Both the position numbers and the translations under genes were made by a program. The notes beneath the pieces are model-generated. The model saw only the letters and a list, made by a program, of their open reading frames with translations, had not been told where the DNA came from and ran no database searches. Positions 1 through 64,000 of a stretch of 64,000 nucleotides of DNA are shown here, piece after piece (positions within the stretch are counted from its first letter, which is position 1; each line of letters opens with the position of its first letter). This stretch comes from Candidatus Minusculum obligatum (GTDB taxonomy: Bacteria > Patescibacteriota > Minisyncoccia > Phycocordibacterales > Phycocordibacteraceae): NCBI GenBank assembly GCA_002331145.1, contig DCYT01000002.1, forward strand, positions 23,337 to 87,336, given 5' to 3'.

Positions 1-1092
1 CTCTCTGAGCACGGGGCTCGAGAATGTCTTGAGATGATTCTAGATCTTGCGGGTGGGGAAGTTGTTGGCATGAGCCGAGCAGGATCTGAGCTCCCAGAGC
101 ATGCAAAGGTAGAGCTTTCAATTGAGCGAGCAAATAACTTACTGGGACTTTCTCTATCTCGAGATGAGGTGCTCGATATTCTAAAGCGTATTGGAGCATC
201 TTACGATGGAGAAGATACTCTTACCGTTGAGATTCCTCATGAAAGGGTAGATTTACGTATTGAAGAAGATCTAATCGAGGAGATTGGAAGATTGTACGGA
301 TATGACAAACTTCCTGAGATGGATCTTCCTGCAGCTGATGCGCCAGAGGCACATAAAACATTTTTGGTATTTGAGATAATTCGGGACCTTCTAACAAAAG
401 AAGGGTTCTCTGAAATATATGGATACTCTCTAAGAGATAAAGGAGAAGAGAAGCTTCTTAATGCTCTTAATACAGAGAAGAGCTACATGCGAGTAAATCT
501 AAGTGATGGGCTCGAGGAAGCTATTATTTTAAATAAAAACAACTTACCCCTTCTTGGAAAAGAGCATGTAGATATATTTGAAATTGGAAATGTATTTGGG
601 AAGGACGAGAAGACGCACTTTGGTATTGCCACAAGCAGAAAAAAGAAAGAAAAGATTTTTGAAGAGATTCTAGGAAAACTTGAAGAAGTTCTTGGTGTGA
701 AAGTGGAGGGGAAAATAAATCAGAATGTTTTTGAAGCAGATCTAACTTCTGTTATTGAAAAGGTTGATGCTAAAGACCTTCCAGAGTATTCAGCGCCTGA
801 TGTTCAGTTTGCTATTCCATCGGCTTATCCATTTGCACTTCGAGATGTTGCGGTATGGACCCCAGAGGGAACAACAGAAGAATCTGTAAGAGCGCTTATA
901 GAAGATGAGGCAGGAGAGCTGTTATATCGAATTGATCTATTTGATGAATTTAGTAAAGACGGGCGAACATCATATGGATACCATCTAGTATTCCAGTCTG
1001 ATACTGAGACGCTCAAGGATGAAGAGGTAAACACCATTATGGATAGAGTGTACGAGATGTTGAAGGGTCAAGAAGGGTTTGAGATTCGGTAG
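1..1092 (+). CDS. pheT: Phenylalanine--tRNA ligase beta subunit, C-terminal part. The reading frame is open from base 1, so the 5' end lies upstream of the window.
   Basis: The frame is open from position 1 with no upstream stop. A B5-like segment (ERANNLLGLSLSRDEVLDILKRIG) is followed by a C-terminal FDX-ACB-like domain (AIPSAYPFALRDVAVWTPEG...YGYHLVFQSDTETL). Stop codon TAG at 1090-1092. Confidence 0.85.
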   Translation, partial: LSEHGARECLEMILDLAGGEVVGMSRAGSELPEHAKVELSIERANNLLGLSLSRDEVLDILKRIGASYDGEDTLTVEIPHERVDLRIEEDLIEEIGRLYGYDKLPEMDLPAADAPEAHKTFLVFEIIRDLLTKEGFSEIYGYSLRDKGEEKLLNALNTEKSYMRVNLSDGLEEAIILNKNNLPLLGKEHVDIFEIGNVFGKDEKTHFGIATSRKKKEKIFEEILGKLEEVLGVKVEGKINQNVFEADLTSVIEKVDAKDLPEYSAPDVQFAIPSAYPFALRDVAVWTPEGTTEESVRALIEDEAGELLYRIDLFDEFSKDGRTSYGYHLVFQSDTETLKDEEVNTIMDRVYEMLKGQEGFEIR

Positions 1093-1149
1093 TTGTTTAA
1101 AGGAGTTACTTCTGATACCTTCGAGATAGGAAACAGAAAGGATTGTGTC

Positions 1150-1443
1150 ATGCACACGATTTGCAACACAACGATTCTCAAAGGAGAGGTCGAAGGGCTT
1201 TGTCTTGCACACAAAGAACATAAACTTCTTCCTCCAGATATTCGCAGGTGGCTGAAAGAAATTGAGGATCGAATTTCTCCTTCAGTTTGGTCTTTGATCC
1301 AGGAGTATGGTCAGGATTCTGAGAATAATATTTTCTCTTTACCTTGGGTTCCAACCTCAACCACGGTAGACAAAAGGCTGCAGGCTCTGTATGCATTTTG
1401 TTTGCGTGTCTGGTACCGTGACCACGCAGAAAGAGTTCATTAA
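1150..1443 (+). CDS. Hypothetical protein of about 97 aa. The ORF track opens it at a TTG at 1093; an ATG at 1150 preceded by aaagga is the more likely start.
   Basis: ORF between pheT and gyrB. AAAGGA lies 6 nt upstream of ATG 1150. No recognisable domain. A strong hairpin follows the stop. Confidence 0.3.
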   Translation: MHTICNTTILKGEVEGLCLAHKEHKLLPPDIRRWLKEIEDRISPSVWSLIQEYGQDSENNIFSLPWVPTSTTVDKRLQALYAFCLRVWYRDHAERVH

Positions 1444-1446
1444 ATT

Positions 1447-1476
1447 ATGCGCGCAGATATTGCTATCTGCGCGCAT
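1447..1476 (+). terminator. Perfect inverted repeat with 13-bp arms (atgcgcgcagata-ttgc-tatctgcgcgcat) immediately after the stop of the small ORF. Candidate intrinsic terminator for the pheT transcription unit.
   Basis: GC-rich perfect 13-bp stem with a 4-nt loop, followed by tcttcagtt (weak U tract). Located upstream of gyrB. Confidence 0.4.
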
Positions 1477-1543
1477 TCTTCAGTTAATAACACCTGTTAA
1501 ACCGATAGTATTTATGCTAAAATACAGCTAACTAACAGGATAT

Positions 1544-3571
1544 ATGGCAAAAGGTAAGCAAGAAACAAAAGGCAGCTATGGCGCCAAGGATATTACTGTT
1601 CTCGAGGGGCTAGAGCCAGTACGAAAGCGTCCAGGTATGTACATTGGTACAACTGGTCCTGATGGACTTCATCACCTTATTTGGGAGGTTTTTGATAACT
1701 CTCGGGATGAGGCAATGGCAAATGAGGCGGATGATATTGAAGTTACACTTCTTCCAGATTCTACTATTCGTGTAGTTGATAACGGGCGAGGTATTCCTGT
1801 AGACAAGCATCCAAAGACAAAAGTTTCAGCTCTTGAAACTATTATGACGACACTCCATGCGGGAGGTAAGTTCGGTGGTGAAGGATACAAAGTGTCAGGA
1901 GGGCTTCATGGAGTGGGAGTGTCTGTAGTTAACGCGCTTTCAACAATGACGCGTGCTGAGGTGCACAAAGATGGAGATGTGCACATGCAGGAGTACAACA
2001 TTGGAAAAGCAAAGGCTGCAGTAAAGAAAGTTGGGAAGAGCAAAAATCGAGGAACGGTAATTACATTCCGAGCAGACGATACTATTTTTGAAACAGTTGA
2101 ATATTCTTGGGACAAGATCGTATCGCACCTTCGGCAGCAAGCATACCTTGTAAAAGGAACACGTATTTCAGTATTAGATGCACGAGAGACTAAAGATCTT
2201 GATCTTAAGAATGTTTTCTACCTTCGAGATCTTGGTCTTGAGATGCCATCACAGTCTTTTTACTTTGAGGAGGGACTGAGGTCTCTTATTGGTTTCCGAA
2301 ACCAATATCAGACTCCAGTACACAAAAATATTTTCTATATTGATCGATCTGTTGAGGATGTGCAGGTTGAAGTTGCACTTCAGTATGTAGATGACATCTC
2401 ATCACGACTTACTGCCTTTGCGAACAATACCTACAACCCAGAAGGAGGTACGCACGTAACAGGATTCAAGACTGCACTTACGCGAACACTAAACGCGTAC
2501 GCAAAGAAGAATAACCTCATGAAGGATGAGACCTTCACAGGAGACGATGTGCTTGAGGGTATTACTGCTGTTATCTCAGTAAAGCTTCCAGAGATTCAGT
2601 TTGAGGGACAGACAAAGGCAAAGCTTGGATCAGTTGAAGCTCGTGGTGCGGTAGAGACAGTGTTTGGAGAAGGGTTCTCAGATTTCCTAGAGGAGCACCC
2701 AGATGATGCAAAGCACATCATCTCTAAAATCACACTTGCCCTTAAGGCGCGAAAGGCTGCAAAAGCTGCTAAAGAGTCAGTGCTTCGAAAAGGAGCTCTC
2801 GAAGGAATGACACTTCCTGGAAAGCTTGCTGACTGTTCAAGCAAGAGCGCAGAGGATTCAGAGATCTTTATTGTAGAGGGAGACTCAGCGGGAGGATCTT
2901 CTAAGCAGGCGCGAGACAGGAAGACGCAAGCCATCCTTCCTCTTCGAGGAAAGATTCTAAATGTAGAGCGAGCGCGTATTGATCGAATGCTTGCCTCAGC
3001 TGAGATTAAAGCTCTTGTTATTGCTATGGGTACAGCAATTGGAGATGTATTTGATATTGAAAAACTTAGGTACCACAAGATTATTATCGCAACCGATGCC
3101 GATGTAGATGGAGCGCACATTCGTACGCTACTTCTTACTCTTTTCTATCGATACTTTAAGCCGGTAATTGAAGGAGGGTATTTGTATATTGCACAACCAC
3201 CACTCTATAAGATTCAGCAGGGGAAGAAGGTAAATTATGTATATACAGAAGAGGAGAAGGTAGAGCTTCTTGGAGAGGATGCTGATGTTGTAGAAGAGGA
3301 AGGAGGAGAGGAAGCTGAGGAGCAGGAAGCGGAAGAGACAGCAAAGAAATCACCAAAGGCTCGTATCCAGCGATACAAGGGACTTGGAGAGATGAACCCA
3401 GACGAGCTGTGGGAGACAACTATGGATCCTGAGAACAGGGTGTTGAAGCAAGTGACAATTGAAGATGCTGTTCAGGCGGACAAGATCTTCGACATTCTTA
3501 TGGGAACGGATGTTCCATCTCGAAAGAACTTTATTCAAACGAATGCAAAGCTTGCGAACGTAGACGTATAA
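1544..3571 (+). CDS. gyrB: DNA gyrase subunit B
   Basis: 675 aa. Canonical N-terminus (GLEPVRKRPGMYIGTTGPDGLHHLIWEVFDNSRDEAMA), a TOPRIM region (EGDSAGGS...ATDADVDGAHIRTLLLTLFY) and a C-terminal tail. Acidic insert EEEGGEEAEEQEAEE. Confidence 0.95.
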   Translation: MAKGKQETKGSYGAKDITVLEGLEPVRKRPGMYIGTTGPDGLHHLIWEVFDNSRDEAMANEADDIEVTLLPDSTIRVVDNGRGIPVDKHPKTKVSALETIMTTLHAGGKFGGEGYKVSGGLHGVGVSVVNALSTMTRAEVHKDGDVHMQEYNIGKAKAAVKKVGKSKNRGTVITFRADDTIFETVEYSWDKIVSHLRQQAYLVKGTRISVLDARETKDLDLKNVFYLRDLGLEMPSQSFYFEEGLRSLIGFRNQYQTPVHKNIFYIDRSVEDVQVEVALQYVDDISSRLTAFANNTYNPEGGTHVTGFKTALTRTLNAYAKKNNLMKDETFTGDDVLEGITAVISVKLPEIQFEGQTKAKLGSVEARGAVETVFGEGFSDFLEEHPDDAKHIISKITLALKARKAAKAAKESVLRKGALEGMTLPGKLADCSSKSAEDSEIFIVEGDSAGGSSKQARDRKTQAILPLRGKILNVERARIDRMLASAEIKALVIAMGTAIGDVFDIEKLRYHKIIIATDADVDGAHIRTLLLTLFYRYFKPVIEGGYLYIAQPPLYKIQQGKKVNYVYTEEEKVELLGEDADVVEEEGGEEAEEQEAEETAKKSPKARIQRYKGLGEMNPDELWETTMDPENRVLKQVTIEDAVQADKIFDILMGTDVPSRKNFIQTNAKLANVDV

Positions 3572-3572
3572 C

Positions 3573-3604
3573 AAAAGCGCCCCAGACGGGGCGCTTTTGT
3601 TATA
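3573..3604. terminator. Bidirectional intrinsic terminator between the convergent gyrB and the downstream minus-strand gene.
   Basis: aaaagcgcccc-agac-ggggcgctttt: an 11-bp stem with an A-run on one side and a T-run on the other. Sits right after the gyrB stop. Confidence 0.6.
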
Positions 3605-3619
3605 AGAGAATAGTAAGCG

Positions 3620-4366
3620 TTAGTTTGCTACGGTGATTTTTACAAATGCACCATTATTATCCTCAGCAGATTCAACAACTCCACTCTTGTGGTCAATTGC
3701 AACTGCAATCTGTAGATCAGTTCCAACCTTTGATCGGTCAAATCCGATTACGTACTCAATCTTTTCTCCAGGGAGAAGGTTCTGTACGTGCTCAGCTTTT
3801 CCTTCAAAGATGTAGGTTGTCTCAGTTGGCATTACAACATTGAATCGCCAATTAGTTCCTGTCTCTTTTGTTCCTTTATTCTCAACTGCAAACTTCACGG
3901 CAATTCGATCAGTTTTTGAAAGAGTTGATGTGGCAACAAAGTTATCTGCTGCATATCCACCAACAAGCTTTCCTGTTGCAAGAATAGTTGGCACAAGATC
4001 AGGAAGTCCGTTTGGATCTGATACTGGTGCTCCAGGATTCTGTTCAGTTACTTCTGTTGTTTCTCCTCCAGGTGTTGGAGTTACAGCAGGAGTCTCTACA
4101 ACAGGCTCCTCAACTTCCGGCTCAAGAACGATAGGGAAGTTGGTTGTTGGAGTTGTAGTGCTTGTCTCAACGACAATTACGTCTCCATCAGCTGGTACGA
4201 AGATGCTTGTTATACCTACGACAGCAGCTGAGAGTCCATTAACCGCACCGTTTACAACGGTAGGGATGAATCGAGCTGAATTTCCAGCAAGTACAACAGC
4301 AAGAGCAAGAAGGGTAATGAACCCAACTACTGCAAGACCATTGATTGCTGCGTTTTTTGTTTCCAT
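3620..4366 (-). CDS. Membrane-anchored secreted protein with an N-terminal TM helix, a Thr/Pro/Glu-rich linker and a C-terminal beta-rich adhesin-like (CARDB/DUF11-like) domain.
   Basis: N-terminal hydrophobic helix (LAVVGFITLLALAVVLAG), then a low-complexity linker (TSTTTPTTNFPIVLEPEVEEPVVETPAVTPTPGGETTEVTEQ), then a globular C-terminal domain (ENKGTKETGTNWRFNVV). Divergent from the sortase gene. Confidence 0.55.
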   Translation of the reverse strand: METKNAAINGLAVVGFITLLALAVVLAGNSARFIPTVVNGAVNGLSAAVVGITSIFVPADGDVIVVETSTTTPTTNFPIVLEPEVEEPVVETPAVTPTPGGETTEVTEQNPGAPVSDPNGLPDLVPTILATGKLVGGYAADNFVATSTLSKTDRIAVKFAVENKGTKETGTNWRFNVVMPTETTYIFEGKAEHVQNLLPGEKIEYVIGFDRSKVGTDLQIAVAIDHKSGVVESAEDNNGAFVKITVAN

Positions 4367-4449
4367 ATTGTTTACTAACGCTTACTAATAAGTGGCAGAT
4401 TTTTACCATAGACAGAGTCTAATGTCAAGCACAAGAGGAAGCGGTTCTC

Positions 4450-4478
4450 TTGACAAAAGAGTTCTTTTAGTGTACTAA
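4450..4478 (+). promoter_or_regulatory. Sigma-70-like promoter, TTGACA-17-TACTAA, directly abutting the first ATG of the sortase ORF. This implies a leaderless or very short-leader mRNA starting near 4485-4492.
   Basis: TTGACA at 4450-4455, a 17-nt spacer, TACTAA at 4473-4478. The first ATG is at 4480 and the second at 4492. Confidence 0.35.
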
Positions 4479-4491
4479 TATGCCAGTCAAT

Positions 4492-5172
4492 ATGACTGAG
4501 CGCAAGACAGTATTTGTACAGACAGTGCGAGTTATTCGCACAATCCTACGGAATAAGTGGAAATTCCTGGCAATTTTTGTAATTGCCTTTCTTACTTTTG
4601 TATGGATTCTTGGGCGTCTAGATTTGCTCCCAGAGCCAGACACTTCAAAGAGTCTAAGTACTATTACAATTTCAAAGGAAAAGAATTCTTTTCCTGCGGC
4701 AGCTGCAGTTGCACTAGCAAAAACAGCTGAAAAGCCAACTCGCGTTGTTATTGACTCAGTTGGTGTTGATGTTGAGGTAAATAATCCGTTTAAGACAGAT
4801 ATTGCCTCACTTGATAACTCACTACTCTCAGGAGCTGTGCGATATCCAACATCAGGAAAGCTTGGAGAGAATGGAAATGTTGTGATCTTTGGTCACAGTT
4901 CGTACCTTCCAGTTGTAAAGAATGAATACTTTAAGGCATTCAACGGACTTCAGAATCTAAAGCGTGGAGAGATTATTGAGGTGCATGGAGAAGGTCTTGT
5001 ATATGAGTATGAGGTAAGTCGTGTGTATGAGGCAGATGCCACAGATACACGGATTCCACTTACAAAAGATTCAAAGAAACTGACTCTTTCTACATGTAAT
5101 TCATTTGGTGATCTAAATGATCGACATGTGGTAGAGGCATATTTCGTGGGAAGCAAAAAGATTTCTTCGTAG
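4492..5172 (+). CDS. Sortase-family transpeptidase. The ORF track starts it at 4480; a start at 4492 is likelier given the promoter position.
   Basis: N-terminal TM anchor (FLAIFVIAFLTFVWILG), catalytic His in VVIFGHSSY, TLxTC Cys motif in LTLSTCNSFG, and a conserved Arg downstream. About 226 aa. Confidence 0.8.
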   Translation: MTERKTVFVQTVRVIRTILRNKWKFLAIFVIAFLTFVWILGRLDLLPEPDTSKSLSTITISKEKNSFPAAAAVALAKTAEKPTRVVIDSVGVDVEVNNPFKTDIASLDNSLLSGAVRYPTSGKLGENGNVVIFGHSSYLPVVKNEYFKAFNGLQNLKRGEIIEVHGEGLVYEYEVSRVYEADATDTRIPLTKDSKKLTLSTCNSFGDLNDRHVVEAYFVGSKKISS

Positions 5173-5246
5173 AAATTTCTTTGCTCTCTATGAGAGCGTG
5201 AACATTACAACCGTCGCTACGGCGACGCAACAGAGAGGAAAAGCCG

Positions 5247-6230
5247 ATGGTTATTCGAATCATCATTCTGGCTGCGTCGCTCATCTTCGGATCGGCGGCT
5301 CACGCTCAGACACCATGGACAAATTGGGGCTCAGCTCCATATGCGTCCAGTCAGGAAGAAGCTTTCGAGCTCCTGCCTGAAGCGCTTGTTGCGCTTGGGG
5401 TTCCGCAGGAACTTCACAGCGAATTCATTGATATGGTTTCCGAGAATCCGGATGGGGAAGAAATCTTCCTTGATCCGAATGATCGGCTCATCGCGATGAT
5501 GAGTGGGGGTGCAAACCCTCATGCCATGCATGACGTGCCTGTTGCAGCCATTCCGGTCAATGAGACTGGTACGGTTGTGCAGGCAGCGCGTGCGCGCAAA
5601 TGGGAGATTGAGTATGAAGGCGTCACGTACGTCCTCATCCTCCCGGAAATCTGTTTCAACTGGTCGTACAATACCTTCGAGGTTGAAGTACGAGAAGTTG
5701 AGGTGCCACCTCCTCCCGAGGAATGTGCCATTATCGTATTTCCGGCTCAAGAAGGCTGGGTTGTTCGAAACTTCTTCCTTGCGGAAGAGAGTCGACTGCC
5801 TGCTAGCAATTGCTGGGCACTGCTTGATGGCGTTGATCATGAAGATGGTGCACGTATAAGCTCCTTGCCTGGTCGTTGTGATAACTGCGATCTTGAGCCC
5901 TACTTGCGTTGGGCACGTCGTGAGCACGGTCTTCGTGGAAGTCCTGTGAACAGCGCTAAGTATGGCGCCGAACGTGGCAATGTGCATGCGGTAATCATTC
6001 CGATCTCGCAGATTGAAAACTACAATACGATCTGCGTGGGTCCAGATGAACAGCGCCAGCGCTATTCGCCGGTGACAGTCGAACCCAGTGATTGGGATTC
6101 GGCTCTCCGGGAAAACCCGTTCGCGATTGATTTGCCTCAAGGGCAAACAATTCTGATTACCCATCAAGTGAACATCGAGGGGCGGCACTTTGAGTCGCTT
6201 CCGCGACGTCGCACCTGGCTGTGGTGGTAG
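5247..6230 (+). CDS. Secreted hypothetical protein encoded in a GC-rich island of foreign composition (likely horizontally acquired).
   Basis: Sec-type signal peptide MVIRIIILAASLIFGSAAHA|QT. Codon usage is GC3-rich (ctg, gcg, ccg, cgt, ggc), unlike the aga/gga/ctt-rich flanking genes. SD-like gagga sits 9 nt upstream. No recognisable domain. The antisense ORF 5331..6188 is judged spurious. Confidence 0.55.
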   Translation: MVIRIIILAASLIFGSAAHAQTPWTNWGSAPYASSQEEAFELLPEALVALGVPQELHSEFIDMVSENPDGEEIFLDPNDRLIAMMSGGANPHAMHDVPVAAIPVNETGTVVQAARARKWEIEYEGVTYVLILPEICFNWSYNTFEVEVREVEVPPPPEECAIIVFPAQEGWVVRNFFLAEESRLPASNCWALLDGVDHEDGARISSLPGRCDNCDLEPYLRWARREHGLRGSPVNSAKYGAERGNVHAVIIPISQIENYNTICVGPDEQRQRYSPVTVEPSDWDSALRENPFAIDLPQGQTILITHQVNIEGRHFESLPRRRTWLWW

Positions 6231-6233
6231 GCA

Positions 6234-6277
6234 GTAGGAGAGTGCACTGCACTCTCCTACACACCTCTCTTTTTTAT
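6234..6277 (+). terminator. GC-rich hairpin plus T-tract terminating the GC-rich island gene.
   Basis: gtaggagagtgcactgcactctcctac is a near-perfect 12-13-bp stem. A ctcttttttat T-run lies 8 nt downstream. Confidence 0.45.
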
Positions 6278-6281
6278 ACTT

Positions 6282-9143
6282 ATGATTTCAAAACCAAAAA
6301 ATATCCTTGCATATGCAAAAGCACATCCGATTAAGTCGGCTGTTCTTGGTGCATTTACATTTTTTACAATTCTAGGTGCAGGCTTTGGAACATTTTATGC
6401 AATTGCACCTGAGAGTGCAGAGGCACTTATTACAGGTGGGCCTGGATGTTGCGGAGGAACTTATGATCCAATTATCGTTGATCCTTGGATTCCTGGCGGA
6501 GGAGGTGGCTTCGGCGGAGGAGGTGGCGGAGGAGGTGGATCTGCTCCTGCTCCAACATGTACGCTTTCTGCTAATCCAAACTCAATTCTTGCAGGAGGAA
6601 GCTCAACGCTCACTTGGACAACAAGTTATGCAAATGAGGTAACTATCGATAATGGTGTCGGAGGAGTTGCCATTGGTTCTGGGACAACAAGTGTAAGTCC
6701 ACCAAACACAACAACCTATAGGCTTTCTGCTACAAACACTATAACGGGACGAACTACTGTGTGTACTGCAGCAGTAACTGTTACTCCAGCTCCAGTAGCG
6801 CCAAGCTGTACGCTTGATATTGCGCCTGCAGTTGTTGAGCTTGGAAATTCAGCTTCAGCATCTTGGACAACAACAAACGGAAGCACTTTTAGTATTAGTG
6901 GAGGAATTGGGCCTGTAACACCAGTTGCAGCAGGAAGCACAACAATTACACCAACAGCTCTCGGTACGTATACATATATTGGAGTAGTAACGAGCGCCAC
7001 AGGAGAAACTGCGACGTGTACTGACTCACTTGAGGTCATTCCACCAATTGTGGTGAATGCGCCAAGTTGTGAACTCAATGTCATTCCAGAGACAATTACT
7101 ATTGGAGATACAGTATCTATTGAGTGGGACACTCGATTTGCTAACACATTTAGTATTGATAATGGAATTGGAGCAATTTCAATTCTTACAACACCAGTTG
7201 CGGGAGGAGTTGTAAAAACAGTGCCAACAACAGAAGGGACAATTACCTACACGGGAACAGTAACAGCGCTCGATGGAACTACTGTGACATGTTCTGATAC
7301 GGTAAACGTACTTCCTGTTGGAGTGGATGCTCCTGCATGTACCCTTACTACCGATGGACTTGGTGCTGGGGAAACTGAAACAACAATCTACTGGACACTC
7401 ATCAATGTAGTTTCAGCAACTCTAAATGGAAAGAGTATTGCTCCTGTTGATGGTTCACAAACTGTAGGGGCAGGAACCTACACTCTTACTGGATCAAATA
7501 CAGATGGAGTTGAGGTTACGTGTGGACTTGTAATCGAACCGCCGCTTGATGGACCTGCTTGTACGCTAACAGCAGACAAACTTTCTCTTGCTCCAGGTGA
7601 GACAACTACAATCAACTGGACAATTAACAACGCAACAGAAGCAACGCTACAGCACCTTGATGCAGTTTCTATCATTGATCCAACAGATGGATCACAGTCT
7701 GCGGTTGCAGGAACGTACACACTTTCTGTAGGGAATGGAGTACAGAGTGACACGTGTGAGGTAACAATTGCAACAGTAACTCCAGGAGTACTTAGTTGTA
7801 CGCTCGATATTGACGAGGGTGTTATTCGATCTGGACAGTCAGCGAATATGACGTGGAGTACCAATGAGGCTGTCTCATTTACTATCAATGGAGATGATAA
7901 GGATCTTTCAGGAACTGAAGTTATTCGTCCACTGGGAGTACAGATCTATACATACACAGGAATTGCGACAGACGCAGATGGAAACACTGTTGAGTGTGCA
8001 GATACTATTCAGGTAACAGGAGGATCAGGTGGAGGAGGTCTCTCATGTGCAATGAGCTTCACCGAGTCTAATATTAAGAGTGGAGGGAAATCAACACTTC
8101 GATGGGAGGTTAACAATGCTGATCCAAGCACCATTGAAATTAATCAGGGAATTGGAAGTGTAGATCCAATTGATAGTGCTGATGTTACCAAGAATGCTGT
8201 TGGAACACATGAGTATATTCTTACCGCTCGTGGAGATGGAGATCAGGTAACATGTCGAGCAACCCTAACTGTTTCAGGAGGATCAGGTGGATGTACAAGT
8301 GGTTGTGGAGGTGGAAGCCGCCTGCCACAGGTGACTATCGATTTCCTTAAGGGGCCAAATGAGCAGCCTCTTGCCTTTGTTACTCTTTCACAAATTCCAT
8401 ATACAGGAATTGAGCTTGGGCAATTTGGCACAGTTATTTACTGGCTATTCCTAACAATCTGGAGCGGTGCAGTTGCATACCTTGTATTGTTCAAGATTGT
8501 GCCATTTACAGGCCGAAAACTGGCTGCAGTTAAGAATGGTGTGTCTGAGGCGATAAATGCCACAGAAGAGGGTACAATGGATATAACTATGCATGAGGAA
8601 ATGGAAGATATTCAAATGGATGGATTCTCTCCAAAGCAAGGAGATGAAGCTCTTTCTGTTGAAGATATTGTTCGTGGTCTCTCACGAATGCATCAAGAGT
8701 CTCGACCTGTCGCATCTGAGATTGAGGTGGAGGAGGAAGAGCCTGAGGTGTATGAGGCCGATGTAGCGCGCGAGATGGAAACAGCTCCAGTACAAACAGC
8801 AACACCACACTCTACTGGAGAAGAGCTTCAGCTACTCAATGCTCTTATGAGTGGAGATCGAGACACAAGCTTTAGTTTGCTGCGACGTGCAACTCGAAAT
8901 GGAGGTCGTCCAGATCTATTGATTGAGAAAGTGCTTGTGCACCTTGATGCTGCATATCGAGCACGAATTGATGGAATTCCTTGTTCTGAGGATGTGCGAC
9001 GAGCAACTGCAGCTCTAGATACTGCGCTTCTTGAGGAGGTGATTAGTTCTCTTGCATCTGCAATTGATACAACATATTCACAGTCTCAAACTGGAGCAAA
9101 GCTAGCGCTCGCTAGGGCGCACGCGGTGATTGAGCGCGGATAA
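6282..9143 (+). CDS. Large surface protein. It has an N-terminal TM anchor, a Gly-rich segment, seven tandem Ig-like repeats of about 95 aa with two cysteines each, an internal sortase-like IPYTG motif followed by a TM helix and K/R, and a ~230-aa acidic/helical C-terminal tail.
   Basis: 953-aa continuous ORF. GGGGGFGGGGGGGGGS after TM1. Each repeat begins (P/L)(T/S/A)C(T/E/A)L...W(T/D)... and ends ...TC.. . Then SQIPYTGIELGQFGTVIYWLFLTIWSGAVAYLVLFKIVPFTGRK, followed by a cytoplasmic tail containing EIEVEEEEPEVYEAD. Confidence 0.8.
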   Translation: MISKPKNILAYAKAHPIKSAVLGAFTFFTILGAGFGTFYAIAPESAEALITGGPGCCGGTYDPIIVDPWIPGGGGGFGGGGGGGGGSAPAPTCTLSANPNSILAGGSSTLTWTTSYANEVTIDNGVGGVAIGSGTTSVSPPNTTTYRLSATNTITGRTTVCTAAVTVTPAPVAPSCTLDIAPAVVELGNSASASWTTTNGSTFSISGGIGPVTPVAAGSTTITPTALGTYTYIGVVTSATGETATCTDSLEVIPPIVVNAPSCELNVIPETITIGDTVSIEWDTRFANTFSIDNGIGAISILTTPVAGGVVKTVPTTEGTITYTGTVTALDGTTVTCSDTVNVLPVGVDAPACTLTTDGLGAGETETTIYWTLINVVSATLNGKSIAPVDGSQTVGAGTYTLTGSNTDGVEVTCGLVIEPPLDGPACTLTADKLSLAPGETTTINWTINNATEATLQHLDAVSIIDPTDGSQSAVAGTYTLSVGNGVQSDTCEVTIATVTPGVLSCTLDIDEGVIRSGQSANMTWSTNEAVSFTINGDDKDLSGTEVIRPLGVQIYTYTGIATDADGNTVECADTIQVTGGSGGGGLSCAMSFTESNIKSGGKSTLRWEVNNADPSTIEINQGIGSVDPIDSADVTKNAVGTHEYILTARGDGDQVTCRATLTVSGGSGGCTSGCGGGSRLPQVTIDFLKGPNEQPLAFVTLSQIPYTGIELGQFGTVIYWLFLTIWSGAVAYLVLFKIVPFTGRKLAAVKNGVSEAINATEEGTMDITMHEEMEDIQMDGFSPKQGDEALSVEDIVRGLSRMHQESRPVASEIEVEEEEPEVYEADVAREMETAPVQTATPHSTGEELQLLNALMSGDRDTSFSLLRRATRNGGRPDLLIEKVLVHLDAAYRARIDGIPCSEDVRRATAALDTALLEEVISSLASAIDTTYSQSQTGAKLALARAHAVIERG

Positions 9144-9170
9144 TACTCGATCATTTTTTACCGATGTATA

Positions 9171-9199
9171 AAAACAGCACTCGTATGAGTGCTGTTTTT
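9171..9199. terminator. Bidirectional intrinsic terminator downstream of the surface-protein gene
   Basis: aaaacagcactc-gtat-gagtgctgtttt: a perfect 12-bp stem flanked by A- and T-runs. Confidence 0.6.
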
Positions 9200-9201
9200 A
9201 T

Positions 9202-9237
9202 AACTACGTAGTTAATTACGTAATTAACTACGTAGTT
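9202..9237. repeat. Perfect 36-bp palindrome aactacgtagttaattacgtaattaactacgtagtt, with three TACGTA cores, overlapping the thrS stop codon.
   Basis: The sequence equals its own reverse complement, verified base by base. It sits exactly at a convergent gene junction. A sibling perfect palindrome at 39066-39101 shares the core ttaactacgtagttaa. Confidence 0.75.
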
Positions 9238-10982
9238 GGTGCAAGTGCTCGAGAGTCTCGCTCTTCTATAAGTTTTTGGATAAAGTCATCTACGTTTACT
9301 CCATCAAGTTTTCCAAGGTCTCGATGCTCAGGAGAAACTTCATTGCTCTCAACTTCTTTATCTCCAACAACAATTACATATGGAACTTTTTGTCCTTTGA
9401 ATCCATAGATACGCTTTCCAAGAGAAATGTTCTCAGCATTTACTTCAACTCGAATATTTTGCGCTTCAAGTTTTTCTTTTAGTTCTTGTGTGTATGCTGC
9501 ATGGTCTTCTGATACTGGCACAAGCCCAACTTGTATAGGTGAGAGCCATAGAGGGAATGCTCCTGCAAAATGCTCAATTGCAACTCCTAGGAATCGCTCA
9601 AGAGATCCTGAGATAGCTCGGTGGATCATAACAGGGCGCTTTTTCTTTCCATCACTGTCTGTATATTCAAGCTTAAATCGCTCAGGAAGGTTGAAATCAA
9701 GCTGTGCGGTAGCTAATTGCCACTCTCGTCCAATTGCGTCAGTTGCAACAAAATCAATTTTTGGACCATAGAATGCTGCCTCTCCAGGCTCAGTTACGTA
9801 CTCTTTTCCAATCTCTTCAATACAAGACTTCAAAGTGTTGATTGAATTTTCCCAAAGCTCAGGAGTTCCAAGGTACTTCTCTGGCTCCTCAGGATCATTG
9901 GTAGAAAGTCTTACTGCAAGTGGCATATCAAAGGCTTCGTAGAAGTTTTTGATGATGTCGTAGATTGCGAGCACCTCGTCTTTTACTTGATCTTCAGTAC
10001 AAAATACATGGGCATCGTCCTGTGTAATTGATCGAACTCGAGTGAGTCCTGCAAGTTGCCCTGTATTTTCGTCTCGATATACCGTTGTTACCTCAGAGTA
10101 CCTGATAGGGAGATCTTTGTATGAGCGAGGTTGTGAGGCAAAGATTTGTGTGTGGTGAGGACAGTTCATCGGCTTCATGATGAACTCGTCATCTGTCTTC
10201 TTGCTTTTTACAAAGAAAATATCATCTGCAAACTTGTCATAGTGTCCACTTGTTTTGTAGAGATCACACTTTGCCATATGAGGAATATTTACACGCTCAT
10301 ATCCATAAGGCTTTGCAAGTTCCCACACAAACTCTTCAAGCTCTTTACGCATGATATTTCCCTTGGGTGTAAATAGGGGAAGTCCAGAACCAACAAGAGG
10401 AGAGAATGCAAAGAGATCAAGCTCCTTTCCAATCTTTCGATGGTCTCGCTTTTTTGCCTCTTCTTGTTGTTCTTTGTATGCATCAAGATCAGCTTTAGAT
10501 TCAAATGCTATTCCATAGATACGAGTAAGCATTTGATTGTTCTCATCTCCCTGCCAGTATGCTCCAGCAACATTTGAGAGCATGAAGGCTTCGGGATCAA
10601 TGTCCTTTGAAGACTCTACGTGAGGTCCTTCACAAAGATCTGTGAAGTTTCCAATAGTGTATGTAGAAAGTTTCGCACCTTCGTCATTTAGCTTTTCAAT
10701 GAGTTCAAGCTTATGAGTCTGGTCCTTGAAGCGCTGCTTTGCATCCTCGTATGTAATTTCATGCATCTCAGGAGTAAATCCTTCTTTGAGTATTTCGCGC
10801 ATAAGTTCCTCCAGTTTTGGAAGATTCTCCTCATTTACAGGAGATGAGAGTTCAATATCGTAATAAAAACCATTGTCTGTTGCAGGTCCCGTTCCGAATT
10901 TTGCCTTATCATCGTGCTCGAGCACAGCGCCTGCAAGTATGTGTGCTAGAGAGTGTCGAATCTTCAAAAGTTTGTCATCCAT
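9228..10982 (-). CDS. thrS: Threonine--tRNA ligase, a short form without the N-terminal TGS domain
   Basis: 584 aa. Editing-domain His motif RHSLAHILAGAV, class II core (HRKIGKELDLF, MNCPHH, FYGPKIDF) and a C-terminal anticodon-binding domain. Confidence 0.9.
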   Translation of the reverse strand: MDDKLLKIRHSLAHILAGAVLEHDDKAKFGTGPATDNGFYYDIELSSPVNEENLPKLEELMREILKEGFTPEMHEITYEDAKQRFKDQTHKLELIEKLNDEGAKLSTYTIGNFTDLCEGPHVESSKDIDPEAFMLSNVAGAYWQGDENNQMLTRIYGIAFESKADLDAYKEQQEEAKKRDHRKIGKELDLFAFSPLVGSGLPLFTPKGNIMRKELEEFVWELAKPYGYERVNIPHMAKCDLYKTSGHYDKFADDIFFVKSKKTDDEFIMKPMNCPHHTQIFASQPRSYKDLPIRYSEVTTVYRDENTGQLAGLTRVRSITQDDAHVFCTEDQVKDEVLAIYDIIKNFYEAFDMPLAVRLSTNDPEEPEKYLGTPELWENSINTLKSCIEEIGKEYVTEPGEAAFYGPKIDFVATDAIGREWQLATAQLDFNLPERFKLEYTDSDGKKKRPVMIHRAISGSLERFLGVAIEHFAGAFPLWLSPIQVGLVPVSEDHAAYTQELKEKLEAQNIRVEVNAENISLGKRIYGFKGQKVPYVIVVGDKEVESNEVSPEHRDLGKLDGVNVDDFIQKLIEERDSRALAPTT

Positions 10983-11143
10983 ATAGCCTTACTATACAAC
11001 AAATGCGACCTATTGGGGCCGCATTTCATAATATAAACACAACCGCCAGAGAGCGCTTACCACGTTGTGGTTGTTGTGTTTGTTACGATCATAATAATAA
11101 ATAGAGAGTAGCAGATGGGTAAGGGAAGTCAATGTGAAAGGCG

Positions 11144-11326
11144 CTATGATTGTAGCGCCTTTTTCCTTTCCTTTCTTTTCTTCTCCAGTGCTCCAACTTT
11201 CTTTCGGAGTGATTTGCGAATGTTCACAACTTCTCTGTCGTCTGAGGTTTTCAGAACAATGATTTCAGTATTGATGCCTGCAATTTTTGCATCAAGAAGG
11301 AATATTTCCCGCTCTCGTTTTTCCAT
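11144..11326 (-). CDS. Small basic hypothetical protein (60 aa) downstream of dnaE, with a strong Shine-Dalgarno.
   Basis: GGGAGGaaaatATG: SD 6 nt upstream of the start. Lys/Arg-rich C-terminus KKVGALEKKRKERKKALQS. The 3' end contains an 8-bp stem hairpin. Confidence 0.4.
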   Translation of the reverse strand: MEKREREIFLLDAKIAGINTEIIVLKTSDDREVVNIRKSLRKKVGALEKKRKERKKALQS

Positions 11327-11355
11327 ATTTTCCTCCCACTTCTTGCTTCAAGATG

Positions 11356-14300
11356 CTACAAAGATTGTATTTTGTCAATGATAAGGCTTGTTTCGCCATT
11401 TCGGGCAGATAAACTTCCTTTTGTAACTACACATGAAGATTGGAAGAGAAGTCCATTGCACTGCTCATATAGTTTTGGAAATACAACACACTCAAGAGAC
11501 CCTGACTTATCTCCAATTTTTACAAAGGCCATTTTGTCTCCCTTCTTTGTTAGAAATGGTTTTACATCTTCAATCATTCCAGCAACTACTGTGGGGAGTG
11601 TGCTCTTGGGTCCATCAACTAATTGAGAAATATTCTTTTTTACATTCTTTAGTTTTTCTTCGTACTGATCAAGAGGGTGTCCGGATACATAAATTCCAAG
11701 AAGCTCTTTCTCCCATACAAGCTTGTCTTGCTTTGCTGCATCAGGTGCTTCTTCAAGATCAAGCCGGTGTGATGGGGTAAGAGATCCAAAGAGTGAGTCT
11801 TGAGCTCCTGCCTCAGCTCCTGCTTCTTTATGGAAGGTAAGCATTTGCTCAAGATTGTGAAGGAGTGTTCCTCGGTTTGCAAAAGAGTCTAGCGCACCAG
11901 ATTTGATAAGAGATTCAAGACCTTTCTTATTAAGAGCACTTGAAGTTACTCGAGAAAGGAAGTTTGCAAGACTCTCAAATTTTCCATTTGCTTCACGCTC
12001 TTCAATAATTGCATTGGCAACTCCTTCTCCAAAGTTTTTAATTGAAACTAATCCAAAGCGGATCTTTGTATTATTTTCAACAATCGTAAAGTCGGTATTA
12101 CTTTCATTTACATCAGGAGGAAGAACTGGAATTCCCATTCGCTCACACTCTGCAATTAGTATTGAAATTTTGTCGATTTCTCCCGCATCAGCGGTAAGGA
12201 GCGCTGTCATGTACGGAACAGGGTAGTTGGCCTTCATGTAGGCAGTTTGATAGGCAACACGTCCATAACTTGCGGCATGAGCTTTGTTAAATCCGTATCC
12301 GGCAAATGGGGCAATAAGTTCCCAAATTTGTGCAGCCTTTTCTGCAGTCATTCCATTTTCAACGCATCCCTTAAGGAATTTCTCATGCTGCCGTTCCATC
12401 TCTTCAGGAATTTTCTTTCCCATAGCCTTTCGGAGCTTGTCAGCCTCAAGCCATGAATATCCTGCAAGATGGATTGAAATAAGAAGCACGTCATCCTGGT
12501 AGGTAATCACTCCGTATGACATATCAAGAATGTCTTTCATTCGATCATCAAGATAAGTAATTTTCTGAGGGTTATATTTTCGCTCAATGTAATCGGGAAT
12601 AGATTCCATCGGACCTGGACGATACAGCGCTACCATCGCATTAATATCATTGATGTTTGTTGGCTTTAGTTCTTTAAGGAATCTTGTCATTCCAGAACCG
12701 TTCAATTGGAAGAGTCCTTCTGTTTGTCCTGTTGCAAGAAGTTTAAACGTCTTTTCATCATCGATAGGAACATTTTCAATATCAACGACATCACCAGTTT
12801 CTTCTTTTGCCATGCGCACAGCGTCCGCCAAGATCGCAAGGTTTTTAATACCAAGGAAATCAAATTTAAGAAGACCTGCATCTTCAACAGAGTGCATGTC
12901 GTACTGTGTGATAAGTTTTCCTCCTTTGGGATCGAGCTGAATCGGTGCCCAATCAATAAGTGGAGTAGGAGAGATCACAACTCCAGCAGCGTGCACTCCA
13001 GTTTGGCGAGCACACCCCTCAACTTTCTTTGCAAGATCAATAATCTCTTTTACATCCTCGTCTCCTTTATAGAGCTTCTTAAGTTCAGGCTCCATTTTAA
13101 GAGCAGTGTCGATTGTCATAGGGAATCCCTGGCTTCCAATAGGGATAAGCTTTGCAATACGGTCTCCAACCATATATGCGTGTCCTAGGGCTCGTGCTGT
13201 ATCTCGAACTGCAGCGCGGGCTGCCATAGTTCCAAATGTACCAATCTGCGCAACATGATCTTCTCCATACTTTTCTCGAGCGTAATTAATAGCTTCATCT
13301 CGTCTATTATCGGCAAAGTCCATGTCGATATCAGGAGCAGACGGTCGCTCTGGATTTAGGAATCGCTCAAACGGAAGTTTGTATTCAAGTGGGTTTACGT
13401 TTGTAATTCCAAGGAGGTAAGTGGTTAAAGACCCCGCAACAGATCCACGAATAGTCGTAAGGATTCCTTTCTCTCGTGCAAAGCGCAGAAGGTCTCCCAC
13501 TACAAGGAAATATGGCGCGTACCCTTTGTGCTTGATAATTCCAAGCTCATACTCAAGACGCTCTACAAGTTCGTCAGTCTTTTCTAAGTCTCGAGTTTTA
13601 ATTCCTTCATACGCTAGGCGAGAGAGCTCCTCCTGGTACCCAAGTCCACTTTCAATCTTAATGTCAGGGAATACCCAGTTTCCAAGTTCAAAATCTAGAT
13701 CAATACTATCCGCAATCTTTTTTGAGTTGGCAATTGCTTCAGGAATTTTTTTAAATGCTTTTTCAATATCTTTTGGTTTTTTAAATGAGAGATCTAGTCC
13801 TGTTGTTCCTGTTGCGTGCCGCCCTTCTCTGATTCGCATAAGCACCTCACGAGCCTCACGGTCCTCAGGCTTTAGGTAGTACACTTCCTGGTTTGCAACA
13901 ACAGGCACATCTTCTGCTTTCCCAAGTTCAATTATTTTTTCAACAAGAGCTCCCCGTTCTTTTTTCTCTGGGTGATCTGTTATCTCAAGGTAGAGATCAT
14001 CTTTAAAAATATCTTTGTATGAAGAAAGGAGTGCTGCGGCTTCTGTTGCATTTCCTTGATTTAAAAGAACAGAAGTTTCTCCTTGGTGTGTTGGGATAAT
14101 TGCTATTACACCCTCGCTACTTTCTTTGAGAAGCTCAAGGTCTACACGTGGTCGCTCGCAAAAACCAGTAAGGTATGAGTCAGTAATGATCTTTAGAAGG
14201 TTTTTATACCCTGTTTCGTTTTTTGCTAGGAGAATAATTCGGGCCAGGTCATGATCTCTTTCGTGATCCTCTTTTCGACTGCCGGGCGCTACATAGGTGT

Positions 14301-14499
14301 GGACACCGATAATTGGTTTGATGTCATTTTTTTTACACTCTTTATAAAACTCAATGGCACCGTGCAAGTTTCCTGTATCGGTAAGTGCCAAAGCCTTCAT
14401 TTCATACTTTTTTGCTGTTGCTACAAGCTCCTTCACTTTGGGGAGAGCGCGGAGGAAGCTATAGTGACTATGCGTATCAATCTGGACGTAATCGCTCAT
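11356..14499 (-). CDS. dnaE: DNA polymerase III alpha subunit
   Basis: 1047 aa. N-terminal PHP domain (IDTHSHYSFLRALPKVKELV...ALALTDTGNLHGAIEFY), polymerase core, and C-terminal OB-fold region. Confidence 0.95.
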   Translation of the reverse strand: MSDYVQIDTHSHYSFLRALPKVKELVATAKKYEMKALALTDTGNLHGAIEFYKECKKNDIKPIIGVHTYVAPGSRKEDHERDHDLARIILLAKNETGYKNLLKIITDSYLTGFCERPRVDLELLKESSEGVIAIIPTHQGETSVLLNQGNATEAAALLSSYKDIFKDDLYLEITDHPEKKERGALVEKIIELGKAEDVPVVANQEVYYLKPEDREAREVLMRIREGRHATGTTGLDLSFKKPKDIEKAFKKIPEAIANSKKIADSIDLDFELGNWVFPDIKIESGLGYQEELSRLAYEGIKTRDLEKTDELVERLEYELGIIKHKGYAPYFLVVGDLLRFAREKGILTTIRGSVAGSLTTYLLGITNVNPLEYKLPFERFLNPERPSAPDIDMDFADNRRDEAINYAREKYGEDHVAQIGTFGTMAARAAVRDTARALGHAYMVGDRIAKLIPIGSQGFPMTIDTALKMEPELKKLYKGDEDVKEIIDLAKKVEGCARQTGVHAAGVVISPTPLIDWAPIQLDPKGGKLITQYDMHSVEDAGLLKFDFLGIKNLAILADAVRMAKEETGDVVDIENVPIDDEKTFKLLATGQTEGLFQLNGSGMTRFLKELKPTNINDINAMVALYRPGPMESIPDYIERKYNPQKITYLDDRMKDILDMSYGVITYQDDVLLISIHLAGYSWLEADKLRKAMGKKIPEEMERQHEKFLKGCVENGMTAEKAAQIWELIAPFAGYGFNKAHAASYGRVAYQTAYMKANYPVPYMTALLTADAGEIDKISILIAECERMGIPVLPPDVNESNTDFTIVENNTKIRFGLVSIKNFGEGVANAIIEEREANGKFESLANFLSRVTSSALNKKGLESLIKSGALDSFANRGTLLHNLEQMLTFHKEAGAEAGAQDSLFGSLTPSHRLDLEEAPDAAKQDKLVWEKELLGIYVSGHPLDQYEEKLKNVKKNISQLVDGPKSTLPTVVAGMIEDVKPFLTKKGDKMAFVKIGDKSGSLECVVFPKLYEQCNGLLFQSSCVVTKGSLSARNGETSLIIDKIQSL

Positions 14500-14542
14500 T
14501 TAGACACTAGTATACCAAAACAGATGATATAGTGTCTTGTAT

Positions 14543-15007
14543 ATGAAAAAGGGATTTACTCTCATAGAGCTTTTGGTGGTAGTTGCCATTATTGGAATGC
14601 TTTCTTCTGTAGTTTTGGCATCTTTAAACACTGCACGGGGAAATGCACGAGACACACGACGTCAGTCAGATCTTAAGCAAATACAGACTGCTTTAGAGCT
14701 TTATTACAATGTAAATAATGCATATCCAAATGAGACAGGATGTGACTCAAGTCAGGGAACTTCTTCAGGAGGATGTCCATCAGGAGGACTTGGAGGAAGC
14801 GACTGGAACTCAAGCAGCTTTATCTATCAAGCTCTTGTACCCACGTACATTCAGGCTCTTCCAGTAGACCCTATGAACAGCGGAGTCTATTACTACACAT
14901 ATGAACCAGCAAATCCTGCAGGACAAAACTACTGTCTTGGTGTTCCGCTTGAAGGTGGAGGGAGGTTTAACTTAAAAGATGGAACACCACTTGCAGGAAG
15001 TTGTTAA
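14543..15007 (+). CDS. Type IV pilin or pseudopilin with a prepilin-peptidase cleavage/N-methylation motif
   Basis: MKKGFTLIELLVVVAIIGMLSSVV: a class III signal with G-F at the cleavage site and E+5. The C-terminal globular part has paired Cys residues. The ORF track start at 14537 is 2 codons upstream. Confidence 0.75.
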   Translation: MKKGFTLIELLVVVAIIGMLSSVVLASLNTARGNARDTRRQSDLKQIQTALELYYNVNNAYPNETGCDSSQGTSSGGCPSGGLGGSDWNSSSFIYQALVPTYIQALPVDPMNSGVYYYTYEPANPAGQNYCLGVPLEGGGRFNLKDGTPLAGSC

Positions 15008-15577
15008 ATGTATATTGCAGGCATAGATGAGGTTGGAAGAGGGCCACTTGCTGGTCCTGTTTCTATTGGAATTGTGTGGGTCAAAAAAGATCTTGATCTG
15101 AAGGAGAAATACCCAACCCTCAATGATTCAAAAAAGCTTTCTGAAAAGAAGCGAGAGGAAATATATAAATTAGCAAAGAAAGATTCTGATATTTCATATG
15201 TGGTTGTGAGTAATGCAGCAAAAGTTATAGATGAGAAGGGAATTGAGTTTGCAATTAGAGATGCAATTGCTAGGGGGTGTAAAAAACTTCCCGAAGATAC
15301 ATCTATATATTTAGATGGAAGACTTAAGGCTCCAGATAATTTTAAACAAGAGACTGTAGTTGGGGGAGATGCAAAAATTCCAGCAATTTCCTTAGCCTCT
15401 ATAATGGCGAAGGTAGAGCGGGATAGATATATGAAGAAAATATCAGAGGATTATCCTCAATATGGTTTTCATAAGCATAAAGGGTATGGAACAAAAGCTC
15501 ACATGGAAGCAATTGTTGATTGTGGGTTTTGTGAATTCCATAGGGAGAGTTTTTGTAGAAATTTGACCCAAGAATAG
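15008..15577 (+). CDS. rnhB: Ribonuclease HII
   Basis: N-terminus MYIAGIDEVGRGPLAGPVSIG with catalytic DE. 189 aa. The start codon immediately follows the pilin stop. Confidence 0.9.
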   Translation: MYIAGIDEVGRGPLAGPVSIGIVWVKKDLDLKEKYPTLNDSKKLSEKKREEIYKLAKKDSDISYVVVSNAAKVIDEKGIEFAIRDAIARGCKKLPEDTSIYLDGRLKAPDNFKQETVVGGDAKIPAISLASIMAKVERDRYMKKISEDYPQYGFHKHKGYGTKAHMEAIVDCGFCEFHRESFCRNLTQE

Positions 15578-15613
15578 ATTTCTTGTAGAACAAGTGAGGA
15601 AAAGGAGGTTCCA

Positions 15614-15802
15614 ATGGAGCTTTATTGGATTGGTTTTTCTCTTATGGTGGCTGGTGTTGTTATAGCGGGTATTTTGCCTGAGTATGTAACGAGAAAGCCG
15701 GCATGTCGGATGTCTCTTTATATAGGAGGCTCCATAATTGTATTTATTGGAGTGTTTCTTGCAGTCTATGCTGCACTTGATGAATGGCCCGCTGCTTTGT
15801 AG
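15614..15802 (+). CDS. Small hypothetical membrane protein (2 TM helices, 62 aa)
   Basis: Two hydrophobic helices: IGFSLMVAGVVIAGIL and LYIGGSIIVFIGVFLAVYAAL. No homolog recognised. Confidence 0.35.
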   Translation: MELYWIGFSLMVAGVVIAGILPEYVTRKPACRMSLYIGGSIIVFIGVFLAVYAALDEWPAAL

Positions 15803-15853
15803 CGGGCTTTCACTTGCCTTTTTATGCATATATGAGTATAGTGCTAGCCACAT

Positions 15854-16201
15854 ATGAGTTCACGAATGAAAATCACGCGAGGAAAGACGGGAAGCCGTCG
15901 AAGCCACCACGGCCTTACAGCGCCGCGTCTTTCGCATGACAAAGAGACTGACTCAACTCACAAGCGACACCATGTAGACCTTGAGACAGGAATGTACCGA
16001 GGAAAGCAGATTTTTGAACCTAAGGTGAAAACTCCAAAGGTAGAAGAAGTAGCAGAAGAGGTGGTAGAGAAAATTGAGGAGGTAGCAGAGGAAGTAAAAG
16101 AGGAGGTAAAGGAAATTGGAGAGGAGATTAAAGAAGATATTGAAGAGGTAATCGAAGCAGTTACAGAAGAGAAAGAAGAAAAGAAAGAGGAAGAGAAATA
16201 A
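15854..16201 (+). CDS. rpmF: Ribosomal protein bL32 that lacks the zinc-ribbon cysteines and carries a ~60-aa Glu/Lys-rich C-terminal extension
   Basis: RMKITRGKTGSRRSHHGLTAPRLS...HKRHHVDLETGMYRGKQI aligns to the bL32 core (RRSHxxLTAP ... HHV..CG.Y.G). It is followed by EEVAEEVVEKIEEVAEEVKEEVKEIGEEIKEDIEEV. Confidence 0.75.
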   Translation: MSSRMKITRGKTGSRRSHHGLTAPRLSHDKETDSTHKRHHVDLETGMYRGKQIFEPKVKTPKVEEVAEEVVEKIEEVAEEVKEEVKEIGEEIKEDIEEVIEAVTEEKEEKKEEEK

Positions 16202-16210
16202 ACAGAAAAC

Positions 16211-16238
16211 AAAAAGTCCCGCTTGTGCGGGACTTTTT
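16211..16238 (+). terminator. Intrinsic terminator after rpmF
   Basis: aaaaagtcccgc-ttgt-gcgggacttttt: a perfect 12-bp stem ending in T5. Confidence 0.7.
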
Positions 16239-16268
16239 GTATGCTACTTTTAACTCACGTTCTTTTAT

Positions 16269-17159
16269 ATGGCGAACCGACACCTTGCGCGATCAATTGT
16301 TCTTCAAACCCTCTTTGAGTGGGACTCTGTTGAAGGAGAAAAAGGAAATGCAAAAGAAATTTATGATCGAAACGTAGAGGAGTTTGCATCTGACAGTCGA
16401 GATGACAGGTTTATGCAGGAGCTTCTAGATGGAGTGCTCGCCAAACAAAAAGATATTGACCTCATTATAGTAAAAGCAGCACCTGATTGGCCGCTTGAAA
16501 AGATTTCAACCGTAGATCGGAATATTTTACGTATTGGACTATTTGAACTTCTCTTTGGAGATAGGGACCAAGTACCTGCAAAGGTGGCTATTAATGAAGC
16601 TATTGAATTAGCAAAGACATTTGGAGGAGATAGTAGCGGGCGATTTATAAATGGAGTACTTGGTGCTGTATATAAAGAAATTGGAGAGCCGGGGAAAAAT
16701 GACACAGGAAAAGGGAAGGGTGTAAAAGAGTTGCCAATTGAGAAGTATGGAGGAGCTGTTGTATATGCTGAGCATGAAGGACAGACATACCTTGCTCTTG
16801 TACATGATATTTTCGGACATTGGACATTGTCTAAGGGGCATATTCAAGATGATCCAAGCACGGAAGAGGGTGTAAAGAGAGTAATAAAGGAGGAATTGGA
16901 TCTTGATGTGGTGGTAGAAGAGCAGGTGGGAGAGAATGAATATGTAGCAAGTCATCCTGAAAAAGGGAAGACAAAGAAGATTGGAAAGTATCATTTAGCA
17001 AAAGCTGATTTTGCCCCGCTAACGCTAAAGAAATCGGGGGGATTAGATGATGCAAAGTGGTTTAAATTGCAGGATATCCTTGAGCTCAATTTCTATCGTG
17101 ATATGCTCCCTGTGGTAACTACTGCCGTGCAGAAGCTTGCCGCTAAGAAAGATTCATGA
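16269..17159 (+). CDS. nusB: Transcription antitermination factor NusB fused to a C-terminal Nudix hydrolase domain
   Basis: N-terminal NusB (RHLARSIVLQTLFEWD...NEAIELAKTFGGDSSGRFINGVLGAVYK, about 135 aa). Then a Nudix box GHIQDDPSTEEGVKRVIKEELDL matching Gx5Ex7REUxEExGU. 296 aa in total. The stop overlaps the rnc start (ATGA). Confidence 0.8.
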   Translation: MANRHLARSIVLQTLFEWDSVEGEKGNAKEIYDRNVEEFASDSRDDRFMQELLDGVLAKQKDIDLIIVKAAPDWPLEKISTVDRNILRIGLFELLFGDRDQVPAKVAINEAIELAKTFGGDSSGRFINGVLGAVYKEIGEPGKNDTGKGKGVKELPIEKYGGAVVYAEHEGQTYLALVHDIFGHWTLSKGHIQDDPSTEEGVKRVIKEELDLDVVVEEQVGENEYVASHPEKGKTKKIGKYHLAKADFAPLTLKKSGGLDDAKWFKLQDILELNFYRDMLPVVTTAVQKLAAKKDS

Positions 17160-17845
17160 GCACAATCAAAGATTTTCAAAATAAATTAGGAGTTACATTC
17201 TCTGATATTTCACTATTAGAAACGGCGCTAACACACCGGTCATTTTTGAATGAGAATAAATCAGACGGGCTTCAGCACAATGAACGTCTCGAATTTTTGG
17301 GAGACGCGGTACTTGAACTTGCCACAACAGACAGACTTTTTAAGAATTATCCAAAAGCGCCTGAGGGAGAGCTAACTGCCTATAGAGCAGCACTTGTGAA
17401 TACACTTTCTCTTGCTGCCATCTCAGAGGAGCTTGGGCTCAATGAATATATTCGACTTTCAAAGGGAGAGGCAAAAGATACAGGGCGCGCACGACAGTTT
17501 ATTCTTGCAAATGCAGTAGAGGCAATTATCGGAGCTCTATACTTAGATCAAGGGTATGAAGCAGCTGAGAAGTTTATCGCTACATATTTTTATCCAAAGC
17601 TTGATGAAGTTATTGAAAAGAGACTTTGGCAGGATGCCAAGAGTGCTTTTCAGGAGAAATCACAGGAGAGGGTTGGAATTACACCTCAGTACAACGTGAT
17701 AAGTGAAGAAGGACCAGATCATGACAAGACATTTACTGTTGCAGTAGTGCTTGGAGATGATGAAGTAGCACAAGGAACAGGACTTTCAAAACAGGAGGCA
17801 GAACAAAACGCAGCACGAGCTGGGCTTGATTCGAAGGGTTGGTAA
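17156..17845 (+). CDS. rnc: Ribonuclease III
   Basis: Signature ERLEFLGDAVLELATTDRLF and a C-terminal dsRBD. 229 aa. Confidence 0.9.
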   Translation: MSTIKDFQNKLGVTFSDISLLETALTHRSFLNENKSDGLQHNERLEFLGDAVLELATTDRLFKNYPKAPEGELTAYRAALVNTLSLAAISEELGLNEYIRLSKGEAKDTGRARQFILANAVEAIIGALYLDQGYEAAEKFIATYFYPKLDEVIEKRLWQDAKSAFQEKSQERVGITPQYNVISEEGPDHDKTFTVAVVLGDDEVAQGTGLSKQEAEQNAARAGLDSKGW

Positions 17846-17864
17846 AAAATGATACACTATCTCC

Positions 17865-20009
17865 ATGCAGCTAAAGGCGCTGGAGCTAACAGGATTTAAG
17901 TCGTTTGGTAAGAAAACGACTCTTTCTTTTACCAAGCCAATTACATCTATTGTGGGACCCAATGGGTCAGGAAAAAGTAATGTAGCAGAGGCATTTCGCT
18001 TTGCACTAGGTGAACAATCTATTAAAAGTCTTCGAGGGAAAAGAGGAGAGGATCTTATCTTCTCAGGAAGTGCGCAAACTCCTCGAAGTAACAAAGCGAG
18101 TGTAAAAGTAACGTTTGATAATTCAAATAAACTTTTTAATGTAGATTTTCCAGAGGTAACAATTGAACGAACAGTATTTCGAGATGGAGTAAATGAATAT
18201 TCTATAAATGGATCAAAGGTTCGCCTAAAAGATGTGCACGAACTTTTAGCCCATGCCAACATTGGTCAAACAGGACATCACATAATCTCTCAAGGAGAGG
18301 CAGATAGAATTCTGTCTTCAAATGCAAAAGAGCGAAGGAGTATGATCGAAGAAGCTCTTGGGCTTCGTGTATATAAATATAAAAAGGAAGAGGCACAGAA
18401 GAAGTTGGCAAAGACAGAAGAGAATATTGGAAATGTAGAGTCTCTACGAAAAGAAATTGCACCGCATCTGCGTTTCCTTAAGAAGCAGGTAGACAAGGTA
18501 GAGCGAGCAAAAGAACTCAAGGATGAGCTTGTTGGAGAGTATCAAGAGTATTTTGCACTTGAGGAAGCATGGCTCAAAGAAGAGGAGGGAAAGAATAAAG
18601 ACGCCCTCAATGAGCCAGAGAAACGTCTTGAAGAGATAGAGAAAGAAATCCAAGATCTTCCAGAAGATTCTCCGGTAGATACTTCAGATTTTGATACAAA
18701 GGTTCAAGAAAACGAATTTAAGCTCCGAGATCTTGAAGATGAGAGCCAGAATGCATTTCAGAAGCTATCTCGAATAGAAGGAGCTCTTGAGCTTACAAAA
18801 AAGAACCAAAGCACTGAAGAGAAGGTTTCAATTCATGCTGATACATTCTCTGAGTTTCGAAACAATGTACTTAAGGCAGGTGAAGAGGGAGAAAGAGCAG
18901 ATTCATTTGGAGACATGAGAAAAGCGTTTGATGGTCTTTTGAATGTTGTGCGCCCATTTGTAGATGCGTACAAAACAGCAGAAGTAGAGACTGAGGACAC
19001 AACAGAGCTTGAAGAAGAGCACGCACAGCTTAAAGAGGAGTATGAGAAAGCACGGTCTTCAGTACAGGAAATAAGGACAAGTATTTCAGAACTTCGCACA
19101 AAGAGAGAGGAAGTGCGAAATAAAACACAGGAGGGGCAGATAAAGCGTCTTGCACTTACTGCAGAGCAGGCAAAGCTCATTGCGCTCACCACATCACACA
19201 AAGAGCGTGCAGAGCGTCTTCGGGTTGAGCGTGAAGAGTTTGAACGCGAGCATAGAGAGGCTCTTGCGTTAATTGGAGAAGAGGCTGTTCGATATGAAAA
19301 GACTAAAGTAAGAGATGAGGCGCGAAGTGTACAGGAAGAGCGAAAGAGGAATATTCAGCGAATGAAGATTCGAGTCGAAGAGCTTGGCGGTGGTGGAGAG
19401 GAGGTTATGAAGGAGTTCTCTGAAGTGCAGCAAAGAGAAGAGTTCCTTGGAAATGAGGTGGAAGATTTGCAAACTTCGGCAGAGGCTCTTAAGGAACTTA
19501 TTGTAGAGCTCGAGAAAGAACTCACCTCTACATTCAATGAAGGTCTTGTGGCGATCAATACTGCCTTCAATGAATTTTTTGTAACAATGTTTGGTGGGGG
19601 ATCTGCACGTCTTGTTGCGGCAGATGCAAAAGACGAAGAAGAAGGAGTAGAAGATATTGGAATTGATGTGTCTGTATCAGTTCCTGGAAAGCGCGTGAAG
19701 GGACTCATGGCGCTTTCAGGTGGTGAGAGAGCCCTAACTTCAATTGCACTTATCTTTGCGATGAGTCAGGTGAACCCACCTCCTTTCCTTATTCTTGATG
19801 AGACGGACGCAGCCCTCGATGAAGCAAACAGTAAGCGTTATGCAGACATGATTGAGAATCTTGCAAAGCGATCACAGCTTATTCTTATCACACACAATAG
19901 AGAGACTATGAGTCGGGCGGGAGTACTCTACGGAGTAACTATGATGGGAGATGGAATTAGTAAACTCCTTTCTATTCAGTTTGAAGAGGCTGTGCAGGTT
20001 GCGAAGTAG
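17865..20009 (+). CDS. smc: SMC-family ATPase, unusually short (714 aa), with no recognisable hinge domain
   Basis: Walker A GPNGSGKSN, C-terminal signature LSGGERALTSIALIFAM and Walker B LILDETDAALD. The middle is an E/K/R-rich coiled coil of only about 400 aa. Confidence 0.8.
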   Translation: MQLKALELTGFKSFGKKTTLSFTKPITSIVGPNGSGKSNVAEAFRFALGEQSIKSLRGKRGEDLIFSGSAQTPRSNKASVKVTFDNSNKLFNVDFPEVTIERTVFRDGVNEYSINGSKVRLKDVHELLAHANIGQTGHHIISQGEADRILSSNAKERRSMIEEALGLRVYKYKKEEAQKKLAKTEENIGNVESLRKEIAPHLRFLKKQVDKVERAKELKDELVGEYQEYFALEEAWLKEEEGKNKDALNEPEKRLEEIEKEIQDLPEDSPVDTSDFDTKVQENEFKLRDLEDESQNAFQKLSRIEGALELTKKNQSTEEKVSIHADTFSEFRNNVLKAGEEGERADSFGDMRKAFDGLLNVVRPFVDAYKTAEVETEDTTELEEEHAQLKEEYEKARSSVQEIRTSISELRTKREEVRNKTQEGQIKRLALTAEQAKLIALTTSHKERAERLRVEREEFEREHREALALIGEEAVRYEKTKVRDEARSVQEERKRNIQRMKIRVEELGGGGEEVMKEFSEVQQREEFLGNEVEDLQTSAEALKELIVELEKELTSTFNEGLVAINTAFNEFFVTMFGGGSARLVAADAKDEEEGVEDIGIDVSVSVPGKRVKGLMALSGGERALTSIALIFAMSQVNPPPFLILDETDAALDEANSKRYADMIENLAKRSQLILITHNRETMSRAGVLYGVTMMGDGISKLLSIQFEEAVQVAK

Positions 20010-20052
20010 TGGTATATTCAGGGAAGTTGATCCAAGCAGAAAAGGGACTTCC

Positions 20053-20205
20053 ATGAATCTTGGAAATTATGGAAGATCACCACATGAGCTTGAAAGAGCT
20101 CGTGAGGAAGCTGAGCAGTTGATTCGTCGACGACCTCCGCCAATAGAAGATGTTCGTACTGCGCGTGAGCGTCGTCGCGGACGGAACCCTAAAGATGGCC
20201 ACTAG
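20053..20205 (+). CDS. Small Arg-rich hypothetical protein (50 aa)
   Basis: ATG at 20053 preceded by aaaggga. Locally GC-rich. Sits between the smc stop and the terminator. No homolog recognised. Confidence 0.25.
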   Translation: MNLGNYGRSPHELERAREEAEQLIRRRPPPIEDVRTARERRRGRNPKDGH

Positions 20206-20223
20206 AGCCTTTCAGCAACACAG

Positions 20224-20250
20224 AAAAGCCGCGTCCTTGGACGCGGCTTC
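20224..20250. terminator. Bidirectional terminator between convergent smc and rnr
   Basis: aagccgcgt-ccttgg-acgcggctt stem-loop with a cagaaaa A-run upstream and a ctttatttctttt T-run downstream. Confidence 0.6.
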
Positions 20251-20251
20251 T

Positions 20252-22189
20252 TTATTTCTTTTCTTCTGCAAGAGCAAAATCTAGAAGGCGATCAATAGTA
20301 TTTACTTTAATTAGTCGCACACGAACAGTGTCTCCAAGCTGATATGTCTTTCCTTTATTTTGTCCAACAAGTCGATACTTGCTCTCTTCGTATGAGTAGA
20401 AGTCATCTCCCATGCTTCGGATAGATACAAGTCCTTCAGATCGAGTATCTTGCTCCTCTACAAAGATTCCTCGCTCCATTACGCCTGTAATGATTGCATC
20501 AAATTCTTTCCCAACGAATTGCTCCATGAATTCAACTTGCTTTAGCTTGATTGAATCTCGCTCTGCTTCAGATGCTGAGATTTCTCTCTCAGTTGATCTA
20601 AGTGCGTCCTCATCAATACTTGCAATCTCAGCTTGTGAGAGCTTTCGTCCACTTGCAACTGCTTTTATCAACCTATGCGCTATAAGGTCTGGGTATCGCC
20701 TAATAGGAGAGGTGAAGTGAGAATAAAATTCAAACGCTAGTCCAAAGTGTCCAATATTTTTTGTGCTGTAGATAGCCTTGCTCATTGATCGAATAGCAGT
20801 TGTCTTTACAAGATATTCCTCCGGAGCTCCCTCGATTTCTTTAAATAATCTATTGAGATCTTTTCCAGTTATTCCTCCTTCTTTTTCTGTTGGAAGTTCG
20901 TGTCCAAGCACCTTCAGGAATTCTGCAAGGATTTTAATTTTTTCATCATTTGGTGTGTCGTGAATTCGGTAGATAAATGGTCGAGAACCACCACTGTCAT
21001 TTGCAATGTTAGTCATGTACTCAGACACCTTTTCATTTGCAAGAAGCATAAAGTCTTCAACAAGAAGGTTGGTATCTTGCCGCTCCTTTAGGTACACACG
21101 AACAGGAACACCGCTCTCATCTACTTCAATCTTCACCTCATCTCGATCAAAAGAAACAGCTCCTCGTTTTGTCCGCTTCAAGCGAAGCTTCTTTGCAAGA
21201 GTGTTAAGAGTATTTAGCTCCTCAAGGAACGGTCCATCTTGCTTATCAAGTACACCTTGAGCTTCTTCATATGTAAATCGTTTGTCTGAGTAGATTGCAG
21301 TTTCTCCATACCACTCATCATGAATATTTCCTTCTGCGTCGAGCACGAAGATTGCACTCATGGCGAGACGATCTTCCTCAGGCCGTAGTGAACAAAGATT
21401 TTCTGAAAGTACGTGTGGAAGCATGGGGATGGTTCGGTCTACAAGATAGACGCTTGTGGCACGTTTTCGTCCCTCATCATCAATTGCAGTTCCTGGAGTT
21501 ACAAAGTACGAAACGTCTGCAATATGAATCCCAATTTCGAACTTTCCATCATCAAGTTTTTTAACTGAGATGGCATCATCAAAATCTTTTGCGTCTACTG
21601 GGTCGATGGTGAAGGTTGTAATGCCTCGCATATCACGACGCCCTTCAATACCAGCTTTGAGAAGATCTGCTCCTTTTTCTTCAAGCTCTTCAGCTTCCTT
21701 TTGCACAGGAAGAGGGAAGTCAGCTTCAAATCCACCACGAAGAAGAAGTGCTCGCATCTCAACTTCATGATCTCCAACTGCTCCAAGCACTTCCATAATC
21801 TCTCCTTCAGGAAGGTTCTTTGCCTCATTCCATCCAGAGAAGTGAAGAATTGCTTTTACATTTTCTTTTTGTTCTCCCTTTGCAATAAAGAAGGGCACCT
21901 TTGTTCTTTTGTGATCTGCATAGAAAAGCCAATCTCCTTCCTCTTGTACGATTCGTCCCACGTACTTTTCTTGTCCGCGCTCAAGAATCTCTACCACCTT
22001 TGCAGCAGGCCGACCTCTCTCCATCCCAGCTTTTTCAAATCGCACCAAGTCCCCAGATAGGGCGGTACTCGTATCTCCAATTCGTACAACAAGTGACTCT
22101 TTGTCACCAAAATCAATAAAACCAACACCCTTGCGAGTGATGGAAATAATTCCCTGATCATCTTTTGGAGTTTTTTCGTCTGTTTTCAT
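20252..22189 (-). CDS. rnr: Ribonuclease R (RNB-family 3'-5' exoribonuclease with a C-terminal S1 domain)
   Basis: 645 aa. N-terminal cold-shock-like OB, an RNB catalytic domain (TIDPVDAKDFDDAISV, HFGLAFEFYSHFTSPIRRYPDLIAHR) and C-terminal S1 (GVMERGIFVE). Confidence 0.9.
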   Translation of the reverse strand: MKTDEKTPKDDQGIISITRKGVGFIDFGDKESLVVRIGDTSTALSGDLVRFEKAGMERGRPAAKVVEILERGQEKYVGRIVQEEGDWLFYADHKRTKVPFFIAKGEQKENVKAILHFSGWNEAKNLPEGEIMEVLGAVGDHEVEMRALLLRGGFEADFPLPVQKEAEELEEKGADLLKAGIEGRRDMRGITTFTIDPVDAKDFDDAISVKKLDDGKFEIGIHIADVSYFVTPGTAIDDEGRKRATSVYLVDRTIPMLPHVLSENLCSLRPEEDRLAMSAIFVLDAEGNIHDEWYGETAIYSDKRFTYEEAQGVLDKQDGPFLEELNTLNTLAKKLRLKRTKRGAVSFDRDEVKIEVDESGVPVRVYLKERQDTNLLVEDFMLLANEKVSEYMTNIANDSGGSRPFIYRIHDTPNDEKIKILAEFLKVLGHELPTEKEGGITGKDLNRLFKEIEGAPEEYLVKTTAIRSMSKAIYSTKNIGHFGLAFEFYSHFTSPIRRYPDLIAHRLIKAVASGRKLSQAEIASIDEDALRSTEREISASEAERDSIKLKQVEFMEQFVGKEFDAIITGVMERGIFVEEQDTRSEGLVSIRSMGDDFYSYEESKYRLVGQNKGKTYQLGDTVRVRLIKVNTIDRLLDFALAEEKK

Positions 22190-22211
22190 CCCATGACTAT
22201 AGCGTATTACC

Positions 22212-22240
22212 TTGACGAAATACAGCCCGCTTGCTATGTT
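22212..22240 (+). promoter_or_regulatory. Sigma-70-like promoter TTGACG-17-TATGTT, 6 nt upstream of the rpsP ATG (near-leaderless).
   Basis: TTGACG at 22212-22217, a 17-nt spacer, TATGTT at 22235-22240. The ATG is at 22247. The region is divergent from rnr. Confidence 0.35.
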
Positions 22241-22246
22241 TCCCGC

Positions 22247-22750
22247 ATGTTAGTAATTCGATATCAGAGGGTTGGACGTCGCAACGATGCGTCTTTTCGT
22301 ATTGTTGTAACAGAACATACAACTGGCCCAAAGAGTGGAAAGCATGTTGAGCAGCTTGGCTCATACAATCCAAAGACCAAGGCGGTAACTTTGAAGAAAG
22401 ACCGAATTGAGCATTGGATGAGTGTAGGAGCACAGACTTCAGATTCAGTACACAATCTTCTTGTAAAGGAAGGTGTGCTTGAAGGAGGAAAGATCAACGT
22501 ACTTCCAAAGAAATCTCCAATTGCAAAAGAAGTAGAAGAGGCAGAGGAGGCAGCACCAGCTGCAGAGGCTGCTCCTGAGGGAGAAGAAGCTCCTGCAGAG
22601 GAAGCTGTGGCAGAGGAAGCAGCTCCAGCTGAGGAGACTCCTGTAGTTGATGAGGCGCCCGCAGAAGAGGTGAAGGAGGAGGAAGCTCCTGCAGCAGAAG
22701 AGGCGCCAGAAGCACCAGCAGAAGAGGAAGAAAAGAAGGAGGACGCGTAA
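22247..22750 (+). CDS. rpsP: Ribosomal protein bS16 with an Ala/Glu/Pro-rich C-terminal extension
   Basis: MLVIRYQRVGRRNDASFRIVVTEHTTGPKSGKHVEQLGSYNP matches the bS16 core. The tail is EEAEEAAPAAEAAPEGEEAPAEEAVAEE. The ORF track start at 22193 is an upstream extension. Confidence 0.85.
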   Translation: MLVIRYQRVGRRNDASFRIVVTEHTTGPKSGKHVEQLGSYNPKTKAVTLKKDRIEHWMSVGAQTSDSVHNLLVKEGVLEGGKINVLPKKSPIAKEVEEAEEAAPAAEAAPEGEEAPAEEAVAEEAAPAEETPVVDEAPAEEVKEEEAPAAEEAPEAPAEEEEKKEDA

Positions 22751-22768
22751 GTAGTCCCCGTAAGGCCC

Positions 22769-22799
22769 TTGACGTAATTATCTAATCCTTAGATAATTC
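22769..22799 (+). promoter_or_regulatory. Promoter TTGACG-17-GATAAT overlapping a 10/11-bp inverted repeat (taattatctaa-tcc-ttagataatt[c]), a candidate operator. It lies upstream of the KH protein and trmD.
   Basis: TTGACG at 22769-22774 and GATAAT at 22792-22797. IR arms at 22775-22785 and 22789-22799. Confidence 0.35.
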
Positions 22800-22828
22800 A
22801 AGTAATCAGTAACGATAGTACGTTTTGT

Positions 22829-23134
22829 ATGGAAAGAGACCAGGAATTTCTCGAGCAAGTAATTAAAGCTATGGTAGAGCATCCGGAGGATGTTGTAGTT
22901 AGTCGTAGCGTTGATGAGATGGGAGTGCTGCTAACTCTTGATGTAAATCGAGGAGATATGGGTACTATCATTGGAAAAGACGGACAAACTGCAAAAGCAA
23001 TCCGGACACTTCTTCGAGTTGTTGGAATGAAGCACAATGCCCGAGTTAATCTAAAAATTAACGAGCCAGTAGGAGGGAAGCGTGCATCAGAGCAATTCCA
23101 GAGTGTAGATGAGGCAATCGATCAGATGGCATAG
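22829..23134 (+). CDS. KH-domain RNA-binding protein (UPF0109/YlqC family)
   Basis: GVLLTLDVNRGDMGTIIGKDGQTAKAIRTLLRVVG contains a GxxG KH motif. Sits in the conserved rpsP-KH-trmD neighbourhood. Confidence 0.8.
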   Translation: MERDQEFLEQVIKAMVEHPEDVVVSRSVDEMGVLLTLDVNRGDMGTIIGKDGQTAKAIRTLLRVVGMKHNARVNLKINEPVGGKRASEQFQSVDEAIDQMA

Positions 23135-23188
23135 TCATCTGTACGAAACAGCAAATGCGTGTATCTTTAGAGGTGTACGCATTTTTGT

Positions 23189-23824
23189 ATGAAGTATCAC
23201 ATCATTTCAGTTTTCCCAGAATCAACAAGCTCATACCTTGAGAGCTCGCTTCTTAAGCGCGCAAAAGAGAATGGGATTATTGATGTGTCTTTTTATAATA
23301 TTCGGGACTATACAGAAGATAAGCACAACAAAGTAGATGATCGTCCATATGGAGGAGGTCCAGGGATGGTTATCTCTGCTATGCCAGTTCTAAAGGCAGT
23401 AGAGGATGCAGTAGAGAAGTCAGAAAATCCTTTAATTGTTTTCTTTACGCCTCATGGAGAAGAGTTTTCAAATACAATGGCAGATGAGATTAAAGATGAA
23501 TACACAGATGCCATCTTCATTTGTGGGCACTATGAGGGAGTTGATGCGCGAGTGACACAAATTTTAAAAACAAAGAATGTTTCTATTGGAAACTATGTAC
23601 TTACAGGAGGGGAGCTTCCAGCTCTTGTAATGATTGATGCTATTACACGACGTATCCCTGGAGTATTGGGAGATGGCCTGTCAGTAGAAGAGAATAGGAT
23701 TGCACCAAAGGACCCATATACACGTCCTGAGTGTTTTGAATATCAAGGAGAAGAGTATTGTGTGCCAGAAGTACTTCGTTCTGGAAACCATGCAAAAATT
23801 GATGAATTTCGAAAAGAGAATTGA
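23189..23824 (+). CDS. trmD: tRNA (guanine37-N1)-methyltransferase
   Basis: MKYHIISVFPE...RPYGGGPGMVISAMPVLKAVE...FICGHYEGVDARV: SPOUT knot motifs. 211 aa. Confidence 0.9.
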   Translation: MKYHIISVFPESTSSYLESSLLKRAKENGIIDVSFYNIRDYTEDKHNKVDDRPYGGGPGMVISAMPVLKAVEDAVEKSENPLIVFFTPHGEEFSNTMADEIKDEYTDAIFICGHYEGVDARVTQILKTKNVSIGNYVLTGGELPALVMIDAITRRIPGVLGDGLSVEENRIAPKDPYTRPECFEYQGEEYCVPEVLRSGNHAKIDEFRKEN

Positions 23825-23874
23825 CGAATAGATTTTAGAGGAGCATAGTGAAGAAAGAAAAGGGAGGTAAAGAC

Positions 23875-24123
23875 ATGAGTTCTATTTCGCAGACAGAGAT
23901 ACTCACTTTGGGTGATCTTGAGAATGCTGTGGCGGTTGGAAATATTCAACTTGCGCAACATGCATTTGATAACAGCAATCAGGGTGTGGGAGATATCCCT
24001 CGCCTTGAAATGCTGATACCCAAACTCGAGAGTCTCAAAGAGGCTCCGGAAAAAGGTCCTCATTTTCACGAGATTAAAAATCTTATTGAAGGTATTCGGG
24101 ATCGAATTAGCTACCTCAAGTAG
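23875..24123 (+). CDS. Hypothetical small protein (82 aa)
   Basis: Strong SD GGGAGG 8 nt upstream of the ATG at 23875. No homolog recognised. Confidence 0.45.
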   Translation: MSSISQTEILTLGDLENAVAVGNIQLAQHAFDNSNQGVGDIPRLEMLIPKLESLKEAPEKGPHFHEIKNLIEGIRDRISYLK

Positions 24124-24200
24124 TGGCGATCAAACAGCTGTCAGAAATGGCAGCTGTTTTTCTATGGTACGATTTATATAGAAAAAGAAAGGAGTGTGTC

Positions 24201-24503
24201 ATGCCCGTTCCCGCACGTATAGAGGAACATGAGCTTCACGTCGCATATTGTGCATGCTGCCAATGCATTTGTGCTGCCGAGAAGTCCGGGTTAACCATGG
24301 AGGATGTGAAGAATATTGAGGACTACATTAAGTTCCTCACCGATTATTTCGCTTCCCCGCAAACGTTGTACGCTCTTCAAAACCAAATTGCCAACACCAT
24401 TGGTCTTTTGGAGCAAGAGCAGCCAAGCGGATGGGAAGAGGACTACTGTATTCTTTCCGAATTCCTTGTAACTTTGTCTGAGGTGATACATTGCACCTCT
24501 TAA
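24201..24503 (+). CDS. Hypothetical Cys-rich small protein (100 aa)
   Basis: SD AAAGGAG 6 nt upstream of the ATG at 24201. Motif HVAYCACCQCICAAE. Confidence 0.45.
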   Translation: MPVPARIEEHELHVAYCACCQCICAAEKSGLTMEDVKNIEDYIKFLTDYFASPQTLYALQNQIANTIGLLEQEQPSGWEEDYCILSEFLVTLSEVIHCTS

Positions 24504-24518
24504 GACACAAAATTTTAT

Positions 24519-24550
24519 AAAGGCGATGCTAAATAAGCGTCGCCTTTCCA
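24519..24550 (+). terminator. Hairpin after the Cys-rich ORF, a possible weak terminator
   Basis: aaaggcgatgc-taaataa-gcgtcgccttt: 11 bp including one G-U pair, followed by only a short T tract. Confidence 0.35.
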
Positions 24551-24740
24551 CAGCTTTGTTGACAGTAAACTAACAAAAGCATATACTCCTAGTGACGAAT
24601 TTACGACTGAGTTACGGGAGCAACGAGAGATTTTCGTACAATTAAAGAGATTACTAAATTGAGCGCACAGCGTAGCGCGAGCCCTTGTATATTGGGTTCA
24701 ATTTTTGCGTCTACCTGTTTAACAAAAACATAACTCGGCT

Positions 24741-27700
24741 ATGGCAGGACTAAACCAAAAGCATTTTGGGAAATACGTGGAGCCCCGCGTGGACTTCCCA
24801 GACTTGGTGCTTCACCAGCGTGAGTCATTCAAATGGCTTACAAAAGAGGGACTTGGAGAACTCTTCAATGAATTCTCACCAATCCCTGATTACTCAGGAA
24901 AGAAGTTCAATCTTTCATTTGAAAGTTTTGAAGTAGGAGAGCCAAAGTGCACTCCAGAACATGCTAAGGGAAATAAGCTAACGTACGATGCGCCACTACG
25001 TGCAACCGTAAAGCTAGAGAACAAGACATTTGGAGGAGAGAAGACTCAAGAACTCTTCCTTGCAGACATTCCGCTTATGACAGAGCAGGGTAGCTTTGTG
25101 ATTAATGGAGTGGAGCGAGTAATCGTTCCTCAGCTTGCTCGAAGTTTCGGAGTATTCTTCACAAGCGACATTGTTCGTGGACACGAGCAGTTTGGTGCCA
25201 AGATTATTCCAGCACGTGGTGCTTGGGCTGAGCTTGAGAGTGCTCCCGATGGAACAATTCACGTAAAAATTGATCGAAAACGAAAATTCCCCGTAACAAC
25301 ACTTCTTCGTGTATTTGGCGCAACTCGCGACAAAGACATGCTTGATCTTGTAGGAAAGAGTTCAGCTGCGAAGGAGGTTATCGCGAAGACTCTTGAGGAG
25401 GATCCAGCAAAGACTCCAGAGGATTCATTTATTGAGATCCATAAGCGACTTCGAGATGGAGACCTTGCAACAGCCGAGAACGCAAAGGAATTCATCAATT
25501 CAATCTTCTCAGATGAGCGGTACGATCTTTCACGAGTTGGACGATACCGATTCAACCACCGATTCAATCACTCTCTTGCCGAGAAGGAGCTTGATCGTCG
25601 AACACTATCTCTTGATGACCTTATCGACATTGTAATTAATATTGCGGAGCTAAATGCAGATCCAAATGCAACTCCTGACGATATTGATGACCTAGGATTC
25701 CGTCGAGTACGATTCATTGGAGAGCTACTCCAGCAGCGAATGCGAGTTGGAATGTCTCGAATGAAGCGAAACATTCAGGATCGAATGTCTACAATTGATG
25801 CTGAGACAACACTTCCAATGCAGATCATTAACCCGCGACCACTTGCGGCATCTGTAAAGGAATTCTTTACCGCAAACCAGCTATCTCAGTTCATGGATCA
25901 GCAGAATATCTTAGCTGAGCTTGAGCACCTTCGAACGCTTTCAGCGCTAGGGCCTGGAGGACTAAGTCGTGAGCGTGCTGGTATTGAGGTTCGAGACGTA
26001 CACCCATCTCACTATGGGCGACTTTGTCCTATTCACACACCTGAGGGACAGAACATTGGACTTATCCTGCGAATGGCAACACACGCACGAACAAATGACT
26101 TTGGAGTTATTGAGACTGCGTACGCAAAGGTGGAAAAGGGAATTGTACAAAAAGACGTTGTGTACCTAAATGCATTTGATGAGAAAGATTTCACAATTGC
26201 TCATGGTGCTATCAATGTAGATGATAAAGGGAAGATCTCAGATGAGTATGTAGAAGCCCGAAAGGGAGGAGAGCCTACACTTGTAGCTCGAAATGACATT
26301 GACCTTATTGATGTGTCTACGTACCAGATGTTCTCAATCGCAACAAACATGATTCCGTTTGTGGATCACGATGATGCTAACCGAGCGCTCATGGGGTCAA
26401 ACATGCAAAAGCAGGCGACTCCTTGTCTTATTCCTGAGGCACCACTTGTTTCAACAGGAATTGAGGAGCACGCTGCTCGAAATACAGGACGACTTGTGCT
26501 CGCACAAGAAGCTGGAGAAGTTGTGTTTGTGGATGCACGAAAGATTGAGGTGAAGAACAGTAAGGGAAAGAAGCAGGTATATCCTCTTACAACTCTTACT
26601 CAGACAAACCAGAACTCAGCATTTAACCACCGACCTTCTGTATCTCTTGGAGATAAGGTAAAGAAGGGAGATCTTCTGGCTGATGCTAGTTCATCAGATC
26701 ACGGACAGATGGCACTAGGACAGAATGCTCGAGTTGCCTTCATGACATGGTCAGGATGGAACTACGAGGATGCCATCATCATCTCAGAGAAACTTGTACA
26801 GGATCACAAATTCTCAACAATTCACATTGAGGACTTTGAGTCAGTAGTACGAGACACAAAGCTTGGAGCAGAAGTTACAACTCACGATATTCCAAACGTA
26901 GGAGAGCTACGACTTAAGAACCTTGATGAGGAGGGAATTATCCGTGTGGGAGCTGAAGTACGATCAGGAGATATCTTGGTTGGAAAGGTAACGCCTAAGG
27001 GAGAAACACAGCTAACACCTGAGGAGCGACTTCTTCGATCTATCTTTGGAGATAAAGCCAAGGATGTGAAGGACACATCACTTCGTCTTGAGGGAGGAAA
27101 GCGAGGACGAGTTATTGGCGTAAAGGTCTTCTCTCGAGAGCAGGGAGATAATCTTGAGAGTGGAATCATCAAGAAGATCGTTATTACCGTAGCGCAGGTT
27201 CGAAACGTAACAGTGGGAGATAAGCTTGCTGGACGTCACGGAAACAAGGGAGTTATCTCACGAGTACTTCCTGTTGAGGACATGCCGTACGACAAGAACG
27301 GAGATCCAGTTGATGTAATCCTTACACCTCTTGGAGTTCCTTCTCGAATGAACCTAGGACAGATTCTTGAGATGCACCTAGGACTTGCAGCGAATGCTGG
27401 AGGATATCAGGCTGTTGTTCCTGCCTTTGGAGGAGCGACTATGGCTGAGATTCAGGATGAGCTTGAAAAGGAAGGATTTGATCGTTCAGGAAAGCAGAAG
27501 CTATACGATGGACGAACAGGAGATTCCTTCGCGCAAGATATCGCGGTTGGATATATGTACATCTTGAAACTTCACCACATGGTGGAAGACAAGATTCACA
27601 TGCGTTCAATTGGACCTTACTCTCTTATTACGCAGCAGCCTCTTGGAGGAAAAGCGCAAAATGGAGGACAGCGATTCGGAGAGATGGAAGTGTGGGCACT

Positions 27701-27917
27701 TCTTGGATATGGATCAGCATATACGCTTCGCGAAATGCTAACCATCAAGTCAGATGACATTCAAGGACGATCAGCTGCCTTTGACGCAATCGTTAAGGGA
27801 GAGCCAATCACACAGCCAGGAACTCCAGCTTCATTCTCTGTATTGATGAATCAGCTGAAGGGACTTGCCCTAAATGTAGAGCTATTAGAAGAGGGCGATA
27901 GCGAAGAAACTAAGTAA
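24741..27917 (+). CDS. rpoB: DNA-directed RNA polymerase beta subunit, a short form (1058 aa)
   Basis: Conserved RpoB blocks throughout (RFGEMEVWAL, GRHGNKGVISRVLP, NMQRQA-like MGSNMQKQATP). Confidence 0.95.
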   Translation: MAGLNQKHFGKYVEPRVDFPDLVLHQRESFKWLTKEGLGELFNEFSPIPDYSGKKFNLSFESFEVGEPKCTPEHAKGNKLTYDAPLRATVKLENKTFGGEKTQELFLADIPLMTEQGSFVINGVERVIVPQLARSFGVFFTSDIVRGHEQFGAKIIPARGAWAELESAPDGTIHVKIDRKRKFPVTTLLRVFGATRDKDMLDLVGKSSAAKEVIAKTLEEDPAKTPEDSFIEIHKRLRDGDLATAENAKEFINSIFSDERYDLSRVGRYRFNHRFNHSLAEKELDRRTLSLDDLIDIVINIAELNADPNATPDDIDDLGFRRVRFIGELLQQRMRVGMSRMKRNIQDRMSTIDAETTLPMQIINPRPLAASVKEFFTANQLSQFMDQQNILAELEHLRTLSALGPGGLSRERAGIEVRDVHPSHYGRLCPIHTPEGQNIGLILRMATHARTNDFGVIETAYAKVEKGIVQKDVVYLNAFDEKDFTIAHGAINVDDKGKISDEYVEARKGGEPTLVARNDIDLIDVSTYQMFSIATNMIPFVDHDDANRALMGSNMQKQATPCLIPEAPLVSTGIEEHAARNTGRLVLAQEAGEVVFVDARKIEVKNSKGKKQVYPLTTLTQTNQNSAFNHRPSVSLGDKVKKGDLLADASSSDHGQMALGQNARVAFMTWSGWNYEDAIIISEKLVQDHKFSTIHIEDFESVVRDTKLGAEVTTHDIPNVGELRLKNLDEEGIIRVGAEVRSGDILVGKVTPKGETQLTPEERLLRSIFGDKAKDVKDTSLRLEGGKRGRVIGVKVFSREQGDNLESGIIKKIVITVAQVRNVTVGDKLAGRHGNKGVISRVLPVEDMPYDKNGDPVDVILTPLGVPSRMNLGQILEMHLGLAANAGGYQAVVPAFGGATMAEIQDELEKEGFDRSGKQKLYDGRTGDSFAQDIAVGYMYILKLHHMVEDKIHMRSIGPYSLITQQPLGGKAQNGGQRFGEMEVWALLGYGSAYTLREMLTIKSDDIQGRSAAFDAIVKGEPITQPGTPASFSVLMNQLKGLALNVELLEEGDSEETK

Positions 27918-27918
27918 T

Positions 27919-30900
27919 ATGCCTATGCGAAAACGAAATAATCTACATACCTTCGACACAATGGCGATTTCAATCGCACCGCCTGAGAAAATTCTTGAGT
28001 GGAGTCATGGAGAGGTAACAAAGCCAGAGACAATCAACTACCGAACACAGCGCTCAGAAAAGCATGGTCTTTTCGATGAGAAAATCTTCGGACCTGAGAA
28101 GGATTACGAGTGTTACTGTGGAAAGTACAAGGGAATTCGATACAAGGGAATTATCTGTGATAAGTGTGGAGTAGAAATCACACGATCAGTAGTACGACGT
28201 GAGCGAATGGGACACATTGAGCTTGCTACACCTGTATCACACATTTGGTTCTTGCGAGCCCTTCCATCACGAATGGCAACAGTGCTTGGAATGACATCAG
28301 CTGACCTTGAGAAGGTTGTCTACTTTGCAGGGTATATCGTTACTTCAGTTGCAGAGGCTGAGAAAAATCGACTTATCGCTGAACTTGATAACGAGTTCCA
28401 GACAAAGTTTGCTGCTGCAAAAGAAGCTGCAGAGAAGGATCGTCTAAAAGAACTTGCAACAAATACTCGAAATGAAATCGACGGAATTGTTGTGGGACGA
28501 GTTCTTGATGAGGTTGATTATCACCGATTCTCAGTAAAGTACTCAACTCTATTTGAGGCTGAGATTGGAGCTGAGGCCGTATTTGAGATCTTCAAGAAAC
28601 TTGATCTTGTAAAGCTTAAGGAGGATCTTGAAGAGCGATTCCCGAAAGCTGGAGCACAGGAGAAAGAGAAGCTTACAAAGCGGATCTCACTTATTTCAAG
28701 CATGATCAAGTCAGGTGTTAAGCCTGAGTGGATGTTCCTAACACGAATCCCAGTTATCCCGCCCGCAATCCGTCCAATGGTTGCACTCGAAGGAGGAAGG
28801 CACGCTACATCTGATGTAAACGACTTATACCGTCGTGTGATTAACCGAAACAATCGATTAAAGAAGTTGATGGATATTCACGCACCGGAGGTTATTCTTC
28901 GAAACGAGAAGCGAATTCTTCAAGAGGCTGTTGACGCACTTCTTGATAACTCAATCCGAAGGGGGACTGGAGGAGCACTAAATGCTAGTCAGCGACGACC
29001 GCTTAAGTCTCTTACTGACTACCTAAAGGGAAAGCACGGATACTTTAGGCAGAACCTTCTAGGAAAGCGAGTAGATTACTCAGGGCGATCTGTGATTGTG
29101 GTTGGACCATCTCTTGAGCTTGATGAGTGTGGACTTCCAAAGCACATGGCGCTTGAGCTATTTAGACCATTTATTATTGCGAAGCTTCTCGAGCGAGAGC
29201 TCGCCTTTAACATCCGAGGAGCAGGACGTCTTATTGAAGACTCTGTTCCTGAGGTATGGGAGATTCTTGAAGAGGTAATTGAAGGAAAGTACGTAATGCT
29301 TAACCGTGCTCCTACACTTCACCGTCAGGGAATCCAGGCATTCCGCCCAACTCTAATTGAGGGAAATGCTATCCAGCTTCACCCTCTAGTTTGTCCTGCG
29401 TTTAACGCGGACTTCGATGGAGACCAGATGGCGGTTCACGTACCGCTTTCAGAGGAGGCACAGATGGAGGCACGGGAAATTATTTCTGCAAAGAAGAACG
29501 TTCTTAAGCCTGGGTCTGGAGATCCTGTGATCTCAATGAGTCACGATATTGCACTTGGAATCTACTGGATGACACGTGCAGTTGAGGGTGCGAAGGGAGA
29601 AGGAAAAGCATTTGAATCTCCAAATGCTGCAATTACAGCACATGACTATGGCGTAATTGATTTCCGCGCAAAGGTACACGTACTTCCTACAGAGGATAAT
29701 CCAAAGTACGCAATCTTTAATGGGGAGCGATTTGAGACAACAGTTGGTAGGCTTCTTGCAAACTCAATCTTCCCTAAGGACTATGACTACATTAATGATG
29801 ACATCAACAAGAAGCGACTTGGACAAATCATCAACCAGCTTATTGAGCGATATGGTATCGACAAGATTCCAAGTATTGCTGACAAGATCAAGAAGTTTGG
29901 ATTCAAGTACGCAACCGATGGAGGAGTTACGTGGAGTCTAAGTGACATTAAGGTTCCTGAAGAGAAGGAAGGAATTGTTAATGAAGCTATCGAAAAGGTA
30001 CAGGAGCTTCGAGATCAGTACGATAACGGACTTATTACTCGAGATGAGCGAAAGCGAATGAGTACTGAGATCTGGTATAAGGTAAAGGAGGATATTGAGA
30101 AGACACTTCCTGCGACACTTGAGGAGCATGGTTCAGTTGCAACTATGATGAACTCAGGAGCGCGAGGAACAATCTCAAACCTTTCACAGATGGCAGGAAT
30201 GAAGGGACTTGTAACAAACCCCAAGGGAGAAGTTATTGAGTTCCCGATTATCTCATCTATGAGCGAAGGATTTACTCCGGTTGAGTACTTTATGAGTACC
30301 CACGGATCTCGAAAGGGACTTGCCGATACAGCCCTTGGAACAGCGAAGGCCGGATACCTTACACGTCGTCTCTTTGATGTGGCTCAAGACGCTATCATTT
30401 CTGAGGTTGATTGTAAGACAAAGCAGGGAATCAAGATCTCACGAGAGAGTGCTTCAGGAATCCAGAAAGACTTTGCAGAAAGTATTGTTGGACGGAATCT
30501 TCTTGAGGAGCTTAAGGATAAGAAGGGCAAGGTGCTATTCCCGAAGGGACACCTTATTACTCACCCTGATGCTCGTGTTATCGAGGAGTCAGATGTTGAC
30601 GAGCTAATGGCTCGGTCTCCAATGACATGTACTGCAAATCATGGAATTTGTCAGAAGTGTTATGGATCAGACCTAACTACTCGAGAAGAGATTGATCTTG
30701 GAGAGGCAGTAGGAACAATCGCCGCTCAAGCGATTGGAGAGCCAGGAACACAGCTAACCATGCGTACATTCCACGCCGGAGGTATTGCGGCAGCTGGAGG
30801 AGATATTACACAAGGACTTCCACGTGTAGAGGAGATGTTTGATAAGCGTCATCCAAAATCTCCTGCTGTTATCGCATCATGTTCTGGAACTGTTATTGAG

Positions 30901-31635
30901 GTAAATAACGAAGTTGGAGCAAAGACTATTGTTGTAGCTCCTGAGATTGGAGAGGAGAAGGGAGGAAAGAAGAACGACAGCGTTACCTTCAAGGTACTTC
31001 CTGCTCGTCTTCCTCTTGTGAAGGTTGGAGACAAGATTGAGAAGGGTCAGTTCCTAACTGACGGATCAGCTGATCTTCCAGATCTCTTCAAGTATGCAGG
31101 ACGTGAGGCAACACAAAACTATGTGATTTCTGAGGTAAGTAAGATTTACGAGCTTCAGGGAGCGCCAGTTTCTCACAAGCACATCGAGGTAATCATTCGT
31201 CAGATGTTCTCACGAATGAAGATTACCGAGGCAGGTGATGCGTCACTATCTCGAGGAGATGTGATCTCACAAGGTGAGTTTGCAGAACTTACTGCAAAAG
31301 CAAAGGAGGCAGGAACAGATGCGCCAAAGGCAGATCATCTTGTTTCTGGAATTACCGATGTAGCGCTTACAAGAAAGAGCTTCCTATCAGCTGCATCCTT
31401 CCAGCACACAACAAAGGTGCTTATCAACGCATCAGTGCGAGGGGCAACAGATACTCTACGAGGACTCAAAGAGAACGTTATTATCGGACGTCTTATCCCT
31501 GCAGGAACAGGATTCAAGGGATCTAAGAAGCAGGTGATGATCAAAGAGCTTCAGGACGAGAGAGACGTACGAGTAGCTCAAATACGAGCAGAGCGAGAGG
31601 CTCGAGAGGCAGAGGAGACAGAAACAACAAAGTAA
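27919..31635 (+). CDS. rpoC: DNA-directed RNA polymerase beta' subunit
   Basis: Zn-finger [22 protein letters not shown], catalytic [12 protein letters not shown], 1238 aa. The start is 1 nt after the rpoB stop. Confidence 0.95.
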
Positions 31636-31638
31636 TCT

Positions 31639-33306
31639 ATGGCATCAAAAACGATCGAAGACATCAAAAATAAACTTTCGATCGTTGATGTTGTAACGCC
31701 ATACGTAAAACTCATTAAGGCAGGGAGGTATCAGAAAGGACTTTCTCCTTTCACCAAAGAAAAGACACCGTCATTTTTTGTTTCTCCCGATAGAGGTACG
31801 TACCATTGCTTTAGCAGCAATCAAGGTGGCGACATATTCACGTTCATTGAAAAGATGGAAGGAGTGGACTTTAAGGGTGCGCTCAAGATCCTTGCAGATA
31901 AAGCAGGTGTTGAGATTGTGTACGAAGCAAAAGGAAAGAAAGATGCTCGAGACAATCTCTACCAAGCTGTTGCATTAGCTGAGCAGTTCTACAAAGAGCA
32001 GCTACAAGCAAGTGATACTGCAAAAGAGTATGCAAAGGGTCGTGGAATCACTGGAGAAACTGCACGTGACTGGGGGATAGGGTATGCGCCAGATGACTGG
32101 CGAACCTTCCTCACTTACGCTGAAGGAAAAGGAATAAGTATTCCAATTCTTCTTAATGCGGGTCTCATCAAAGAATCTGATGGAAAGAAAGGAACGTACT
32201 ATGACAGATTTCGGAACAGACTTATGTTTCCGATTCGTGACATAGCTGGACGTACAGTTGGATTCTCAGGACGTACTCTAAGTACTGACAAAGACGAAGC
32301 AAAGTACTTAAATAGTCCAGAAACAGATATCTACAAGAAATCAGAACTTCTCTATGGCTTGGATAAAGCCAAACAAGAAATTCGAACTCGTGGGTATGTG
32401 CTTGTTGTAGAGGGGCAGATGGATTTGATGCTTTGCCATCAGGCAGGGTTTCTAAATACCATCGCACTCTCAGGAACTGCATTTACACAGACGCAGATGA
32501 GTCTCATCATGCGCTTTGCAAAGAATGTAATGCTTGCGCTTGATAGCGATAAGGCAGGAATTACCTCGGCTGAAAAAAGTGCAGCGCTTGCAATCTCTAT
32601 GGGGTGCAAGGTGAAGGTGGTTCCTATGCCAGAGGGTGAGGATCCTGCAGACATAATCGTAAAAGATGAAAAAGTCTTTGCGGATATGGTGGCAAAATCA
32701 GTACATATTATTGATTTCCTCACAGCGCACTACATGCATCTTGGGAAAGACACACGGGGTGCCCTAGAGCTTGTAGAGCAACATGTGATTCCACTCATTA
32801 AGGCAATTCCAAGTCCTATTGAGCGAGAGCACTTCGTAAAAGAAGTTGCAGGCATGCTCGATGTCTCATCGACATCAGTACTTGAATCAGTGAATTCAGC
32901 AACTGTTACGCCAAATACACAAGCTGTAGAGGTGAATGTTGCGCCAGCTTCTGTGGAAGTTGAGGACCAGGCAACAAAGAGAGTTCTCACACTCTCAGCC
33001 CTAACTATCCTTTATAAAGAACACCCTGCTATTTCAAGAATAGAAGAGGTGCTCAAAAAGTATGGTGGGAAGGTTGAGACTCCAGAGAAAACTCTCTTTG
33101 AGACAGAACAAGTATTTGGAGAGAATCCAAAGGAAGAAGACATTGAACTTTTTGCCACAGAGTGTGAAAAGGAGTTCATAAAAAACGAACTTGCAGATGC
33201 AGTCCAGAAACTGCGTCTTGCAGAGAAGGAGAGAGATGAGAAGTTGGTTGATGAGCTTTCTGCAAAAGTTGCAGAGCTCACAGGTACACTTCGAACATAT
33301 TCATAA
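31639..33306 (+). CDS. dnaG: DNA primase with a degenerate zinc-binding domain
   Basis: TOPRIM motifs ([26 protein letters not shown]). The N-terminal Zn-ribbon region [35 protein letters not shown] retains only 1 of the 4 canonical C/H ligands. Starts 3 nt after the rpoC stop. Confidence 0.9.
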
Positions 33307-34583
33307 TGGCTACAAAGAAAACAACAAAAAAAGTAGTAAAAAAAAGCGTTACCAAAACGCCTAAAGCGGCAGCTGCACGTAAGTCAGCACCAAAAAAACC
33401 GGCAGCAACTAAAAAGACTGCGGTAAAGAAAACAACAACAAAGAAGGTAGTAAAGAAAGCAGCACCTAAGAAAGCTCCTGCTAAAAAACCAGCAGCTCCA
33501 AGAGGAAAAGCTGCAAAGATGCTCAAGCAGGCAGAGATGCTTGTAGACAAGGGGCGAGCGCGAGGATACGTAACATATAGCGAAATTCTTCGTGAGTTCC
33601 CAGAGATTGAGAAAGACATTGTCTTTCTTGAGGAACTGTATGAGCGATTTAATACAGTTGGTGTTGATGTGCTTGAAGGTGGAGGAATGCTTGAAAATGA
33701 TGCTGATGAGTATCTTCAGAATCGAAATGTATACAGAAAGGGAGAGGGGGGAGGATATGACTCAATTCAGATTTACCTTCGGGAAATCGGACAGTATCCA
33801 CTTCTAAATGCGGCGCAAGAGCGTGAACTTGCAAAGCGTATTGTAGAGGGCGATGAAGAAGCAAAGCATATTCTTGCACGAAGTAACCTACGTCTTGTAG
33901 TTTCTATTGCAAAGAAGTATGCAAACCGAAGTCCAGACCTTACACTTCTTGATCTTATTCAGGAAGGAAACATTGGACTATATAAGGCGGTAGAGAAGTT
34001 TGACTACACAAAGGGGTATAAGTTCTCAACATATGCTACTTGGTGGATTCGTCAGGCTATTACACGTGCGCTAGCCGATCAGTCACGAACCATTCGTATT
34101 CCGGTACACATGGTTGAGACAATTGCTAAGTACAAGCAGGTTTCTCGGCGTCTCTCACAGGCTCTTGGACGTGATCCTATGCCAGAGGAGATCTCAGTTG
34201 AGATGAATGTAGATGTAGAGAAGATTTATCAGATTGAGAAGATTAATCAAGACACTCTTTCACTTGAGAATCCTGTGGGGTCTGATGATGATGAGAAGTC
34301 TACACTCGGAGACTTTATCGCAGACGATAAACTTCCAACTCCAGATAAGGATACGTCAGAGCGAATCCTATCTGAGCAGCTTGAGGATATTCTCGATGAT
34401 CTTTCTGAGAAGGAGCGAAAGATTCTCGAGATGCGACACGGGCTAGCCGATGGTGTGTATCATACACTTGAGGAGGTAGGAAAAGAATTTGGTGTTACGC
34501 GAGAGCGTATTCGTCAGATTGAGGCCAAGGCACTTGAGAAGATTCGAAGTCATGAAAAATCTCGAAGACTAAAGAGTTATTAG
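33306..34583 (+). CDS. rpoD: RNA polymerase sigma-70 factor with a Lys/Ala/Pro-rich, histone-H1-like N-terminal extension
   Basis: Regions 1.2, 2, 3 and 4 present ([40 protein letters not shown]; [24 protein letters not shown]). The N-terminal ~75 aa are KKxxAxKK repeats. The start overlaps the dnaG stop (ATGA). Confidence 0.9.
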
Positions 34584-34600
34584 TCTCTGTAAAGAAGATA

Positions 34601-34630
34601 AGGAACAGCCACTTTTTAGTGGCTGTTCCT
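34601..34630 (+). terminator. Hairpin after rpoD, a likely terminator. A TATAAT box lies immediately downstream.
   Basis: aggaacagccact-tttt-agtggctgttcct: a perfect 13-bp stem. Confidence 0.45.
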
Positions 34631-34637
34631 GTATAAT
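34630..34637 (+). promoter_or_regulatory. -10 element (TG)TATAAT 9 nt upstream of the helicase-nuclease ATG. Suggests a leaderless transcript.
   Basis: tgtataat at 34630-34637. ATG at 34646. No SD is possible in the 8-nt gap. Confidence 0.35.
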
Positions 34638-34645
34638 GCCCCTAT

Positions 34646-37564
34646 ATGAATCTCTTTGAGGAGGCGTACAAAAGGCTTAATAAAGACCAGAAAAGGGCCG
34701 TGGATACGATTGAGGGGCCTGTAATGGTGATTGCAGGGCCTGGAACGGGAAAGACACAGATTCTTACCCTTCGTATTGCAAATATCCTCAAAAACACTGA
34801 TACACCTCCATCTGCTATTCTTGCTCTTACCTATACAGATGCGGGGGTAAATGCGATGCGAGAGCGCCTTGTGCAGTTTATTGGTACCGAAGCGTACCTT
34901 GTGCGTATCCATACATATCACTCATTTGCAGAGAGTTTAATAAAAGAATATGGAGAGCATCTAGAGCGTTTGCGAGATGGAATGCTTGCAGATGATGTGG
35001 ATCAAAGAGAAATACTTGAGAGGGCTTTTGATTCAGTCTCAGCACCACTTCTAACAAGTAGAGGAGATGCATACAGGGGAATAAAAGAAGTTGTAAGGTT
35101 TATCGATACTGCAAAGCGAGAGCTCTACACTCCAGAGAAACTTTTGAAGGAATATAAAGAAGATGAAGAGAGGATACGAAACCTGGAAGATTTTGAACAT
35201 GTAAAAGGTGCGCACAAAGGAAAGGTGAAGGCGGAATACTTAAAGGCACTCGCAAAGATTGAGAAAAATACTCAAGCTACAGAAATTTATAAAGCGTATG
35301 AAGATATTCTTCGAAGAGAAAATCGATATGATTATCAGGATCTTTTGCTTGAGTTAGTCGCAGCTCTAAAAGAGAATCAAGAATTTAAACAAATTCTTCA
35401 AGAGCAATTCTTATATTTCCTTGCAGATGAGCACCAGGATGCAAATGCAACACAGAATGAAATCTTGCTGGAGCTGGCAGACTTTCACGATTCACCAAAT
35501 GTATTTGTGGTGGGAGATGAGAAGCAGGCGATCTATAGATTTCAAGGAGCAGACCTTGATACCTTCCTAACACTCAAGGAGCGATATCAAAATGCAGAAG
35601 TTATTTTGCTTGAGACAAACTATCGATCAACCCAAGAGGTGCTTGATACAGCACATGAGCTTATATCAAAAGCTCCAATTCCAGATGAGAGTCTTCGAAA
35701 GGAACTTGGTGCACATCACGGAAGTGGAGCTAAGGTACGTGTGTGTAAAGCTCACGATGGTGAGGATGAGCTCTCACAAGTTGTTGGATATATAGAAAAG
35801 CTTCTAAAAGAAGGAGTAAGTGAGAAGGATGTTGCGGTACTTGTGCGAAACAATGCAGATGCATCTATTGTTGCTGGTGCATGTATGCGAGCAAAAATCC
35901 CTTTTACTATTATGGCGAAAGAGAATGTGCTAAAGAGTGCGTTTGCAAAACTCTACATTAATTTACTCCGTGCTATTTGGGATGGAGATACTATCGCACT
36001 AACTAAAGCACTCTTTCTCCCAGGGATTGTAAGCGATGGCACAGACAGGTTGAAACTCATCGAAGCTCTTAGGAAAACAAAGAAAAACCTTCTTAAAGAT
36101 ATAGATGAGAGCAAGTTCTCAGAAAAAGAAGAAATAAAGAAATTAAAAGAAGTGTTTGCTGAACTTCATGAAGAAGTGCACGCATTTCCTGCGGCCCGTG
36201 TAGTTCCGCATATTATTTCAAAACTAAACATTGTATCTGGAATAACGAAGAGACTTGATGCCCAAGAACTTTATGGAATTCTTCAGGCACTACTACACGA
36301 TGTAGAGAAATTTGCCGGCGCATATCCCGGATCTGACATAGGAGCATATCTTGAGAGGGTAGATTTAATTGAAAAGCATGAGCTTTCTGTTATCTCAACA
36401 AAGAAAGAGGTACGAGGTATTCAAATAATGACCGCGCATAGTTCAAAAGGTCTTGAGTTTCCATATGTAATTATTCCTTTTGCTACTGATAGAAGGTATG
36501 GAAAGAAGCGGGCGAATGAGCTATCAGTTCCAGGATCATTAATCCAAGAAGAGCACGATGAGCGAAGACTTTTGTATGTGGCACTTACCCGTGCAGAAAA
36601 AGAAGCGCTTATTACCTATGCTGCAAGGAATGCTTTGGGAAGAGAGGAAACTCCAACAAGGTTTATTCATGACATGGGTGAGCTGCTAGAGGATATGGAG
36701 AGTTTTGAAACAACACTGCCATTAGTTGCAGAGGAGGAGCGAACATCACTTATTGATACTTCATACATAAAAGACAGGCTTCTAGAATCTGGAATGTCAG
36801 CAACAGCATACGGAAACTACAAAGCATCTCCATGGAAGTATTTCTTTAGAAATCTTCTAAGGCTTCCAGAGGGGAAGACACTGCCACTTATTTATGGATC
36901 TGCAGTGCATGCTGCGCTGGAGGAAGCGGGAAATCAATCCCTTGCAAAGGGAGAGTTTGATATCAAAGAAGTAGAGAAGCTTTTTGAAGAGAAGATGCAG
37001 TCTTCTGATCTAACTGAAAAAGAAAGAAAAGAATATACGCCAATAGGAAAGAAAGTTCTGAAGGAATATTTAGAACAGACAACGCTTCCAAAAGAAGGGA
37101 AGACAGAGTTTTCAGTTTCAGCACCATTTGAGATTCCAGGAGTTGGGACGCTAACCATTCGAGGAAATCTCGATCGACTAGATATCGTTGATGGATCTTC
37201 TGTACGTGTAGTTGATTACAAGACAGGGAAGCCAAAGAGTGAGAATGAGATTAAAGGATTAACTGCAAATGGTGATCCTTCGTACTACGTGCAGCTTATG
37301 TTCTACGCATTGCTTCTAAAGCACGACCCATCACACTTATACAATATGAAAGAGGGGGTGCTTGAGTTTGTAGAGCCAAATGCAACAAGGAAGTATGTGT
37401 CTCGATCTTTTGTAATTGATGAGAAGGAGCTCTCAGAATTTGAGGAGGTCTTTAAGAAAGACCTTGCTGATATAGCAAGCGGCGCATTTTTGAATGCGCC
37501 GCTTAGCGATGACTACAAAGAGTTAGTCGAAATGATTAGCTTGAAGAAAGAATCTGGTCAATAA
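34646..37564 (+). CDS. UvrD/PcrA-type superfamily 1 helicase with a C-terminal PD-(D/E)xK (RecB/AddA-like) nuclease domain
   Basis: Walker A AGPGTGKTQ, DExQD-like FLADEHQDANATQ, helicase motifs through IMTAHSSKGLEFPYVIIP...VALTRAEK. C-terminal nuclease motifs GNLDRLDIVDGSSVRVVDYKTG...YYVQLMFY. 972 aa. Confidence 0.85.
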   Translation: MNLFEEAYKRLNKDQKRAVDTIEGPVMVIAGPGTGKTQILTLRIANILKNTDTPPSAILALTYTDAGVNAMRERLVQFIGTEAYLVRIHTYHSFAESLIKEYGEHLERLRDGMLADDVDQREILERAFDSVSAPLLTSRGDAYRGIKEVVRFIDTAKRELYTPEKLLKEYKEDEERIRNLEDFEHVKGAHKGKVKAEYLKALAKIEKNTQATEIYKAYEDILRRENRYDYQDLLLELVAALKENQEFKQILQEQFLYFLADEHQDANATQNEILLELADFHDSPNVFVVGDEKQAIYRFQGADLDTFLTLKERYQNAEVILLETNYRSTQEVLDTAHELISKAPIPDESLRKELGAHHGSGAKVRVCKAHDGEDELSQVVGYIEKLLKEGVSEKDVAVLVRNNADASIVAGACMRAKIPFTIMAKENVLKSAFAKLYINLLRAIWDGDTIALTKALFLPGIVSDGTDRLKLIEALRKTKKNLLKDIDESKFSEKEEIKKLKEVFAELHEEVHAFPAARVVPHIISKLNIVSGITKRLDAQELYGILQALLHDVEKFAGAYPGSDIGAYLERVDLIEKHELSVISTKKEVRGIQIMTAHSSKGLEFPYVIIPFATDRRYGKKRANELSVPGSLIQEEHDERRLLYVALTRAEKEALITYAARNALGREETPTRFIHDMGELLEDMESFETTLPLVAEEERTSLIDTSYIKDRLLESGMSATAYGNYKASPWKYFFRNLLRLPEGKTLPLIYGSAVHAALEEAGNQSLAKGEFDIKEVEKLFEEKMQSSDLTEKERKEYTPIGKKVLKEYLEQTTLPKEGKTEFSVSAPFEIPGVGTLTIRGNLDRLDIVDGSSVRVVDYKTGKPKSENEIKGLTANGDPSYYVQLMFYALLLKHDPSHLYNMKEGVLEFVEPNATRKYVSRSFVIDEKELSEFEEVFKKDLADIASGAFLNAPLSDDYKELVEMISLKKESGQ

Positions 37565-38225
37565 CTCCTTTCATTTGCTCATACGGTAGAGCGCTTGAGA
37601 AGCTAACTGGTTCCTCTCCTTCCATAATAACGATGTTAAATGGAGTTCCTGTTCCTCCAGCCTCAACTGCTGTGTTGAATGAGTTCTGTACTTTCTCTGT
37701 GTACTTTCCGCTTGCAACACATGCATCGAGTGCTTCTTTTGATACACCAACCTGTTCTGCGTACTCTCCGTACTTACTTGGATCGGTTTGTTGATTTCCT
37801 GGTGCGTTCTCAAATAGAACATCAAGGAAGCTCCAGAATGAATCATTTCCTCCAAGTTCCGCTACACACTCAGCAGCTTCTGCATGCTTTGCTGCATTTG
37901 GGTGAATAGATGATAGAGGGAAGTGTCGGTATACCCATGCCACGTCTCCTGATGGACCATACTCATCAATGATTTGCTTCATTGTCTCATGGAAGTTCTT
38001 ACAGAACGGACAATCAATATCTGAGTACTCAATAATAGTAATTTTCGCATTAGGACTTCCTAGGATGTGATCATCCTCTGTAATTGGAAGTACAACACTC
38101 ACATCAGCTTCCTGCTGATTATTTGGGTTTTGTGGAGCCTGTTCATTAAAGAATACTGCTCCTGCAATCAGCAGTCCTGCCACTACTATCGCTCCTGGAA
38201 TCGCAAATTTAGCCATATATTTCAA
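37536..38225 (-). CDS. DsbA-like thiol:disulfide oxidoreductase, membrane-anchored (paralog 1)
   Basis: N-terminal TM helix. CPFC active site in IIEYSDIDCPFCKNFHETM, and a VAWVYRHFPL motif shared with the other two paralogs. Overlaps the helicase 3' end by 29 nt (convergent). Confidence 0.85.
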   Translation of the reverse strand: MKYMAKFAIPGAIVVAGLLIAGAVFFNEQAPQNPNNQQEADVSVVLPITEDDHILGSPNAKITIIEYSDIDCPFCKNFHETMKQIIDEYGPSGDVAWVYRHFPLSSIHPNAAKHAEAAECVAELGGNDSFWSFLDVLFENAPGNQQTDPSKYGEYAEQVGVSKEALDACVASGKYTEKVQNSFNTAVEAGGTGTPFNIVIMEGEEPVSFSSALPYEQMKGVIDQILSSS

Positions 38226-38242
38226 TCTTATCGTGCTATTAT

Positions 38243-39067
38243 ATGGGCCAGTATACCATGGAAGTTTTTACAGCCATCATCCTTGGTCTTATCCAAGGAA
38301 TCACAGAATTTCTCCCAATTTCGTCAACCGGACACCTTGTTTTGGTGCAAGAATTCTTAGGAGTATCTGATATTTACGGGCTTTCTTTTGATGCAATCTT
38401 ACACCTTGCTACTGCCTTGGCTGTTGGAATCTACTTTTTTAAAGATTTTCTAAAGATTGCCTATGCATTTCTTTATAGAATTACAGGTCGTCCAGTTGTA
38501 AAAGAGGATGAGACAATGCTCTTGCTTCTCATTATCGGAACTATTCCAGCTGCAGCATTGGGATTTTATTTAGAAGATTACATGGATACCATCTTCCGGA
38601 ATCCTGTTTTGGTTGCCTGGACACTTATCTTGGGAGCCCTTATCTTCCTTTTGGCTGAGTGGGTGGGGAAGCGATATCAGGAGCAAGAAGAAGTTCCTAC
38701 AAAAATGAAAGCACTTTGGATTGGATTCTTCCAAGCGCTCGCCCTTATTCCAGGAATGAGTCGCTCTGGTATGACAATCTCAGGAGGATTGATGCTTGGT
38801 CTTACAAGAGAGGCTGCAGCACGCTTTGGATTTATGTTGGCTTTTCCAATTATCCTTGGATCTGGAGGAAAGAAGTTTCTCGATCTTCTAAATGCTGGAA
38901 CTTTTGATGCAAATATTGCTCCAATATTCTGGGGAGCAGTTGCAGCGTTTGTAAGTGGGCTTTTGGTTATTCATTACCTTCTAAAATTCCTGCGAAATCA
39001 TTCGCTTACTGTATTTGCGGTGTATAGAATACTATTGGCAATAGTTGTGCTTGTTTGGTTTGTCTAA
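38243..39067 (+). CDS. uppP: Undecaprenyl-diphosphate phosphatase
   Basis: ITEFLPISSTGHLVL and PGMSRSGMTISGGLMLGL signatures. 8 TM helices. Confidence 0.9.
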   Translation: MGQYTMEVFTAIILGLIQGITEFLPISSTGHLVLVQEFLGVSDIYGLSFDAILHLATALAVGIYFFKDFLKIAYAFLYRITGRPVVKEDETMLLLLIIGTIPAAALGFYLEDYMDTIFRNPVLVAWTLILGALIFLLAEWVGKRYQEQEEVPTKMKALWIGFFQALALIPGMSRSGMTISGGLMLGLTREAAARFGFMLAFPIILGSGGKKFLDLLNAGTFDANIAPIFWGAVAAFVSGLLVIHYLLKFLRNHSLTVFAVYRILLAIVVLVWFV

Positions 39068-39101
39068 CTACTGAGTTAACTACGTAGTTAACTCAGTAGT
39101 T
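39066..39101. repeat. Perfect 36-bp palindrome aactactgagttaactacgtagttaactcagtagtt, filling the gap between convergent uppP and the exonuclease gene
   Basis: Equals its own reverse complement. Overlaps the uppP stop (39065-39067) and ends 1 nt before the exonuclease stop. Shares the ttaactacgtagttaa core with the palindrome at 9202-9237. Confidence 0.75.
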
Positions 39102-39102
39102 G

Positions 39103-39678
39103 CTAAAGACCTAAAGTTTGCGTCACAGCCCCTCCATCTGATTTATCCCACTCTGAAGTATCGATTTTAATATCTCGAATCTCATTAAGGTCTTTCCACT
39201 TAATGATTCCGTTTTCTTTTGCATATTCAAAAATATCTTTTGTTACTTTCACGTCCTGAAGACAATACTCACGCACTTTGTCTACGAGTCCTTGCTGCCA
39301 CCATTCAATAGCCTTAAGTCCATCAGCACTTTTTCCTTCTCCAAGTGTTGCTTCAGCTAAGTTATTTAGACGAATACGTCGCCCAAGGGATTTATGTACA
39401 TCCTTTAGAAGATCAATGCTTTTAATATTTGTTAAATCACCAGGATAGTATTTGTTGAGGAGGGGAATATCGAACGTATCTGAGTTAAATCCAATAAGAG
39501 CATCAGTTGATTCAACTAGTGGCCAGAAGTTTATAAGCTCTTCTGCTGTGTAGCTTGTGTACTCGTCTGTTTTGCTGTTGTAGGCACCCAAAATGGCGAT
39601 ATCCAGTGTTGTTACCGTCTTCTCATTAATATACGGAAGAGTATCCGTTGTTTCGATATCGAATACTATGTAGTTCAT
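39103..39678 (-). CDS. DEDD-family 3'-5' exonuclease (DnaQ-like fold)
   Basis: Exo I IVFDIETTD, Exo II GFNSDTFDIPLL, Exo III YCLQDVKVT (DEDDy type). 191 aa. Confidence 0.7.
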   Translation of the reverse strand: MNYIVFDIETTDTLPYINEKTVTTLDIAILGAYNSKTDEYTSYTAEELINFWPLVESTDALIGFNSDTFDIPLLNKYYPGDLTNIKSIDLLKDVHKSLGRRIRLNNLAEATLGEGKSADGLKAIEWWQQGLVDKVREYCLQDVKVTKDIFEYAKENGIIKWKDLNEIRDIKIDTSEWDKSDGGAVTQTLGL

Positions 39679-40937
39679 AGACTCTCGTTTATAAGGTCGA
39701 GAATGTTCTCTTTCTTTGTTTCAAGCTCATCTCCAGTTTCAATATTTTTTAGCGTAACCATAGAGCTCTTCGCTTCATCCTCTCCATAGACAATGACATG
39801 CGTAATATTTCGCTTTTCTGCATCTTTGATTTGGTCTCCAATTTTCTTTCCTGAAAGATTTACGAATACCGAAAGGCCTTGCTCTCGCAATTCGTTTGCA
39901 AATGCTTGTGCAGCAGGAATATTCTCCTCACTTGGTGTTGCAAGGTATATGTGTGAGCTGAAATCCACTTCAGGAAGTAGATCATGTGTCTCTAGGAAGT
40001 CCTGAAGCGTTACGTCTCCAAAAGCAAATCCTACAGCTGGAATCTCATCATTTGAGAATAGGGAAAGGAGATTATCATATCGTCCTCCTCCAAAGAGAGC
40101 TCGTGCATTTGATGGATCAGTATCAAAGAACTCAAAGATAACTCCTGTGTAGTAATCAAAACCACGAACAAGTGTTGGATCGTACACGACATTTTCAATT
40201 CCGCGCTCTTTGAGTGTTGCGATAAATGTTTCAAGCTTTTCTTTCTCTTCTTTAACTGAAGGGTCATCAGCACCATCAATACAAGCAAGTGGATCTTTTC
40301 CGTCTCCTACAAGTTCTTTTTGCTTTTCTTCAAACTCAGAAGCTTCCATCTTGTTCTTTCGATCAAGAAGTCGCATGTATGAAGCATGATCTTCATCCTT
40401 AAGAGCAGAAGCTTTACATGCTGCAGTTAGGAGTTTTCGTGAGTTAATTCGAATTGAAAATGTCTCATCTCCTGCACCAAATGCTCGAAGCACATCTCGT
40501 CCTACGCGGATAACTTCAAGATCAGCTTCTCCTTCTGGTGCTCCTACAAGATCAACATCTACTTGATAGAACTCTCGAAGACGTCCTTTCTGTGGTCGTT
40601 CATATCGGAAACGGTTTCCAATTGAATACCATCGAAGTGGGAAGGGAATCTCTCGCCGCTTTGCGGCTGCCATACGAGCCAAGGTAGGAGTCATCTCAGG
40701 ACGAAGGGTTACCTTTCGATCTCCACGATCGGTAAAAGTGTAGGTTTGCTCATTCACAATCTCTTCACTCGTTTTTGATTCATAGAGCTCAGCTCGCTCA
40801 AGAGGAGATGCGTCATACTCAGAGTATCCATACTTTGCTAGTACATCCTGCACAATTGCAAAAAGAGCCGTAAGACGGGCTTTGTCATCTGGATAGAAGT
40901 CTCGAACTCCTTTATATGGATCTGTGTCTAATTTCAT
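39675..40937 (-). CDS. hisS: Histidine--tRNA ligase
   Basis: Class II motifs (RLREFYQVDVD, GGRYDNL) and a C-terminal anticodon-binding domain. 420 aa. The stop overlaps the exonuclease start. Confidence 0.9.
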   Translation of the reverse strand: MKLDTDPYKGVRDFYPDDKARLTALFAIVQDVLAKYGYSEYDASPLERAELYESKTSEEIVNEQTYTFTDRGDRKVTLRPEMTPTLARMAAAKRREIPFPLRWYSIGNRFRYERPQKGRLREFYQVDVDLVGAPEGEADLEVIRVGRDVLRAFGAGDETFSIRINSRKLLTAACKASALKDEDHASYMRLLDRKNKMEASEFEEKQKELVGDGKDPLACIDGADDPSVKEEKEKLETFIATLKERGIENVVYDPTLVRGFDYYTGVIFEFFDTDPSNARALFGGGRYDNLLSLFSNDEIPAVGFAFGDVTLQDFLETHDLLPEVDFSSHIYLATPSEENIPAAQAFANELREQGLSVFVNLSGKKIGDQIKDAEKRNITHVIVYGEDEAKSSMVTLKNIETGDELETKKENILDLINESL

Positions 40938-40958
40938 ATCTTTCTATTCTACGATCTC

Positions 40959-41498
40959 TTATACATCATGCAAACTTCCAGGGCGTTTTTTAATCTCCTC
41001 CATAATAAGTCGCCTTATTTTTCGAGGATTTCCAACAGTTTTCATTATTAAATCATGCTTATGTCCCGCGGTTTCTATGTGCACGTCTCCAATATTAAAG
41101 AGGGTTGGGAAGAAGCCATGAATATCTGTCTGTACATCCTGAATGCGCTCAATACGGAAACTATTTACCTGTCGACTAAAGAATCCGCGCTGCACGATTC
41201 CAACGATCCTCTGATTGCTAATAATCCAAGTATCAAGATAGAAGTCAGTTATAAAGTGCATCATTCCAAGCCATAGCAAAAGGAAGAGAAGGCCTGCGCC
41301 AAGCGTTACGATATCTTCAGGAAATCCCGGGAAACTCACATATCCTAATGGCGTCCAAATATTTCCGTCTATAAATGCAGCTTGCACAAGAGAGGTTAGG
41401 TATCCTGCAAAGATAAATGGCAGAACACCAACCAAAAATACAAGAGAGTGTCGACGTATTGTCTTTCGGTGCTTTTCTCCGCTTCCAAGATTAAACAT
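40959..41498 (-). CDS. Membrane protein with a bacterial PH-like domain (bPH_2/DUF304, YdbT-like)
   Basis: Two TM helices followed by WIISNQRIVGIVQRGFFSRQVNSFRIERIQDVQ...FNIGDVHIETAG. Confidence 0.65.
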   Translation of the reverse strand: MFNLGSGEKHRKTIRRHSLVFLVGVLPFIFAGYLTSLVQAAFIDGNIWTPLGYVSFPGFPEDIVTLGAGLLFLLLWLGMMHFITDFYLDTWIISNQRIVGIVQRGFFSRQVNSFRIERIQDVQTDIHGFFPTLFNIGDVHIETAGHKHDLIMKTVGNPRKIRRLIMEEIKKRPGSLHDV

Positions 41499-41715
41499 AA
41501 GGCATTTTACTTACTATCATTCCAATAAGGAAAAGAGACACTCCATAGTAGGCAATGAGTACAAGAATCGAAATGACAATATTTCGTCCATATACAAGCC
41601 AATGGTAGGTAATAGAGAAAGAGAAAATAATCCAGAAGAGAGCAACAATTCCGGAAACGAGTGAGACGATAGGGAGATCTTGAATATATTGAAGCAATAC
41701 TGACAGATCAGTCAT
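41491..41715 (-). CDS. Small hypothetical membrane protein (74 aa, 2 TM)
   Basis: Hydrophobic helices. Overlaps both neighbours by 8 nt (operon packing). Confidence 0.45.
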   Translation of the reverse strand: MTDLSVLLQYIQDLPIVSLVSGIVALFWIIFSFSITYHWLVYGRNIVISILVLIAYYGVSLFLIGMIVSKMPYV

Positions 41716-42439
41716 GCTTATAGTGTGCCACGGTATACCGGGCTACGCCATACTGATCAGTGCGTGGAGAAACAGTAAATGAGGAAGGGAAGAGCTCCAT
41801 AATTTCATCACTTTGGGTGCTGTCATGCTCCAAGTAAAGTGCTCCGCCAGGATTGAGGTGATCTTTTAATTTTTCTACAAGCTCTCGAATAAAAATAAGG
41901 CCATCATCTCCTGCAAAGAGAGCAATGAGAGGTTCAAAATTTATAACTCCTTTAGGAAGATCGCGATTCTGTGGAACGTACGGAGGATTTGCAAGGATAA
42001 TATCGAATGAACCTTCGATATTTTTAAACACATCACTCTGAAGGATTTCTACTTCATTTGTAATGCCATTCTCTTTTATATTCTTTTCAATTGTTGCTAG
42101 GTGATTCTCATCAAGCTCTGCAAAGGTGATAGAGTCCTGCGGACGTGCTTTTGCCCAGGCAATGCCAAGTGCTCCTGATCCTGCAAAGATGTCCAGAACT
42201 TTCTTTGGAGATTCGTCAGTTTCTTTAAGCGCTTGCTCAAGCCAGAACTCGCTTTCAACTCGTGGGATAAGAGGCTTTGAATCAAGATGGATTGTTGTAT
42301 TTAAAAAAGGTGCGTTCCCAATGATATAGGCTAGAGGTTCGCCATTGTCTAGGCGCTCCTTATCTATCTGAAACTCAGTGGTAGCTTTCCCGTTATATTT
42401 TTCCTGAAGCAATTGTTGCTCCTCTCTCGTATCTATCAT
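41708..42439 (-). CDS. prmC: Release-factor glutamine N5-methyltransferase (HemK/PrmC)
   Basis: SAM motif VLDIFAGSGALG and catalytic NPPY in ILANPPYVPQ. Confidence 0.85.
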   Translation of the reverse strand: MIDTREEQQLLQEKYNGKATTEFQIDKERLDNGEPLAYIIGNAPFLNTTIHLDSKPLIPRVESEFWLEQALKETDESPKKVLDIFAGSGALGIAWAKARPQDSITFAELDENHLATIEKNIKENGITNEVEILQSDVFKNIEGSFDIILANPPYVPQNRDLPKGVINFEPLIALFAGDDGLIFIRELVEKLKDHLNPGGALYLEHDSTQSDEIMELFPSSFTVSPRTDQYGVARYTVAHYKHD

Positions 42440-42549
42440 AAAAGTATGTGCACCATATAACCAAGAAGAATGAATCCAAGCAAGAGGAGAATGTAGGCAA
42501 GGTGTTGGTATGACATAGACGACTGTACTTTAAGAAGTATACTACGATC

Positions 42550-43242
42550 ATGTTTGGAGTTAGAAAGCGGGTCCTTGGTCTAGGACTTTTTCTTATTGCT
42601 ATGCTTGTTGTATGGTTTTTCCTCAAGGACGTAGTAACCCTTGAGGTATTGCAGGCAAAGCAAATGGAGCTAAAGGCATTTGTTGATACAAACTATTTTC
42701 TAGCACTCCTTATCTTCTCTGTTGTGTATGCGATCTCAGCGACAACCGCTTTCCCTCTAGGGGGTATTTTTGTACTTCTTGCAGGATTCCTCTTTGGCGT
42801 AATTGTGGGAACTGTAGTTACTGTGCTTGCTGCAACACTTGGAGGAGCTGCGCTTTTCCTTGTAACCAAGTATGGATTTAAAGAATGGGTAGAGAATCAC
42901 TATGGAAAGTACCTAGCACCCATTGAAAAGGAGTTAAGTGAGCATCCAGCCTCGTACATGCTTTTTTTGCGATTTATGCCGGTAGTTCCTTATGTTGTAA
43001 TTAATGTGGTGCCAGCTCTTGTAAATGTACGCTTCAGTACATTTTTATGGACAAGTATTATCGGTCTTTTGCCAGGAGCACTCATCTTTACGATAGCAGG
43101 GAAGGAGCTCTCCCGTATTGCTAGTACGGGTGATGTAATGACTCCATCATTTATCTTTGCACTCCTATTGCTTGGCGGGCTATCTCTTGTGCCGCTTGTA
43201 TATAGGAAATATCGTAAATATAAAGAACGCAACGTATCTTGA
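42550..43242 (+). CDS. TVP38/TMEM64 (DedA-related) family membrane protein
   Basis: LRFMPVVPYVVINVVPAL signature with multiple TM helices. Confidence 0.75.
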   Translation: MFGVRKRVLGLGLFLIAMLVVWFFLKDVVTLEVLQAKQMELKAFVDTNYFLALLIFSVVYAISATTAFPLGGIFVLLAGFLFGVIVGTVVTVLAATLGGAALFLVTKYGFKEWVENHYGKYLAPIEKELSEHPASYMLFLRFMPVVPYVVINVVPALVNVRFSTFLWTSIIGLLPGALIFTIAGKELSRIASTGDVMTPSFIFALLLLGGLSLVPLVYRKYRKYKERNVS

Positions 43243-43277
43243 CAAACTGTCAATAATAGTGCTATAATACGTTCGTT

Positions 43278-43538
43278 ATGAACGATAATCCAGCAGCACT
43301 TCGAGAGTGTCTTCAGGGAGATTGTAATAAGATCCTTCGAGAAACGCTTCATGCATTTGATGCAGAAGAGCAGCAGTCAAAGAATGTTTGTGATATTGAT
43401 GTCGATGCAGTGCTTGAGCGTCCGCTTACAAAGCTAAACTATGGACGAGTAGCAAAGCCAAAGACATCGTTTGTGATCCCACGAACTCCACAAGCTTCTG
43501 GCGCTCGAGGATTTATCAAAGATCTCCTTACGAAATAA
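43278..43538 (+). CDS. Hypothetical protein (86 aa)
   Basis: ORF only. No recognisable motif. Confidence 0.35.
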   Translation: MNDNPAALRECLQGDCNKILRETLHAFDAEEQQSKNVCDIDVDAVLERPLTKLNYGRVAKPKTSFVIPRTPQASGARGFIKDLLTK

Positions 43539-43556
43539 ACAATTTATTTATAGAAG

Positions 43557-43594
43557 AAAACGCATGCGCTTGATATACTTAGCGCATGCGTTTT
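43557..43594. terminator. Inverted repeat with 14-bp arms (aaaacgcatgcgct-tgatatactt-agcgcatgcgtttt). A terminator-like element. The annotated start of the next ORF lies inside the right arm.
   Basis: Perfect 14-bp arms with a 10-nt loop, flanked by an A-run and a T-run. Confidence 0.45.
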
Positions 43595-44044
43595 CATTTT
43601 TGGTATACAGTTTTTTCACTCTTCTTCTTTGTAGAGGCAGTTTTAGCGGTAATGCACTTAGGGTCACTGGGACTTATTCCTACGTGGATTCCTGTTTTTG
43701 ATTTTATTCTTCTTACACTTGCCACATTCAGGCTAACTCGACTGTTTGTATATGACAGTATTACAGCTTTCGTTCGGGGATGGTTCTACGGACAGCCTAA
43801 AAATAGTTTCCTAGGAACACTTAATACTCTTATTAACTGCCCATGGTGCACCGGTCTTTGGTTTGGTTTCCTTACCGCGTACTTCTATTTCCTAACACCA
43901 TACGCTTGGTTCTTCATTCTATTCCTTGCGGTTGCAGGACTCGGGACTATGGTTCAGATCTTCTGTAACTTGCTTGGTTGGAGCGCAGAAGCTGCAAAAC
44001 AGAAGGCAAGCAATGGGAATGGGCCACACGTTTGTGGAGGTTAA
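43586..44044 (+). CDS. DUF1360-like membrane protein with a CPWC motif. The true start may be the internal Met at 43652.
   Basis: ITAFVRGWFYG...LINCPWCTGLWFGF. Multiple TM helices. Confidence 0.5.
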   Translation: MRFHFWYTVFSLFFFVEAVLAVMHLGSLGLIPTWIPVFDFILLTLATFRLTRLFVYDSITAFVRGWFYGQPKNSFLGTLNTLINCPWCTGLWFGFLTAYFYFLTPYAWFFILFLAVAGLGTMVQIFCNLLGWSAEAAKQKASNGNGPHVCGG

Positions 44045-44046
44045 AT

Positions 44047-44078
44047 AAAAACAGTGGACAATATTGTCCACTGTTTTT
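44047..44078. terminator. Perfect 32-bp palindromic terminator (aaaaacagtggacaat|attgtccactgttttt)
   Basis: 16-bp arms with A5/T5 flanks built in. Follows the DUF1360 stop. Confidence 0.7.
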
Positions 44079-44097
44079 CTTATGTTAATATGAATGT

Positions 44098-44382
44098 ATG
44101 TTCATATCTTCAAACATCGAACAGTCAGCAGAGCTTCTAAAACTTTTAGGAGACACTACTCGATTGAAAATCCTTAATCTTCTTTTCTCTGAAGATCGAG
44201 ATATGTGTGTAAATGAAATTGCCTACGAAGTAGGAGCAAGTCAGTCAGCAACAAGTCATCAGCTTTCCAAATTAGAGGCACTTAATATAGTGTCTTGTTT
44301 TCGTGATGGTCAAAAGGTTTGTTATGAATTAACTGACAAGCCAATTGTCGATTCTATTAGAAATATTTTGAAAGTTGTATGA
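44098..44382 (+). CDS. ArsR/SmtB-family transcriptional regulator
   Basis: ELLKLLGDTTRLKILNLLFSEDRDMCVNEIAYEVGASQSATSHQLSKL is an HTH. 94 aa. Heads a 5-gene operon linked by 4-nt overlaps. Confidence 0.85.
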   Translation: MFISSNIEQSAELLKLLGDTTRLKILNLLFSEDRDMCVNEIAYEVGASQSATSHQLSKLEALNIVSCFRDGQKVCYELTDKPIVDSIRNILKVV

Positions 44383-45374
44383 GAAACCATGCTCAAATAG
44401 TCGCAATAGTAATTCTCTTTATTGTTGCAATACTTGGATACTTTTTATTTATACAAAATAGAGGTCCAGAGTTTACATTCGAGGAAAACCAAACTGATAC
44501 AATTATAGATACTCATACTATGGAAGAAATAAATACAACAGATGGAACAAAACATTCAATTCCACTTAATGAAATCCTCTCAGGAGGACCACCAAAAGAT
44601 GGAATTCCTTCAATTGACGATCCAAAATTTCTTTCAGCTGAGGATGCAGGTTTCCTTGCAGGAAGTGATGTAGGGCTTGGACTTTCAATTGGTGGAGAGG
44701 ATAGATTTTATCCATATCAGATTTTGGTATGGCATGAGATTGTAAACGATACTGTTGGAGATACTCCAGTGCTTGTAACGTACTGTCCTCTTTGCGCTAC
44801 AGGGATTGTATTTGAGCGGAAAGTAAAGGGAGAAGAACAGGAATTTGGAGTGTCAGGAAGGCTTTGGCAGAGCAATCTTCTTATGTATAACCGAGGAGAG
44901 GAAGAATCTCTGTGGTCTCAGGTGCTTGGGGAGGCTGTTGTGGGAGAGCATACAGGAGAGAAGCTTGCTGTGGTTCGCTCAAGTACCGTTAGGTGGGAGG
45001 ATTGGAAGCGTGAGCATCCGGATACAAAAGTGCTTTCAAAAGACACTGGTGCTGTGAGAGTATATGGACAGGACCCATATGGTGATTATTACACCAATGA
45101 GTCAGTATCTTTTGGTGCGTCATTTAGTGACACAAGACTTCATCCAAAAGCATTTGTGCTTGGAATAGAGGTGCAAAATCAATTTAAGGCATATCATAAG
45201 GATGCTCTTCCTGAAGGAGAGACAAAAGACTCCTTTGCAGGAGTGGAGGTGGTGATTAGTAAGAATAGTATCGGAGAGGTATCTATGAGCGTTGCAGGAG
45301 AAGAACTTCCATATGTTGGAGGATTCTGGTTTAGCTGGCTTGCAGTACACGAAGAAACGGAATTATATAAATAG
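44379..45374 (+). CDS. DUF3179-family protein with an N-terminal TM anchor
   Basis: YPYQILVWHEIVNDTVGDTPVLVTYCPLC and GVSGRLWQSNLLMYNR blocks. ATGA overlap with arsR. Confidence 0.7.
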   Translation: MRNHAQIVAIVILFIVAILGYFLFIQNRGPEFTFEENQTDTIIDTHTMEEINTTDGTKHSIPLNEILSGGPPKDGIPSIDDPKFLSAEDAGFLAGSDVGLGLSIGGEDRFYPYQILVWHEIVNDTVGDTPVLVTYCPLCATGIVFERKVKGEEQEFGVSGRLWQSNLLMYNRGEEESLWSQVLGEAVVGEHTGEKLAVVRSSTVRWEDWKREHPDTKVLSKDTGAVRVYGQDPYGDYYTNESVSFGASFSDTRLHPKAFVLGIEVQNQFKAYHKDALPEGETKDSFAGVEVVISKNSIGEVSMSVAGEELPYVGGFWFSWLAVHEETELYK

Positions 45375-45375
45375 T

Positions 45376-46017
45376 ATGAATCAAGGAACAACAATAGCAG
45401 GAGCACTTATTGCAGGAGCAGTAATCTTTAGTAATGGAAATACACAAGTAGCAGGTGGAGGTAACGAGAATCAAAACCAAGAAGTAAATATCGCTGAAAT
45501 AACAGAGAGAGATCATCTTTTTGGAAATCCAAATGCGCCAATAAAGATTGTGGAGTATTCAGATTTTGAATGTCCTTTCTGTTCACGATTCCATCCAACT
45601 GTAGAGCAGGTAGTACAAGAGTTTGATGGAGAGGTTGCGTGGGTATATAGGCACTTCCCATTAAACATTCATGCAAATGCAGAACCTGCTGCAGAGGCAA
45701 GTGAGTGTGTAGCAGAGCTTGGAGGGAACGATGCTTTCTGGAGTTTTTCAGAAGAGCTGTTTAATAATCAGAGAGGTCTTGGAGAGTCTCTATATCTACA
45801 ACTTGCAGCAGCTGAAGGTGTGAGTGAGTCAGCAATGCAAAGTTGTCTTGATAGTGATCGACACCTAGCAAAGGTGCGAAGTGACATGCAGGACGCTATC
45901 AATGCAGGAGGTCGAGGAACACCATTCTCTGTTGTTATTGGAGAGAATGGAGATATGGTTCCATTCTCAGGAGCGCTTCCGTATGAGAGCGTAGTGAGCG
46001 TTATCAATTCTCTATGA
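45376..46017 (+). CDS. DsbA-like thiol:disulfide oxidoreductase (paralog 2)
   Basis: IVEYSDFECPFCSRFHPTV and VAWVYRHFPL. N-terminal TM helix. The ORF track start at 45292 overlaps the upstream gene; the ATG at 45376 is preferred. Confidence 0.85.
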   Translation: MNQGTTIAGALIAGAVIFSNGNTQVAGGGNENQNQEVNIAEITERDHLFGNPNAPIKIVEYSDFECPFCSRFHPTVEQVVQEFDGEVAWVYRHFPLNIHANAEPAAEASECVAELGGNDAFWSFSEELFNNQRGLGESLYLQLAAAEGVSESAMQSCLDSDRHLAKVRSDMQDAINAGGRGTPFSVVIGENGDMVPFSGALPYESVVSVINSL

Positions 46018-46517
46018 AAGTAACCCTAGGAATTGTCGTCGTTATCCTAATAGCTCTTGGAGCGATACTTTTCTTTGCGGGTAGTAGTGAGAATACAGTG
46101 CGTGCACAGGTGCCAGATTTGGCACTAATACAGCATGGAGGTGAAGAGGTTGCGTTAGCAGAGATTAAAGGATTTGCTGTGCTTAATAGTTGGGCAACAT
46201 GGTGTCCATTTTGTGTGCAGGAAGTTCCAGATTTTGTAGAGCTACAGAAAGAATTTGAAAACGTATCTGTGGTTCTTATAAATCGTAGTGAGGACGCTGC
46301 CAAAGCAGAAGCTTTCTTGGAGGGTAGAGGAGTGAATCTTTCAGATCTTATATTCCTTGAAGATCCTAAAGATTCCTTCTATAAGGGAATTGGAGGGTTC
46401 TCAATGCCTGAGACACTCTTTGTAAAAGATGGAGAAGTAATCTTCCATAAGAGAGGATTCATAAACTTGTCTGAAATGAGAGATTTAACCACTAGCTTAA
46501 TAAATGGAACACTATGA
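46014..46517 (+). CDS. TlpA/ResA-like thioredoxin-fold thiol-disulfide oxidoreductase
   Basis: WATWCPFC active site. N-terminal TM helix. ATGA overlap with the upstream dsbA. Confidence 0.8.
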   Translation: MKVTLGIVVVILIALGAILFFAGSSENTVRAQVPDLALIQHGGEEVALAEIKGFAVLNSWATWCPFCVQEVPDFVELQKEFENVSVVLINRSEDAAKAEAFLEGRGVNLSDLIFLEDPKDSFYKGIGGFSMPETLFVKDGEVIFHKRGFINLSEMRDLTTSLINGTL

Positions 46518-47284
46518 TTGAAGTAGAAATAGGATTCATCATCTCAGCATTCATTGCAGGCCTTGTTATGTTCTTGGCACCCTGCACGCTTCCCATTGTT
46601 CCTGCATACCTTGGGTTCATTAGTGGTGTATCTCTTAAAGATCTTGCAAAGCTTGAGGGAGAAGAGCGAAGGAGGGTTCAAAGAAAGATTTTCCTAAACG
46701 GCGTTGCATTCATTCTTGGATTCACACTCATCTTTGTGCTCTTTGGAACGCTCGCTGGGCTTTTGGGAGAAGCGCTGGCGCCGGTTCGAATATGGCTTGC
46801 TCGAATAGGCGGGGTACTTGTAATACTCTTTGGACTTTTCATGCTTGGAGTATTTGATCTTAAATTCCTGCAGACAGAGAAGAGACTAAAACTTCCTTCA
46901 TTTATGAAGATTGGGTCTCCAACAACTTCATTTGGTATAGGATCAGCATTTGCATTTGGGTGGACTCCTTGTGTTGGTCCAATTCTTGCAAGTATTCTTC
47001 TTCTTGCTTCAACTTCCTCAACAGCATTCCAGGGAGGATTCCTGCTCCTTATCTTTTCTCTAGGGCTTGCAGTACCGTTTCTTATTGTTGCTGCAGCAAC
47101 AAGCTATGCAAGCTCATTTATTGAGAGGGGAGGGAAATTCTTAAAGTATGTCTCTATTATCGGAGGAATATTCCTTCTAGGTCTTGGAACACTGCTCCTC
47201 ACAGACAATTTTGGTCTTCTTATCCAGTATGGGTATCAGTATTTTGATTTCCTAAACTATGAAGCGCTACTAGATTATCTGTAG
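46514..47284 (+). CDS. ccdA: Cytochrome c biogenesis/thiol-disulfide transporter CcdA (DsbD transmembrane domain)
   Basis: LAPCTLPIVPAYLGF (TM1 Cys) and GWTPCVGPILASIL (TM4 Cys). ATGA overlap with tlpA. Confidence 0.85.
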   Translation: MIEVEIGFIISAFIAGLVMFLAPCTLPIVPAYLGFISGVSLKDLAKLEGEERRRVQRKIFLNGVAFILGFTLIFVLFGTLAGLLGEALAPVRIWLARIGGVLVILFGLFMLGVFDLKFLQTEKRLKLPSFMKIGSPTTSFGIGSAFAFGWTPCVGPILASILLLASTSSTAFQGGFLLLIFSLGLAVPFLIVAAATSYASSFIERGGKFLKYVSIIGGIFLLGLGTLLLTDNFGLLIQYGYQYFDFLNYEALLDYL

Positions 47285-47393
47285 AAGCTGAAATAGGGGA
47301 AATACACAATAACAGTACAAAAAACAATACAATGCAAGTATTCTAAAATGGCTCTACAAAGGGCCTTTTTTAGTATAAAAGAGGTCTAAACAC

Positions 47394-47423
47394 TTGACAA
47401 ATACTACATATATGTATTATAAT
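47394..47423 (+). promoter_or_regulatory. Sigma-70 promoter TTGACA-18-TATAAT upstream of the 3D-domain gene
   Basis: TTGACA at 47394-47399 and TATAAT at 47418-47423. Confidence 0.45.
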
Positions 47424-47468
47424 AGCGTCGCATTAATCTAATACGGTATATTAGTACCTTAATTCATT

Positions 47469-48029
47469 ATGATGCATCTTATTACTTCGATCGCTATTGC
47501 GAGTTTTTTATTTGGAGGAACGCCAGTTGCTCCAATCGCAGTAGACAATCTTAAGTCAGCTGAGGAAGGATACTTTCTCGCAGCGCACATTCCAAAAACA
47601 TATACGGTTAAGCTAACTGGATACAACGCTCTTGAGGCGCAAACTGATGAGGATCCATTTACGACTGCTAGTGGTCTATACTCTAATCCTGAGATTATTG
47701 TAGCCAAGAGTCGTGACATCGATCTTCCGTTTGGTACGGTTGTGAAAATTGATTCAAGCAATCGAGAGCTAACAGGAAGTTGTGGTGTAGAGGTGGTGTC
47801 TGAGCAGATTGGATACCGAGTGATCGGAGACGTAACACATGCACGTAAGTCGATGCAGATTGACGTTCTCCTAGATCATACAAAGCCTGTAGACCTAAAC
47901 GGTAAGTTACTAAACCCAAGTATTATTCTTGGAATCTGTGAAGGAGTACAGATTGAGGTTGTCGGAAAGATTGACCTTGATAAAGTCCCTTCAACGCAGA
48001 AAGAACTAGCCAAGCTGATTGAAGGTTAA
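47469..48029 (+). CDS. 3D-domain (MltA-like double-psi beta-barrel) protein with a signal peptide
   Basis: YTVKLTGYNALEAQTDEDPFTTASG...GTVVKIDS...IGDV...IDVLLD carries the conserved Asp residues typical of 3D domains. Confidence 0.65.
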   Translation: MMHLITSIAIASFLFGGTPVAPIAVDNLKSAEEGYFLAAHIPKTYTVKLTGYNALEAQTDEDPFTTASGLYSNPEIIVAKSRDIDLPFGTVVKIDSSNRELTGSCGVEVVSEQIGYRVIGDVTHARKSMQIDVLLDHTKPVDLNGKLLNPSIILGICEGVQIEVVGKIDLDKVPSTQKELAKLIEG

Positions 48030-48036
48030 ATCAAAT

Positions 48037-48066
48037 AAAAAACACCCCCTTGCGGGGGTGTTTTTT
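48037..48066. terminator. Bidirectional intrinsic terminator between the 3D-domain gene and convergent cspA
   Basis: aaaaaacaccccc-ttgc-gggggtgtttttt: a perfect 13-bp stem with A6/T6 flanks. Confidence 0.8.
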
Positions 48067-48069
48067 GAT

Positions 48070-48270
48070 TTATGCTCGAGCTACGTTTGTGGCGTTAGGT
48101 CCCTTAGGTCCGTCACTTACCTCAAATGTAACTGCGTCTCCTTCTCGAAGGTCGTTGAACTCTGTATCGTTAAGCTCGTTTGCGTGGAAGAAAAGATCCT
48201 TGTCTCCCTCATCCGGCTTAATGAATCCAAAACCTCGGTCAGTAACACGAGCGATTGTTCCTTTGTTCAT
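48070..48270 (-). CDS. cspA: Cold-shock protein
   Basis: GTIARVTDRGFGFIKPDEGDKDLFFHANEL carries RNP1/RNP2 motifs. 66 aa. Confidence 0.9.
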   Translation of the reverse strand: MNKGTIARVTDRGFGFIKPDEGDKDLFFHANELNDTEFNDLREGDAVTFEVSDGPKGPNATNVARA

Positions 48271-48369
48271 TTCTGCAAGAGAAATTATCTACTAACTCAA
48301 AACCTTGGTAGAAAAATTTCTCACCAGAATGCTTTGATTGGTGCACAGTAGTATGAAAGTCTCTGAATG

Positions 48370-49146
48370 TCAATAGAGTTTTGCCCAAAAGGGGATAGAG
48401 AAGAGTCTTCTATACAATCCAATTTTTGTTCGGTGAATAGAGAGAGCAAACGCCTTTGTTCCAAAAGTGCTTCCAAGACGCATGGCAAGGGTCCTCATGT
48501 ATGTTCCAGAGCCAACTACTGCTCGTATTTTGAGTACTTGGAAGCCTCTATGTGTATTAGGAAGGAGATTTTTCCATTCTTCACGTATTTCATCTTGCCT
48601 GAAATCTGCACCAAGAGCTTTTTCTGGAAGAGTTGAACGGGGGATAGAAGAGAGTCTATCTTGTATATAGTTTATAAGGTATGCAGATGAGATAAATCGC
48701 GTATCCATAAGTTCTAGGTGATAAACAGTTTCCTCATGTGTTGGAATTTCAATAGTGTCGAGTGTCTTTTCAAGTGCGTATACAAAAAGAGGTTTTCCAT
48801 TAACTGGTTTTGATGAAAAGTGCGGATATTCACGAACGTGAGTACCAAGCTCAGACCTCAGTGCTCTTTGAATAATATTATTTGAAAGCCGTGTTTCTTG
48901 TAGGGCTTCTTTGGGAAGGCCAAGCATGTCTCCTGTATCAGTTTCAATATCAAGAAGCACTTCGATAATGTACTCCTTATCAAGTCCTAAATATTTTTCC
49001 CTTCGCTTTGTTTCTTCTCCTGTTAGCACAAGAAGTTTTCCGCTTGCCATAGGGTCAAGACGTCCAGCATAGGTCGCTTTTTCTTTTGTAGACCGCCTGA
49101 TTGCTTCAAGTGGAGTTTCTCCAACTTTCTTATTAATAACTTTCAT
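48370..49146 (-). CDS. truB: tRNA pseudouridine synthase TruB-like
   Basis: YAGRLDPMASGKLLVL (catalytic Asp) and LDKEYIIEVLLDIETDTGD (KxY...TDTxD). Start set at the ATG at 49146, which overlaps the TGA of the upstream gene (ATGA). The ORF track gives a 26-codon upstream extension. Confidence 0.75.
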   Translation of the reverse strand: MKVINKKVGETPLEAIRRSTKEKATYAGRLDPMASGKLLVLTGEETKRREKYLGLDKEYIIEVLLDIETDTGDMLGLPKEALQETRLSNNIIQRALRSELGTHVREYPHFSSKPVNGKPLFVYALEKTLDTIEIPTHEETVYHLELMDTRFISSAYLINYIQDRLSSIPRSTLPEKALGADFRQDEIREEWKNLLPNTHRGFQVLKIRAVVGSGTYMRTLAMRLGSTFGTKAFALSIHRTKIGLYRRLFSIPFWAKLY

Positions 49147-49646
49147 AATTTTCTTGCATCGTATGCCCAATGAATGAGTGATTGGCGTTGTTTTGGTCTG
49201 CAAGAATAATCTTTTCTTCTGCAATTTTTAACAACTTGTGCAGCATGTCGCTTGTACGCTTCCCATCGCTTAATTTGTCGCTCATCATCTTCATGCCGTC
49301 GTCCCATATAGTATCTGCAATACCATTGGAACCATCCTCGAGGATCATCTTTATGTATCCAGCCTTTTTCTCTCCAAACAGAAAGAGGTTGTGATGCATT
49401 AAGCCCAAAGTAATTTAAATCTTTGTACCGTTTTTTATCCGGAGAGAGTTTTGCTTTTGTAAACCAGCTCTTTGGGAATTCTTTTCCACCATCTGTCATA
49501 TATAGTCCTCCAAAAGAACCAAGCTCCAACATTTCTTTTGGAGTAAGGTTTGGCTTAAAGTCTTTGTGAAAATTTTTCCCCTCGGGTTCTGTGAGGTAGT
49601 ACGTATAGTTTTGAAACATGTCACGCACAACAATCTTTTTTCTCAT
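49143..49646 (-). CDS. Hypothetical basic protein (167 aa) translationally coupled to truB
   Basis: Conserved-looking block GWIHKDDPRGWFQWYCRYYMGRRHEDDERQIKRWEAYKRH. No family assigned. Confidence 0.5.
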   Translation of the reverse strand: MRKKIVVRDMFQNYTYYLTEPEGKNFHKDFKPNLTPKEMLELGSFGGLYMTDGGKEFPKSWFTKAKLSPDKKRYKDLNYFGLNASQPLSVWREKGWIHKDDPRGWFQWYCRYYMGRRHEDDERQIKRWEAYKRHAAQVVKNCRRKDYSCRPKQRQSLIHWAYDARKL

Positions 49647-49687
49647 GCTTCTTAGTATACAAAAAATGGGCTAATAGCCCATTTGTT

Positions 49688-49879
49688 TTACTTACGCCCC
49701 ATTTGCCACCCGTTGAAAGCCATTACTGCGGCCACAACTCCGATAACAAGACTTGCCCACAGAGGGAGGTCATATGTTCCGATTGTTAGATCCCAAGATC
49801 GAAAGAATCGAAGAAGGTGTAGTGCACCACCGATTCCAAAAAGAATGGCAGCAAGATTAAAGAAATCTTTTCTTTTCAT
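49688..49879 (-). CDS. Small hypothetical membrane protein (63 aa, 2 TM)
   Basis: Helices LAAILFGIGGALHLL and LWASLVIGVVAAVMAF. Confidence 0.4.
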   Translation of the reverse strand: MKRKDFFNLAAILFGIGGALHLLRFFRSWDLTIGTYDLPLWASLVIGVVAAVMAFNGWQMGRK

Positions 49880-49903
49880 GTGAATTTTTATTACTTATAA
49901 ACT

Positions 49904-49963
49904 TTCTACGTATACTGAGTGTAGCAATAAAGTGTAGGTATTTCTGTAAATTACGTAGTTTTT
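49904..49963. repeat. Degenerate copy of the TACGTA palindrome family, in a divergent intergenic region
   Basis: ttctacgtatactgagtg ... aattacgtagttttt resembles aactactgagtt / aactacgtagtt from the two perfect palindromes. Confidence 0.35.
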
Positions 49964-49981
49964 GTTGATATACTTTTTTAT

Positions 49982-50389
49982 ATGACATTCATTCAAATAA
50001 TATATTTATATTTTCTTACCATTCCAGTCTTCTTTATTATTGATTTGTTATGGATTGGAGTGATTGCAAAAGATTTTTATCGTAATCAAATAGGATTTCT
50101 TTTAGGCCCAGTCAATTGGGTGGCAGCAATTGTTTTCTACCTTATTTTTATTGCTGGAATCTTAGTATTTGCAGTGCTGCCAGCGCTTGATGCAGGTTCC
50201 TTAATGAAAGCTGTTGTACTAGGTGCCTTCTTTGGTTTTGTTGCATATGCGACATATGATCTAACAAATCTTGCCTTAACAAAAAACTGGCCCCTCATGG
50301 TTACTGTCGTAGACATGATTTGGGGCGCAGTTATTGCAGGTTCAGTTGCAACAGCGAGTTATCTTATTGCAACAAAACTTTTCTCTTAA
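49982..50389 (+). CDS. DUF2177-like integral membrane protein
   Basis: Four TM helices. YDLTNLALTKNWP block. Confidence 0.55.
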   Translation: MTFIQIIYLYFLTIPVFFIIDLLWIGVIAKDFYRNQIGFLLGPVNWVAAIVFYLIFIAGILVFAVLPALDAGSLMKAVVLGAFFGFVAYATYDLTNLALTKNWPLMVTVVDMIWGAVIAGSVATASYLIATKLFS

Positions 50390-50544
50390 ATTCCTGGTGC
50401 AAAGAATTCTCCAAGGAAGAACGGCCAAAGAATGATTGCAAGAAGTCCTTTAAAGAAACTTAGCTGCAAGAACCCAATGGTAAATAGCCATGCAGCAAAC
50501 CAGAATCCTTCAAAGAAATAATGTGTAATTTTTATTTTTTGCAT
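50386..50544 (-). CDS. Small hypothetical membrane protein (about 52 aa from the internal Met)
   Basis: HYFFEGFWFAAWLFTIGFLQLSFFKGLLAIILWPFFLG. Confidence 0.3.
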   Translation of the reverse strand: MQKIKITHYFFEGFWFAAWLFTIGFLQLSFFKGLLAIILWPFFLGEFFAPGI

Positions 50545-50552
50545 ATGTTTTA

Positions 50553-50741
50553 TTATACACTTTCTGCTTTCTCCCACTCCTCATTAAATTTTCCCATCCA
50601 CTCTTTTTTATTTTCTGGCGTTGCTCCCTCAATAATTTCTTTATGATCAGACATATAGTGTGGATGCATTGCATCCATCATATTCTCTGGTGTATCTGCG
50701 GTAAATTCTTTATCACAGTCTGGACATGTCATTTTTTTCAT
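50553..50741 (-). CDS. DUF1059-like small metal-binding protein
   Basis: MTCPDCDKEF...MHPHYMSDH. 62 aa. Confidence 0.55.
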   Translation of the reverse strand: MKKMTCPDCDKEFTADTPENMMDAMHPHYMSDHKEIIEGATPENKKEWMGKFNEEWEKAESV

Positions 50742-50757
50742 ATGCGTTAATTATAAC

Positions 50758-50781
50758 AAAGCCCCGCATGTGCGGGGCTTT
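50758..50781 (-). terminator. Hairpin right after the stop of the minus-strand SurA-N-like gene
   Basis: aaagccccg-catgtg-cggggcttt: a 9-bp GC-rich stem. Confidence 0.5.
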
Positions 50782-50783
50782 GT

Positions 50784-51359
50784 TTACAGTTTGATATCAA
50801 TTTCTGCTCCTTCTCGAAGTTTTTGGATAACTGTTCCAAGGAATTGTTGCATTTTTCCTTGTCCGAGTTCCATTTTTAGTTGCGTTTTTATCTCGTCAAA
50901 TTTAGGCGCTCCTTCCTTTGAAGCAAGATGCTCATCATATAGTTTTTGCGCTTCCTCATCAGTTGCTTCAAGATCCTGTCCCTCAAAGATTTCTTTGTAG
51001 TACTGATCGATAGTTCGTTGCCTTGTGATTGTGTCTTTAAGACCTTCTTTTGTAAGGCTCATTCCTTCAAGTTGCTTTGCAAATGTTTCCTCATCTGGGA
51101 ATTTTGCTGCAATAGCATCAAATTCTTTTTGTACATCTTCATCCTTTACGCTGTATCCTTTCTCTTTTGCTGCAGCAAAGATAAGTTCATCATTTACAAG
51201 CTGCTGTGCCACCATCTTTTCAAACTGAGCGTACTTATCAGCATCAGTTTTATCTGGTGTTGGAATGTTTGGATTGTGAGAGAGCTGTGCCAGCTGTGCA
51301 TCAAGCATCTCGCGTGTAATTTCTGTTCCGTTTACGGTTGCAATAGTCATAGTCTGCAC
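50784..51359 (-). CDS. SurA N-terminal-domain-like chaperone protein with no PPIase domain
   Basis: IATVNGTEITREMLDAQLAQL ... ELIFAAAKEKGYSVKDEDVQKEFD follows the SurA_N / PpiD-N pattern. 191 aa. Confidence 0.6.
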   Translation of the reverse strand: MQTMTIATVNGTEITREMLDAQLAQLSHNPNIPTPDKTDADKYAQFEKMVAQQLVNDELIFAAAKEKGYSVKDEDVQKEFDAIAAKFPDEETFAKQLEGMSLTKEGLKDTITRQRTIDQYYKEIFEGQDLEATDEEAQKLYDEHLASKEGAPKFDEIKTQLKMELGQGKMQQFLGTVIQKLREGAEIDIKL

Positions 51360-51388
51360 AGGCTATCACGTAAGAAGCGCATGGTAAA

Positions 51389-53044
51389 ATGCCATCCATG
51401 ACTCAAAGAGAAGCTCTCGATATCCTAAAGGCTGGCCGAAATGTATACCTTACTGGTCCTGCTGGAAGTGGAAAAACATACGTATTAAATCAATACACAA
51501 AATACCTAAAAGAGCGGGGAGTTGTAACTGCAATTACCGCATCTACTGGTATAGCAGCAACACATATAGGAGGCATGACGATACATTCATGGAGTGGTAT
51601 TGGCATCAAAGATACGCTCTCAGATTCTGACATCGATCTTCTTGTACAAAAGGAACATCTTTTTAAGCGGTACGAAAAAACAAAGGTTCTTATCATTGAT
51701 GAAGTTTCCATGATGCATCCTGAGATGTTTGATGCACTTGATCGACTGGCCAGAGCAATGAAAATGAATGAGAAGCCTTTTGGAGGAATGCAAATTGTAT
51801 TATCTGGTGACTTCTTTCAGCTTCCACCAATAACAAAAGGAGGAGGGAGTATCTATGTAGATAGTTCAAAGGCTTGGAAAAGTATGGATATTCGAGTGTG
51901 TTATCTAGAAGAACAGCACAGACAGCAAGGAGGATCACTGGAAAATATCTTGTCTGAAATACGTGATGGAGAAATTTCATACAGTACACAAGAGATATTC
52001 GAAGAACTTCTCGAGAATAAACAAAGATTAAATGGAGAGCCAACTCGCTTGTATACACACAATGCAGATGTAGACGCTATTAATGAAGCAGAGCTTGAGA
52101 AGCTCGAGGGAGAGCTCTTTTCATACGAAATGGATTCAAGAGGGAAGGCAAATCTTGTAACAAGTCTTTCAAAGAGTATTTTGGCACCTCAATACCTAAA
52201 TATTAAAAAGGACGCAATTGTGATGTTTGTAAAAAACTCTTTTGAAGAAGGGTATGTAAATGGAACTCTTGGAAGAGTTGTTGATTTTGAAGAGGGTAGT
52301 CCTGTTGTAGAAACATACGAGGGAAAGAAAATAACAGTATCTCCTGCAACATGGGAGATTCAAGATGATGGAAAAGTATTAGCTGCGGTAGATCAACTGC
52401 CTATTCGTCTTGCTTGGGCCATAACGGTACACAAAAGCCAGGGAATGAGCCTTGATGCAGTGGAGATGGATCTTTCAAAATCTTTTGTGCCAGGACAAGG
52501 ATATGTAGCACTTTCAAGACTTCGTGATATTGAAGGGCTCACGCTCCTTGGGCTTAATCGCATGGCACTTACTGTGGATCCGTATGTAATTGAACTAAAC
52601 AAATGGCTTTTAGATGAATCTGCAAAATGGTCCAAAAGAATTGCGAAGTTTAGTAAAGAAGAGTTTGTAAAAATGCATGAGGAGTTTGTAGATAGGTGTG
52701 GCGGAACAAATGATGAGAGGGAGATAGAAAAGAACAAGGCAGCAAAAGAATATGAGGGTATGCAGGAGGTAATTCCATCTCACCACAAAACTCTTGTATT
52801 GCTTGAAGAGAAGATGAGTCTCAAAGATATGGCAAAAGAGCGGAAAGTAACAAAAGCAACAATCATTTCTCATCTAGAGAAGTTAAAGAGTGAAGGTGTT
52901 GGAGACTATGAGTATCTAAAACCCAAAGGTCTTGCAGCAATGAAAAAGGTAATAAAAGAAGAGGAGAAATTATCTTCTGCGCACAAGAAGCTGAGAGGGA
53001 AATATACGTACGAAGATTTGAGACTTGCGAGGTTATTTGCCTAG
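51389..53044 (+). CDS. Pif1/RecD-like superfamily 1B DNA helicase
   Basis: Walker A TGPAGSGKTY, LIIDEVSMM, GGMQIVLSGDFFQLPPI, C-terminal AITVHKSQGMSLDAVEMDL and a C-terminal HTH-like tail. 551 aa. Confidence 0.8.
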   Translation: MPSMTQREALDILKAGRNVYLTGPAGSGKTYVLNQYTKYLKERGVVTAITASTGIAATHIGGMTIHSWSGIGIKDTLSDSDIDLLVQKEHLFKRYEKTKVLIIDEVSMMHPEMFDALDRLARAMKMNEKPFGGMQIVLSGDFFQLPPITKGGGSIYVDSSKAWKSMDIRVCYLEEQHRQQGGSLENILSEIRDGEISYSTQEIFEELLENKQRLNGEPTRLYTHNADVDAINEAELEKLEGELFSYEMDSRGKANLVTSLSKSILAPQYLNIKKDAIVMFVKNSFEEGYVNGTLGRVVDFEEGSPVVETYEGKKITVSPATWEIQDDGKVLAAVDQLPIRLAWAITVHKSQGMSLDAVEMDLSKSFVPGQGYVALSRLRDIEGLTLLGLNRMALTVDPYVIELNKWLLDESAKWSKRIAKFSKEEFVKMHEEFVDRCGGTNDEREIEKNKAAKEYEGMQEVIPSHHKTLVLLEEKMSLKDMAKERKVTKATIISHLEKLKSEGVGDYEYLKPKGLAAMKKVIKEEEKLSSAHKKLRGKYTYEDLRLARLFA

Positions 53045-53060
53045 GTAGATGTTGCTATGA

Positions 53061-53090
53061 AAAATAGCCCGCAAAAGGGCTATTTTCTCT
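53061..53090 (+). terminator. Intrinsic terminator after the Pif1-like helicase
   Basis: aaaatagccc-gcaaaa-gggctatttt followed by ctcttg. Confidence 0.55.
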
Positions 53091-53094
53091 TGCT

Positions 53095-53465
53095 CCGTAT
53101 ATATGATGAAATCCGAATGTATTTCAGACGGAGTCTGAAATGAACGGCGAGAGCCGGTGGTGGCCCGTACATACACCTCCGCGAGGTGATCTCCACATAC
53201 TTTCCGCACCGACACGACAAGCTAACGCTCGCCGTGCACAAATAGAATCCTTCTTTGCACTTTTATCCTTTCCTGCGCCCCCATTTTTTGGGAAAGAAGA
53301 AAAGAAGTTTCTATTTGCCTTCTGCTCCGCAGAAGGGGTGCTTGTACCTCCAGGTATGTGTTTACTTCCCCTAGAGAAGCAAAAGGCACTTTCCAGAGCC
53401 TCTAGCGAGGCTTCCAAACGCTTCAATTACACCAATTGAAGCGTTTGAGGGGAAAGTGTGTAGAT
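53095..53465. ncRNA. Candidate structured non-coding RNA of about 370 nt. GC-rich and hairpin-dense. Strand and identity unresolved; RNase P RNA or another housekeeping RNA is possible.
   Basis: Locally GC-rich (about 55-60%) within an AT-rich genome. Lies between convergent genes. Contains at least 6 perfect 6-14-bp stems (for example tttcagac-ggag-tctgaaa, ccttctgc-tcc-gcagaagg, caaacgcttcaatt-acacc-aattgaagcgtttg, cacctc-cgc-gaggtg). The ORFs on both strands (53124..53426 -, 53140..53439 +) are low-complexity and non-protein-like. On the minus strand, GGAGCAGAAGGCAAAUAG and GGUGCGGAAAG resemble RNase P blocks, but their order is non-canonical. Confidence 0.3.
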
Positions 53466-53469
53466 ATTT

Positions 53470-53856
53470 CTAAGCAAGAGCATCAATGCTTTGTTTAAGT
53501 TGTTTTTCTACATCTTGAGCAACACCTTTAAGTATATCTGATTCAACCATACTCATTGCGGCAGAAGGAAGGATAGAAGAAACATATGTATTCTTGTTTT
53601 GTTCATACACAATCACATTACAAGGAAGAAGGAGTCCTATTTCTTTTTCTGCTGAAAGTGCTTTGTGCGCAAATGTAGGATTACATGCGCCAAGAATTGT
53701 GTAGCGATCATAATCAGCGCCAATTTTTTCTTTCATGGTTTTTTGTACATCAATAGTTGTAAGTACTCCAAAACCATTATCAGCGAGTGACTTTTTTACA
53801 GCACCAATTGCCTCATCAAAAGAAAGGGACGTCTTTACGGTGTGACTGTATTTCAT
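53470..53856 (-). CDS. DUF302-domain protein
   Basis: ILGACNPTFAHKALSAEKEIGLLLPCNVIVYE block. 128 aa. Confidence 0.65.
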   Translation of the reverse strand: MKYSHTVKTSLSFDEAIGAVKKSLADNGFGVLTTIDVQKTMKEKIGADYDRYTILGACNPTFAHKALSAEKEIGLLLPCNVIVYEQNKNTYVSSILPSAAMSMVESDILKGVAQDVEKQLKQSIDALA

Positions 53857-54092
53857 GCAAGTTTATTATATGTCACTGCAAACAGATAGAAGGCAATAAA
53901 TGACATAATTGCAGCTTCAATCATCCCTGTTAGTGTTCCAACAATAGTGGGGGAATAGAAGAGGTGCATTTCTTGCATTGCTGAAACTGCAATCGTATAA
54001 ATTCCCAGAGAGTTAAAGATAGTTAGAAGGAGCATGATAAGAGCAGAAACAATTCCTGCTGCATACCCAAGTGCTTTTGCATGTAATTTCAT
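53853..54092 (-). CDS. Small hypothetical membrane protein (79 aa), translationally coupled to the DUF302 gene
   Basis: Two TM helices. ATGA overlap. Confidence 0.45.
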   Translation of the reverse strand: MKLHAKALGYAAGIVSALIMLLLTIFNSLGIYTIAVSAMQEMHLFYSPTIVGTLTGMIEAAIMSFIAFYLFAVTYNKLA

Positions 54093-54170
54093 ATCAGAAA
54101 AGATTTACTTTAATAAAATAGGGGATAAAGAATTGACGTATAATACCCCCTAGGGGTATTATACCTTCTA

Positions 54171-54443
54171 ATGAAGAAAGATATCAAGAAGAGAGTTGTG
54201 CACAGGTTGAAAATCATCGAGGGGCAAGTGAAAGGTTTGCAAAGAATGGCAGAAGAAGAAGAGTATTGTATTAGCATCATTACTCAAGTTTCAGCAATGA
54301 GGCAAGCACTTTCTTCTGTAGAAGACTTAATGCTTGAAAATCACTTACTTACACATGTGGTGAGTCAAATGAAGAGCAAGAAAGGTCAAACGAAAGCAGT
54401 GGAGGAAATGTTGTCCATTTATAAACTTTCAAAGAAAAAGTAG
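54171..54443 (+). CDS. CsoR/RcnR/FrmR-family (DUF156) metal- or persulfide-sensing transcriptional repressor
   Basis: RLKIIEGQVKGLQRMAEEEEYCISIITQVSAMRQAL...LENHLLTHV: Cys in the YC motif, and an H-x-x-x-H where CsoR has H-x-x-x-C. Confidence 0.75.
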   Translation: MKKDIKKRVVHRLKIIEGQVKGLQRMAEEEEYCISIITQVSAMRQALSSVEDLMLENHLLTHVVSQMKSKKGQTKAVEEMLSIYKLSKKK

Positions 54444-54447
54444 ATAT

Positions 54448-55275
54448 ATGAATGCAAAAATACTTGGAATTGGAGCTTTTGTCGCACTACTCATTGCTGG
54501 CTTTGTGTTGGTGCAAGGTGGTGTTCCAGAATCTAAAATGGTTGAAGAGCACAGTGATTCTCTAGAATCATACGAAATGAGTCCTTCACAAGCTGTTAGC
54601 CGAATGCAAAGCAAAGATGATGTTGTGGTTCTTGATGTTCGAACAATTCAAGAATATGAAGAAATTCACCTTCAAAATGCTCTCTTGCTCCCCGTGCAGG
54701 AACTTTCTCAAGCTTCACTTGATGCGATTGGTCTTTCTGACAAAGATCAGGAAATAATTCTCTATTGCAGGAGTGGTGCTCGGAGTAAGACGGCTTTCGA
54801 TATCATGAATTCTCTTGGGTATACAAATATAAAAAGCGTTGCAGGAGGGATGATTCATTGGCAAGAAGATAATTACCCACTTACAGAGGTAGGAAAATTC
54901 AATGAATCAAAGAATATTCAGGAAAGTGACGAAAACACAATGGGTCCAAAGATAAGTGTCGATCGTAAGCTACATGATTTTGGAGAGATTCCTCAATTTG
55001 CAGGTGTAGTACAGACTATGTTTACTGTTACAAATTTGGGGACAGAAACTCTTACTGTTGGCGATATTACAACTAGTTGTAGCTGTACATCAGCAACACT
55101 GTCTTCATATTCTATTGGGGTGGGAGAGAGCGCTGAACTTACCGTTCTCTTTGACCCTGATTTACACGAAGAGCCAGAGGGTGTGTTTACACGAACGGTA
55201 TTTATCCCAAGTAATGACGTGAATACTCCAGAGGCAGAAGTTGCAGTACAAGTCGATATATTAGAAGGAGTTTAA
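54448..55275 (+). CDS. Membrane-anchored rhodanese (sulfurtransferase) domain fused to a DUF1573 Ig-like domain
   Basis: Rhodanese active-site loop ILYCRSGARSKTA. C-terminal DUF1573-like FGEIPQFAGVVQTMFTVTNLGTETLTVGDITTSCSCT. Confidence 0.7.
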   Translation: MNAKILGIGAFVALLIAGFVLVQGGVPESKMVEEHSDSLESYEMSPSQAVSRMQSKDDVVVLDVRTIQEYEEIHLQNALLLPVQELSQASLDAIGLSDKDQEIILYCRSGARSKTAFDIMNSLGYTNIKSVAGGMIHWQEDNYPLTEVGKFNESKNIQESDENTMGPKISVDRKLHDFGEIPQFAGVVQTMFTVTNLGTETLTVGDITTSCSCTSATLSSYSIGVGESAELTVLFDPDLHEEPEGVFTRTVFIPSNDVNTPEAEVAVQVDILEGV

Positions 55276-55286
55276 AATTAGATAAT

Positions 55287-55757
55287 ATGAATAATTACAT
55301 CGTAGGAGCACTAGTTATTGCAGGAGCACTTATTGCAGGAGCAATATTCTTTGTGGGTGGAGGTCCTGTTACAGAAAAGGTTGTGGCATCGGAGATTACT
55401 CTTGAGGCAAACGAGTATGATTTTGGTGACATTGATATTTTTGGTGGAAAGGTAAAAGCAACTTTCCCACTTACAAATACTGGAAGTGCTGATGTGACAG
55501 TGCTGTCTGGAGTTACAAGTTGTATCTGTACAGAAGGAGAAATAGATTCACTTTCCTTTGGCATGCATGGAAGTGATGGCGAGACAGTAATACCGGCAGG
55601 AGAGACAAGGGAGTTGGTTGCAATATATGATCCATTAGCACATGGTCCTGATGGAGTTGGGAAAATAAAGCGACAGTTGCAACTAAAGACAAACTCTTCG
55701 GTAACTGAGTACATCGACGTAAGTTTTACAGGAAATGTAGTAAAGAATGCTGAGTAA
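55287..55757 (+). CDS. DUF1573 Ig-like domain protein with a signal anchor
   Basis: YDFGDIDIFGGKVKATFPLTNTGSADVTVLSGVTSCICT: a paralogous fold to the C-terminus of the upstream protein. Confidence 0.6.
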   Translation: MNNYIVGALVIAGALIAGAIFFVGGGPVTEKVVASEITLEANEYDFGDIDIFGGKVKATFPLTNTGSADVTVLSGVTSCICTEGEIDSLSFGMHGSDGETVIPAGETRELVAIYDPLAHGPDGVGKIKRQLQLKTNSSVTEYIDVSFTGNVVKNAE

Positions 55758-55771
55758 TAAATAATATTCTC

Positions 55772-56725
55772 ATGGATAAAGTAAAAATAGCACTCGTAGG
55801 TATCGCATTCATTCTCTTGTCAATCATGCTTGTTGGAGGATTTAGTCTACTGACTTCTCCTACTATGGTTCCAGGATTTTCTCTGGCATTTTTGGCAGGG
55901 ATATCAATGATTGTGCTTCCGTGTACTTTTCCTCTTGTGTTTATCATTGTTCCTCTTGCGCTCTCAAAACAAAACGTGAAGAAAGGCATCATTATGGCAC
56001 TTCTTTTTGGTCTTGGTCTTACCGTTACATTTACGCTGTATGGTCTAGCACTCGGATGGCTGGGTGGTTTCGTTGGATTGTACAAAGTTGTCAGTGCAAT
56101 GCTTCTTATTGGAGGTATAGCAGCCCTCTTCTTTGGATTGGCAGAACTTGGTTTAGTGAACTTCTCTTTGCCATTTCGAAAAACTATTCTTCCACAGTCG
56201 CTCCAGCAAAAGAATGACTACATACGGAGCTTCTTTCTAGGCTTCTTCTTGGGAAACGCCGGAGTTGGTTGTCCAAATCCAGCCTTCTACATATTGTTTG
56301 GGTACGTTGCCACACTTGGAGATCCTATTACTGGGGCGTCTCTTGGAGCATTACATGGAATAGGAAGAATGGTTCCTCTTCTATTTCTAGTAGTTCTTGC
56401 AATTCTTGGAATAAATATGATGGAAAAGGTGAGTGCATATCAGGAAAGGGTAAAGCGTTGGGTTGCATGGTCGCTTGTTGTGCTTGGAGCATTCATACTT
56501 AACTATGGACTCTTTGGCATGGCATGGTTTGAAAAATCAGGTATTCATGAAGCATGGAATCAGTTCCTTCTTGCGGTAGTTCCAAAAATTGCAGAGTCAG
56601 CAGAGCTTGAGTCAGCTCTGCAGCTTCCGCAGGGTGTTGGTGGTATTATGCCCTGGATAGTTCTTGGTGCGGTTATAAGTGGGGTAATTGTATGGAGTGC
56701 GGTTAAGGCACGAAATAGTAAATAA
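55772..56725 (+). CDS. DsbD_2/CcdA-like thiol-disulfide transmembrane electron transporter (second copy in the window)
   Basis: Cys in TM1 (IVLPCTFPLV) and Cys in a later TM (GVGCPNPAFYIL). About 8 TM helices. Confidence 0.65.
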   Translation: MDKVKIALVGIAFILLSIMLVGGFSLLTSPTMVPGFSLAFLAGISMIVLPCTFPLVFIIVPLALSKQNVKKGIIMALLFGLGLTVTFTLYGLALGWLGGFVGLYKVVSAMLLIGGIAALFFGLAELGLVNFSLPFRKTILPQSLQQKNDYIRSFFLGFFLGNAGVGCPNPAFYILFGYVATLGDPITGASLGALHGIGRMVPLLFLVVLAILGINMMEKVSAYQERVKRWVAWSLVVLGAFILNYGLFGMAWFEKSGIHEAWNQFLLAVVPKIAESAELESALQLPQGVGGIMPWIVLGAVISGVIVWSAVKARNSK

Positions 56726-56727
56726 TT

Positions 56728-56880
56728 ATGACTAACTTTATACAAATAGCATATGCACATGGAGGAGAGGAAGTTGAAGCTGTAACAGCTCTTGATTTCT
56801 CAGGGCCACTTATTGCTCTGGGAATGATTGTTGCAGCAATTATTATTGCAAAAATTATTTCTAAGAAAAAAATAACATGA
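56728..56880 (+). CDS. Small membrane peptide (50 aa) whose stop overlaps the start of the Grx-like gene
   Basis: MTNFIQIAYAHGGEEVEAVTALDFSGPLIALGMIVAAIIIAKIISKKKIT. Not in the ORF track (under 60 aa). TGA/ATG overlap at 56877. Confidence 0.35.
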   Translation: MTNFIQIAYAHGGEEVEAVTALDFSGPLIALGMIVAAIIIAKIISKKKIT

Positions 56881-57134
56881 TTAAAGTAACACTTGTCCGC
56901 CCAGAAGGATGTCATCATTGTAAGGAGGTTAAAAACACACTTGAGGGAATGAGAGATGAATTTCCTGATATTTCAATTGAAGAAATTGATATGGTTACAC
57001 CTGAAGGAAGGGAGCTTGTTCAAAAATATCAGATGCTATCAAGCCCAGGGATTTTAATTAATGATGAATTCTTTGCTTTTGGCGGCGCTACTGAGGAACA
57101 GTTTAGAAAAAAGTTTAACGAAATTAATGGCTAG
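56877..57134 (+). CDS. Glutaredoxin/NrdH-like small thioredoxin-fold protein (CxxC = CHHC)
   Basis: VTLVRPEGCHHCKEVKNTLEGM. 85 aa. Confidence 0.6.
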   Translation: MIKVTLVRPEGCHHCKEVKNTLEGMRDEFPDISIEEIDMVTPEGRELVQKYQMLSSPGILINDEFFAFGGATEEQFRKKFNEING

Positions 57135-57155
57135 GCCTGGTAAAGAATAAAGAAA

Positions 57156-57869
57156 ATGTTGTTGGGAATTAAAAGTAAAAAAGTTGCACTCTTGCGCCAC
57201 TTAGCAATGGCTATTGTTGGGGGATTGCTTGTGTATTTGGTTTGGTCACTTAATGGTACGTGGAGTCCAGATATGCGGTTGTGGAAAGCATTTGGTGGAG
57301 CATCTTTTTTCCTCCTATGGTTTGCTGTTGTTATTGGGCCGTTAGCAAAGCTTCTTCCATCATTTAACTTAATGCTCTCGTATCGTCGCGAGGCAGGAGT
57401 TTGGTTTTTTATCATTGCATTGGTGCACGGATATCTCATTCTTGATGGCTGGGTGCGGTGGAATGTATGGGAATTTTTCGGCTATCAATACTTTACTGAA
57501 GTAGAGATGTATTTAAGAGTTGAGCCTGGGTTTGGATTAGCAAGTTTACTTGGACTTGTTGCTCTCATGTTTGCTCTTGCGCTTGCTGCAACATCTTTTG
57601 ATTGGGCAGTTAATCTTCTAGGTATTACTTCTTGGAAATGGTTGCATATGTTTGCGTACGTTGTGTTTTATTTGGCAGCAATGCATGTTGTATATTTTGC
57701 CTTTATTCATTACACACCTTCGTTTAATAGGCTTGCTATGGGGCTTCCAACAGATTATCCAGATAACCCATTGAAATATTATTATCTCAACGCACTTCTG
57801 AGTGTGTTTGTTTTGCAGACATCTGCTTTTATTGCAACGGTACGTAAAAATAAAAGAGCAAGCTGGTAG
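57156..57869 (+). CDS. Ferric-reductase-type (FRD/MsrQ-like) di-haem transmembrane protein
   Basis: His pair spaced 13 apart on one helix (LHMFAYVVFYLAAMH). His in an earlier helix (IIALVHGYLIL). Six TM helices. Confidence 0.65.
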   Translation: MLLGIKSKKVALLRHLAMAIVGGLLVYLVWSLNGTWSPDMRLWKAFGGASFFLLWFAVVIGPLAKLLPSFNLMLSYRREAGVWFFIIALVHGYLILDGWVRWNVWEFFGYQYFTEVEMYLRVEPGFGLASLLGLVALMFALALAATSFDWAVNLLGITSWKWLHMFAYVVFYLAAMHVVYFAFIHYTPSFNRLAMGLPTDYPDNPLKYYYLNALLSVFVLQTSAFIATVRKNKRASW

Positions 57870-57872
57870 CGT

Positions 57873-58553
57873 ATGGTATTTGAAACAATAATTAAAGGAC
57901 GTAAAAAAGTTGCAAAAGGTACTTGTGAAATAACTTTCAAAAGACCCGAGAAATTTGTATTTAAAGCAGGGCAATATATACAAATTGCCATACCAGAATT
58001 ACTTAGTCCGGATTTAAGGGGTAATTCACGGCTATTTTCTGTCACTTCGTCTCCGGACGATTTAGAAAATATCCGCGTAGTTTTTAGAGTCTCTACTAGT
58101 GGATTCAAACAAACATTGGTGAGTATGCCAGTTGGTGCAACAGTGCAAATTGAACAGGCTGCTGGCAGTTTTGTTTTACCGCAATCACCAAAACAGCAAC
58201 AAATTTTTGTTGCTGGCGGTGTTGGCATCTCTCCATTTATGAGCTACTTCAATCAAGAGAATACTCCATTTGAGAAAGGGCAGACTACTCTTTTTTATGG
58301 AAATCAAAACGAAGAGAGTGCCGCATATGTTACTGAGCTCCGCGCTTTTGCAAAGAGGTATCAATCTTTTTCACTTCAAGAGCTGTATGAAAGACCTTCC
58401 TCTGAATTCTTTAGGAGAAATGCGCAAATGTATAAAGATGCTACGTGGTGGGTGGTTGGGCCACCGGCAATGGTTGGAGTTGTTGTAAACGGACTTCAAT
58501 TAGGGGGTGTGGACCAAAATAATATTATAACTGAACCCTTTGAAGGATATTAG
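57873..58553 (+). CDS. FNR-fold FAD/NAD(P)H oxidoreductase (Fre-like flavin reductase), encoded separately from the FRD membrane domain
   Basis: RLFSVTSSP (RxYS FAD motif), IFVAGGVGISP (GGxGxxP NAD(P)H motif) and a C-terminal WWVVGPPAMV. Confidence 0.7.
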   Translation: MVFETIIKGRKKVAKGTCEITFKRPEKFVFKAGQYIQIAIPELLSPDLRGNSRLFSVTSSPDDLENIRVVFRVSTSGFKQTLVSMPVGATVQIEQAAGSFVLPQSPKQQQIFVAGGVGISPFMSYFNQENTPFEKGQTTLFYGNQNEESAAYVTELRAFAKRYQSFSLQELYERPSSEFFRRNAQMYKDATWWVVGPPAMVGVVVNGLQLGGVDQNNIITEPFEGY

Positions 58554-58557
58554 ACAT

Positions 58558-59328
58558 ATGAAAAATACTTTAGGATTAATTGTTTTTATTCTCGTACTTG
58601 TTGCACTAACTGCAATATTTTTTCTGAATGGTAGAAATACAGAAGTAACAATCGATGAAATATTTTCTGTATCTGCTCAGGATATTAAAGATCAAATTAC
58701 CATTGATCGTGTTGTTATGGACCAGCCAGGATTTATTGTGGCACGAGAAATTATAGATGGAAAACCGGGGCAGATAGTGGAAGTAAGTAAGTATTTAAAG
58801 GCGGGCGAAAATGTTGATGTTGTTATAGGTCTTGCACAACCATTAATTGAGGGGGTTGGTGTGAGCAGCGATCAATTTGATCAAGAAATTGTTGTTGCTG
58901 TGTATTATGATGATGGAGATAAGGGCTTTAATCCGTCTCTTGATTCTCTTGCATATCGTGAAGGGGAAGTGCTCGCACGGTTTGTCAAAACAGGAGTAAT
59001 GGCGCCTGAGTCAGCAGTGGTGCCAAACACTAAGGGTGAAAATATTGATGTTGCTCAAATAGTTACCTATACAGACAGTGGGTTTATTCCTCGGAACAGT
59101 GAAATTTCTTCTGGTGATACTGTTCGATTTATTAATAAGAGCAGTAATCAAATGTGGGTTGCCTCAAATGGGCATCCGGCACATATGATACTTCCAACAT
59201 TTGATCAGTTTAGTGCTTCTTCATATGGTGAAAGTTATGAATACACTTTTGAAAAAGAGGGGGTGTGGGAGTATCACGATCACATAAATGCTAGCCAGGT
59301 TGGTGTCATGTTAGTTCATTCAAATTAA
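58558..59328 (+). CDS. Membrane-anchored protein with a C-terminal cupredoxin-like domain that lacks the canonical type-1 copper cysteine (HDH in place of C..H)
   Basis: GDTVRFINKSSNQMWVASNGHPAHM...YEYTFEKEGVWEYHDHINASQVGVMLV follows the cupredoxin pattern (N.S....H....YEY.C..H..M.G...V) with Cys replaced by Asp. Confidence 0.55.
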   Translation: MKNTLGLIVFILVLVALTAIFFLNGRNTEVTIDEIFSVSAQDIKDQITIDRVVMDQPGFIVAREIIDGKPGQIVEVSKYLKAGENVDVVIGLAQPLIEGVGVSSDQFDQEIVVAVYYDDGDKGFNPSLDSLAYREGEVLARFVKTGVMAPESAVVPNTKGENIDVAQIVTYTDSGFIPRNSEISSGDTVRFINKSSNQMWVASNGHPAHMILPTFDQFSASSYGESYEYTFEKEGVWEYHDHINASQVGVMLVHSN

Positions 59329-59333
59329 ATTAC

Positions 59334-59804
59334 ATGCAAAATACAATAAATATTTGGGGAGTGTCTGCCATTATTGGCATAACGGTTTTGTTACTTGGTG
59401 GCGTTGCATTGTTGCCAAAAGCTCCTACAGGAGAGGGAGATGCTGTTGCTGCGGGACTCCATTGGCATCCTGAATTGCAAATTTTTGTTGATGAAGAAAA
59501 GCAGCAAATTCCAGCAAACATAAGGCTTGGTGGTGGCGGACATCAGCCAATACATACACACACAGAAGATGTTGAGGAAGGAGTACTTCACTTTGAGTTT
59601 GGAGGAGTTGCCTATACTGGAGATCTTCGTTTAGGAAACTTCTTCCGTATTTGGGGAAATAAAGATATGCAAACAGCGTTTGGCGTACTTGAACGAATGA
59701 TAGTAAATGGAGAAGAAAACAGTGAATTTGGAGAATATATTGTACAAAGTGAAGACAAAATAGAGCTCCACTACAACACTTTATTGCAGGGAGAGGTTAT
59801 GTAG
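59334..59804 (+). CDS. His-rich hypothetical exported protein (HWHP...HQPIHTHTED), a candidate metal binder
   Basis: Signal anchor, then LHWHPELQIFVD...GGGGHQPIHTHTEDVEEGVLHFEF. Confidence 0.5.
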   Translation: MQNTINIWGVSAIIGITVLLLGGVALLPKAPTGEGDAVAAGLHWHPELQIFVDEEKQQIPANIRLGGGGHQPIHTHTEDVEEGVLHFEFGGVAYTGDLRLGNFFRIWGNKDMQTAFGVLERMIVNGEENSEFGEYIVQSEDKIELHYNTLLQGEVM

Positions 59805-59847
59805 GCATGTTATTATTACTTAAATAAAAAAATAAAATATTGTTACT

Positions 59848-60573
59848 ATGGAAGAAAAAAAGAAAGAAGGGATGAATTTGGCAGTTCCGGGTGCGATTAT
59901 GTTTGCTGGAATACTCATTGCTGGCGCATTAGTGTTCTCCTCACTGCAAAGCAGTGGGGGACAGCAAGTAGCTGAAGAGGCTCCACAAGACGCAGGGTCT
60001 CTTGACGCAATGGATCCAGTGTCAGAAAAAGATCACGTTCGAGGGAATCCAAATGCTCCAGTTATGATTGTTGAGTATTCAGACTATGAATGTCCTTTCT
60101 GTAAGCGCTTCCATGAGACCATGAACCAGGTTATGGATACATATGGTGCTGAAGGAAAAGTTGCGTGGGTATATCGGCACTTTCCTCTTGACCAACTCCA
60201 TCCAGTAAAAGCTCGGCAAGAAGCTGCCGCAGCAGAATGTGTTGCTGAAATTGGCGGAGATGACATGTTTTGGAGGTTCTCAGATAGATTCTTTGAGCTT
60301 ACGCCATCTAACAATCAAACCGACCTCACCGTGGTTCTTCCACAAATTTATTCTGAACTAGGTCTTTCGCAAGCAAAGGTGAATGAGTGTGTTGCAAGTG
60401 GGAGGTATGATGATCATATTCAAGCTGAGTTTGAAAATGCTGTGGCAACAGGAGGTCGTGGTACGCCGTGGAGCATTCTTATAGCTGCAGACGGTACAAA
60501 GTACCCACTGTCTGGCGCACAACCTCTTAGTGCTATAAATCAGCTTATTGAACTTGGATTAGGAAACAACTAG
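59848..60573 (+). CDS. DsbA-like thiol:disulfide oxidoreductase (paralog 3)
   Basis: IVEYSDYECPFCKRFHETM and VAWVYRHFPL. N-terminal TM helix. About 50% identical by eye to paralogs 1 and 2. Confidence 0.85.
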   Translation: MEEKKKEGMNLAVPGAIMFAGILIAGALVFSSLQSSGGQQVAEEAPQDAGSLDAMDPVSEKDHVRGNPNAPVMIVEYSDYECPFCKRFHETMNQVMDTYGAEGKVAWVYRHFPLDQLHPVKARQEAAAAECVAEIGGDDMFWRFSDRFFELTPSNNQTDLTVVLPQIYSELGLSQAKVNECVASGRYDDHIQAEFENAVATGGRGTPWSILIAADGTKYPLSGAQPLSAINQLIELGLGNN

Positions 60574-60577
60574 TCTT

Positions 60578-61099
60578 ATGGAGAAGCAAAGAATATTCGC
60601 ATATATTCTTATTGGAGCCATCATTTCTTTCATTGTTTTTTCTCTTGCTGTATTTCTTCCAAACCTTACTCTTGTATGGACGATAGCAAATTCTCCTGCT
60701 TTGTTAGGTGAAAAATTTGCACTGCTTGTGAGTTTATATGGTGCTATTGGAACAAACTTTACATTTCTTGCAGCGGGGTACACCATTTTGATGTCTCTCT
60801 TGTTTGGCTTAAATGTCACACTGCTGATTTATCTTGTGCGTAGCAGGAGTGTTGGTGCTGTTGGTAAAAATGCCGCAGTTAGTATAGGGGGTCTTATAAG
60901 TGGAATACTGGGTGTTGGGTGTGCTGCTTGTGGAACATTTATCCTCTCAGCGGTACTTGGACTTGTAGGTGCAGCCGGGTTACTTACGCTTCTACCGCTT
61001 GGTGGAGAAGAGTTTGGAATAGTGGGTGTTCTTTTGCTAGCATATACAACATATGCACTGGTTAAAAAAATTCGTGAACCAAATGTTTGCAGCGCTTAG
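60578..61099 (+). CDS. Hypothetical polytopic membrane protein with an intramembrane GCAACG (CxxC) motif
   Basis: GILGVGCAACGTFILSAVLG. 4-5 TM helices. Confidence 0.5.
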   Translation: MEKQRIFAYILIGAIISFIVFSLAVFLPNLTLVWTIANSPALLGEKFALLVSLYGAIGTNFTFLAAGYTILMSLLFGLNVTLLIYLVRSRSVGAVGKNAAVSIGGLISGILGVGCAACGTFILSAVLGLVGAAGLLTLLPLGGEEFGIVGVLLLAYTTYALVKKIREPNVCSA

Positions 61100-61108
61100 A
61101 TAGCTAGT

Positions 61109-61570
61109 ATGGATACACTGATTATATTTCTTGGAAGCTATTTGCATTTCTTCATTATTGCAACAGCTTTATTAAGTGTTATTTTTGCATCTTCAAAAAT
61201 ACGTCTAGAATACATCTCTTTCTTAATTTTTGTTGGACTGCTTGCTTATTTGTTAGGAGAGTTAGTCGGTATGGTTGTATATAATCCACGACCCTTTGTT
61301 ATCTTAGAGGTTGTTCCACTTATTCCTCATGATCCAACAAACGGATTTCCTTCCACGCACGCACTTGTTTCTATAAGCATTGCTTTTGCTGTGTTTGTGT
61401 TTAATAAAAAACTTGGATTTGTACTTTTCTTGCTGGCAATCCTTGTTGGGGCTGGCCGTGTTTTTGCACAAATACACAGTGTTGAAGACGTTCTTGGGAG
61501 CATTGTTGTGGCGCTTGTGGCAGTATGTGTGGGGTTATTTGTCAAAAAGGTTTTTAAAAACCAATCCTAA
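61109..61570 (+). CDS. PAP2-superfamily membrane phosphatase
   Basis: PSTHALVSISIAF (PSGH-like) and AGRVFAQIHSVEDVLGS (SRxxxxxHxxxD) motifs. Confidence 0.65.
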   Translation: MDTLIIFLGSYLHFFIIATALLSVIFASSKIRLEYISFLIFVGLLAYLLGELVGMVVYNPRPFVILEVVPLIPHDPTNGFPSTHALVSISIAFAVFVFNKKLGFVLFLLAILVGAGRVFAQIHSVEDVLGSIVVALVAVCVGLFVKKVFKNQS

Positions 61571-61631
61571 TTTTAATGACATAACATTAATTAATGTGTA
61601 AGATTAACAAATAATTGACTAACAAAAATTT

Positions 61632-62372
61632 ATGGAAAAAAATACAGAGGAAGAATATAAAAAAAATCGAATGCAGACCAAACCTAAATCAAAAGCAGTT
61701 ACGTGGAGTCTAGCTGCCGTGGTTGTTCTTACAGGACTTATATGGGGTCTATCCTCTGGTTCAACAGATAATTCAACAGAAAAAAACTCGATAGCAAATA
61801 CGCTTACGGCAATTGTTGATGATGATTATATAGTTGGTCCAGCAAACGCACCTGTAACACTCATAGAGTACCTCGACTTTGAATGTGAAGCATGTGGTGC
61901 ATACTTTCCGCTAATAAAACAATTAGAGAAAGAGTTTCCAGATGATCTCCGGGTGGTGATGCGGTACTTCCCTCTACCAGGTCACAGAAATGGACTTACG
62001 GCAGCACTTGCCGTTGAAGCGGCAGCACAACAAGGAAAATACAACGAGATGCACGATCTATTATTTGAAGAACAGGAAAATTGGGGTGAGCGATCTGCAC
62101 CGGATCCTTTAATTTTCGAGGAATATGCAAAACAACTTGGGCTTGACACGGAACGATTCAAACAAGATGTATCTTTGCAATCTGTTAAGGATCGTATACA
62201 GCGTGATGTAGATTCAGGAAGAAAACTTGGCAATACTGGAACACCCTCATTCTTCCTAAATGGAAAAAAAATCAACAACCCGCGTAGCTATGAAACATTT
62301 CGACAATTAATTCTAGATGAAATTGAAATTGTTGGAGTGCAACATTCAACTTCTACCCAAATGCAGAATTAG
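61632..62372 (+). CDS. DsbA-like thioredoxin-fold oxidoreductase (divergent fourth paralog; CxxC = CEAC)
   Basis: LIEYLDFECEACGAYFPLI and VVMRYFPL. N-terminal TM helix. Confidence 0.75.
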   Translation: MEKNTEEEYKKNRMQTKPKSKAVTWSLAAVVVLTGLIWGLSSGSTDNSTEKNSIANTLTAIVDDDYIVGPANAPVTLIEYLDFECEACGAYFPLIKQLEKEFPDDLRVVMRYFPLPGHRNGLTAALAVEAAAQQGKYNEMHDLLFEEQENWGERSAPDPLIFEEYAKQLGLDTERFKQDVSLQSVKDRIQRDVDSGRKLGNTGTPSFFLNGKKINNPRSYETFRQLILDEIEIVGVQHSTSTQMQN

Positions 62373-62383
62373 TTAGCCATTGT

Positions 62384-62959
62384 ATGTCATTAGATCAATT
62401 CTCAACTTTGCTCACGCTTGGTTCTTCAGTACTTTTTGTAGGTCTAGCATTTATTGTGCTTGCTACTTGCACTTCAGAGAAGTTGCGTGAACATATGGCG
62501 CGTTTGGGGTACTTTTCTTACCTCTGGGTAATTGCTGGGGTATCGGCATTCTCTATAGCTAGCGCGTTTATTTATCAATTGGTTTATCTAACTCCTGTAT
62601 GTGAGCTATGTTGGATACAGCGTATTTTTTTCTACCCAATAGTTATTATAATGCTTGTCGCCATATGGCATCGTACGCGTGAGGCACACATCACCATAGC
62701 CATACTCTCTGCGCTTGGCCTGTTAGTGGCTATATATCATTACTATTATCAATTTCAGAAACTTGTTCTTGGAAATGTGCTGGCACTACCGTGTTCTTAC
62801 GGCGGACTTTTGCCAGCTTGTACGGATTCATCAATTCTTATATTCGGCTTTGTAACGATCCCTTTTATGGGCATACTTATGTTTGGAAGTTTTCTTTTAT
62901 TGGCCGGACTAGCTGAATTTGCTAAGAGACGCATGGATAGAATAATTAATAACAAATAA
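62384..62959 (+). CDS. Disulfide bond formation protein B (DsbB/BdbC-like)
   Basis: First loop Cys pair CELCWIQR. Second pair LPCSYGGLLPAC. Four TM helices. Confidence 0.7.
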   Translation: MSLDQFSTLLTLGSSVLFVGLAFIVLATCTSEKLREHMARLGYFSYLWVIAGVSAFSIASAFIYQLVYLTPVCELCWIQRIFFYPIVIIMLVAIWHRTREAHITIAILSALGLLVAIYHYYYQFQKLVLGNVLALPCSYGGLLPACTDSSILIFGFVTIPFMGILMFGSFLLLAGLAEFAKRRMDRIINNK

Positions 62960-62971
62960 TTATTCAGTATT

Positions 62972-64000
62972 ATGCAAAACAACAACTTTAAAATTGCCAG
63001 ATTGTTACTTGTAGGGGTGGTAATTTTAGCTGTTCTTATAATAGGAGGGAAGAATCTGGCACGTATTGATGCATATATATCATTGGTCATACAAGATAGT
63101 CAGGATGAGACATTAGAATATACAGAAAAAATAGAAATTGTTATCAAACCTGGTGATACGTTTGCGACAATCATGGAATCTGCTGGAGTGTCATATGATG
63201 AGACGGAGGCAATGCTTGCCTCAGCAAAAGATGTATATGATCTTACGAAACTACACTCTGGAAAGTTCCTGCACCTGTTCCTTGTAGAAGAGGCATTTGC
63301 CGCGGTTGATTACGACCTCAATGACGAGATGAAAATAGTCATCGAAAAATATGAGGACAGCTTTGAGGCACGAGAGGAGCCGATTGTTTACGATACCTAT
63401 CAAACAAGCGCTGAAGCTGTCATCACTTCTTCACTCTTTGTCGACGGAGCAGAGGCAGGTCTCTCTGATGTGACACTTCTCGCGCTTGCTGATATATTTG
63501 CTTGGGATATTGATTTCTTGACAGATATTCGTAAGGGAGATTCTTTCAATATTGTGTACAAGAAACGATTTCTCGACGGAGAAGAAGCTGGTCCGGGTAA
63601 CATACTTGCCGCCCGTTTTGATAACCAGGGAGTGACTCATGCCGCTTTTTATTATAAGGACGCCTTTGGAGAAGAAGGCTACTATGATCTTCAAGGTAAA
63701 TCCCTTTCTCGCCAATTCTTGAAGTCTCCACTTGATTATTCCTACATTAGCTCTGGATTCAGTTATAAACGCGTAAATCCTGTCACCAAACAACTGACTC
63801 CTCATCGTGCAATTGACTATGCAGCCGATACTGGAACACCGGTTATTGCGACTGCAGATGGCAAGGTAACTGCTGCCGGATCAAAGGGTGGTTTAGGGAT
63901 TACTGTGGAGATCAGGCATGGTAGTTACCTTACGCAATATGCTCATCTTTCACGTATTGCCAAAGGAGTAGAAAATGGGGCGGATGTCGCCCAAGGAGAT
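62972..64000 (+). CDS. M23-family metallopeptidase with an N-terminal TM anchor. 3' end beyond the window.
   Basis: HRAIDYAADTGTPVIATADGKV...GLGITVEIRHGSYLTQYAHLS (HxxxD ... HxH). Frame open to position 64000. Not in the ORF track because no stop is reached. Confidence 0.75.
   Translation, partial: MQNNNFKIARLLLVGVVILAVLIIGGKNLARIDAYISLVIQDSQDETLEYTEKIEIVIKPGDTFATIMESAGVSYDETEAMLASAKDVYDLTKLHSGKFLHLFLVEEAFAAVDYDLNDEMKIVIEKYEDSFEAREEPIVYDTYQTSAEAVITSSLFVDGAEAGLSDVTLLALADIFAWDIDFLTDIRKGDSFNIVYKKRFLDGEEAGPGNILAARFDNQGVTHAAFYYKDAFGEEGYYDLQGKSLSRQFLKSPLDYSYISSGFSYKRVNPVTKQLTPHRAIDYAADTGTPVIATADGKVTAAGSKGGLGITVEIRHGSYLTQYAHLSRIAKGVENGADVAQGD

Follow-up and report, generated by a model that had tools for sequence, protein, structure and literature searches.

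Four DsbA-family oxidoreductases in separate gene modules of a 64-kb patescibacterial window, with a possible division of function

The window, meaning the whole 64-kb stretch of DNA that was analysed, belongs to a marine, Paceibacteria-type member of the Patescibacteria whose genome measures about 0.6 Mb. It encodes four DsbA-family thiol-disulfide oxidoreductases, here called A to D, all of them membrane-anchored and extracytoplasmic. These genes and the features around them are as follows.

34646..37564, plus strand: UvrD-type helicase fused to a PD-(D/E)XK nuclease (Pfam), convergent with A
37536..38216, minus strand: DsbA paralog A, 226 aa, N-terminal membrane anchor, CPFC, Thr before cis-Pro
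38243..39067, plus strand: uppP/BacA, divergent neighbour of A (Pfam BacA, E 1e-81)
44098..44382, plus strand: ArsR/SmtB-family regulator, first gene of the B operon (Pfam HTH_5)
44379..45374, plus strand: DUF3179 protein, membrane-anchored, CPLC (C136/C139; Pfam, E 2e-82)
45376..46017, plus strand: DsbA paralog B, 213 aa, CPFC
46014..46517, plus strand: TlpA/ResA-like redoxin, membrane-anchored, WCPFC (Pfam AhpC-TSA and Redoxin)
46514..47284, plus strand: CcdA-type thiol-disulfide transporter (Pfam DsbD_TM, E 3e-22)
53092..53461, no strand: strongly structured non-coding segment of 370 nt, the sharp left edge of the island that holds C
53470..54092, minus strand: DUF302 gene and small two-helix (DUF5676-like) gene (Pfam), divergent from the CsoR-like gene and part of the island
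54171..54443, plus strand: CsoR/RcnR-family repressor, first gene of the island operon (Pfam Trns_repr_metal, E 7e-24)
54448..55757, plus strand: membrane-anchored rhodanese-DUF1573 fusion (CSC) and DUF1573 protein (CIC), from Pfam and the sequences
55772..57134, plus strand: DsbD_TM/CcdA-like transporter, small membrane ORF and Thioredoxin_3 protein (Pfam)
57156..59804, plus strand: ferric-reductase-type membrane protein, FAD/NAD(P)-binding partner, DUF7282 protein and unk156 (Pfam)
59848..60573, plus strand: DsbA paralog C, 241 aa, CPFC
60578..61099, plus strand: unk173, uncharacterised membrane protein of about four helices
61109..61570, plus strand: PAP2-family membrane phosphatase (Pfam PAP2), last gene of a block 95% identical to UBA2103
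61632..62372, plus strand: DsbA paralog D, 246 aa, CEAC, Thr before cis-Pro
62384..62959, plus strand: BdbC-like DsbB (Pfam DsbB, 39 bits against a cut-off of 22.1)

All four DsbA reading frames proposed by the sequence-only reading were found, with the translations it gave. Its locus for A holds, but ATG at 38216 is a likelier start than TTG at 38225: from the ATG, the product is identical to database protein P0001 at 100% coverage. A to D score 81–92 bits against Pfam Thioredoxin_4 (gathering score 23.2) and 52–58 bits against DSBA (gathering score 25.6). The blocks reported as shared by A, B and C (EYSD.(D/E)CPFC..FH.T, VAWVYRHFPL, ECVAE.GG(N/D)D.FW.F and GG(R/T)GTP(F/W)) are exact in the sequences.

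A, B and C are members of the four-cysteine alpha-DsbA/PaDsbA2-like class, with CPFC, Thr before cis-Pro and a structural Cys pair in the helical domain. The second Cys pair is C117/C166 in A and C131/C181 in C, while B, whose membrane anchor is six residues shorter than in its orthologs, has Cys at 66/69/111/157. CPFC together with exactly four Cys was found in 338 of the 360 database relatives listed. The closest solved structure is 4n30 (PaDsbA2) for A (E 1e-16) and B (E 7e-15), and 3f4r (Wolbachia alpha-DsbA1) together with 4n30 for C; both Cys pairs of all three align with those of 4n30/3f4r. Proteins of the PaDsbA2 class conserve four Cys and always have Thr before cis-Pro, and PaDsbA2 itself is a very strong oxidant that is re-oxidised by DsbB (PMC3870256). 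It is the closest characterised relative, and on sequence alone A, B and C could all be plain oxidases. The three resemble ScsC only weakly (E 1e-5 to 2e-8): ScsC-type chains match B at E 2e-8 to 9e-7, and the solved-structure search gave no ScsC match to C at E ≤ 1e-5. D has only two Cys, is closest to 4pwp and 7unn (E about 1e-16) and also to BdbD (3eu3), and is an MdbA/BdbD-like copy paired with a BdbC-type DsbB.

The view of three related DsbAs plus a divergent fourth is borne out. Pairwise amino-acid identity is 49.5% for A/B, 45.9% for A/C and 43.5% for B/C, in line with the earlier estimate by eye of roughly half, and D is 26–27% identical to each of them. The three copies are old, lineage-conserved paralogs spread across Paceibacteria. 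Identity at third codon positions is 37–41% among A, B and C, about equal to the 31–36% against D, and synonymous sites among the paralogs are saturated. The closest orthologs in other genomes reach 83% for A, 82% for B and 97% for C, which has more than 120 orthologs at 57–97%; other Patescibacteria thus hold nearer relatives of each copy (78–97%) than its own genome does (≤50%). Of 360 database matches, 354 were closest to the very query that retrieved them. Neighbour-joining trees placed A, B and C in separate groups, with moderate bootstrap for the C lineage (67.5%) and poor values for the split of A-type from B-type (4% and 20%). All three lineages are present, in like contexts, in UBA2103 and on the TULL18 scaffold. 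The recent duplication that had been proposed is refuted by the synonymous saturation and by the closer orthologs of each paralog in other genomes. Likewise, the four copies in this window had been called unusual, which overstates the matter: relatives carry the same three lineages, and both the enrichment of the thiol-disulfide oxidoreductase family in CPR bacteria and a proposed role in pilin folding are already published (PMC6744442).

As had been suggested, each DsbA is tied to a different gene module, and a survey of about 170 neighbourhoods showed these attachments to be conserved across many genomes. A is a monocistronic copy between uppP and the UvrD-nuclease gene, the neighbours it had been assigned; its 3' end overlaps that of the helicase-nuclease by 29 nt. 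A divergent uppP lies upstream of non-C CPFC DsbAs at 32 of 79 loci, and a convergent UvrD-nuclease gene lies downstream of non-C DsbAs at 29 of 73. The uppP product has no Cys, and this linkage may be pure synteny. D lies directly upstream of DsbB, as previously read, and the two adjoin in four other loci. DsbB carries CELC (C73/C76) and a second pair (C137/C146); it matches NCBIfam PRK03113 at E 2e-17, under that model's cut-off.

B comes third in an arsR-DUF3179-dsbA-tlpA-ccdA operon, whose order had been read correctly. Terminator-like sites bound it, a hairpin at 44047–44078 just upstream of arsR and a site at 47350–47365 after ccdA. B abuts the DUF3179 gene, and the tlpA start overlaps the B stop. 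DUF3179 also exists as a UxxC selenoprotein (PMC9312934), which identifies its CPLC motif as redox-active. CcdA has two conserved membrane Cys (C24 and C153). The complete operon was found in five other loci and partial versions in five more; the ArsR/SmtB regulator heads all five complete operons and one partial one (L100). The operon recurs at protein identities of only about 50%, and in genomic surroundings that differ.

C lies, as reported, in a co-directional redox cluster, here a CsoR-headed metal/redox island that has recently moved laterally. Over 8,097 bp the island is 95.1% identical in nucleotides to UBA2103, against 69–72.5% for the flanking core; an island about 95% identical beside a core about 71% identical was therefore laterally transferred. 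Island proteins are 91–99% identical to those of UBA2103 (C 99.2%, versus 78% for A and 58% for B), and the homology stops at 61560. At the left edge, the 370-nt segment (folding z-scores −5.7 and −6.0; no Rfam, tRNA or tmRNA match) is 94% identical to positions 32–400 of the UBA2103 locus L171. An inverted partial copy lies at L171 11094–11319 beside a serine recombinase; the presence of a recombinase and an inverted repeat at the UBA2103 island end also speaks for lateral transfer.

A promoter-like site (54133–54162) precedes the csoR-like gene, whose product has the fingerprint C33-H58-H62, C-H-H rather than the canonical copper C-H-C found in several of its relatives. DUF1573, present twice in the island, exists as a UGC selenoprotein (PMC9312934). 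The second DsbD_TM/CcdA-like transporter of the window (317 aa, C51/C167) is followed by a 50-aa membrane ORF at about 56728–56880 and a cytoplasmic Thioredoxin_3 protein with a C-x-H-C motif (56877–57134), a trio also called in L003 and L171; hhalign related CcdA to DsbD_TM2 with 97% probability. The genes at 57156..59804, including the His-rich, anchored unk156 with its conserved HWHP motif, recur beside C-type DsbA in four loci. Metal-related genes surround C-type DsbA in UBA2163, a Kaiserbacteria genome and others (CsoR, P-type ATPase, cupredoxins, multicopper oxidase, DUF305), and in UBA2163 the DUF302/DUF5676-like pair adjoins CsoR and the P-type ATPase.

Within the island, C and unk173 form a tight pair separated by 4 nt. 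A gene of the unk173 family lies directly 3' of C-type DsbA at 43 of 49 loci and of other DsbAs at 4 of 73, and the pair persists while other neighbours shuffle and travels on the transferred island. The family comprises 1086 cluster representatives at 50% identity. Searches for a Pfam or NCBIfam match and for a solved-structure relative found none; the AF2 model has a pLDDT of 85. Helix 3 carries an invariant GxGC(A)(A)CG motif (C115/C118; CAAC), P140 and E145 are invariant, and a C-terminal C171 is conserved.

Taken as a whole, the data are best explained by four DsbAs of which A, B and C are ancient paralogs, with a transferred island around C and a functional split among the copies; we give this reading a probability of about 0.6. 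Judged by gene context, the split would set oxidative A and D apart from B and C, which would act in regulated thiol relays supplied by CcdA-type transporters. D with DsbB would generate disulfides de novo, and A would be the constitutive copy, probably also re-oxidised by DsbB; together they would fold Cys-rich proteins that are secreted, among them pilins and the substrates of sortase. Possible substrates are present in the window, namely a sortase, Cys-rich surface proteins (6 and 19 Cys) and a pilin-like protein (4 Cys). The earlier proposal of substrate-specialised oxidative folding remains plausible for A and D. For B and C, their place in operons that are headed by regulators and shared with CcdA/DsbD-type transporters and other redox-motif proteins speaks for regulated modules of thiol relay or metal stress more than for general folding of pilins. 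In these modules, tied to metal or thiol stress, the transporters would carry reducing power across the membrane. A B/C-type DsbA could then be a reduced isomerase or metal-binding partner, like ScsC with ScsB, or alternatively the oxidising half of an oxidise/re-reduce pair, like BdbD with ResA-CcdA. Some observations weigh against this split: CcdA here has none of the periplasmic domains by which ScsB and DsbD contact their partners, the likeness to ScsC is weak, the closest characterised relative is a DsbB-dependent oxidant, and the CsoR-like protein departs from the canonical copper fingerprint. A VKOR or further DsbA copies may lie elsewhere in the genome.

A competing explanation, possible though on balance doubtful, makes C and unk173 a self-contained pair in which unk173 would be a DsbB/VKOR-like re-oxidiser of C or a Mer-like carrier. 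In the latter role it would accept a thiophilic metal(loid) from the CXXC of C and pass it across the membrane to a Cys on the cytoplasmic side. The close adjacency, the invariant intramembrane CxxC with a conserved cytoplasmic C-terminal Cys, the size of this unannotated family and the metal-island context are consistent with it, as is the repeated occurrence of unk173 fused to a cytoplasmic SAM methyltransferase, right after a DsbA and behind an ArsR regulator. However, unk173 has neither homology nor a fold match to DsbB, VKOR or CcdA, and its single outward CxxC is accompanied by no second external Cys pair. Furthermore, no DsbA-unk173 fusion occurred among the best 150 of the 1086 representatives, and at least one homolog has no DsbA neighbour.

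We consider it unlikely that all four copies are redundant oxidases of the single DsbB, their neighbourhoods being frozen synteny in streamlined genomes without functional coupling. The closest characterised relatives are indeed DsbB-dependent oxidases, and the context of A, a Cys-free uppP and a DNA helicase, looks functionally unrelated. Frozen synteny nevertheless fits poorly with the overlapping, terminator-bounded B operon, which recurs at only about 50% protein identity in different surroundings, or with a C-unk173 pair that outlasts its shuffled neighbours and co-travels on a transferred island.

Quite improbable is a recent origin of A, B and C as tandem-region duplicates, all of them oxidases that each came to serve other secreted substrates, for example pilins and Cys-paired Ig-repeat proteins. 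Long common motif blocks at about 45–50% identity, the candidate substrates in the window, the published link of the family to pilin folding and the oxidising PaDsbA2 class speak for this. Its recent component is already refuted by the saturated synonymous sites, the much closer orthologs outside this genome and the three lineages shared in matching contexts by UBA2103 and the TULL18 scaffold; moreover, no paralog adjoins pilin or sortase genes, and B and C are embedded among reductant transporters and regulators.

An origin of the paralogs as collapsed or chimeric repeats of the assembly, which nothing supports beyond contig breaks near C and unk173 in one Tara assembly, can be dismissed, as the copies share only about 70% DNA identity over 260–324 nt, have unique flanks and recur in the same gene orders elsewhere, at 99% in UBA3533 and in the complete genome of UBA2103, both assembled independently. 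The Tara breaks hint at strain variation near C and unk173.

The ORF list and translations contain four DsbA-like genes, at the positions where the sequence-only reading had placed them.

DsbA-like genes of the window (ORF list and translation)
37536-38216, minus strand, DsbA A, 226 aa, active site CPFC
45376-46017, plus strand, DsbA B, 213 aa, active site CPFC
59848-60573, plus strand, DsbA C, 241 aa, active site CPFC
61632-62372, plus strand, DsbA D, 246 aa, active site CEAC

The neighbouring genes named in that reading are also correct. A lies beside uppP and a UvrD-nuclease gene, B in an arsR-DUF3179-dsbA-tlpA-ccdA operon, C inside a CsoR-headed metal/redox island (the C island), and D next to DsbB. 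All of the motif blocks that it quoted are present in the alignments of the paralogs. Its estimate that A, B and C are roughly half identical agrees with the calculated amino acid identities (A/B 49.5%, A/C 45.9%, B/C 43.5%), and D is indeed a divergent fourth copy (26-27% identity to A, B and C). All four proteins exceed the Pfam cut-offs for Thioredoxin_4 (PF13462; 81-92 bits, cut-off 23.2) and DSBA (PF01323; 52-58 bits, cut-off 25.6). The G-T-P of the cis-Pro loop is invariant across the four-way alignment, the cis conformation being predicted from sequence. Hydropathy analysis detects an N-terminal hydrophobic anchor in A and C. D has a single hydrophobic segment (residues 22-41), which reaches the transmembrane threshold of 1.6 but not the stricter N-terminal flag of 2.0, and the shortened anchor of B (45376-45440) reaches neither. 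Compared to its orthologs, B is missing six residues (IVIAGA) between short IAGA repeats, leaving approximately 13 hydrophobic residues. From these anchors, all four proteins are predicted to be extracytoplasmic.

The best solved-structure matches of A, B and C are 4n30 (PaDsbA2) and 3f4r (Wolbachia alpha-DsbA1), with E-values of 1e-16 to 6e-12. Both the catalytic cysteine pair and a second pair in the helical domain align with these structures, the second pair with C111/C157 of PaDsbA2. The four cysteines are kept in the A/B/C alignment and in 338 of the 360 relatives listed. In the definition of Arts et al. (PMC3870256), the class has four conserved cysteines and a Thr before the cis-Pro, and the alignments place A, B and C in the four-cysteine alpha-DsbA/PaDsbA2-like class. 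On its sequence D is outside this class, having two cysteines only and a CEAC active site. PaDsbA2 is very oxidising (-67.5 mV), a property that depends on the second disulfide, and is re-oxidised by DsbB (PMC3870256). A, B and C share with PaDsbA2 and alpha-DsbA1 an active site of the C-P-F-C type, a Thr preceding the cis-Pro and a second cysteine pair, but identity is only ~25-35%. Furthermore, a membrane anchor holds the Patescibacteria proteins in a monoderm-type envelope, and the operon partners of B and C are CcdA-type transporters rather than DsbB.

The sequence-only reading attributed the copies to recent duplication, and named collapsed repeats from misassembly as what would overturn it. 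Misassembly is excluded by the low DNA similarity between copies (~70% identity over at most 324 nt), by unique flanks and by the agreement of independent assemblies. In the GTDB representative UBA3533, the A locus is present at 99% identity. The proposed recent origin is contradicted by the data. Codon-aligned third-position identity is 37-41% among A, B and C, compared to 31-36% against D, indicating that synonymous sites are saturated. Each paralog is also closer to its orthologs in other genomes than to its siblings. The ortholog series runs 83, 79, 78 and on down to 61% identity for A and 82, 71, 70 and on down to 58% for B; for C there are >120 matches at 57-97%. Among the relatives listed, 354/360 were retrieved with the query that they resemble most. 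The complete UBA2103 genome has orthologs of A (78%), B (58%) and C (99%) in like contexts, and a TULL18 scaffold has orthologs of A (P0005, 78%) and C (P0246, 78%), as well as a truncated DsbA followed by Redoxin and DsbD_TM genes. Neighbour-joining trees set the A, B and C groups apart. However, bootstrap support for the C lineage is moderate (67.5%) and A-type and B-type proteins are not separated, so a clean three-clade phylogeny was dropped and the case for ancient paralogy is built on synteny and the identities between orthologs, not on tree topology. Thus, the earlier interpretation stands insofar as the copies are real members of known DsbA classes, but the paralogs are ancient, not recent.

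We used tblastn to locate homologs of window proteins in fetched loci (80 from GTDB genomes, 80 from metagenomes and 13 targeted). With C-type DsbA defined as at least 53% identical to C, and only loci with enough flank counted, a same-strand homolog of unk173, the uncharacterised 173-aa membrane protein encoded directly after C (60578-61099, plus strand), follows the C-type gene in 43/49 loci, compared to 4/73 for all other CPFC DsbAs. One unk173 homolog has no DsbA neighbour. Among non-C copies, uppP is divergently upstream in 32/79 loci and the UvrD-nuclease gene convergently downstream in 29/73; this layout of A recurs across many Paceibacteria groups. The five-gene arsR-DUF3179-dsbA-redoxin-DsbD_TM operon of B is also present in loci L085, L086, L168, L169 and L170 and is kept down to ~50% DsbA identity in unrelated surroundings, with partial versions in L002, L003, L100, L102 and L140. 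D and DsbB are adjacent in L013, L062, L132 and L164.

We put a probability of roughly 60% on the overall picture, in which the copies are real, ancient DsbA-class paralogs whose functions are partitioned as their genomic contexts suggest. Until now, DsbA-like proteins of CPR/Patescibacteria have been treated as one pilin-folding family. The locus instead holds at least four lineages, functionally distinct to judge from context, three of them ancient and each tied to its own module. In two modules, a DsbA-like protein would be linked to reductant import by CcdA-type transporters, with metal-type repressors in control, and one module combines a DsbA-like protein with a large, wholly unannotated family of CAAC membrane proteins. 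These are testable candidates for envelope thiol redox and metal stress handling in organisms whose metabolism is minimal and that have no obvious pool of respiratory quinones. Méheust et al. described an MdbA-like family of oxidoreductases that is enriched in CPR bacteria, proposed a role in pilin folding and noted an adjacent VKOR (PMC6744442); DsbA multiplicity and the pilin idea are therefore not new. In the searchable literature (Patescibacteria with DsbA, or copper and CsoR), we found no description of these modules, of a split into ancient lineages with their own modules, of the DsbA-unk173 pair or of island mobility. A is identical to one database protein; its nearest named relatives are Patescibacteria, and source names of the database matches point to marine (Tara) samples. 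The remaining genes of the window are housekeeping genes, which fits a small streamlined genome.

Terminator-like hairpins flank the B operon at 44047-44078 and 47350-47365, and the genes inside it overlap or abut. CcdA (46514-47284) is encoded two genes away from B, and C shares its island with a second CcdA-like transporter, DsbD_TM2 (55772-56725), and a small Thioredoxin_3 protein, Trx3; this pairing recurs in relatives. CcdA and DsbD_TM2 score 79.5 and 39.2 bits for DsbD_TM (Pfam cut-off 27.1). Each has one conserved cysteine in each of two membrane helices, in P-C/C-P contexts (C24/C153 in CcdA and C51/C167 in DsbD_TM2), and the two families match each other with an hhalign probability of 97%. 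By these sequence features, both are assigned to the CcdA/DsbD_TM group. CcdA (256 aa) and DsbD_TM2 (317 aa) match the transmembrane domain only, and the periplasmic partner-binding domains (ScsB/DsbD alpha, gamma) are absent.

This arrangement resembles the suppressor of copper sensitivity (Scs) system, which consists of a membrane protein (ScsA), a DsbD-like protein (ScsB), a DsbA-like protein (ScsC) and a TlpA-like protein (ScsD). The B operon has DsbA-like, TlpA-like and CcdA components. In the C island, the parts are a DsbD_TM protein, a DsbA-like protein, a membrane protein with CxxC and a metal-type regulator, with copper genes in relatives. Both B and C are thus encoded with a DsbD-family membrane reductase, as in an ScsC/ScsB-type pair. 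Unk173 is at most a putative relative of ScsA. Unlike Scs, CcdA here lacks the ScsB periplasmic domains, and the regulators are ArsR- and CsoR-type repressors, not CpxR. ScsC chains match A (E 2e-5) and B (2e-8 to 9e-7), all more weakly than 4n30, and do not match C at E <= 1e-5. A second parallel is with Bacillus, where BdbD and ResA-CcdA form an oxidise-then-re-reduce pair for a specific substrate. Similarly, B and the CcdA-fed TlpA/ResA-like reductase may act as extracytoplasmic oxidase and reductase on the same CXXC substrate, for which the DUF3179 protein (CPLC) is a candidate. In contrast to the Bacillus system, there is no cytochrome c maturation context, and the B genes form one operon with an ArsR-type regulator. 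Just upstream, across a terminator-like hairpin, is a DUF1360 membrane protein with CPWC (43586-44044); in UBA2103, the DUF1360 protein directly precedes the B ortholog. Beyond the operon, a perfect sigma-70 consensus (47394-47423; TTGACA, 18 nt, TATAAT) is upstream of a 186-aa secreted protein (47469-48029), which is followed by a strong bidirectional terminator (48036-48067).

For D, the best solved-structure matches are 4pwp/7unn (deposited as 'DsbA' and 'thioredoxin domain-containing protein') and BdbD 3eu3. Directly after D is DsbB (62384-62959; 39 bits, Pfam cut-off 22.1), with two cysteine pairs assigned to external loops (CELC at 73-76, and C137/C146). Its best NCBIfam match is PRK03113 ('disulfide oxidoreductase'), which at 63.6 bits is under the 124-bit cut-off of that model; we take the model to be BdbC-type. 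In its structure matches and adjacent DsbB, D is like Gram-positive MdbA/BdbD with a BdbC-type DsbB (or VKOR), but its active site is CEAC, and there is no VKOR in the window.

A promoter-like site (54133-54162) precedes the CsoR-like gene of the C island, and from this gene 14 co-directional genes with small gaps run to DsbB. Around C-unk173 in relatives, we repeatedly found a CsoR-family repressor, rhodanese-DUF1573 and DUF1573 proteins, a second DsbD_TM protein with a small C-x-H-C thioredoxin, a ferric-reductase/FNR pair, DUF7282/cupredoxin, a His-rich HWHP protein, DUF302, P-type ATPases, multicopper oxidase, DUF305 and DUF3105. This content points to a metal or thiol-stress role. The repressor of the window (54171-54443) has the fingerprint C33-H58-H62 and may therefore respond to another effector than several relatives, in which the fingerprint is the canonical copper-type C-H-C. 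DUF3179 (UxxC) and DUF1573 (UGC) occur as selenoproteins (PMC9312934), which identifies their cysteine motifs as redox-active. Trx3 (56877-57134) is cytoplasmic and has CHHC, with C-x-H-C in homologs (CGHC, CQHC, CAHC), a PDI-like motif. Between DsbD_TM2 and Trx3 is an unannotated ORF (56728-56880) of 50 aa whose product has a membrane helix at its C-terminus; at the same spot in L003 and in UBA2103 (L171), an ORF of 46-48 aa is called. The HWHP protein (59334-59804), possibly metal-binding, is membrane-anchored with no family assignment, has a conserved G(L/I)HWHP and is beside C-unk173 in many loci.

Unk173 is annotated as 'hypothetical protein' and has no Pfam or NCBIfam family. Its own family has at least 1,086 cluster representatives at 50% identity (E <= 1e-3). 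Approximately four membrane helices are predicted, and the positive-inside rule places the N-terminus on the inside. The invariant features are GxGC(A)(A)CG in helix 3, P140 and E145; at least 90% of sequences keep C171, which lies in a predicted cytoplasmic tail. The AF2 model from a single sequence was unusable (pLDDT 57); that from an alignment is confident (pLDDT 85, pTM 0.75), but its structural matches are generic helical bundles only, with no informative solved relative among them. Profile comparison with DsbB, CcdA and DsbD_TM2 was negative, and unk173 shows neither sequence or fold homology to DsbB/VKOR nor two extracytoplasmic cysteine pairs. In a recurrent variant, unk173 is fused to a cytoplasmic SAM methyltransferase and encoded directly after DsbA, behind an ArsR regulator. 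One example, with the methyltransferase domain C-terminal, is at L172 5001-6146, downstream of ArsR, DUF302/glutaredoxin, a YgaP-like membrane protein and DsbA; the fusion protein occurs on 12 contigs.

It is conceivable, if rather unlikely, that C-type DsbA and unk173 form an undescribed two-part envelope relay. Through its CPFC, the DsbA-like protein would deliver electrons or a thiophilic metal(loid) to the intramembrane CxxC of unk173 (C115/C118), which would pass the load to the conserved cytoplasmic cysteine and, in some lineages, to the fused methyltransferase. An island that is associated with a recombinase and flanked by a structured repeat of 370 nt would carry the relay between Patescibacteria. 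If such a relay existed and carried electrons, it would provide quinone-independent DsbA recycling in these organisms.

A clear case of recent movement between two Patescibacteria species comes from comparison with UBA2103. Positions 53464-61560 match L171 2895-10983 with 95.1% nucleotide identity over 8,097 bp, compared to 69-72.5% for the core on either side in these two genomes; at the protein level, identity is 91-99% in the island and 58-79% in the core. The difference (95% for the island, ~71% for the core) indicates that the whole island, from CsoR to PAP2, was transferred laterally in the recent past. Its left boundary is sharp, at 53092, where a strongly folding 370-nt segment (53092-53461; z -5.7 and -6.0) is 94% identical in UBA2103 and contains no gene calls there. 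UBA2103 has an inverted partial copy of this segment at the far end of the island, adjoining a large serine recombinase. D and DsbB hold that position in the window, and no second copy was found in the window between 51 and 64 kb. Integration into a tRNA, tmRNA or known RNA gene was rejected, as ARAGORN gave no hits in the window and Rfam none at the island edge. Adjoining the C island, both in the window (51389-53044) and on the TULL18 scaffold (L003 10012-11667), is a PIF1-type helicase that has an HTH_40 domain at its C-terminus and might be part of the mobile element.

Elsewhere in the window, two proteins that look secreted, with 6 and 19 cysteines and no Pfam family, are encoded after a sortase gene (4480-9143), and further on a type IV pilin-like gene (14537-15007) encodes a product with 4 cysteines. 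The two cysteine-rich proteins and the pilin-like product are candidate DsbA substrates.

Follow-up and report, generated by a model that had tools for sequence, protein, structure and literature searches.

The palindrome P2 is located at a convergent gene junction within the 64,000-nucleotide stretch of Candidatus Minusculum obligatum DNA that was analysed here (the window). It lies between uppP, encoding an undecaprenyl-diphosphatase, and the gene for an RNase H-like exonuclease, with which the hisS operon ends. As proposed in the initial annotation, window positions 39066–39101 form a perfect 36-bp palindrome, AACTACTGAGTTAACTACGTAGTTAACTCAGTAGTT, which is identical to its own reverse complement. 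A sibling palindrome, P1, overlaps the end of thrS, and both P1 and P2 are built from three 12-bp units that resemble AACTACGTAGTT. The features of the two loci are as follows:

9167–9202, no strand: bidirectional canonical intrinsic terminator (A-tract, G+C-rich stem, T-tract) that abuts P1
9202–9237, no strand: P1, perfect 36-bp palindrome AACTACGTAGTTAATTACGTAATTAACTACGTAGTT, with units AACTACGTAGTT / AATTACGTAATT / AACTACGTAGTT; the thrS stop codon TAG (9228–9230) lies inside it
38243–39067, plus strand: uppP/bacA (undecaprenyl-diphosphatase), stop codon TAA at 39065–39067; PF02673 on the orthologue
39065–39102, plus strand: 38-nt unit consisting of T, P2 and G, the flanking bases being common to all P2 copies
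39066–39101, no strand: P2, with units AACTACTGAGTT / AACTACGTAGTT / AACTCAGTAGTT
39103–39678, minus strand: RNase H-like/DEDD-type exonuclease, stop codon at 39103–39105; PF13482

P2 starts at the second base of the uppP stop codon, such that the last two bases of the TAA are also the first two bases of the palindrome, and it ends at 39101, 1 nt short of the exonuclease stop codon. Since the uppP stop ends at 39067 and the exonuclease stop begins at 39103, the intergenic region 39068–39102 is occupied by P2, with base 39102 as the sole spare base. Thus, the boundaries initially assigned to P2, as well as its description as the entire intergenic region, are correct. A terminator scan of 39000–39200 gave no site, in agreement with the earlier observation that the junction has no separate A/T-flanked terminator, and the hairpin that had been placed for contrast at 9171–9199 corresponds to the inverted repeat at 9167–9202. 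P2 itself presents stop codons in all three frames of both strands.

P2 is real rather than a product of misassembly. When the window was shuffled 50 times by mononucleotides, the longest perfect palindrome measured 14–20 bp, compared with the 36 bp observed, and P2 is present with one mismatch in ~95%-identical relatives (four other assemblies). A chimeric or hairpin join could be suspected from the frequency with which short-read contigs end inside the palindrome (L007, L008 and L132); however, an independent JGI contig (L006) runs through P2, and the palindrome is found with unique flanks in NCBI, ENA, Tara and Logan assemblies of relatives, so that we consider the chance of such an artefact to be vanishingly small. 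More generally, short-read contigs and scaffolds, from Logan and other sources, stop or carry N gaps at these palindromes (the ends of L007, L008 and L132; L067 from position 624 onward), and the palindromes fragment short-read assemblies of the lineage.

The six positional differences between P1 and P2 fall into three symmetric pairs, and therefore both remain perfect palindromes. Matches to the 12-mer AACTACGTAGTT with up to two mismatches number 9 in the window, compared with 1.6 expected by chance; a lone AATTACGTAGTT at 49949 was discarded, as no palindrome surrounds it. When one genome per species was scanned for a pattern with only 18 bases fixed (AACTAC-N9-TACGTA-N9-GTAGTT), 98 stretches matched. 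The MAG 'Patescibacteria group bacterium UBA3533', which is ~94–96% identical to the window, contains six copies on six contigs, namely exact P1 four times, exact P2 once and P2 with one mismatch once. The exact P2 of UBA3533 is found at an unrelated locus, FKBP/tgt (L095 6687–6731 matches window 39059–39103), and its 35/36 copy resides in the gap between the genes designated CDPS and EEP (L001/L013). A metagenome scan identified Ga0316204_10000037 (L122), a 554,967-bp contig of a relative 78.9% identical to the window, where six P1-type copies (exact P1 or one mismatch) are dispersed at ~36, 150, 191, 333, 356 and 546 kb without clustering. Related 36-mers are present in other Patescibacteria MAGs (Spechtbacterales, Lloydbacteria and JAHIYV01) and in metagenome contigs of 56% G+C. 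By pattern searches, in which degenerate copies may be missed, there are two copies in the 64-kb window, six in the UBA3533 MAG and six on the 555-kb contig. The palindromes form a family with ~6–8 copies per genome of ~0.55–0.6 Mb in this marine Patescibacteria lineage.

The eight distinct loci of the family comprise four convergent, four co-directional and no divergent gene pairs, and all copies touch the 3' end of a gene, often donating its stop codon, with overlaps of 2–14 nt. The palindrome contains or overlaps the stop codons of thrS, rnhA, an ogt-like gene, uppP, EEP and a kinase-like gene. The thrS, rnhA and kinase-like genes end in ...TT*, which is read from the palindrome's ACT ACG TAG, whereas the ogt-like gene ends in ...ELRS*, 14 nt inside the palindrome, and the overlap is 2 nt for uppP and the EEP phosphatase. 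At the co-directional rnhA/comEC locus, the comEC ATG follows 0 or 1 nt after the palindrome in both lineages, which leaves no space for a new promoter, and therefore transcription must cross the palindrome. At no fewer than four loci, among them that of P1 (9167–9202), the palindrome comes immediately after the T-tract of a canonical terminator. The sequences of these adjacent terminators differ among the loci, which rules out a composite 'terminator plus palindrome' repeat. Within the window, five convergent junctions carry canonical A/T-flanked G+C-rich hairpins, and only the uppP/exonuclease junction has P2 alone. A further convergent pair, encoding a UvrD-like helicase (34646–37564, plus strand) and a DsbA/thioredoxin-like protein (37536–38225, minus strand), overlaps by 29 nt (37536–37564) and has no terminator.

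Other hairpins and genes of the window were also noted. A 32-bp perfect palindrome at 44047–44078, AAAAACAGTGGACAATATTGTCCACTGTTTTT, resembles a canonical bidirectional terminator, and relatives of the UBA3533 type have an additional GcrA-like gene (PF07750) at this position. The short gap at 34583–34624 holds a hairpin (34601–34630) where relatives carry a gene for a 128-aa Pro_CA_2 (carbonic anhydrase-like) protein, which makes it another strain-specific gene indel at a hairpin. The 953-aa ORF upstream of P1 (6282–9143) has no Pfam match.

Five loci of the family are orthologous between the window/UBA3533 lineage and Ga0316204_10000037, with the following identities of the palindrome:

Locus A, thrS end: 35/36
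Locus C, FKBP/tgt: 29/36
Locus E, ogt-like end: 36/36
Locus F, rnhA/comEC: 36/36
Locus G: 36/36

Summed over loci A, E, F and G, the palindrome is identical at 143 of 144 positions, whereas the 300-nt flanks of the orthologous loci, which are mostly coding, are 33–87% identical (typically 70–80%); the palindrome is better conserved than the adjacent essential genes. Locus C represents a subtype switch, with P2 in one lineage and a P1-type palindrome in the other, and six of its seven differences are the three symmetric pairs that distinguish P1 from P2. A comparison of 11 distinct variants showed complementarity in 94.9% of pair cells and two-sided changes in 8 of the 16 stem pairs, a level of covariation that was reached in none of 500 shuffles. 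The identity at orthologous loci, together with the covariation, indicates that sequence and arm complementarity are both maintained. We note that the symmetric changes could also stem from arm-to-arm, hairpin-templated correction or mutation without selection.

The uppP/exonuclease junction itself is arranged differently among relatives (gene order from the exonuclease, exo, to uppP; arrows give the direction of transcription):

Window: exo -> P2 <- uppP
UBA3533 and Tara relatives: exo -> CDPS -> P2 (35/36) <- EEP <- uppP, with the palindrome flush with the genes ('TAA C [P2] A')
L136: exo -> 22-nt gap TACAACTACGTGGCCGTACTTA, a degenerate mini-version <- EEP <- uppP
L133 (UBA2103): exo -> canonical bidirectional terminator <- unknown gene <- uppP
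L134/L135 (NVRX02, labelled Wolfebacteria), 5573–5576: the exonuclease and uppP stop codons overlap (CTTTAAAC), with zero intergenic DNA

These differences indicate that P2 is lineage-specific at this position and that the junction is a hot spot of gene content; the palindromes mark junctions where strains differ in the genes they carry. In the 95%-identical relatives (L001 10573–12041, UBA3533, DFOU01000005.1), the palindrome is flanked by genes for a cyclodipeptide synthase (PF16715) and an Exo_endo_phos protein, both of which are missing from the window. A cyclodipeptide synthase is unusual for a Patescibacteria genome.

Folding energies calculated for the RNA in both orientations, a check suggested in the initial annotation, show that P2 folds strongly, with -21.2 kcal/mol for the element alone and z-scores of about -5.4 to -6.9 overall. 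The 36-mer RNA adopts a 16-bp stem closed by an ACGU loop, for which the values are -21.2 kcal/mol (z -6.9) for P2 and -18.2 kcal/mol (z -5.0) for P1. When the flanks are included, P2 reaches -28.2 kcal/mol (plus strand) and -24.8 kcal/mol (minus strand); through the T and G that border P2, the plus-strand RNA alone gains a U-G closing pair. The corresponding DNA hairpins have energies of -14.4 kcal/mol (P2) and -13.7 kcal/mol (P1).

It had been suggested that P2 terminates both transcripts, and one part of this proposal stands. The hairpin is strong in either orientation, and P2 occupies the site where L133 has a canonical bidirectional terminator at the exact junction, which identifies the uppP/exonuclease junction as a terminator position. 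Furthermore, terminators are present at five other convergent junctions of the window but not at this one. Like bidirectional intrinsic (Rho-independent) terminators, the palindromes place a symmetric hairpin in a convergent gap. However, P2 lacks the signature of an intrinsic terminator, since only 5 of the 16 stem pairs are G-C and neither strand provides a U-tract, the stem being followed by GCUAAAGACC on the plus and by AGACAAACCA on the minus strand. In contrast to intrinsic terminators, the palindrome has an A+T-rich stem without an A- or T-tract, reuses one sequence at many loci, often adjoins a true terminator and is found once inside an apparent operon, where the copy precedes the comEC ATG by 0–1 nt. 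The co-occurrence with canonical terminators extends to four loci or more, the L134/L135 junction does without any terminator, and near-perfect identity among copies, across genomes that are ~79% identical, is not required of a terminator hairpin. We therefore regard it as highly doubtful that P2 is the sole bidirectional transcription terminator of uppP and the exonuclease operon.

With respect to its origin, P2 would have reached the uppP/exonuclease junction by copying from another locus. The P2 variants at uppP/exonuclease and FKBP/tgt share CT...GC flanks, and three identical double changes are unlikely to have arisen twice, which argues that P2 was copied between loci. A TTAG direct repeat flanks a 35-nt insert in the window, and removal of the insert yields GGTCTTTAGACAAACC, which is collinear with the overlapping stop codons of L134. 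An insertion that duplicated the shared stop codons is compatible with this TTAG arrangement, and a route through deletion of EEP is equally possible. A consistent target-site duplication was not found at the other palindrome loci, TTAG being confined to uppP/exonuclease.

These observations raise the possibility that the palindrome is a selfish or neutral miniature mobile element without host function, moved by a Y1/HUH (RAYT-type) or other transposase. Consistent with mobility, identical copies are found at unrelated loci (exact P2 at two), the uppP/exonuclease palindrome is present, absent or degenerate among relatives, removal of the TTAG-flanked insert restores the L134-like stop codons, GTAG/CTAC motifs are present as in repetitive extragenic palindromes (REPs), and genes of the RAYT family lie 166 nt from one copy (L125) and 9 nt from a Bacteroidales array (L048). 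The RAYT of L125 (UOXV01000030.1, 7090–7790) comprises 166 aa with a PF01797 match (E = 2e-7) and HUH and YIxxNPV motifs, but it is bracketed by its own, unrelated ~65-bp G+C-rich inverted repeats, which contain small hairpins, rather than by the P-type copy 166 nt away. A 74% homologue of this RAYT (L137) has no P copy nearby and carries different but analogous inverted repeats. Similarly, a RAYT-like ORF ends 9 nt before an array of CTACGTAG boxes on the Bacteroidales contig L048, yet no array lies near its homologues (77%, 58% and 57% identity). When the window and all family loci were searched with an HMM derived from 120 RAYTs, no RAYT was detected. Thus, for the window, the family loci and the homologues compared, REP-style mobilisation by a RAYT is not supported. 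Moreover, the other loci have no consistent target duplication, and the five loci that are orthologous at ~79% genome identity keep an essentially unchanged sequence, which indicates purifying selection at fixed sites. A mobile element devoid of host function is accordingly a rather improbable explanation.

Several further identities were considered and rejected. The palindrome differs in sequence from the 16-bp TGTTNCACGTGAAACA-like parS/ParB site, and its copies are spread over 36–546 kb of the 555-kb contig, whereas parS sites are clustered near the origin. TIGR arrays (TIGR-Tas) consist of 5–15 units with alternating 8–12 nt edge and loop repeats, 9-nt variable spacers and box C/D, adjoining a Nop-domain gene, whereas the palindrome is a single 36-nt unit without variable spacers or UG...CCA motifs; the 36-nt length common to both is coincidental. 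A MITE is not indicated, because the whole element is palindrome with no internal segment and the TTAG duplication is limited to one locus. Comparison with Rfam gave no match at gathering thresholds, the weak ones being generic miRNA-hairpin models, and a phage or plasmid origin was dismissed as there was no match in viral contigs, phage records or plasmid records.

Another reading places recognition at the level of DNA, where a dimeric or multimeric protein with sequence specificity would bind three TACGTA-centred boxes spaced 12 bp apart, or an extruded cruciform. Such a protein might, for example, serve in the nucleoid or at domain boundaries, act as a transcription roadblock or take part in recombination. 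The exact conservation of sequence, exceeding that of the neighbouring coding DNA, would be consistent with such a protein, as would the 12-bp period of the cores and the handful of dispersed sites per genome, which is typical of architectural sites. Most matches of the one-genome-per-species scan come from a few Bacteroidales/Rikenellaceae MAGs, in which many extragenic arrays contain 3–5 CTACGTAG boxes with an exact 12-bp period and variable 4-nt linkers (among L009–L106, for example, L035 1991–2050, L017 1633–1692 and L048 7383–7418), one MAG having at least ~20 loci. These arrays maintain the 8-bp CTACGTAG boxes rather than the complementarity of the arms, which points to recognition of the box: the boxes are conserved in 76–77 of 83 arrays, only 6 of the 83 are perfect palindromes, and the complementarity of the linkers (0.705) is that of shuffles (0.688). 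The arrays are located in 31 unidirectional, 14 convergent, 8 divergent and 1 intragenic positions; the 14 convergent and 31 unidirectional cases, set beside 8 divergent ones, argue against a promoter or operator role. No description of CTACGTAG arrays was found in the searchable literature.

The arrays resemble the palindrome family in their 12-bp period, core box, 3–5 units and extragenic location, but differ by many copies per genome, non-complementary linkers and a median distance of ~85–140 nt from ORF ends, in contrast to the stop-flush palindromes. Because the arrays share the code without a long hairpin, a protein that reads boxes in DNA stays a live rival. The MetJ metboxes AGACGTCT provide a precedent for tandem operator arrays of short palindromic boxes, with an 8-bp period and located at promoters. 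Short ACGT-centred palindromic boxes repeated in phase are common to metboxes and the palindrome, whereas the palindrome has a period of 12 bp rather than 8 bp, is found at gene ends instead of promoters and, in P2, has lost the symmetry of the outer boxes while retaining long-range complementarity. Indeed, the outer boxes of P2 are no longer palindromic (CTACTGAG / CTCAGTAG), and the complementarity of the whole element is kept despite this loss, which favours pairing. Furthermore, no candidate protein was found, an architectural site needs no strict location at gene ends, and the copies are unclustered, unlike parS. Overall, we judge recognition at the DNA level to be unlikely, although less so than either mobility or termination.

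In light of these data, P2 is a copy of a low-copy, dispersed and strongly conserved family, and we favour, with about even confidence, a REP-like element that probably acts as a 3'-end or intercistronic RNA hairpin, rather than as a classical hairpin-plus-U-tract terminator. The palindrome is always located at the 3' end of a gene and is therefore transcribed. Transcription from either strand would produce the same hairpin of 16–17 bp with an ACGU loop. This hairpin may keep 3' exonucleases off the upstream message and limit read-through as well as convergent antisense transcription. Where a gene follows, ribosomes halting in the 5' arm could open the hairpin and thereby couple translation of the next gene. 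A role as an RNA hairpin alone leaves the sequence identity of the copies unexplained; a putative sequence-specific factor that recognises the hairpin would account for it. The L134/L135 relatives, which tolerate the junction without any hairpin, count against our preferred interpretation.

Comparison with REPs reveals both shared and distinct features. REPs are dispersed palindromic repeats of 20–40 bp (PMC3733652; Nunvar et al. 2010, PMC2817692), as are the members of the palindrome family, and both are situated between convergent or co-directional ORFs within a few nucleotides of 3' ends, supply TAG stop codons, are divided into subfamilies by complementary stem changes and are presumed to be transcribed as RNA hairpins. 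In particular, GTAG REPs often donate a TAG stop codon, and their subfamilies are distinguished by complementary changes in the stem (Di Nocera et al. 2013, PMC3733652); convergent ones lie <20 bp from both ORF ends and unidirectional ones hug the upstream ORF (PMC3733652). P2 has the size and stem-loop form of a 20–40 bp palindromic unit, and the extragenic placement at ORF 3' ends with a TAG stop is seen at the eight loci. By contrast, the stem of the palindrome is perfect, symmetric, 16–18 bp long and A+T-rich, whereas REP stems are G+C-rich and 6–13 bp. In REPs, one end of the stem-loop bears GTAG (or CGTC) as an unpaired tag (PMC3733652), whereas GTAG occurs 2–3 times in the palindrome, internally and paired with CTAC, and the flanking bases are T and G. 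The palindromes further differ by their Patescibacteria host and by extreme conservation at orthologous loci. The copy number of ~6–8 per genome, far below the tens to hundreds of typical REPs, the pairing of GTAG within the stem and the absence of a cognate RAYT from the window and family loci count against the REP-like interpretation. With neither the unpaired end tag nor the high copy number, the palindrome is REP-like but is not a member of the REPs.

A bolder variant of our interpretation, which we advance as a speculation with little probability behind it, is that the palindromes are cis sites of an undescribed system, in which a dedicated factor recognises phased TACGTA/CTACGTAG boxes by their sequence as well as by their hairpin or cruciform and thereby marks or insulates gene ends in ultra-small Patescibacteria, the Bacteroidales CTACGTAG arrays being a related, high-copy version of the same code.

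Patescibacteria genomes are extremely compact with little non-coding DNA, and the window is ~90% coding. A 36-bp non-coding element that outconserves the neighbouring essential genes, stays palindromic and is reused at ~6–8 gene ends is thus very likely to be functional, as judged from these sequence comparisons. Literature searches by motif strings returned primers only, and no description of a perfect, A+T-rich, low-copy and RAYT-less REP-like form was found in the searchable literature. The family extends REP-like elements to the Patescibacteria and to a form that is perfect, A+T-rich and low-copy, with no RAYT found, and the palindrome provides a defined and testable cis element for how Patescibacteria end, stabilise or couple transcripts, or organise their DNA.

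Follow-up and report, generated by a model that had tools for sequence, protein, structure and literature searches.

A lineage-specific structured non-coding element, possibly a small RNA gene, at the ends of a copper/redox island in marine Patescibacteria

Small RNAs are encoded at the ends of islands and prophages near tRNA attachment sites, as is known for the island-borne sRNAs of enterobacteria. Among mobile elements, the ends of Tn7-like transposons span approximately 100–150 bp, contain several binding sites and lie in inverted orientation, and the sites of serine recombinases measure ~40–50 bp. In IS110/IS1111 elements, structured bridge (seek) RNAs that combine a conserved scaffold with variable loops are encoded beside the recombinase gene; no RNA guide is known for the large serine recombinase family. 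The genomes of Patescibacteria (CPR) are minimal, at ~0.6 Mb, and their non-coding RNAs and gene exchange are poorly characterised. The locus described here is an 11–14 kb copper/redox island whose recent transfer took place between lineages ~25% apart in their backbone, and a non-coding element at its ends is the subject of this work.

The element resembles island-end sRNAs in being non-coding and structured, with a terminator-like hairpin at its 3' side, a position at the extreme island end by a tRNA gene and a narrow range, but it occurs in two inverted copies, one per island end, and is longer than most at ~375 nt; its invariant blocks around a hypervariable segment are unusual. As with Tn7-like ends and MITE-flanked composites, inverted long non-coding modules bracket the moved cargo and one end lies by a tRNA gene. 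In contrast to those systems, there are no transposase genes, no target-site duplication and no repeated short binding-site motifs here, and the module is 226–375 nt long with exchangeable inner (5') parts. REP/BIME clusters likewise place GC-rich perfect hairpins between convergent gene ends, whereas the hairpins of this element are mutually unrelated, recur nowhere else in the 64-kb window (the window being the whole stretch of 64,000 nt that was analysed), and form a fixed 226–375 nt array with two copies per genome rather than a dispersed short repeat.

In the window, the stop codons of a PIF1-type helicase gene (plus strand, ending at 53044) and a DUF302 gene (minus strand, ending at 53470) are separated by 425 nt. 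Homology of this region, copy A, to related copies begins and ends at 53466 and 53092, so that the limits given in the original prediction, 53095–53465, were almost exact. Identity to three related sequences (L009/L010/L022) is 91–92% across ~370 nt. The element is discrete, non-coding, hairpin-rich and under selection, and the non-coding, hairpin-rich stretch that had been noticed is thus real and extends over 53092–53466. Its GC enrichment holds but is modest (0.47–0.495 against 0.42 for the window), and its description as the longest non-coding interval is approximately right, as the bigger gaps between long ORFs hold called small genes. The window was also correctly described as free of tRNA and rRNA genes, judging from the Rfam gathering-score search and ARAGORN. 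We conclude that 53092–53466 is the A copy of a structured, lineage-specific non-coding element of ~375 nt in marine Patescibacteria, the parts of which are listed in Table 1.

Table 1. Coordinates of the element, its parts and its copies. Positions are those of the window unless a contig is named; for all element parts the sense orientation is by convention the window minus strand (the putative strand).
Feature	Position	Strand	Description
Whole element, copy A	53092..53466	-	Homology limits against L009/L010/L022, L011, L005 and L021/L017, plus fold z
5' domain of the closest relatives' A copies	53337..53466	-	Hairpins A and B plus closing stem
Closing stem of 5' domain	within 53337..53466	-	CACUUUYCC/GGAAAGUG
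Hairpin A	53415-53447	-	14-16 bp, perfect; in 5' domain
Hairpin B	53398-53411	-	In 5' domain
Hairpin C, CCUUCUGC-GGA-GCAGAAGG	53318..53336	-	Inverted repeat I7; A copies only
H2 5' arm	53296..53317	-	Invariant outer stem CAAAUAGAA at 53309-53317 plus variable inner arm
H2 inner 5' arm	53296-53308	-	Pyrimidine-rich, varies
Invariant block 1	53228..53295	-	Covers the loop at the apex of long hairpin H2 and its purine-rich 3' arm
Hypervariable segment H3	53155..53227	-	Closed by ACGGCGAG/CUCGCCGU; contains GGUGCGGAAAG
Invariant block 2	53092..53154	-	Hairpin H4, AU-rich tail and terminal CGGAGC
Hairpin H4	arms 53121-53129 and 53133-53141	-	Loop UCC; inside block 2
Terminal CGGAGC	53092-53097	-	Matches tRNA-Asn 3' end
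Terminator-like hairpin, AAAATAGCCC-GCAAAA-GGGCTATTTT	53061..53086	.	Inverted repeat I4; A and T runs on flanks
Copy A core	53092-53317	-	This genome
Copy B core	L026 12127-12352 = window position 64510-64735	+	This genome
UBA2103 copy A core	L005 8613-8838	-	By homology
UBA2103 copy B core	L021 9668-9893	+	By homology

The element is modular, with a 226-nt core and exchangeable 5' parts that come in three unrelated versions across the copies; homology between A and B copies begins exactly at CAAATAGAA, and the 5' domain starts 3–5 nt past the stop codon of any upstream gene. Two inverted copies per genome, one at each end of the 11–14 kb Cu/redox island (DUF302...PAP2), were found in two genomes, and the island is 94–97% identical between these genomes while their backbone is 75–77% identical. 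On these identities, the island has evidently been transferred laterally and recently. Homologues with sharp boundaries are present in five or more related genomes or strains, including UBA2103 (complete genome, CP174360.1), so the conservation in relatives whose absence was to count against the original prediction was looked for and found. Copy B of this genome is located ~510 nt beyond the window end and adjoins tRNA-Asn, which is the right-hand neighbour in both genomes. In relatives, tRNA-Asn carries a group I intron. The sequence beyond CGGAGC(C) is different in every genome compared; CGGAGCC is a 7-mer identical to the tRNA-Asn 3' end, L022 carries a tRNA 3' fragment 190 nt further downstream, and another tRNA-3'-end-like string, CGCGGAG, is found inside H3. 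Regarding helicase synteny, UBA3533 and UBA2103 have other genes directly 3', with the UBA2103 copy 3 kb further (blastn). In the B copies of three genomes, TATAAT precedes the first hairpin by ~7 nt, and on the other strand this 5' hairpin with TATAAT likewise has the look of a terminator; copy B of this genome lies ~250 nt after an M23 gene with its own TATAAT upstream. Between B copies, a hairpin loop is flipped to its reverse complement (GGCGGG vs CCCGCC).

Outside these relatives, blastn in 'distant' mode gave no match in phages and a single 33-nt chance match in plasmids, and four scans of IMG/VR with 20–25-mers gave no match. Contig ends inside the element (L001, L002, L003, L011, L027) had raised the idea of a dispersed repeat, which was rejected, the two-copy core being what breaks short-read assemblies. 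A REP or MITE family was rejected as well, as no other copy and no internal repeat was seen in the window or any locus.

The original prediction had suggested RNase P RNA as a possible identity of the region and tmRNA or a novel RNA as options. What stands is a structured, selected non-coding element that is possibly a novel RNA; the RNase P and tmRNA identities do not. No Rfam 15 model matches either strand, be it of RNase P, tmRNA, 6S or SRP RNA or of any further family. At the gathering score, the whole window contains no match at all, and the 11 matches at E<=10 in 52900–53600 on both strands, none of them RNase P or of the tmRNA clan, are plant and animal miRNA hairpin look-alikes at less than half their cut-offs. 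The Infernal/Rfam check that the prediction had set for itself thus returned no covariance-model match, an outcome that it had counted against its candidate. ARAGORN found 0 genes in the window and no tmRNA, and with respect to tmRNA-like ends, the terminal CGGAGCC matches the tRNA-Asn 3' end over 7 nt only. The two RNase P-like strings do exist as strings, and their order is indeed reversed relative to the canonical one. However, GGAGCAGAAGGCAAAUAG is the 3' half of a hairpin plus the start of the next, and GGUGCGGAAAG, proposed as a conserved block, lies in hypervariable H3 and differs in 5 of the 7 copies, where GGUGCGGGAAU, GGUGCGGGAGC or GGUGCGGAAGU is read instead. No P4-type long-range pairing is conserved, and the only long-range stem in the predicted fold of the window copy cannot form where the 5' part is a different one. 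Because the element is present in two copies per genome, on a transferred island and with exchangeable 5' parts, it does not fit a housekeeping RNA. Its size (~375–400 nt), its high predicted structure and two strings of 11–18 nt resembling consensus blocks are what it has in common with bacterial RNase P RNA (RF00010/RF00011), and the probability that it is a permuted or divergent form of RNase P RNA, a tmRNA or another housekeeping RNA is practically nil. A false RNase P candidate is therefore removed, whichever reading of the element holds.

Gene callers annotated ORFs here in several assemblies, and one frame is open across the core in 3 of the 5 copies examined, which would agree with a protein encoded by the 99-aa plus-strand ORF (53140–53439), the 100-aa minus-strand ORF or a short basic peptide, MGARERIKVQRRILFVHGE..., with its start in block 1. 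In line with the earlier remark that these ORFs look non-protein-like, the 99-aa ORF stands alone, as a singleton, in a set of 5.8 billion proteins and has no Pfam match, and a six-frame query as well as protein sets of 5.8 billion and 1.84 billion sequences gave only mis-called ORFs overlapping the element. In the window copy and UBA2103_B, an indel or stop interrupts the other frames, the variable sites are distributed over the codon phases as 15/12/16 with no 3-periodicity, and 131 nt lack even one synonymous change against 18.6% variable third positions nearby. A coding function is hardly credible on these grounds.

The minimum free energy of the element is −135.8 kcal/mol on the plus strand (z −7.08) and −151.7 kcal/mol on the minus strand (z −8.37), with 0 of 100 shuffles as stable on either strand, and it has the lowest energy per nucleotide and the most negative z among the 11 inter-ORF gaps of the window. 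It should be noted that two small-ORF intervals in the window reach z of approximately −4.5, so the genome baseline is not zero. The many perfect short stems noticed from the letters were recovered as 6 perfect inverted repeats of 8–14 bp with loops of 3–6 nt; the main hairpins are perfect Watson-Crick palindromes that fit either strand, or DNA, equally well. H3 shows no extra stability on either strand compared with shuffles (z −1.2 to −1.7). It is ~10 kcal/mol more stable on the minus strand in all copies, but a strand call from G-U pairs was rejected, as the shuffles show a composition effect: the minus-strand energy advantage is due to G+U composition. The terminator-like hairpin past the 3' end is bidirectional by shape and common to the convergent helicase gene, and a consensus terminator scan made no call at 53061–53086. 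UBA2103 copy A also has a similar hairpin 3', before a different next gene. The recombinase-free copies have a hairpin with a U-run 3' in three sequence versions (window, UBA2103_A, L022), and because all three are symmetric, they would serve the opposite strand too.

Variation among the copies is distributed very unevenly. Block 2 has 0 variable columns of 63 in the four orthologous copies, compared with 18.6% at the third-codon sites of neighbour genes (P = 2.4e-6), and a single loop change across all seven copies. Block 1 (UUUCCCAAAAAAUGGGGGCGCRGGAAAGGAUAAAAGUGCAAAGAAGGAUUCUAUUUG...) has 1 variable column of 68 (P = 1.4e-5 against the same sites) and is identical between the A and B copies in three genomes. 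Such blocks of 68 and 63 nt with 1 and 0 variable sites against 18.6% indicate purifying selection on the nucleotide sequence. In H3, 29 of 73 columns are variable, an excess (P = 2.1e-5), and its haplotypes are mosaic, tracking neither locus nor genome. A diversity-generating retroelement was considered as a source and rejected; changes from copy to copy are not specific to adenines, and the neighbourhood encodes no reverse transcriptase. The H2 5' arm varies at 6 of 15 columns, and of the three B copies, U2103_B and L017_B have a different inner H2 5' arm, which nevertheless remains able to pair with the invariant 3' arm. Within the 5' domain, variable columns fall on 5 of 102 paired and 13 of 54 unpaired positions (four sequences; Fisher P = 0.0009), and hairpins B and C have variable loops on constant stems, the loop of hairpin C reading GGA, GAA or GCGAA in the alignments. 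The comparison with relatives proposed earlier to look for covariation yielded none that was usable among 6–7 close sequences, in which stems are kept and the loops differ: for six core copies, RNAalifold gave a covariation term of −0.55 kcal/mol with one compensatory pair of 58, and most base pairs never vary, making them uninformative. Wobble-type substitutions in the 5' domain split 2 to 3 between strands, with approximately no strand preference.

A recombinase gene directly follows the core, in the same orientation, in some relatives. This gene encodes a large serine recombinase with Resolvase, Recombinase and Zn_ribbon_recom domains, is adjacent to the core in L009, L014, L017–L019 and UBA2103_B, and is absent at window_A, L026_B, UBA2103_A and L022_A, so that this genome has no recombinase at either copy; tblastn of the protein against the window gave only a non-coding overlap. 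The gene is flanked by 90-bp perfect inverted repeats and splits the palindrome beside the 3' end of the core; it looks like a later insertion into that palindrome. The 32-bp dyad TTCAGAwTTTGGGAnATyTCCCAAAwTCTGAA is a candidate site for the enzyme (P0123). An apparent N-terminal extension of the recombinase (P0122, P0124) was discarded as a gene-calling artefact over the element, the true start being MKFFLYIRKST.

We tentatively favor, at somewhat less than an even chance, the view that the element is a gene for a small structured RNA, located at the island end and belonging to none of the known families. Such a gene would be transcribed outward from the end of the transferred Cu/redox island, on the window minus strand, with the transcript starting at or just past the DUF302 stop and ending at the hairpin and U-run at 53086–53061. 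Its product would join a replaceable 5' domain to the 226-nt core, in which two invariant blocks, as a scaffold or binding surface, would enclose the fast-changing segment, and the second copy would be transcribed outward from the other island end, toward tRNA-Asn. It may act as an island-borne regulatory or boundary RNA, and its 3' end (CGGAGCC plus palindrome) could double as a recombination hot spot that is used by the serine recombinase cassette in relatives. We infer transcription, its strand and a constraint acting on RNA from the fold stability, the non-coding status, the homologues with sharp boundaries, the invariant blocks, the avoidance of stems by substitutions, the preserved pairing of swapped H2 5' arms, the 3' hairpins with U-run, the TATAAT of the B copies and the retention of both copies in two genomes with 75–77% identical backbones. 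Counted against an RNA gene are the lack of covariation, the strand-neutral palindromes, the G+U composition effect, the split of wobble changes, the B-copy TATAAT hairpin that reads as a reverse terminator, the narrow distribution, and the failure of the scans to call a promoter or terminator; the sigma-70 scan found no promoter at the start of copy A, where TAGAAAT and TAAAAT boxes overlap upstream stop codons. If it is an RNA, the element represents an unclassified family and a candidate for covariance-model libraries.

The same observations can be read at the level of DNA. The island would then be non-autonomous and either mobile or invertible, with the inverted 226-nt cores as its long terminal inverted repeats or as its boundary or recombination sites, the invariant blocks as protein-binding sites and the hairpins as dyad-symmetric operators or recombinase sites. 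We consider this reading, the main rival, rather unlikely, though one to be taken seriously. In two genomes, each core coincides exactly with a junction between island and backbone, the two cores being inverted and at the ends of a segment that moved between these genomes, and the contrast in identity between island genes and backbone, the divergence of all sequence past CGGAGC(C), the 7-mer shared with the tRNA-Asn 3' end together with the tRNA fragment in L022, and the recombinase cassette that splits the palindrome all agree with it. So do the perfect palindromes lacking covariation, the flipped loop of the B copies and the mosaic variable haplotypes, which suggest recombination between copies. 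However, no transposase or integrase domain was found among the island genes, no cognate recombinase at either copy here, and no target-site duplication or direct repeat at the island ends and flanks; the shared neighbour tRNA-Asn fits in-place inheritance equally well; and the invariance spans long stretches without dyad symmetry in a 226-bp core, as against ~40–50 bp for serine-recombinase sites. If it is a DNA element, it points to a mechanism of island mobility in CPR without a recognisable transposase.

An RNA without a function of its own would be expected if the element were a passive transcription insulator or long 3' UTR, a stack of terminator or stabiliser hairpins transcribed together with the gene before it, DUF302 for copy A and M23 or PAP2 for copy B. 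This is improbable in our judgment: the element always starts a few nucleotides from a co-oriented stop (DUF302, a 135/145-aa gene, PAP2), no separate promoter was detected in the window, and terminator-like hairpins at the end accompany many perfect GC-rich ones, but a terminator stack leaves unexplained the 131 invariant nucleotides, partly predicted to be single-stranded, and the same 226-nt core follows unrelated genes at the two island ends, with copy B here starting ~250 nt past the M23 gene behind its own TATAAT. Decay is a still poorer account. The mosaic architecture with three unrelated 5' parts and the tRNA-3'-end-like strings CGCGGAG in H3 and CGGAGCC at the end could be taken for a functionless remnant, either a pseudogene fragment or integration scars at a tRNA gene, and the sole metagenome match of a 20-mer falls in the GT4 glycosyltransferase motif GVLVPPG. 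Yet tblastn of the protein that the 20-mer CCTGGAGGTACAAGCACCCC had matched (in L013) against the region gave nothing beyond the 7 residues of the search word, so the match is due to chance and the idea of a GT4 pseudogene was abandoned. Conservation of the blocks far exceeds that of neighbour synonymous sites, which largely refutes a remnant; both copies are kept in two divergent genomes, and stems are conserved while loops vary. We therefore regard this explanation as very doubtful.

Returning to the RNA gene, a more elaborate version holds that the element belongs to a new RNA class with a conserved scaffold and a variable segment, located at both mobile-island ends and taking part in island recombination; we give this only a slim chance. 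The CUCCG loop of H4 or the variable segment H3 might pair with CGGAGCC of the island ends and the tRNA-Asn 3' end, or the RNA might direct or license the adjacent serine recombinase of relatives, which would make it the first RNA partner for a serine recombinase. Like the bridge RNAs of IS110/IS1111, the element combines a conserved scaffold with a fast-evolving internal segment and has a recombinase downstream in some relatives, but the enzyme is a large serine recombinase that is absent at both copies of this genome, and with four copies lacking it, the linkage is not the obligate one of a bridge-like system. Two short matches seen by eye, CUCCG in the H4 loop with CGGAG and a 9-nt identity, UUUCCCAAA, are both at chance level. 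Two further relatives of the recombinase in IMG/VR (L015, L016) are partial fragments at contig ends.

The element occupies the interval between two convergent genes, for a PIF1-type helicase and a DUF302 protein (see the table), and contains six perfect inverted repeats with arms of 8–14 bp and loops of 3–6 nt. Folded as RNA, its plus strand reaches −135.8 kcal/mol (z −7.08) and its minus strand −151.7 kcal/mol (z −8.37), values equalled by no shuffle, and of the 11 gaps between long ORFs in the window this one ranks first both for low energy per base and for negative z. The original prediction of a hairpin-dense non-coding stretch is thus borne out, with coordinates that are near-exact against the homology limits of the related copies; the GC enrichment that it also described is real (0.47–0.495 versus 0.42 for the whole window) but only modest. 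Positions 15578–15853 and 23825–24122 also fold well (z −4.2 and −4.7, respectively). A small ORF that carries a Shine-Dalgarno sequence is present in each, one of 62 aa and membrane-like, the other of 91 aa, neither with a Pfam match, and these two stretches are probably small proteins, not RNAs.

No tRNA, tmRNA or any Rfam family was found in the window at gathering score. With permissive filters (E ≤ 10), positions 52900–53600 returned only plant and animal miRNA-precursor and similar hairpin models, none of which scored even half its cut-off, and these weak matches are driven by a 14-bp perfect hairpin at 53415–53447. The element belongs to no Rfam family. RNase P RNA and tmRNA, two of the identities first put forward for it, were therefore rejected: neither Rfam search gave such a family, and every membership feature that can be tested here is lacking. 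As for a protein, the 99-aa ORF on the plus strand matches itself alone in the protein collection and has neither a homologue nor a Pfam domain. When all six reading frames of the element were joined into one query, a single protein cluster was retrieved (P0122, a 580-aa large serine recombinase), which matches one element frame at 76% identity over its 41 N-terminal residues. This N-terminal extension stems from a mis-called gene start and is the translation of a homologous element copy upstream; the true start, MKFFLYIRKST, lies 75 codons further in. A phmmer search of the matching frame against 1.84 billion representative proteins gave only one further mis-called ORF, P0125. Of five copies, two have an indel or a stop that breaks the element frames, and the counts of variable sites across the copies are 15/12/16 for codon phases one to three. 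Given the singleton ORF, the mis-called ORFs as sole matches, the broken frames and the phase counts, a protein-coding element was discarded, in agreement with the initial view that its ORFs look non-protein-like.

The host is a member of the Patescibacteria, and its helicase is 93% identical at the protein level to that of UBA3533 and 81% to that of UBA2103, which has a complete genome of 579 kb. Copies of the element were located by blastn and nhmmer against all fetched loci. Homology boundaries set a 226-nt core from 53317 to 53092 on the minus strand, taken as sense by convention of this analysis, whereas the parts upstream of the core are exchangeable between copies. The 5′ domain of the window (53466–53337) and hairpin C are common to the closest relatives, of these two parts UBA2103 copy A has only hairpin C, and the B copies carry a different 5′ hairpin with TATAAT before it. 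Downstream, the sequence beyond CGGAGC(C) differs in every genome. L026 comes from the genome of the window or from a strain almost identical to it; its element region matches the window at 100% identity, with an offset of 52383 (window position minus L026 position), so copy B lies at about 64510–64735, some 510 nt past the window end. Five short-read contigs (L001, L002, L003, L011 and L027) end within the element because it is a two-copy repeat with identical blocks of 63–68 nt. The sole metagenome match to a 20-mer of the element (L013 2990–3009) lies inside a GT4 glycosyltransferase (GVLVPPG motif) and was dismissed as a chance match.

Features of the element, its copies and their surroundings (window positions unless a locus is named; block variability from four orthologous A copies)
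Feature	Location	Strand	Details
PIF1-type helicase gene	51389–53044	+	C-terminal HTH_40 domain
DUF302 gene	53856–53470	−
Core part 1, long hairpin H2			outer stem CAAAUAGAA/UUCUAUUUG
Core part 2, segment H3	53155–53227		closed by ACGGCGAG/CUCGCCGU
Core part 3, perfect hairpin H4			AUUUCAGAC-UCC-GUCUGAAAU
Core part 4, AU-rich tail			ends in CGGAGC(C)
Block 1	53228–53295		1/68 columns variable, P 1.4e-5 (deficit)
Block 2	53092–53154		0/63 columns variable, P 2.4e-6 (deficit)
Copies	L009, L010, L022–L025, various locations		full length, 91–92%
Copy	L011, contig end within element		partial
UBA2103 copy A	L005 8613–8838	−	87%
UBA2103 copy B	L021 9668–9893		3′ 226 nt only
Copies	L014, L017–L019, various locations		3′ 226 nt only
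Second copy, window's genome or near-identical strain	L026 12127–12352		core (226 nt), 90% over 228 aligned nt
Beyond CGGAGC(C)	window, UBA2103_A		hairpin + U-run
Beyond CGGAGC(C)	L022		other hairpin + U-run
Beyond CGGAGC(C)	L026		palindrome up to tRNA-Asn
Beyond CGGAGC(C)	L009, UBA2103_B, L017_B		recombinase cassette
Large serine recombinase gene	L021 9888–11472; L017 6119–7703; L014 1245–2829		Resolvase + Recombinase + Zn_ribbon_recom; 90-bp inverted repeats on both flanks
tRNA-Asn gene split by group I intron (RF00028)	L021 11473–12090; L017 7700–8050	−	after CUGU of anticodon loop; 71.6 and 92.4 bits

As a near-neutral yardstick, we took the third-codon positions of neighbouring island genes from the four genomes concerned (window, L009, L022 and UBA2103); 18.6% of these positions are variable. 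Among the four orthologous A copies, blocks 1 and 2 are near-invariant against this yardstick, which marks the element as functional rather than as a decaying scar; save for one loop base, both blocks are identical in the B copies too. The inner 5′ arm of H2 is enriched in changes (6 of 15 columns, P = 0.044). An excess is also seen in H3 (29 of 73 columns, P = 2.1e-5), but only as long as the element is counted with the young island; for copies of longer residence, H3 would simply be unconstrained. In the identity matrix, the H3 haplotypes are mosaic, sorting neither by genome nor by locus, pointing to recombination or gene conversion between copies.

The two cores lie at the exact edges of a Cu/redox island, both directed outward. 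At the left edge, this genome has the helicase, a hairpin, copy A (leftward) and DUF302, followed by a 79-aa membrane protein, a CsoR-type repressor, rhodanese/DUF1573, DsbD, a glutaredoxin-like protein, ferric reductase, DUF7282, DSBA, PAP2, DSBA, DsbB and an M23 peptidase. After a spacer of ~250 nt, the right edge (L026 12127–12485, window-equivalent ~64510–64868) begins with the inverted copy B (rightward) and CGGAGCC, which lead into a near-perfect palindrome of 59 nt; the tRNA-Asn(GTT) gene beyond it has no intron and lies on the opposite strand. The final 7 nt of the core are identical to those of this tRNA-Asn, and both heptamers form the outer arms of the palindrome. The layout is the same in UBA2103, where 14 kb separate the two copies. 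The island genes (53470–64000) are 93–97% identical to UBA2103 in nucleotide sequence, whereas in the flank compared (45000–53044) the helicase and 3.5 kb upstream are only 75–77% identical, which indicates a recent lateral transfer of the island between Patescibacteria lineages.

In UBA2103, L014 and L017–L019, CGGAGCC and a 90-bp leader separate the core from a large serine recombinase gene, beyond which lie the 90 bp again as a perfect inverted copy and then the 3′ end of tRNA-Asn. The 90-bp repeats, each holding a 32-bp dyad, are 100% identical within each genome and differ by 1 nt between genomes, and the recombinase ORF as called crosses the right repeat and reaches into the tRNA gene. 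The whole has the look of a minimal recombinase cassette that entered a palindromic terminator. In L026, which has no recombinase, the outer parts of both repeats abut as a single palindrome centred on the dyad TTCAGAATTTGGGAGATTTCCCAAATTCTGAA; we infer that the cassette is an insertion into the palindrome and hence a neighbour of the element, not part of it. Neither the recombinase nor the 90-bp repeat nor a tRNA fragment is present in the window. In the genomes with the 90-bp repeats, the tRNA-Asn is split by a group I intron, and the split genes of L021 and L017 were missed by ARAGORN. L017 is a 732-kb scaffold related to UBA2103, and the UBA2103 intron region also has a 104-aa Cys-rich ORF.

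The element shares its position with island-end sRNAs, the pairing of inverted copies with long transposon ends, and the scaffold-plus-variable layout (in some genomes beside a recombinase) with bridge-type RNAs, but the defining features of each system are lacking. We place it, unclassified, in the broad category of lineage-specific structured non-coding elements at the boundaries of genomic islands. That it is a gene for a small structured RNA, placed at the end of the island, is the best single explanation, which we adopt tentatively; a strong rival, somewhat unlikely in our estimate, is that the copies are long terminal inverted repeats acting as DNA. Within the 5′ domain, 5 of 102 paired positions vary versus 13 of 54 unpaired ones (P = 0.0009), and in hairpins B and C the loops vary while the stems are constant. 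The inner 5′ arm of H2 is replaced in two of three B copies (U2103_B and L017_B), and the new sequence still pairs with the invariant 3′ arm. These patterns fit RNA hairpins, but DNA dyads as well.

Several results speak against a firm RNA call. RNAalifold gave compensatory changes at only 1 of 58 pairs and a covariation term of −0.55 kcal/mol. The minus strand is favoured by 10–16 kcal/mol, an effect of G+U composition, because H3 folds no better than its own shuffles on either strand. Wobble-type substitutions are divided between the strands, consensus scans called no promoter or terminator in the window, and the hairpin with TATAAT at the start of copy B also reads as a terminator on the opposite strand. 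It is very unlikely, in our estimate, that the element acts as an RNA in recombination at the CGGAGCC core, perhaps with the serine recombinase as its partner.

Several minor observations concern the surroundings of the copies. In close relatives, four extra genes, for a SEC-C-motif protein, an HTH protein, a 224-aa protein and a 135/145-aa protein, lie between DUF302 and the element (L009 3388–5963; L022 3317–5922). Only the last 117 nt of this block are left in L011 (3388–3504) and none in the window; the losses are nested deletions, each of which ends at the 5′ edge of the element. On the 3′ side of copy A in L022 (6299–6530), a 48-nt hairpin, a 16-nt fragment GTCCTGGTCGCGGAGC identical to the tRNA 3′ end of L017 and another terminator precede a DnaG-type zinc-ribbon gene and a ParB_N gene, which suggests another integrated element at the CGGAGC junction. 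Upstream of copy A in UBA2103, a GC-rich stretch of ~600 nt (L005 8900–9500, minus strand) has only short, arginine-rich ORFs of 69–98 aa and a strong hairpin, GCCCCACC-CUCCCA-GGUGGGGC. Diverged paralogous segments of 67–92% identity (37807–38196, 45394–45767, 55302–55352 and 59902–60188) connect several thioredoxin/DSBA/DUF1573-type genes in and out of the island; redox modules have been duplicated. A 12-nt TAACTACGTAGT-like unit, in tandem and palindromic copies between gene ends at 9201–9237 and 39065–39101, 30 kb apart, may be a common operator or terminator motif.
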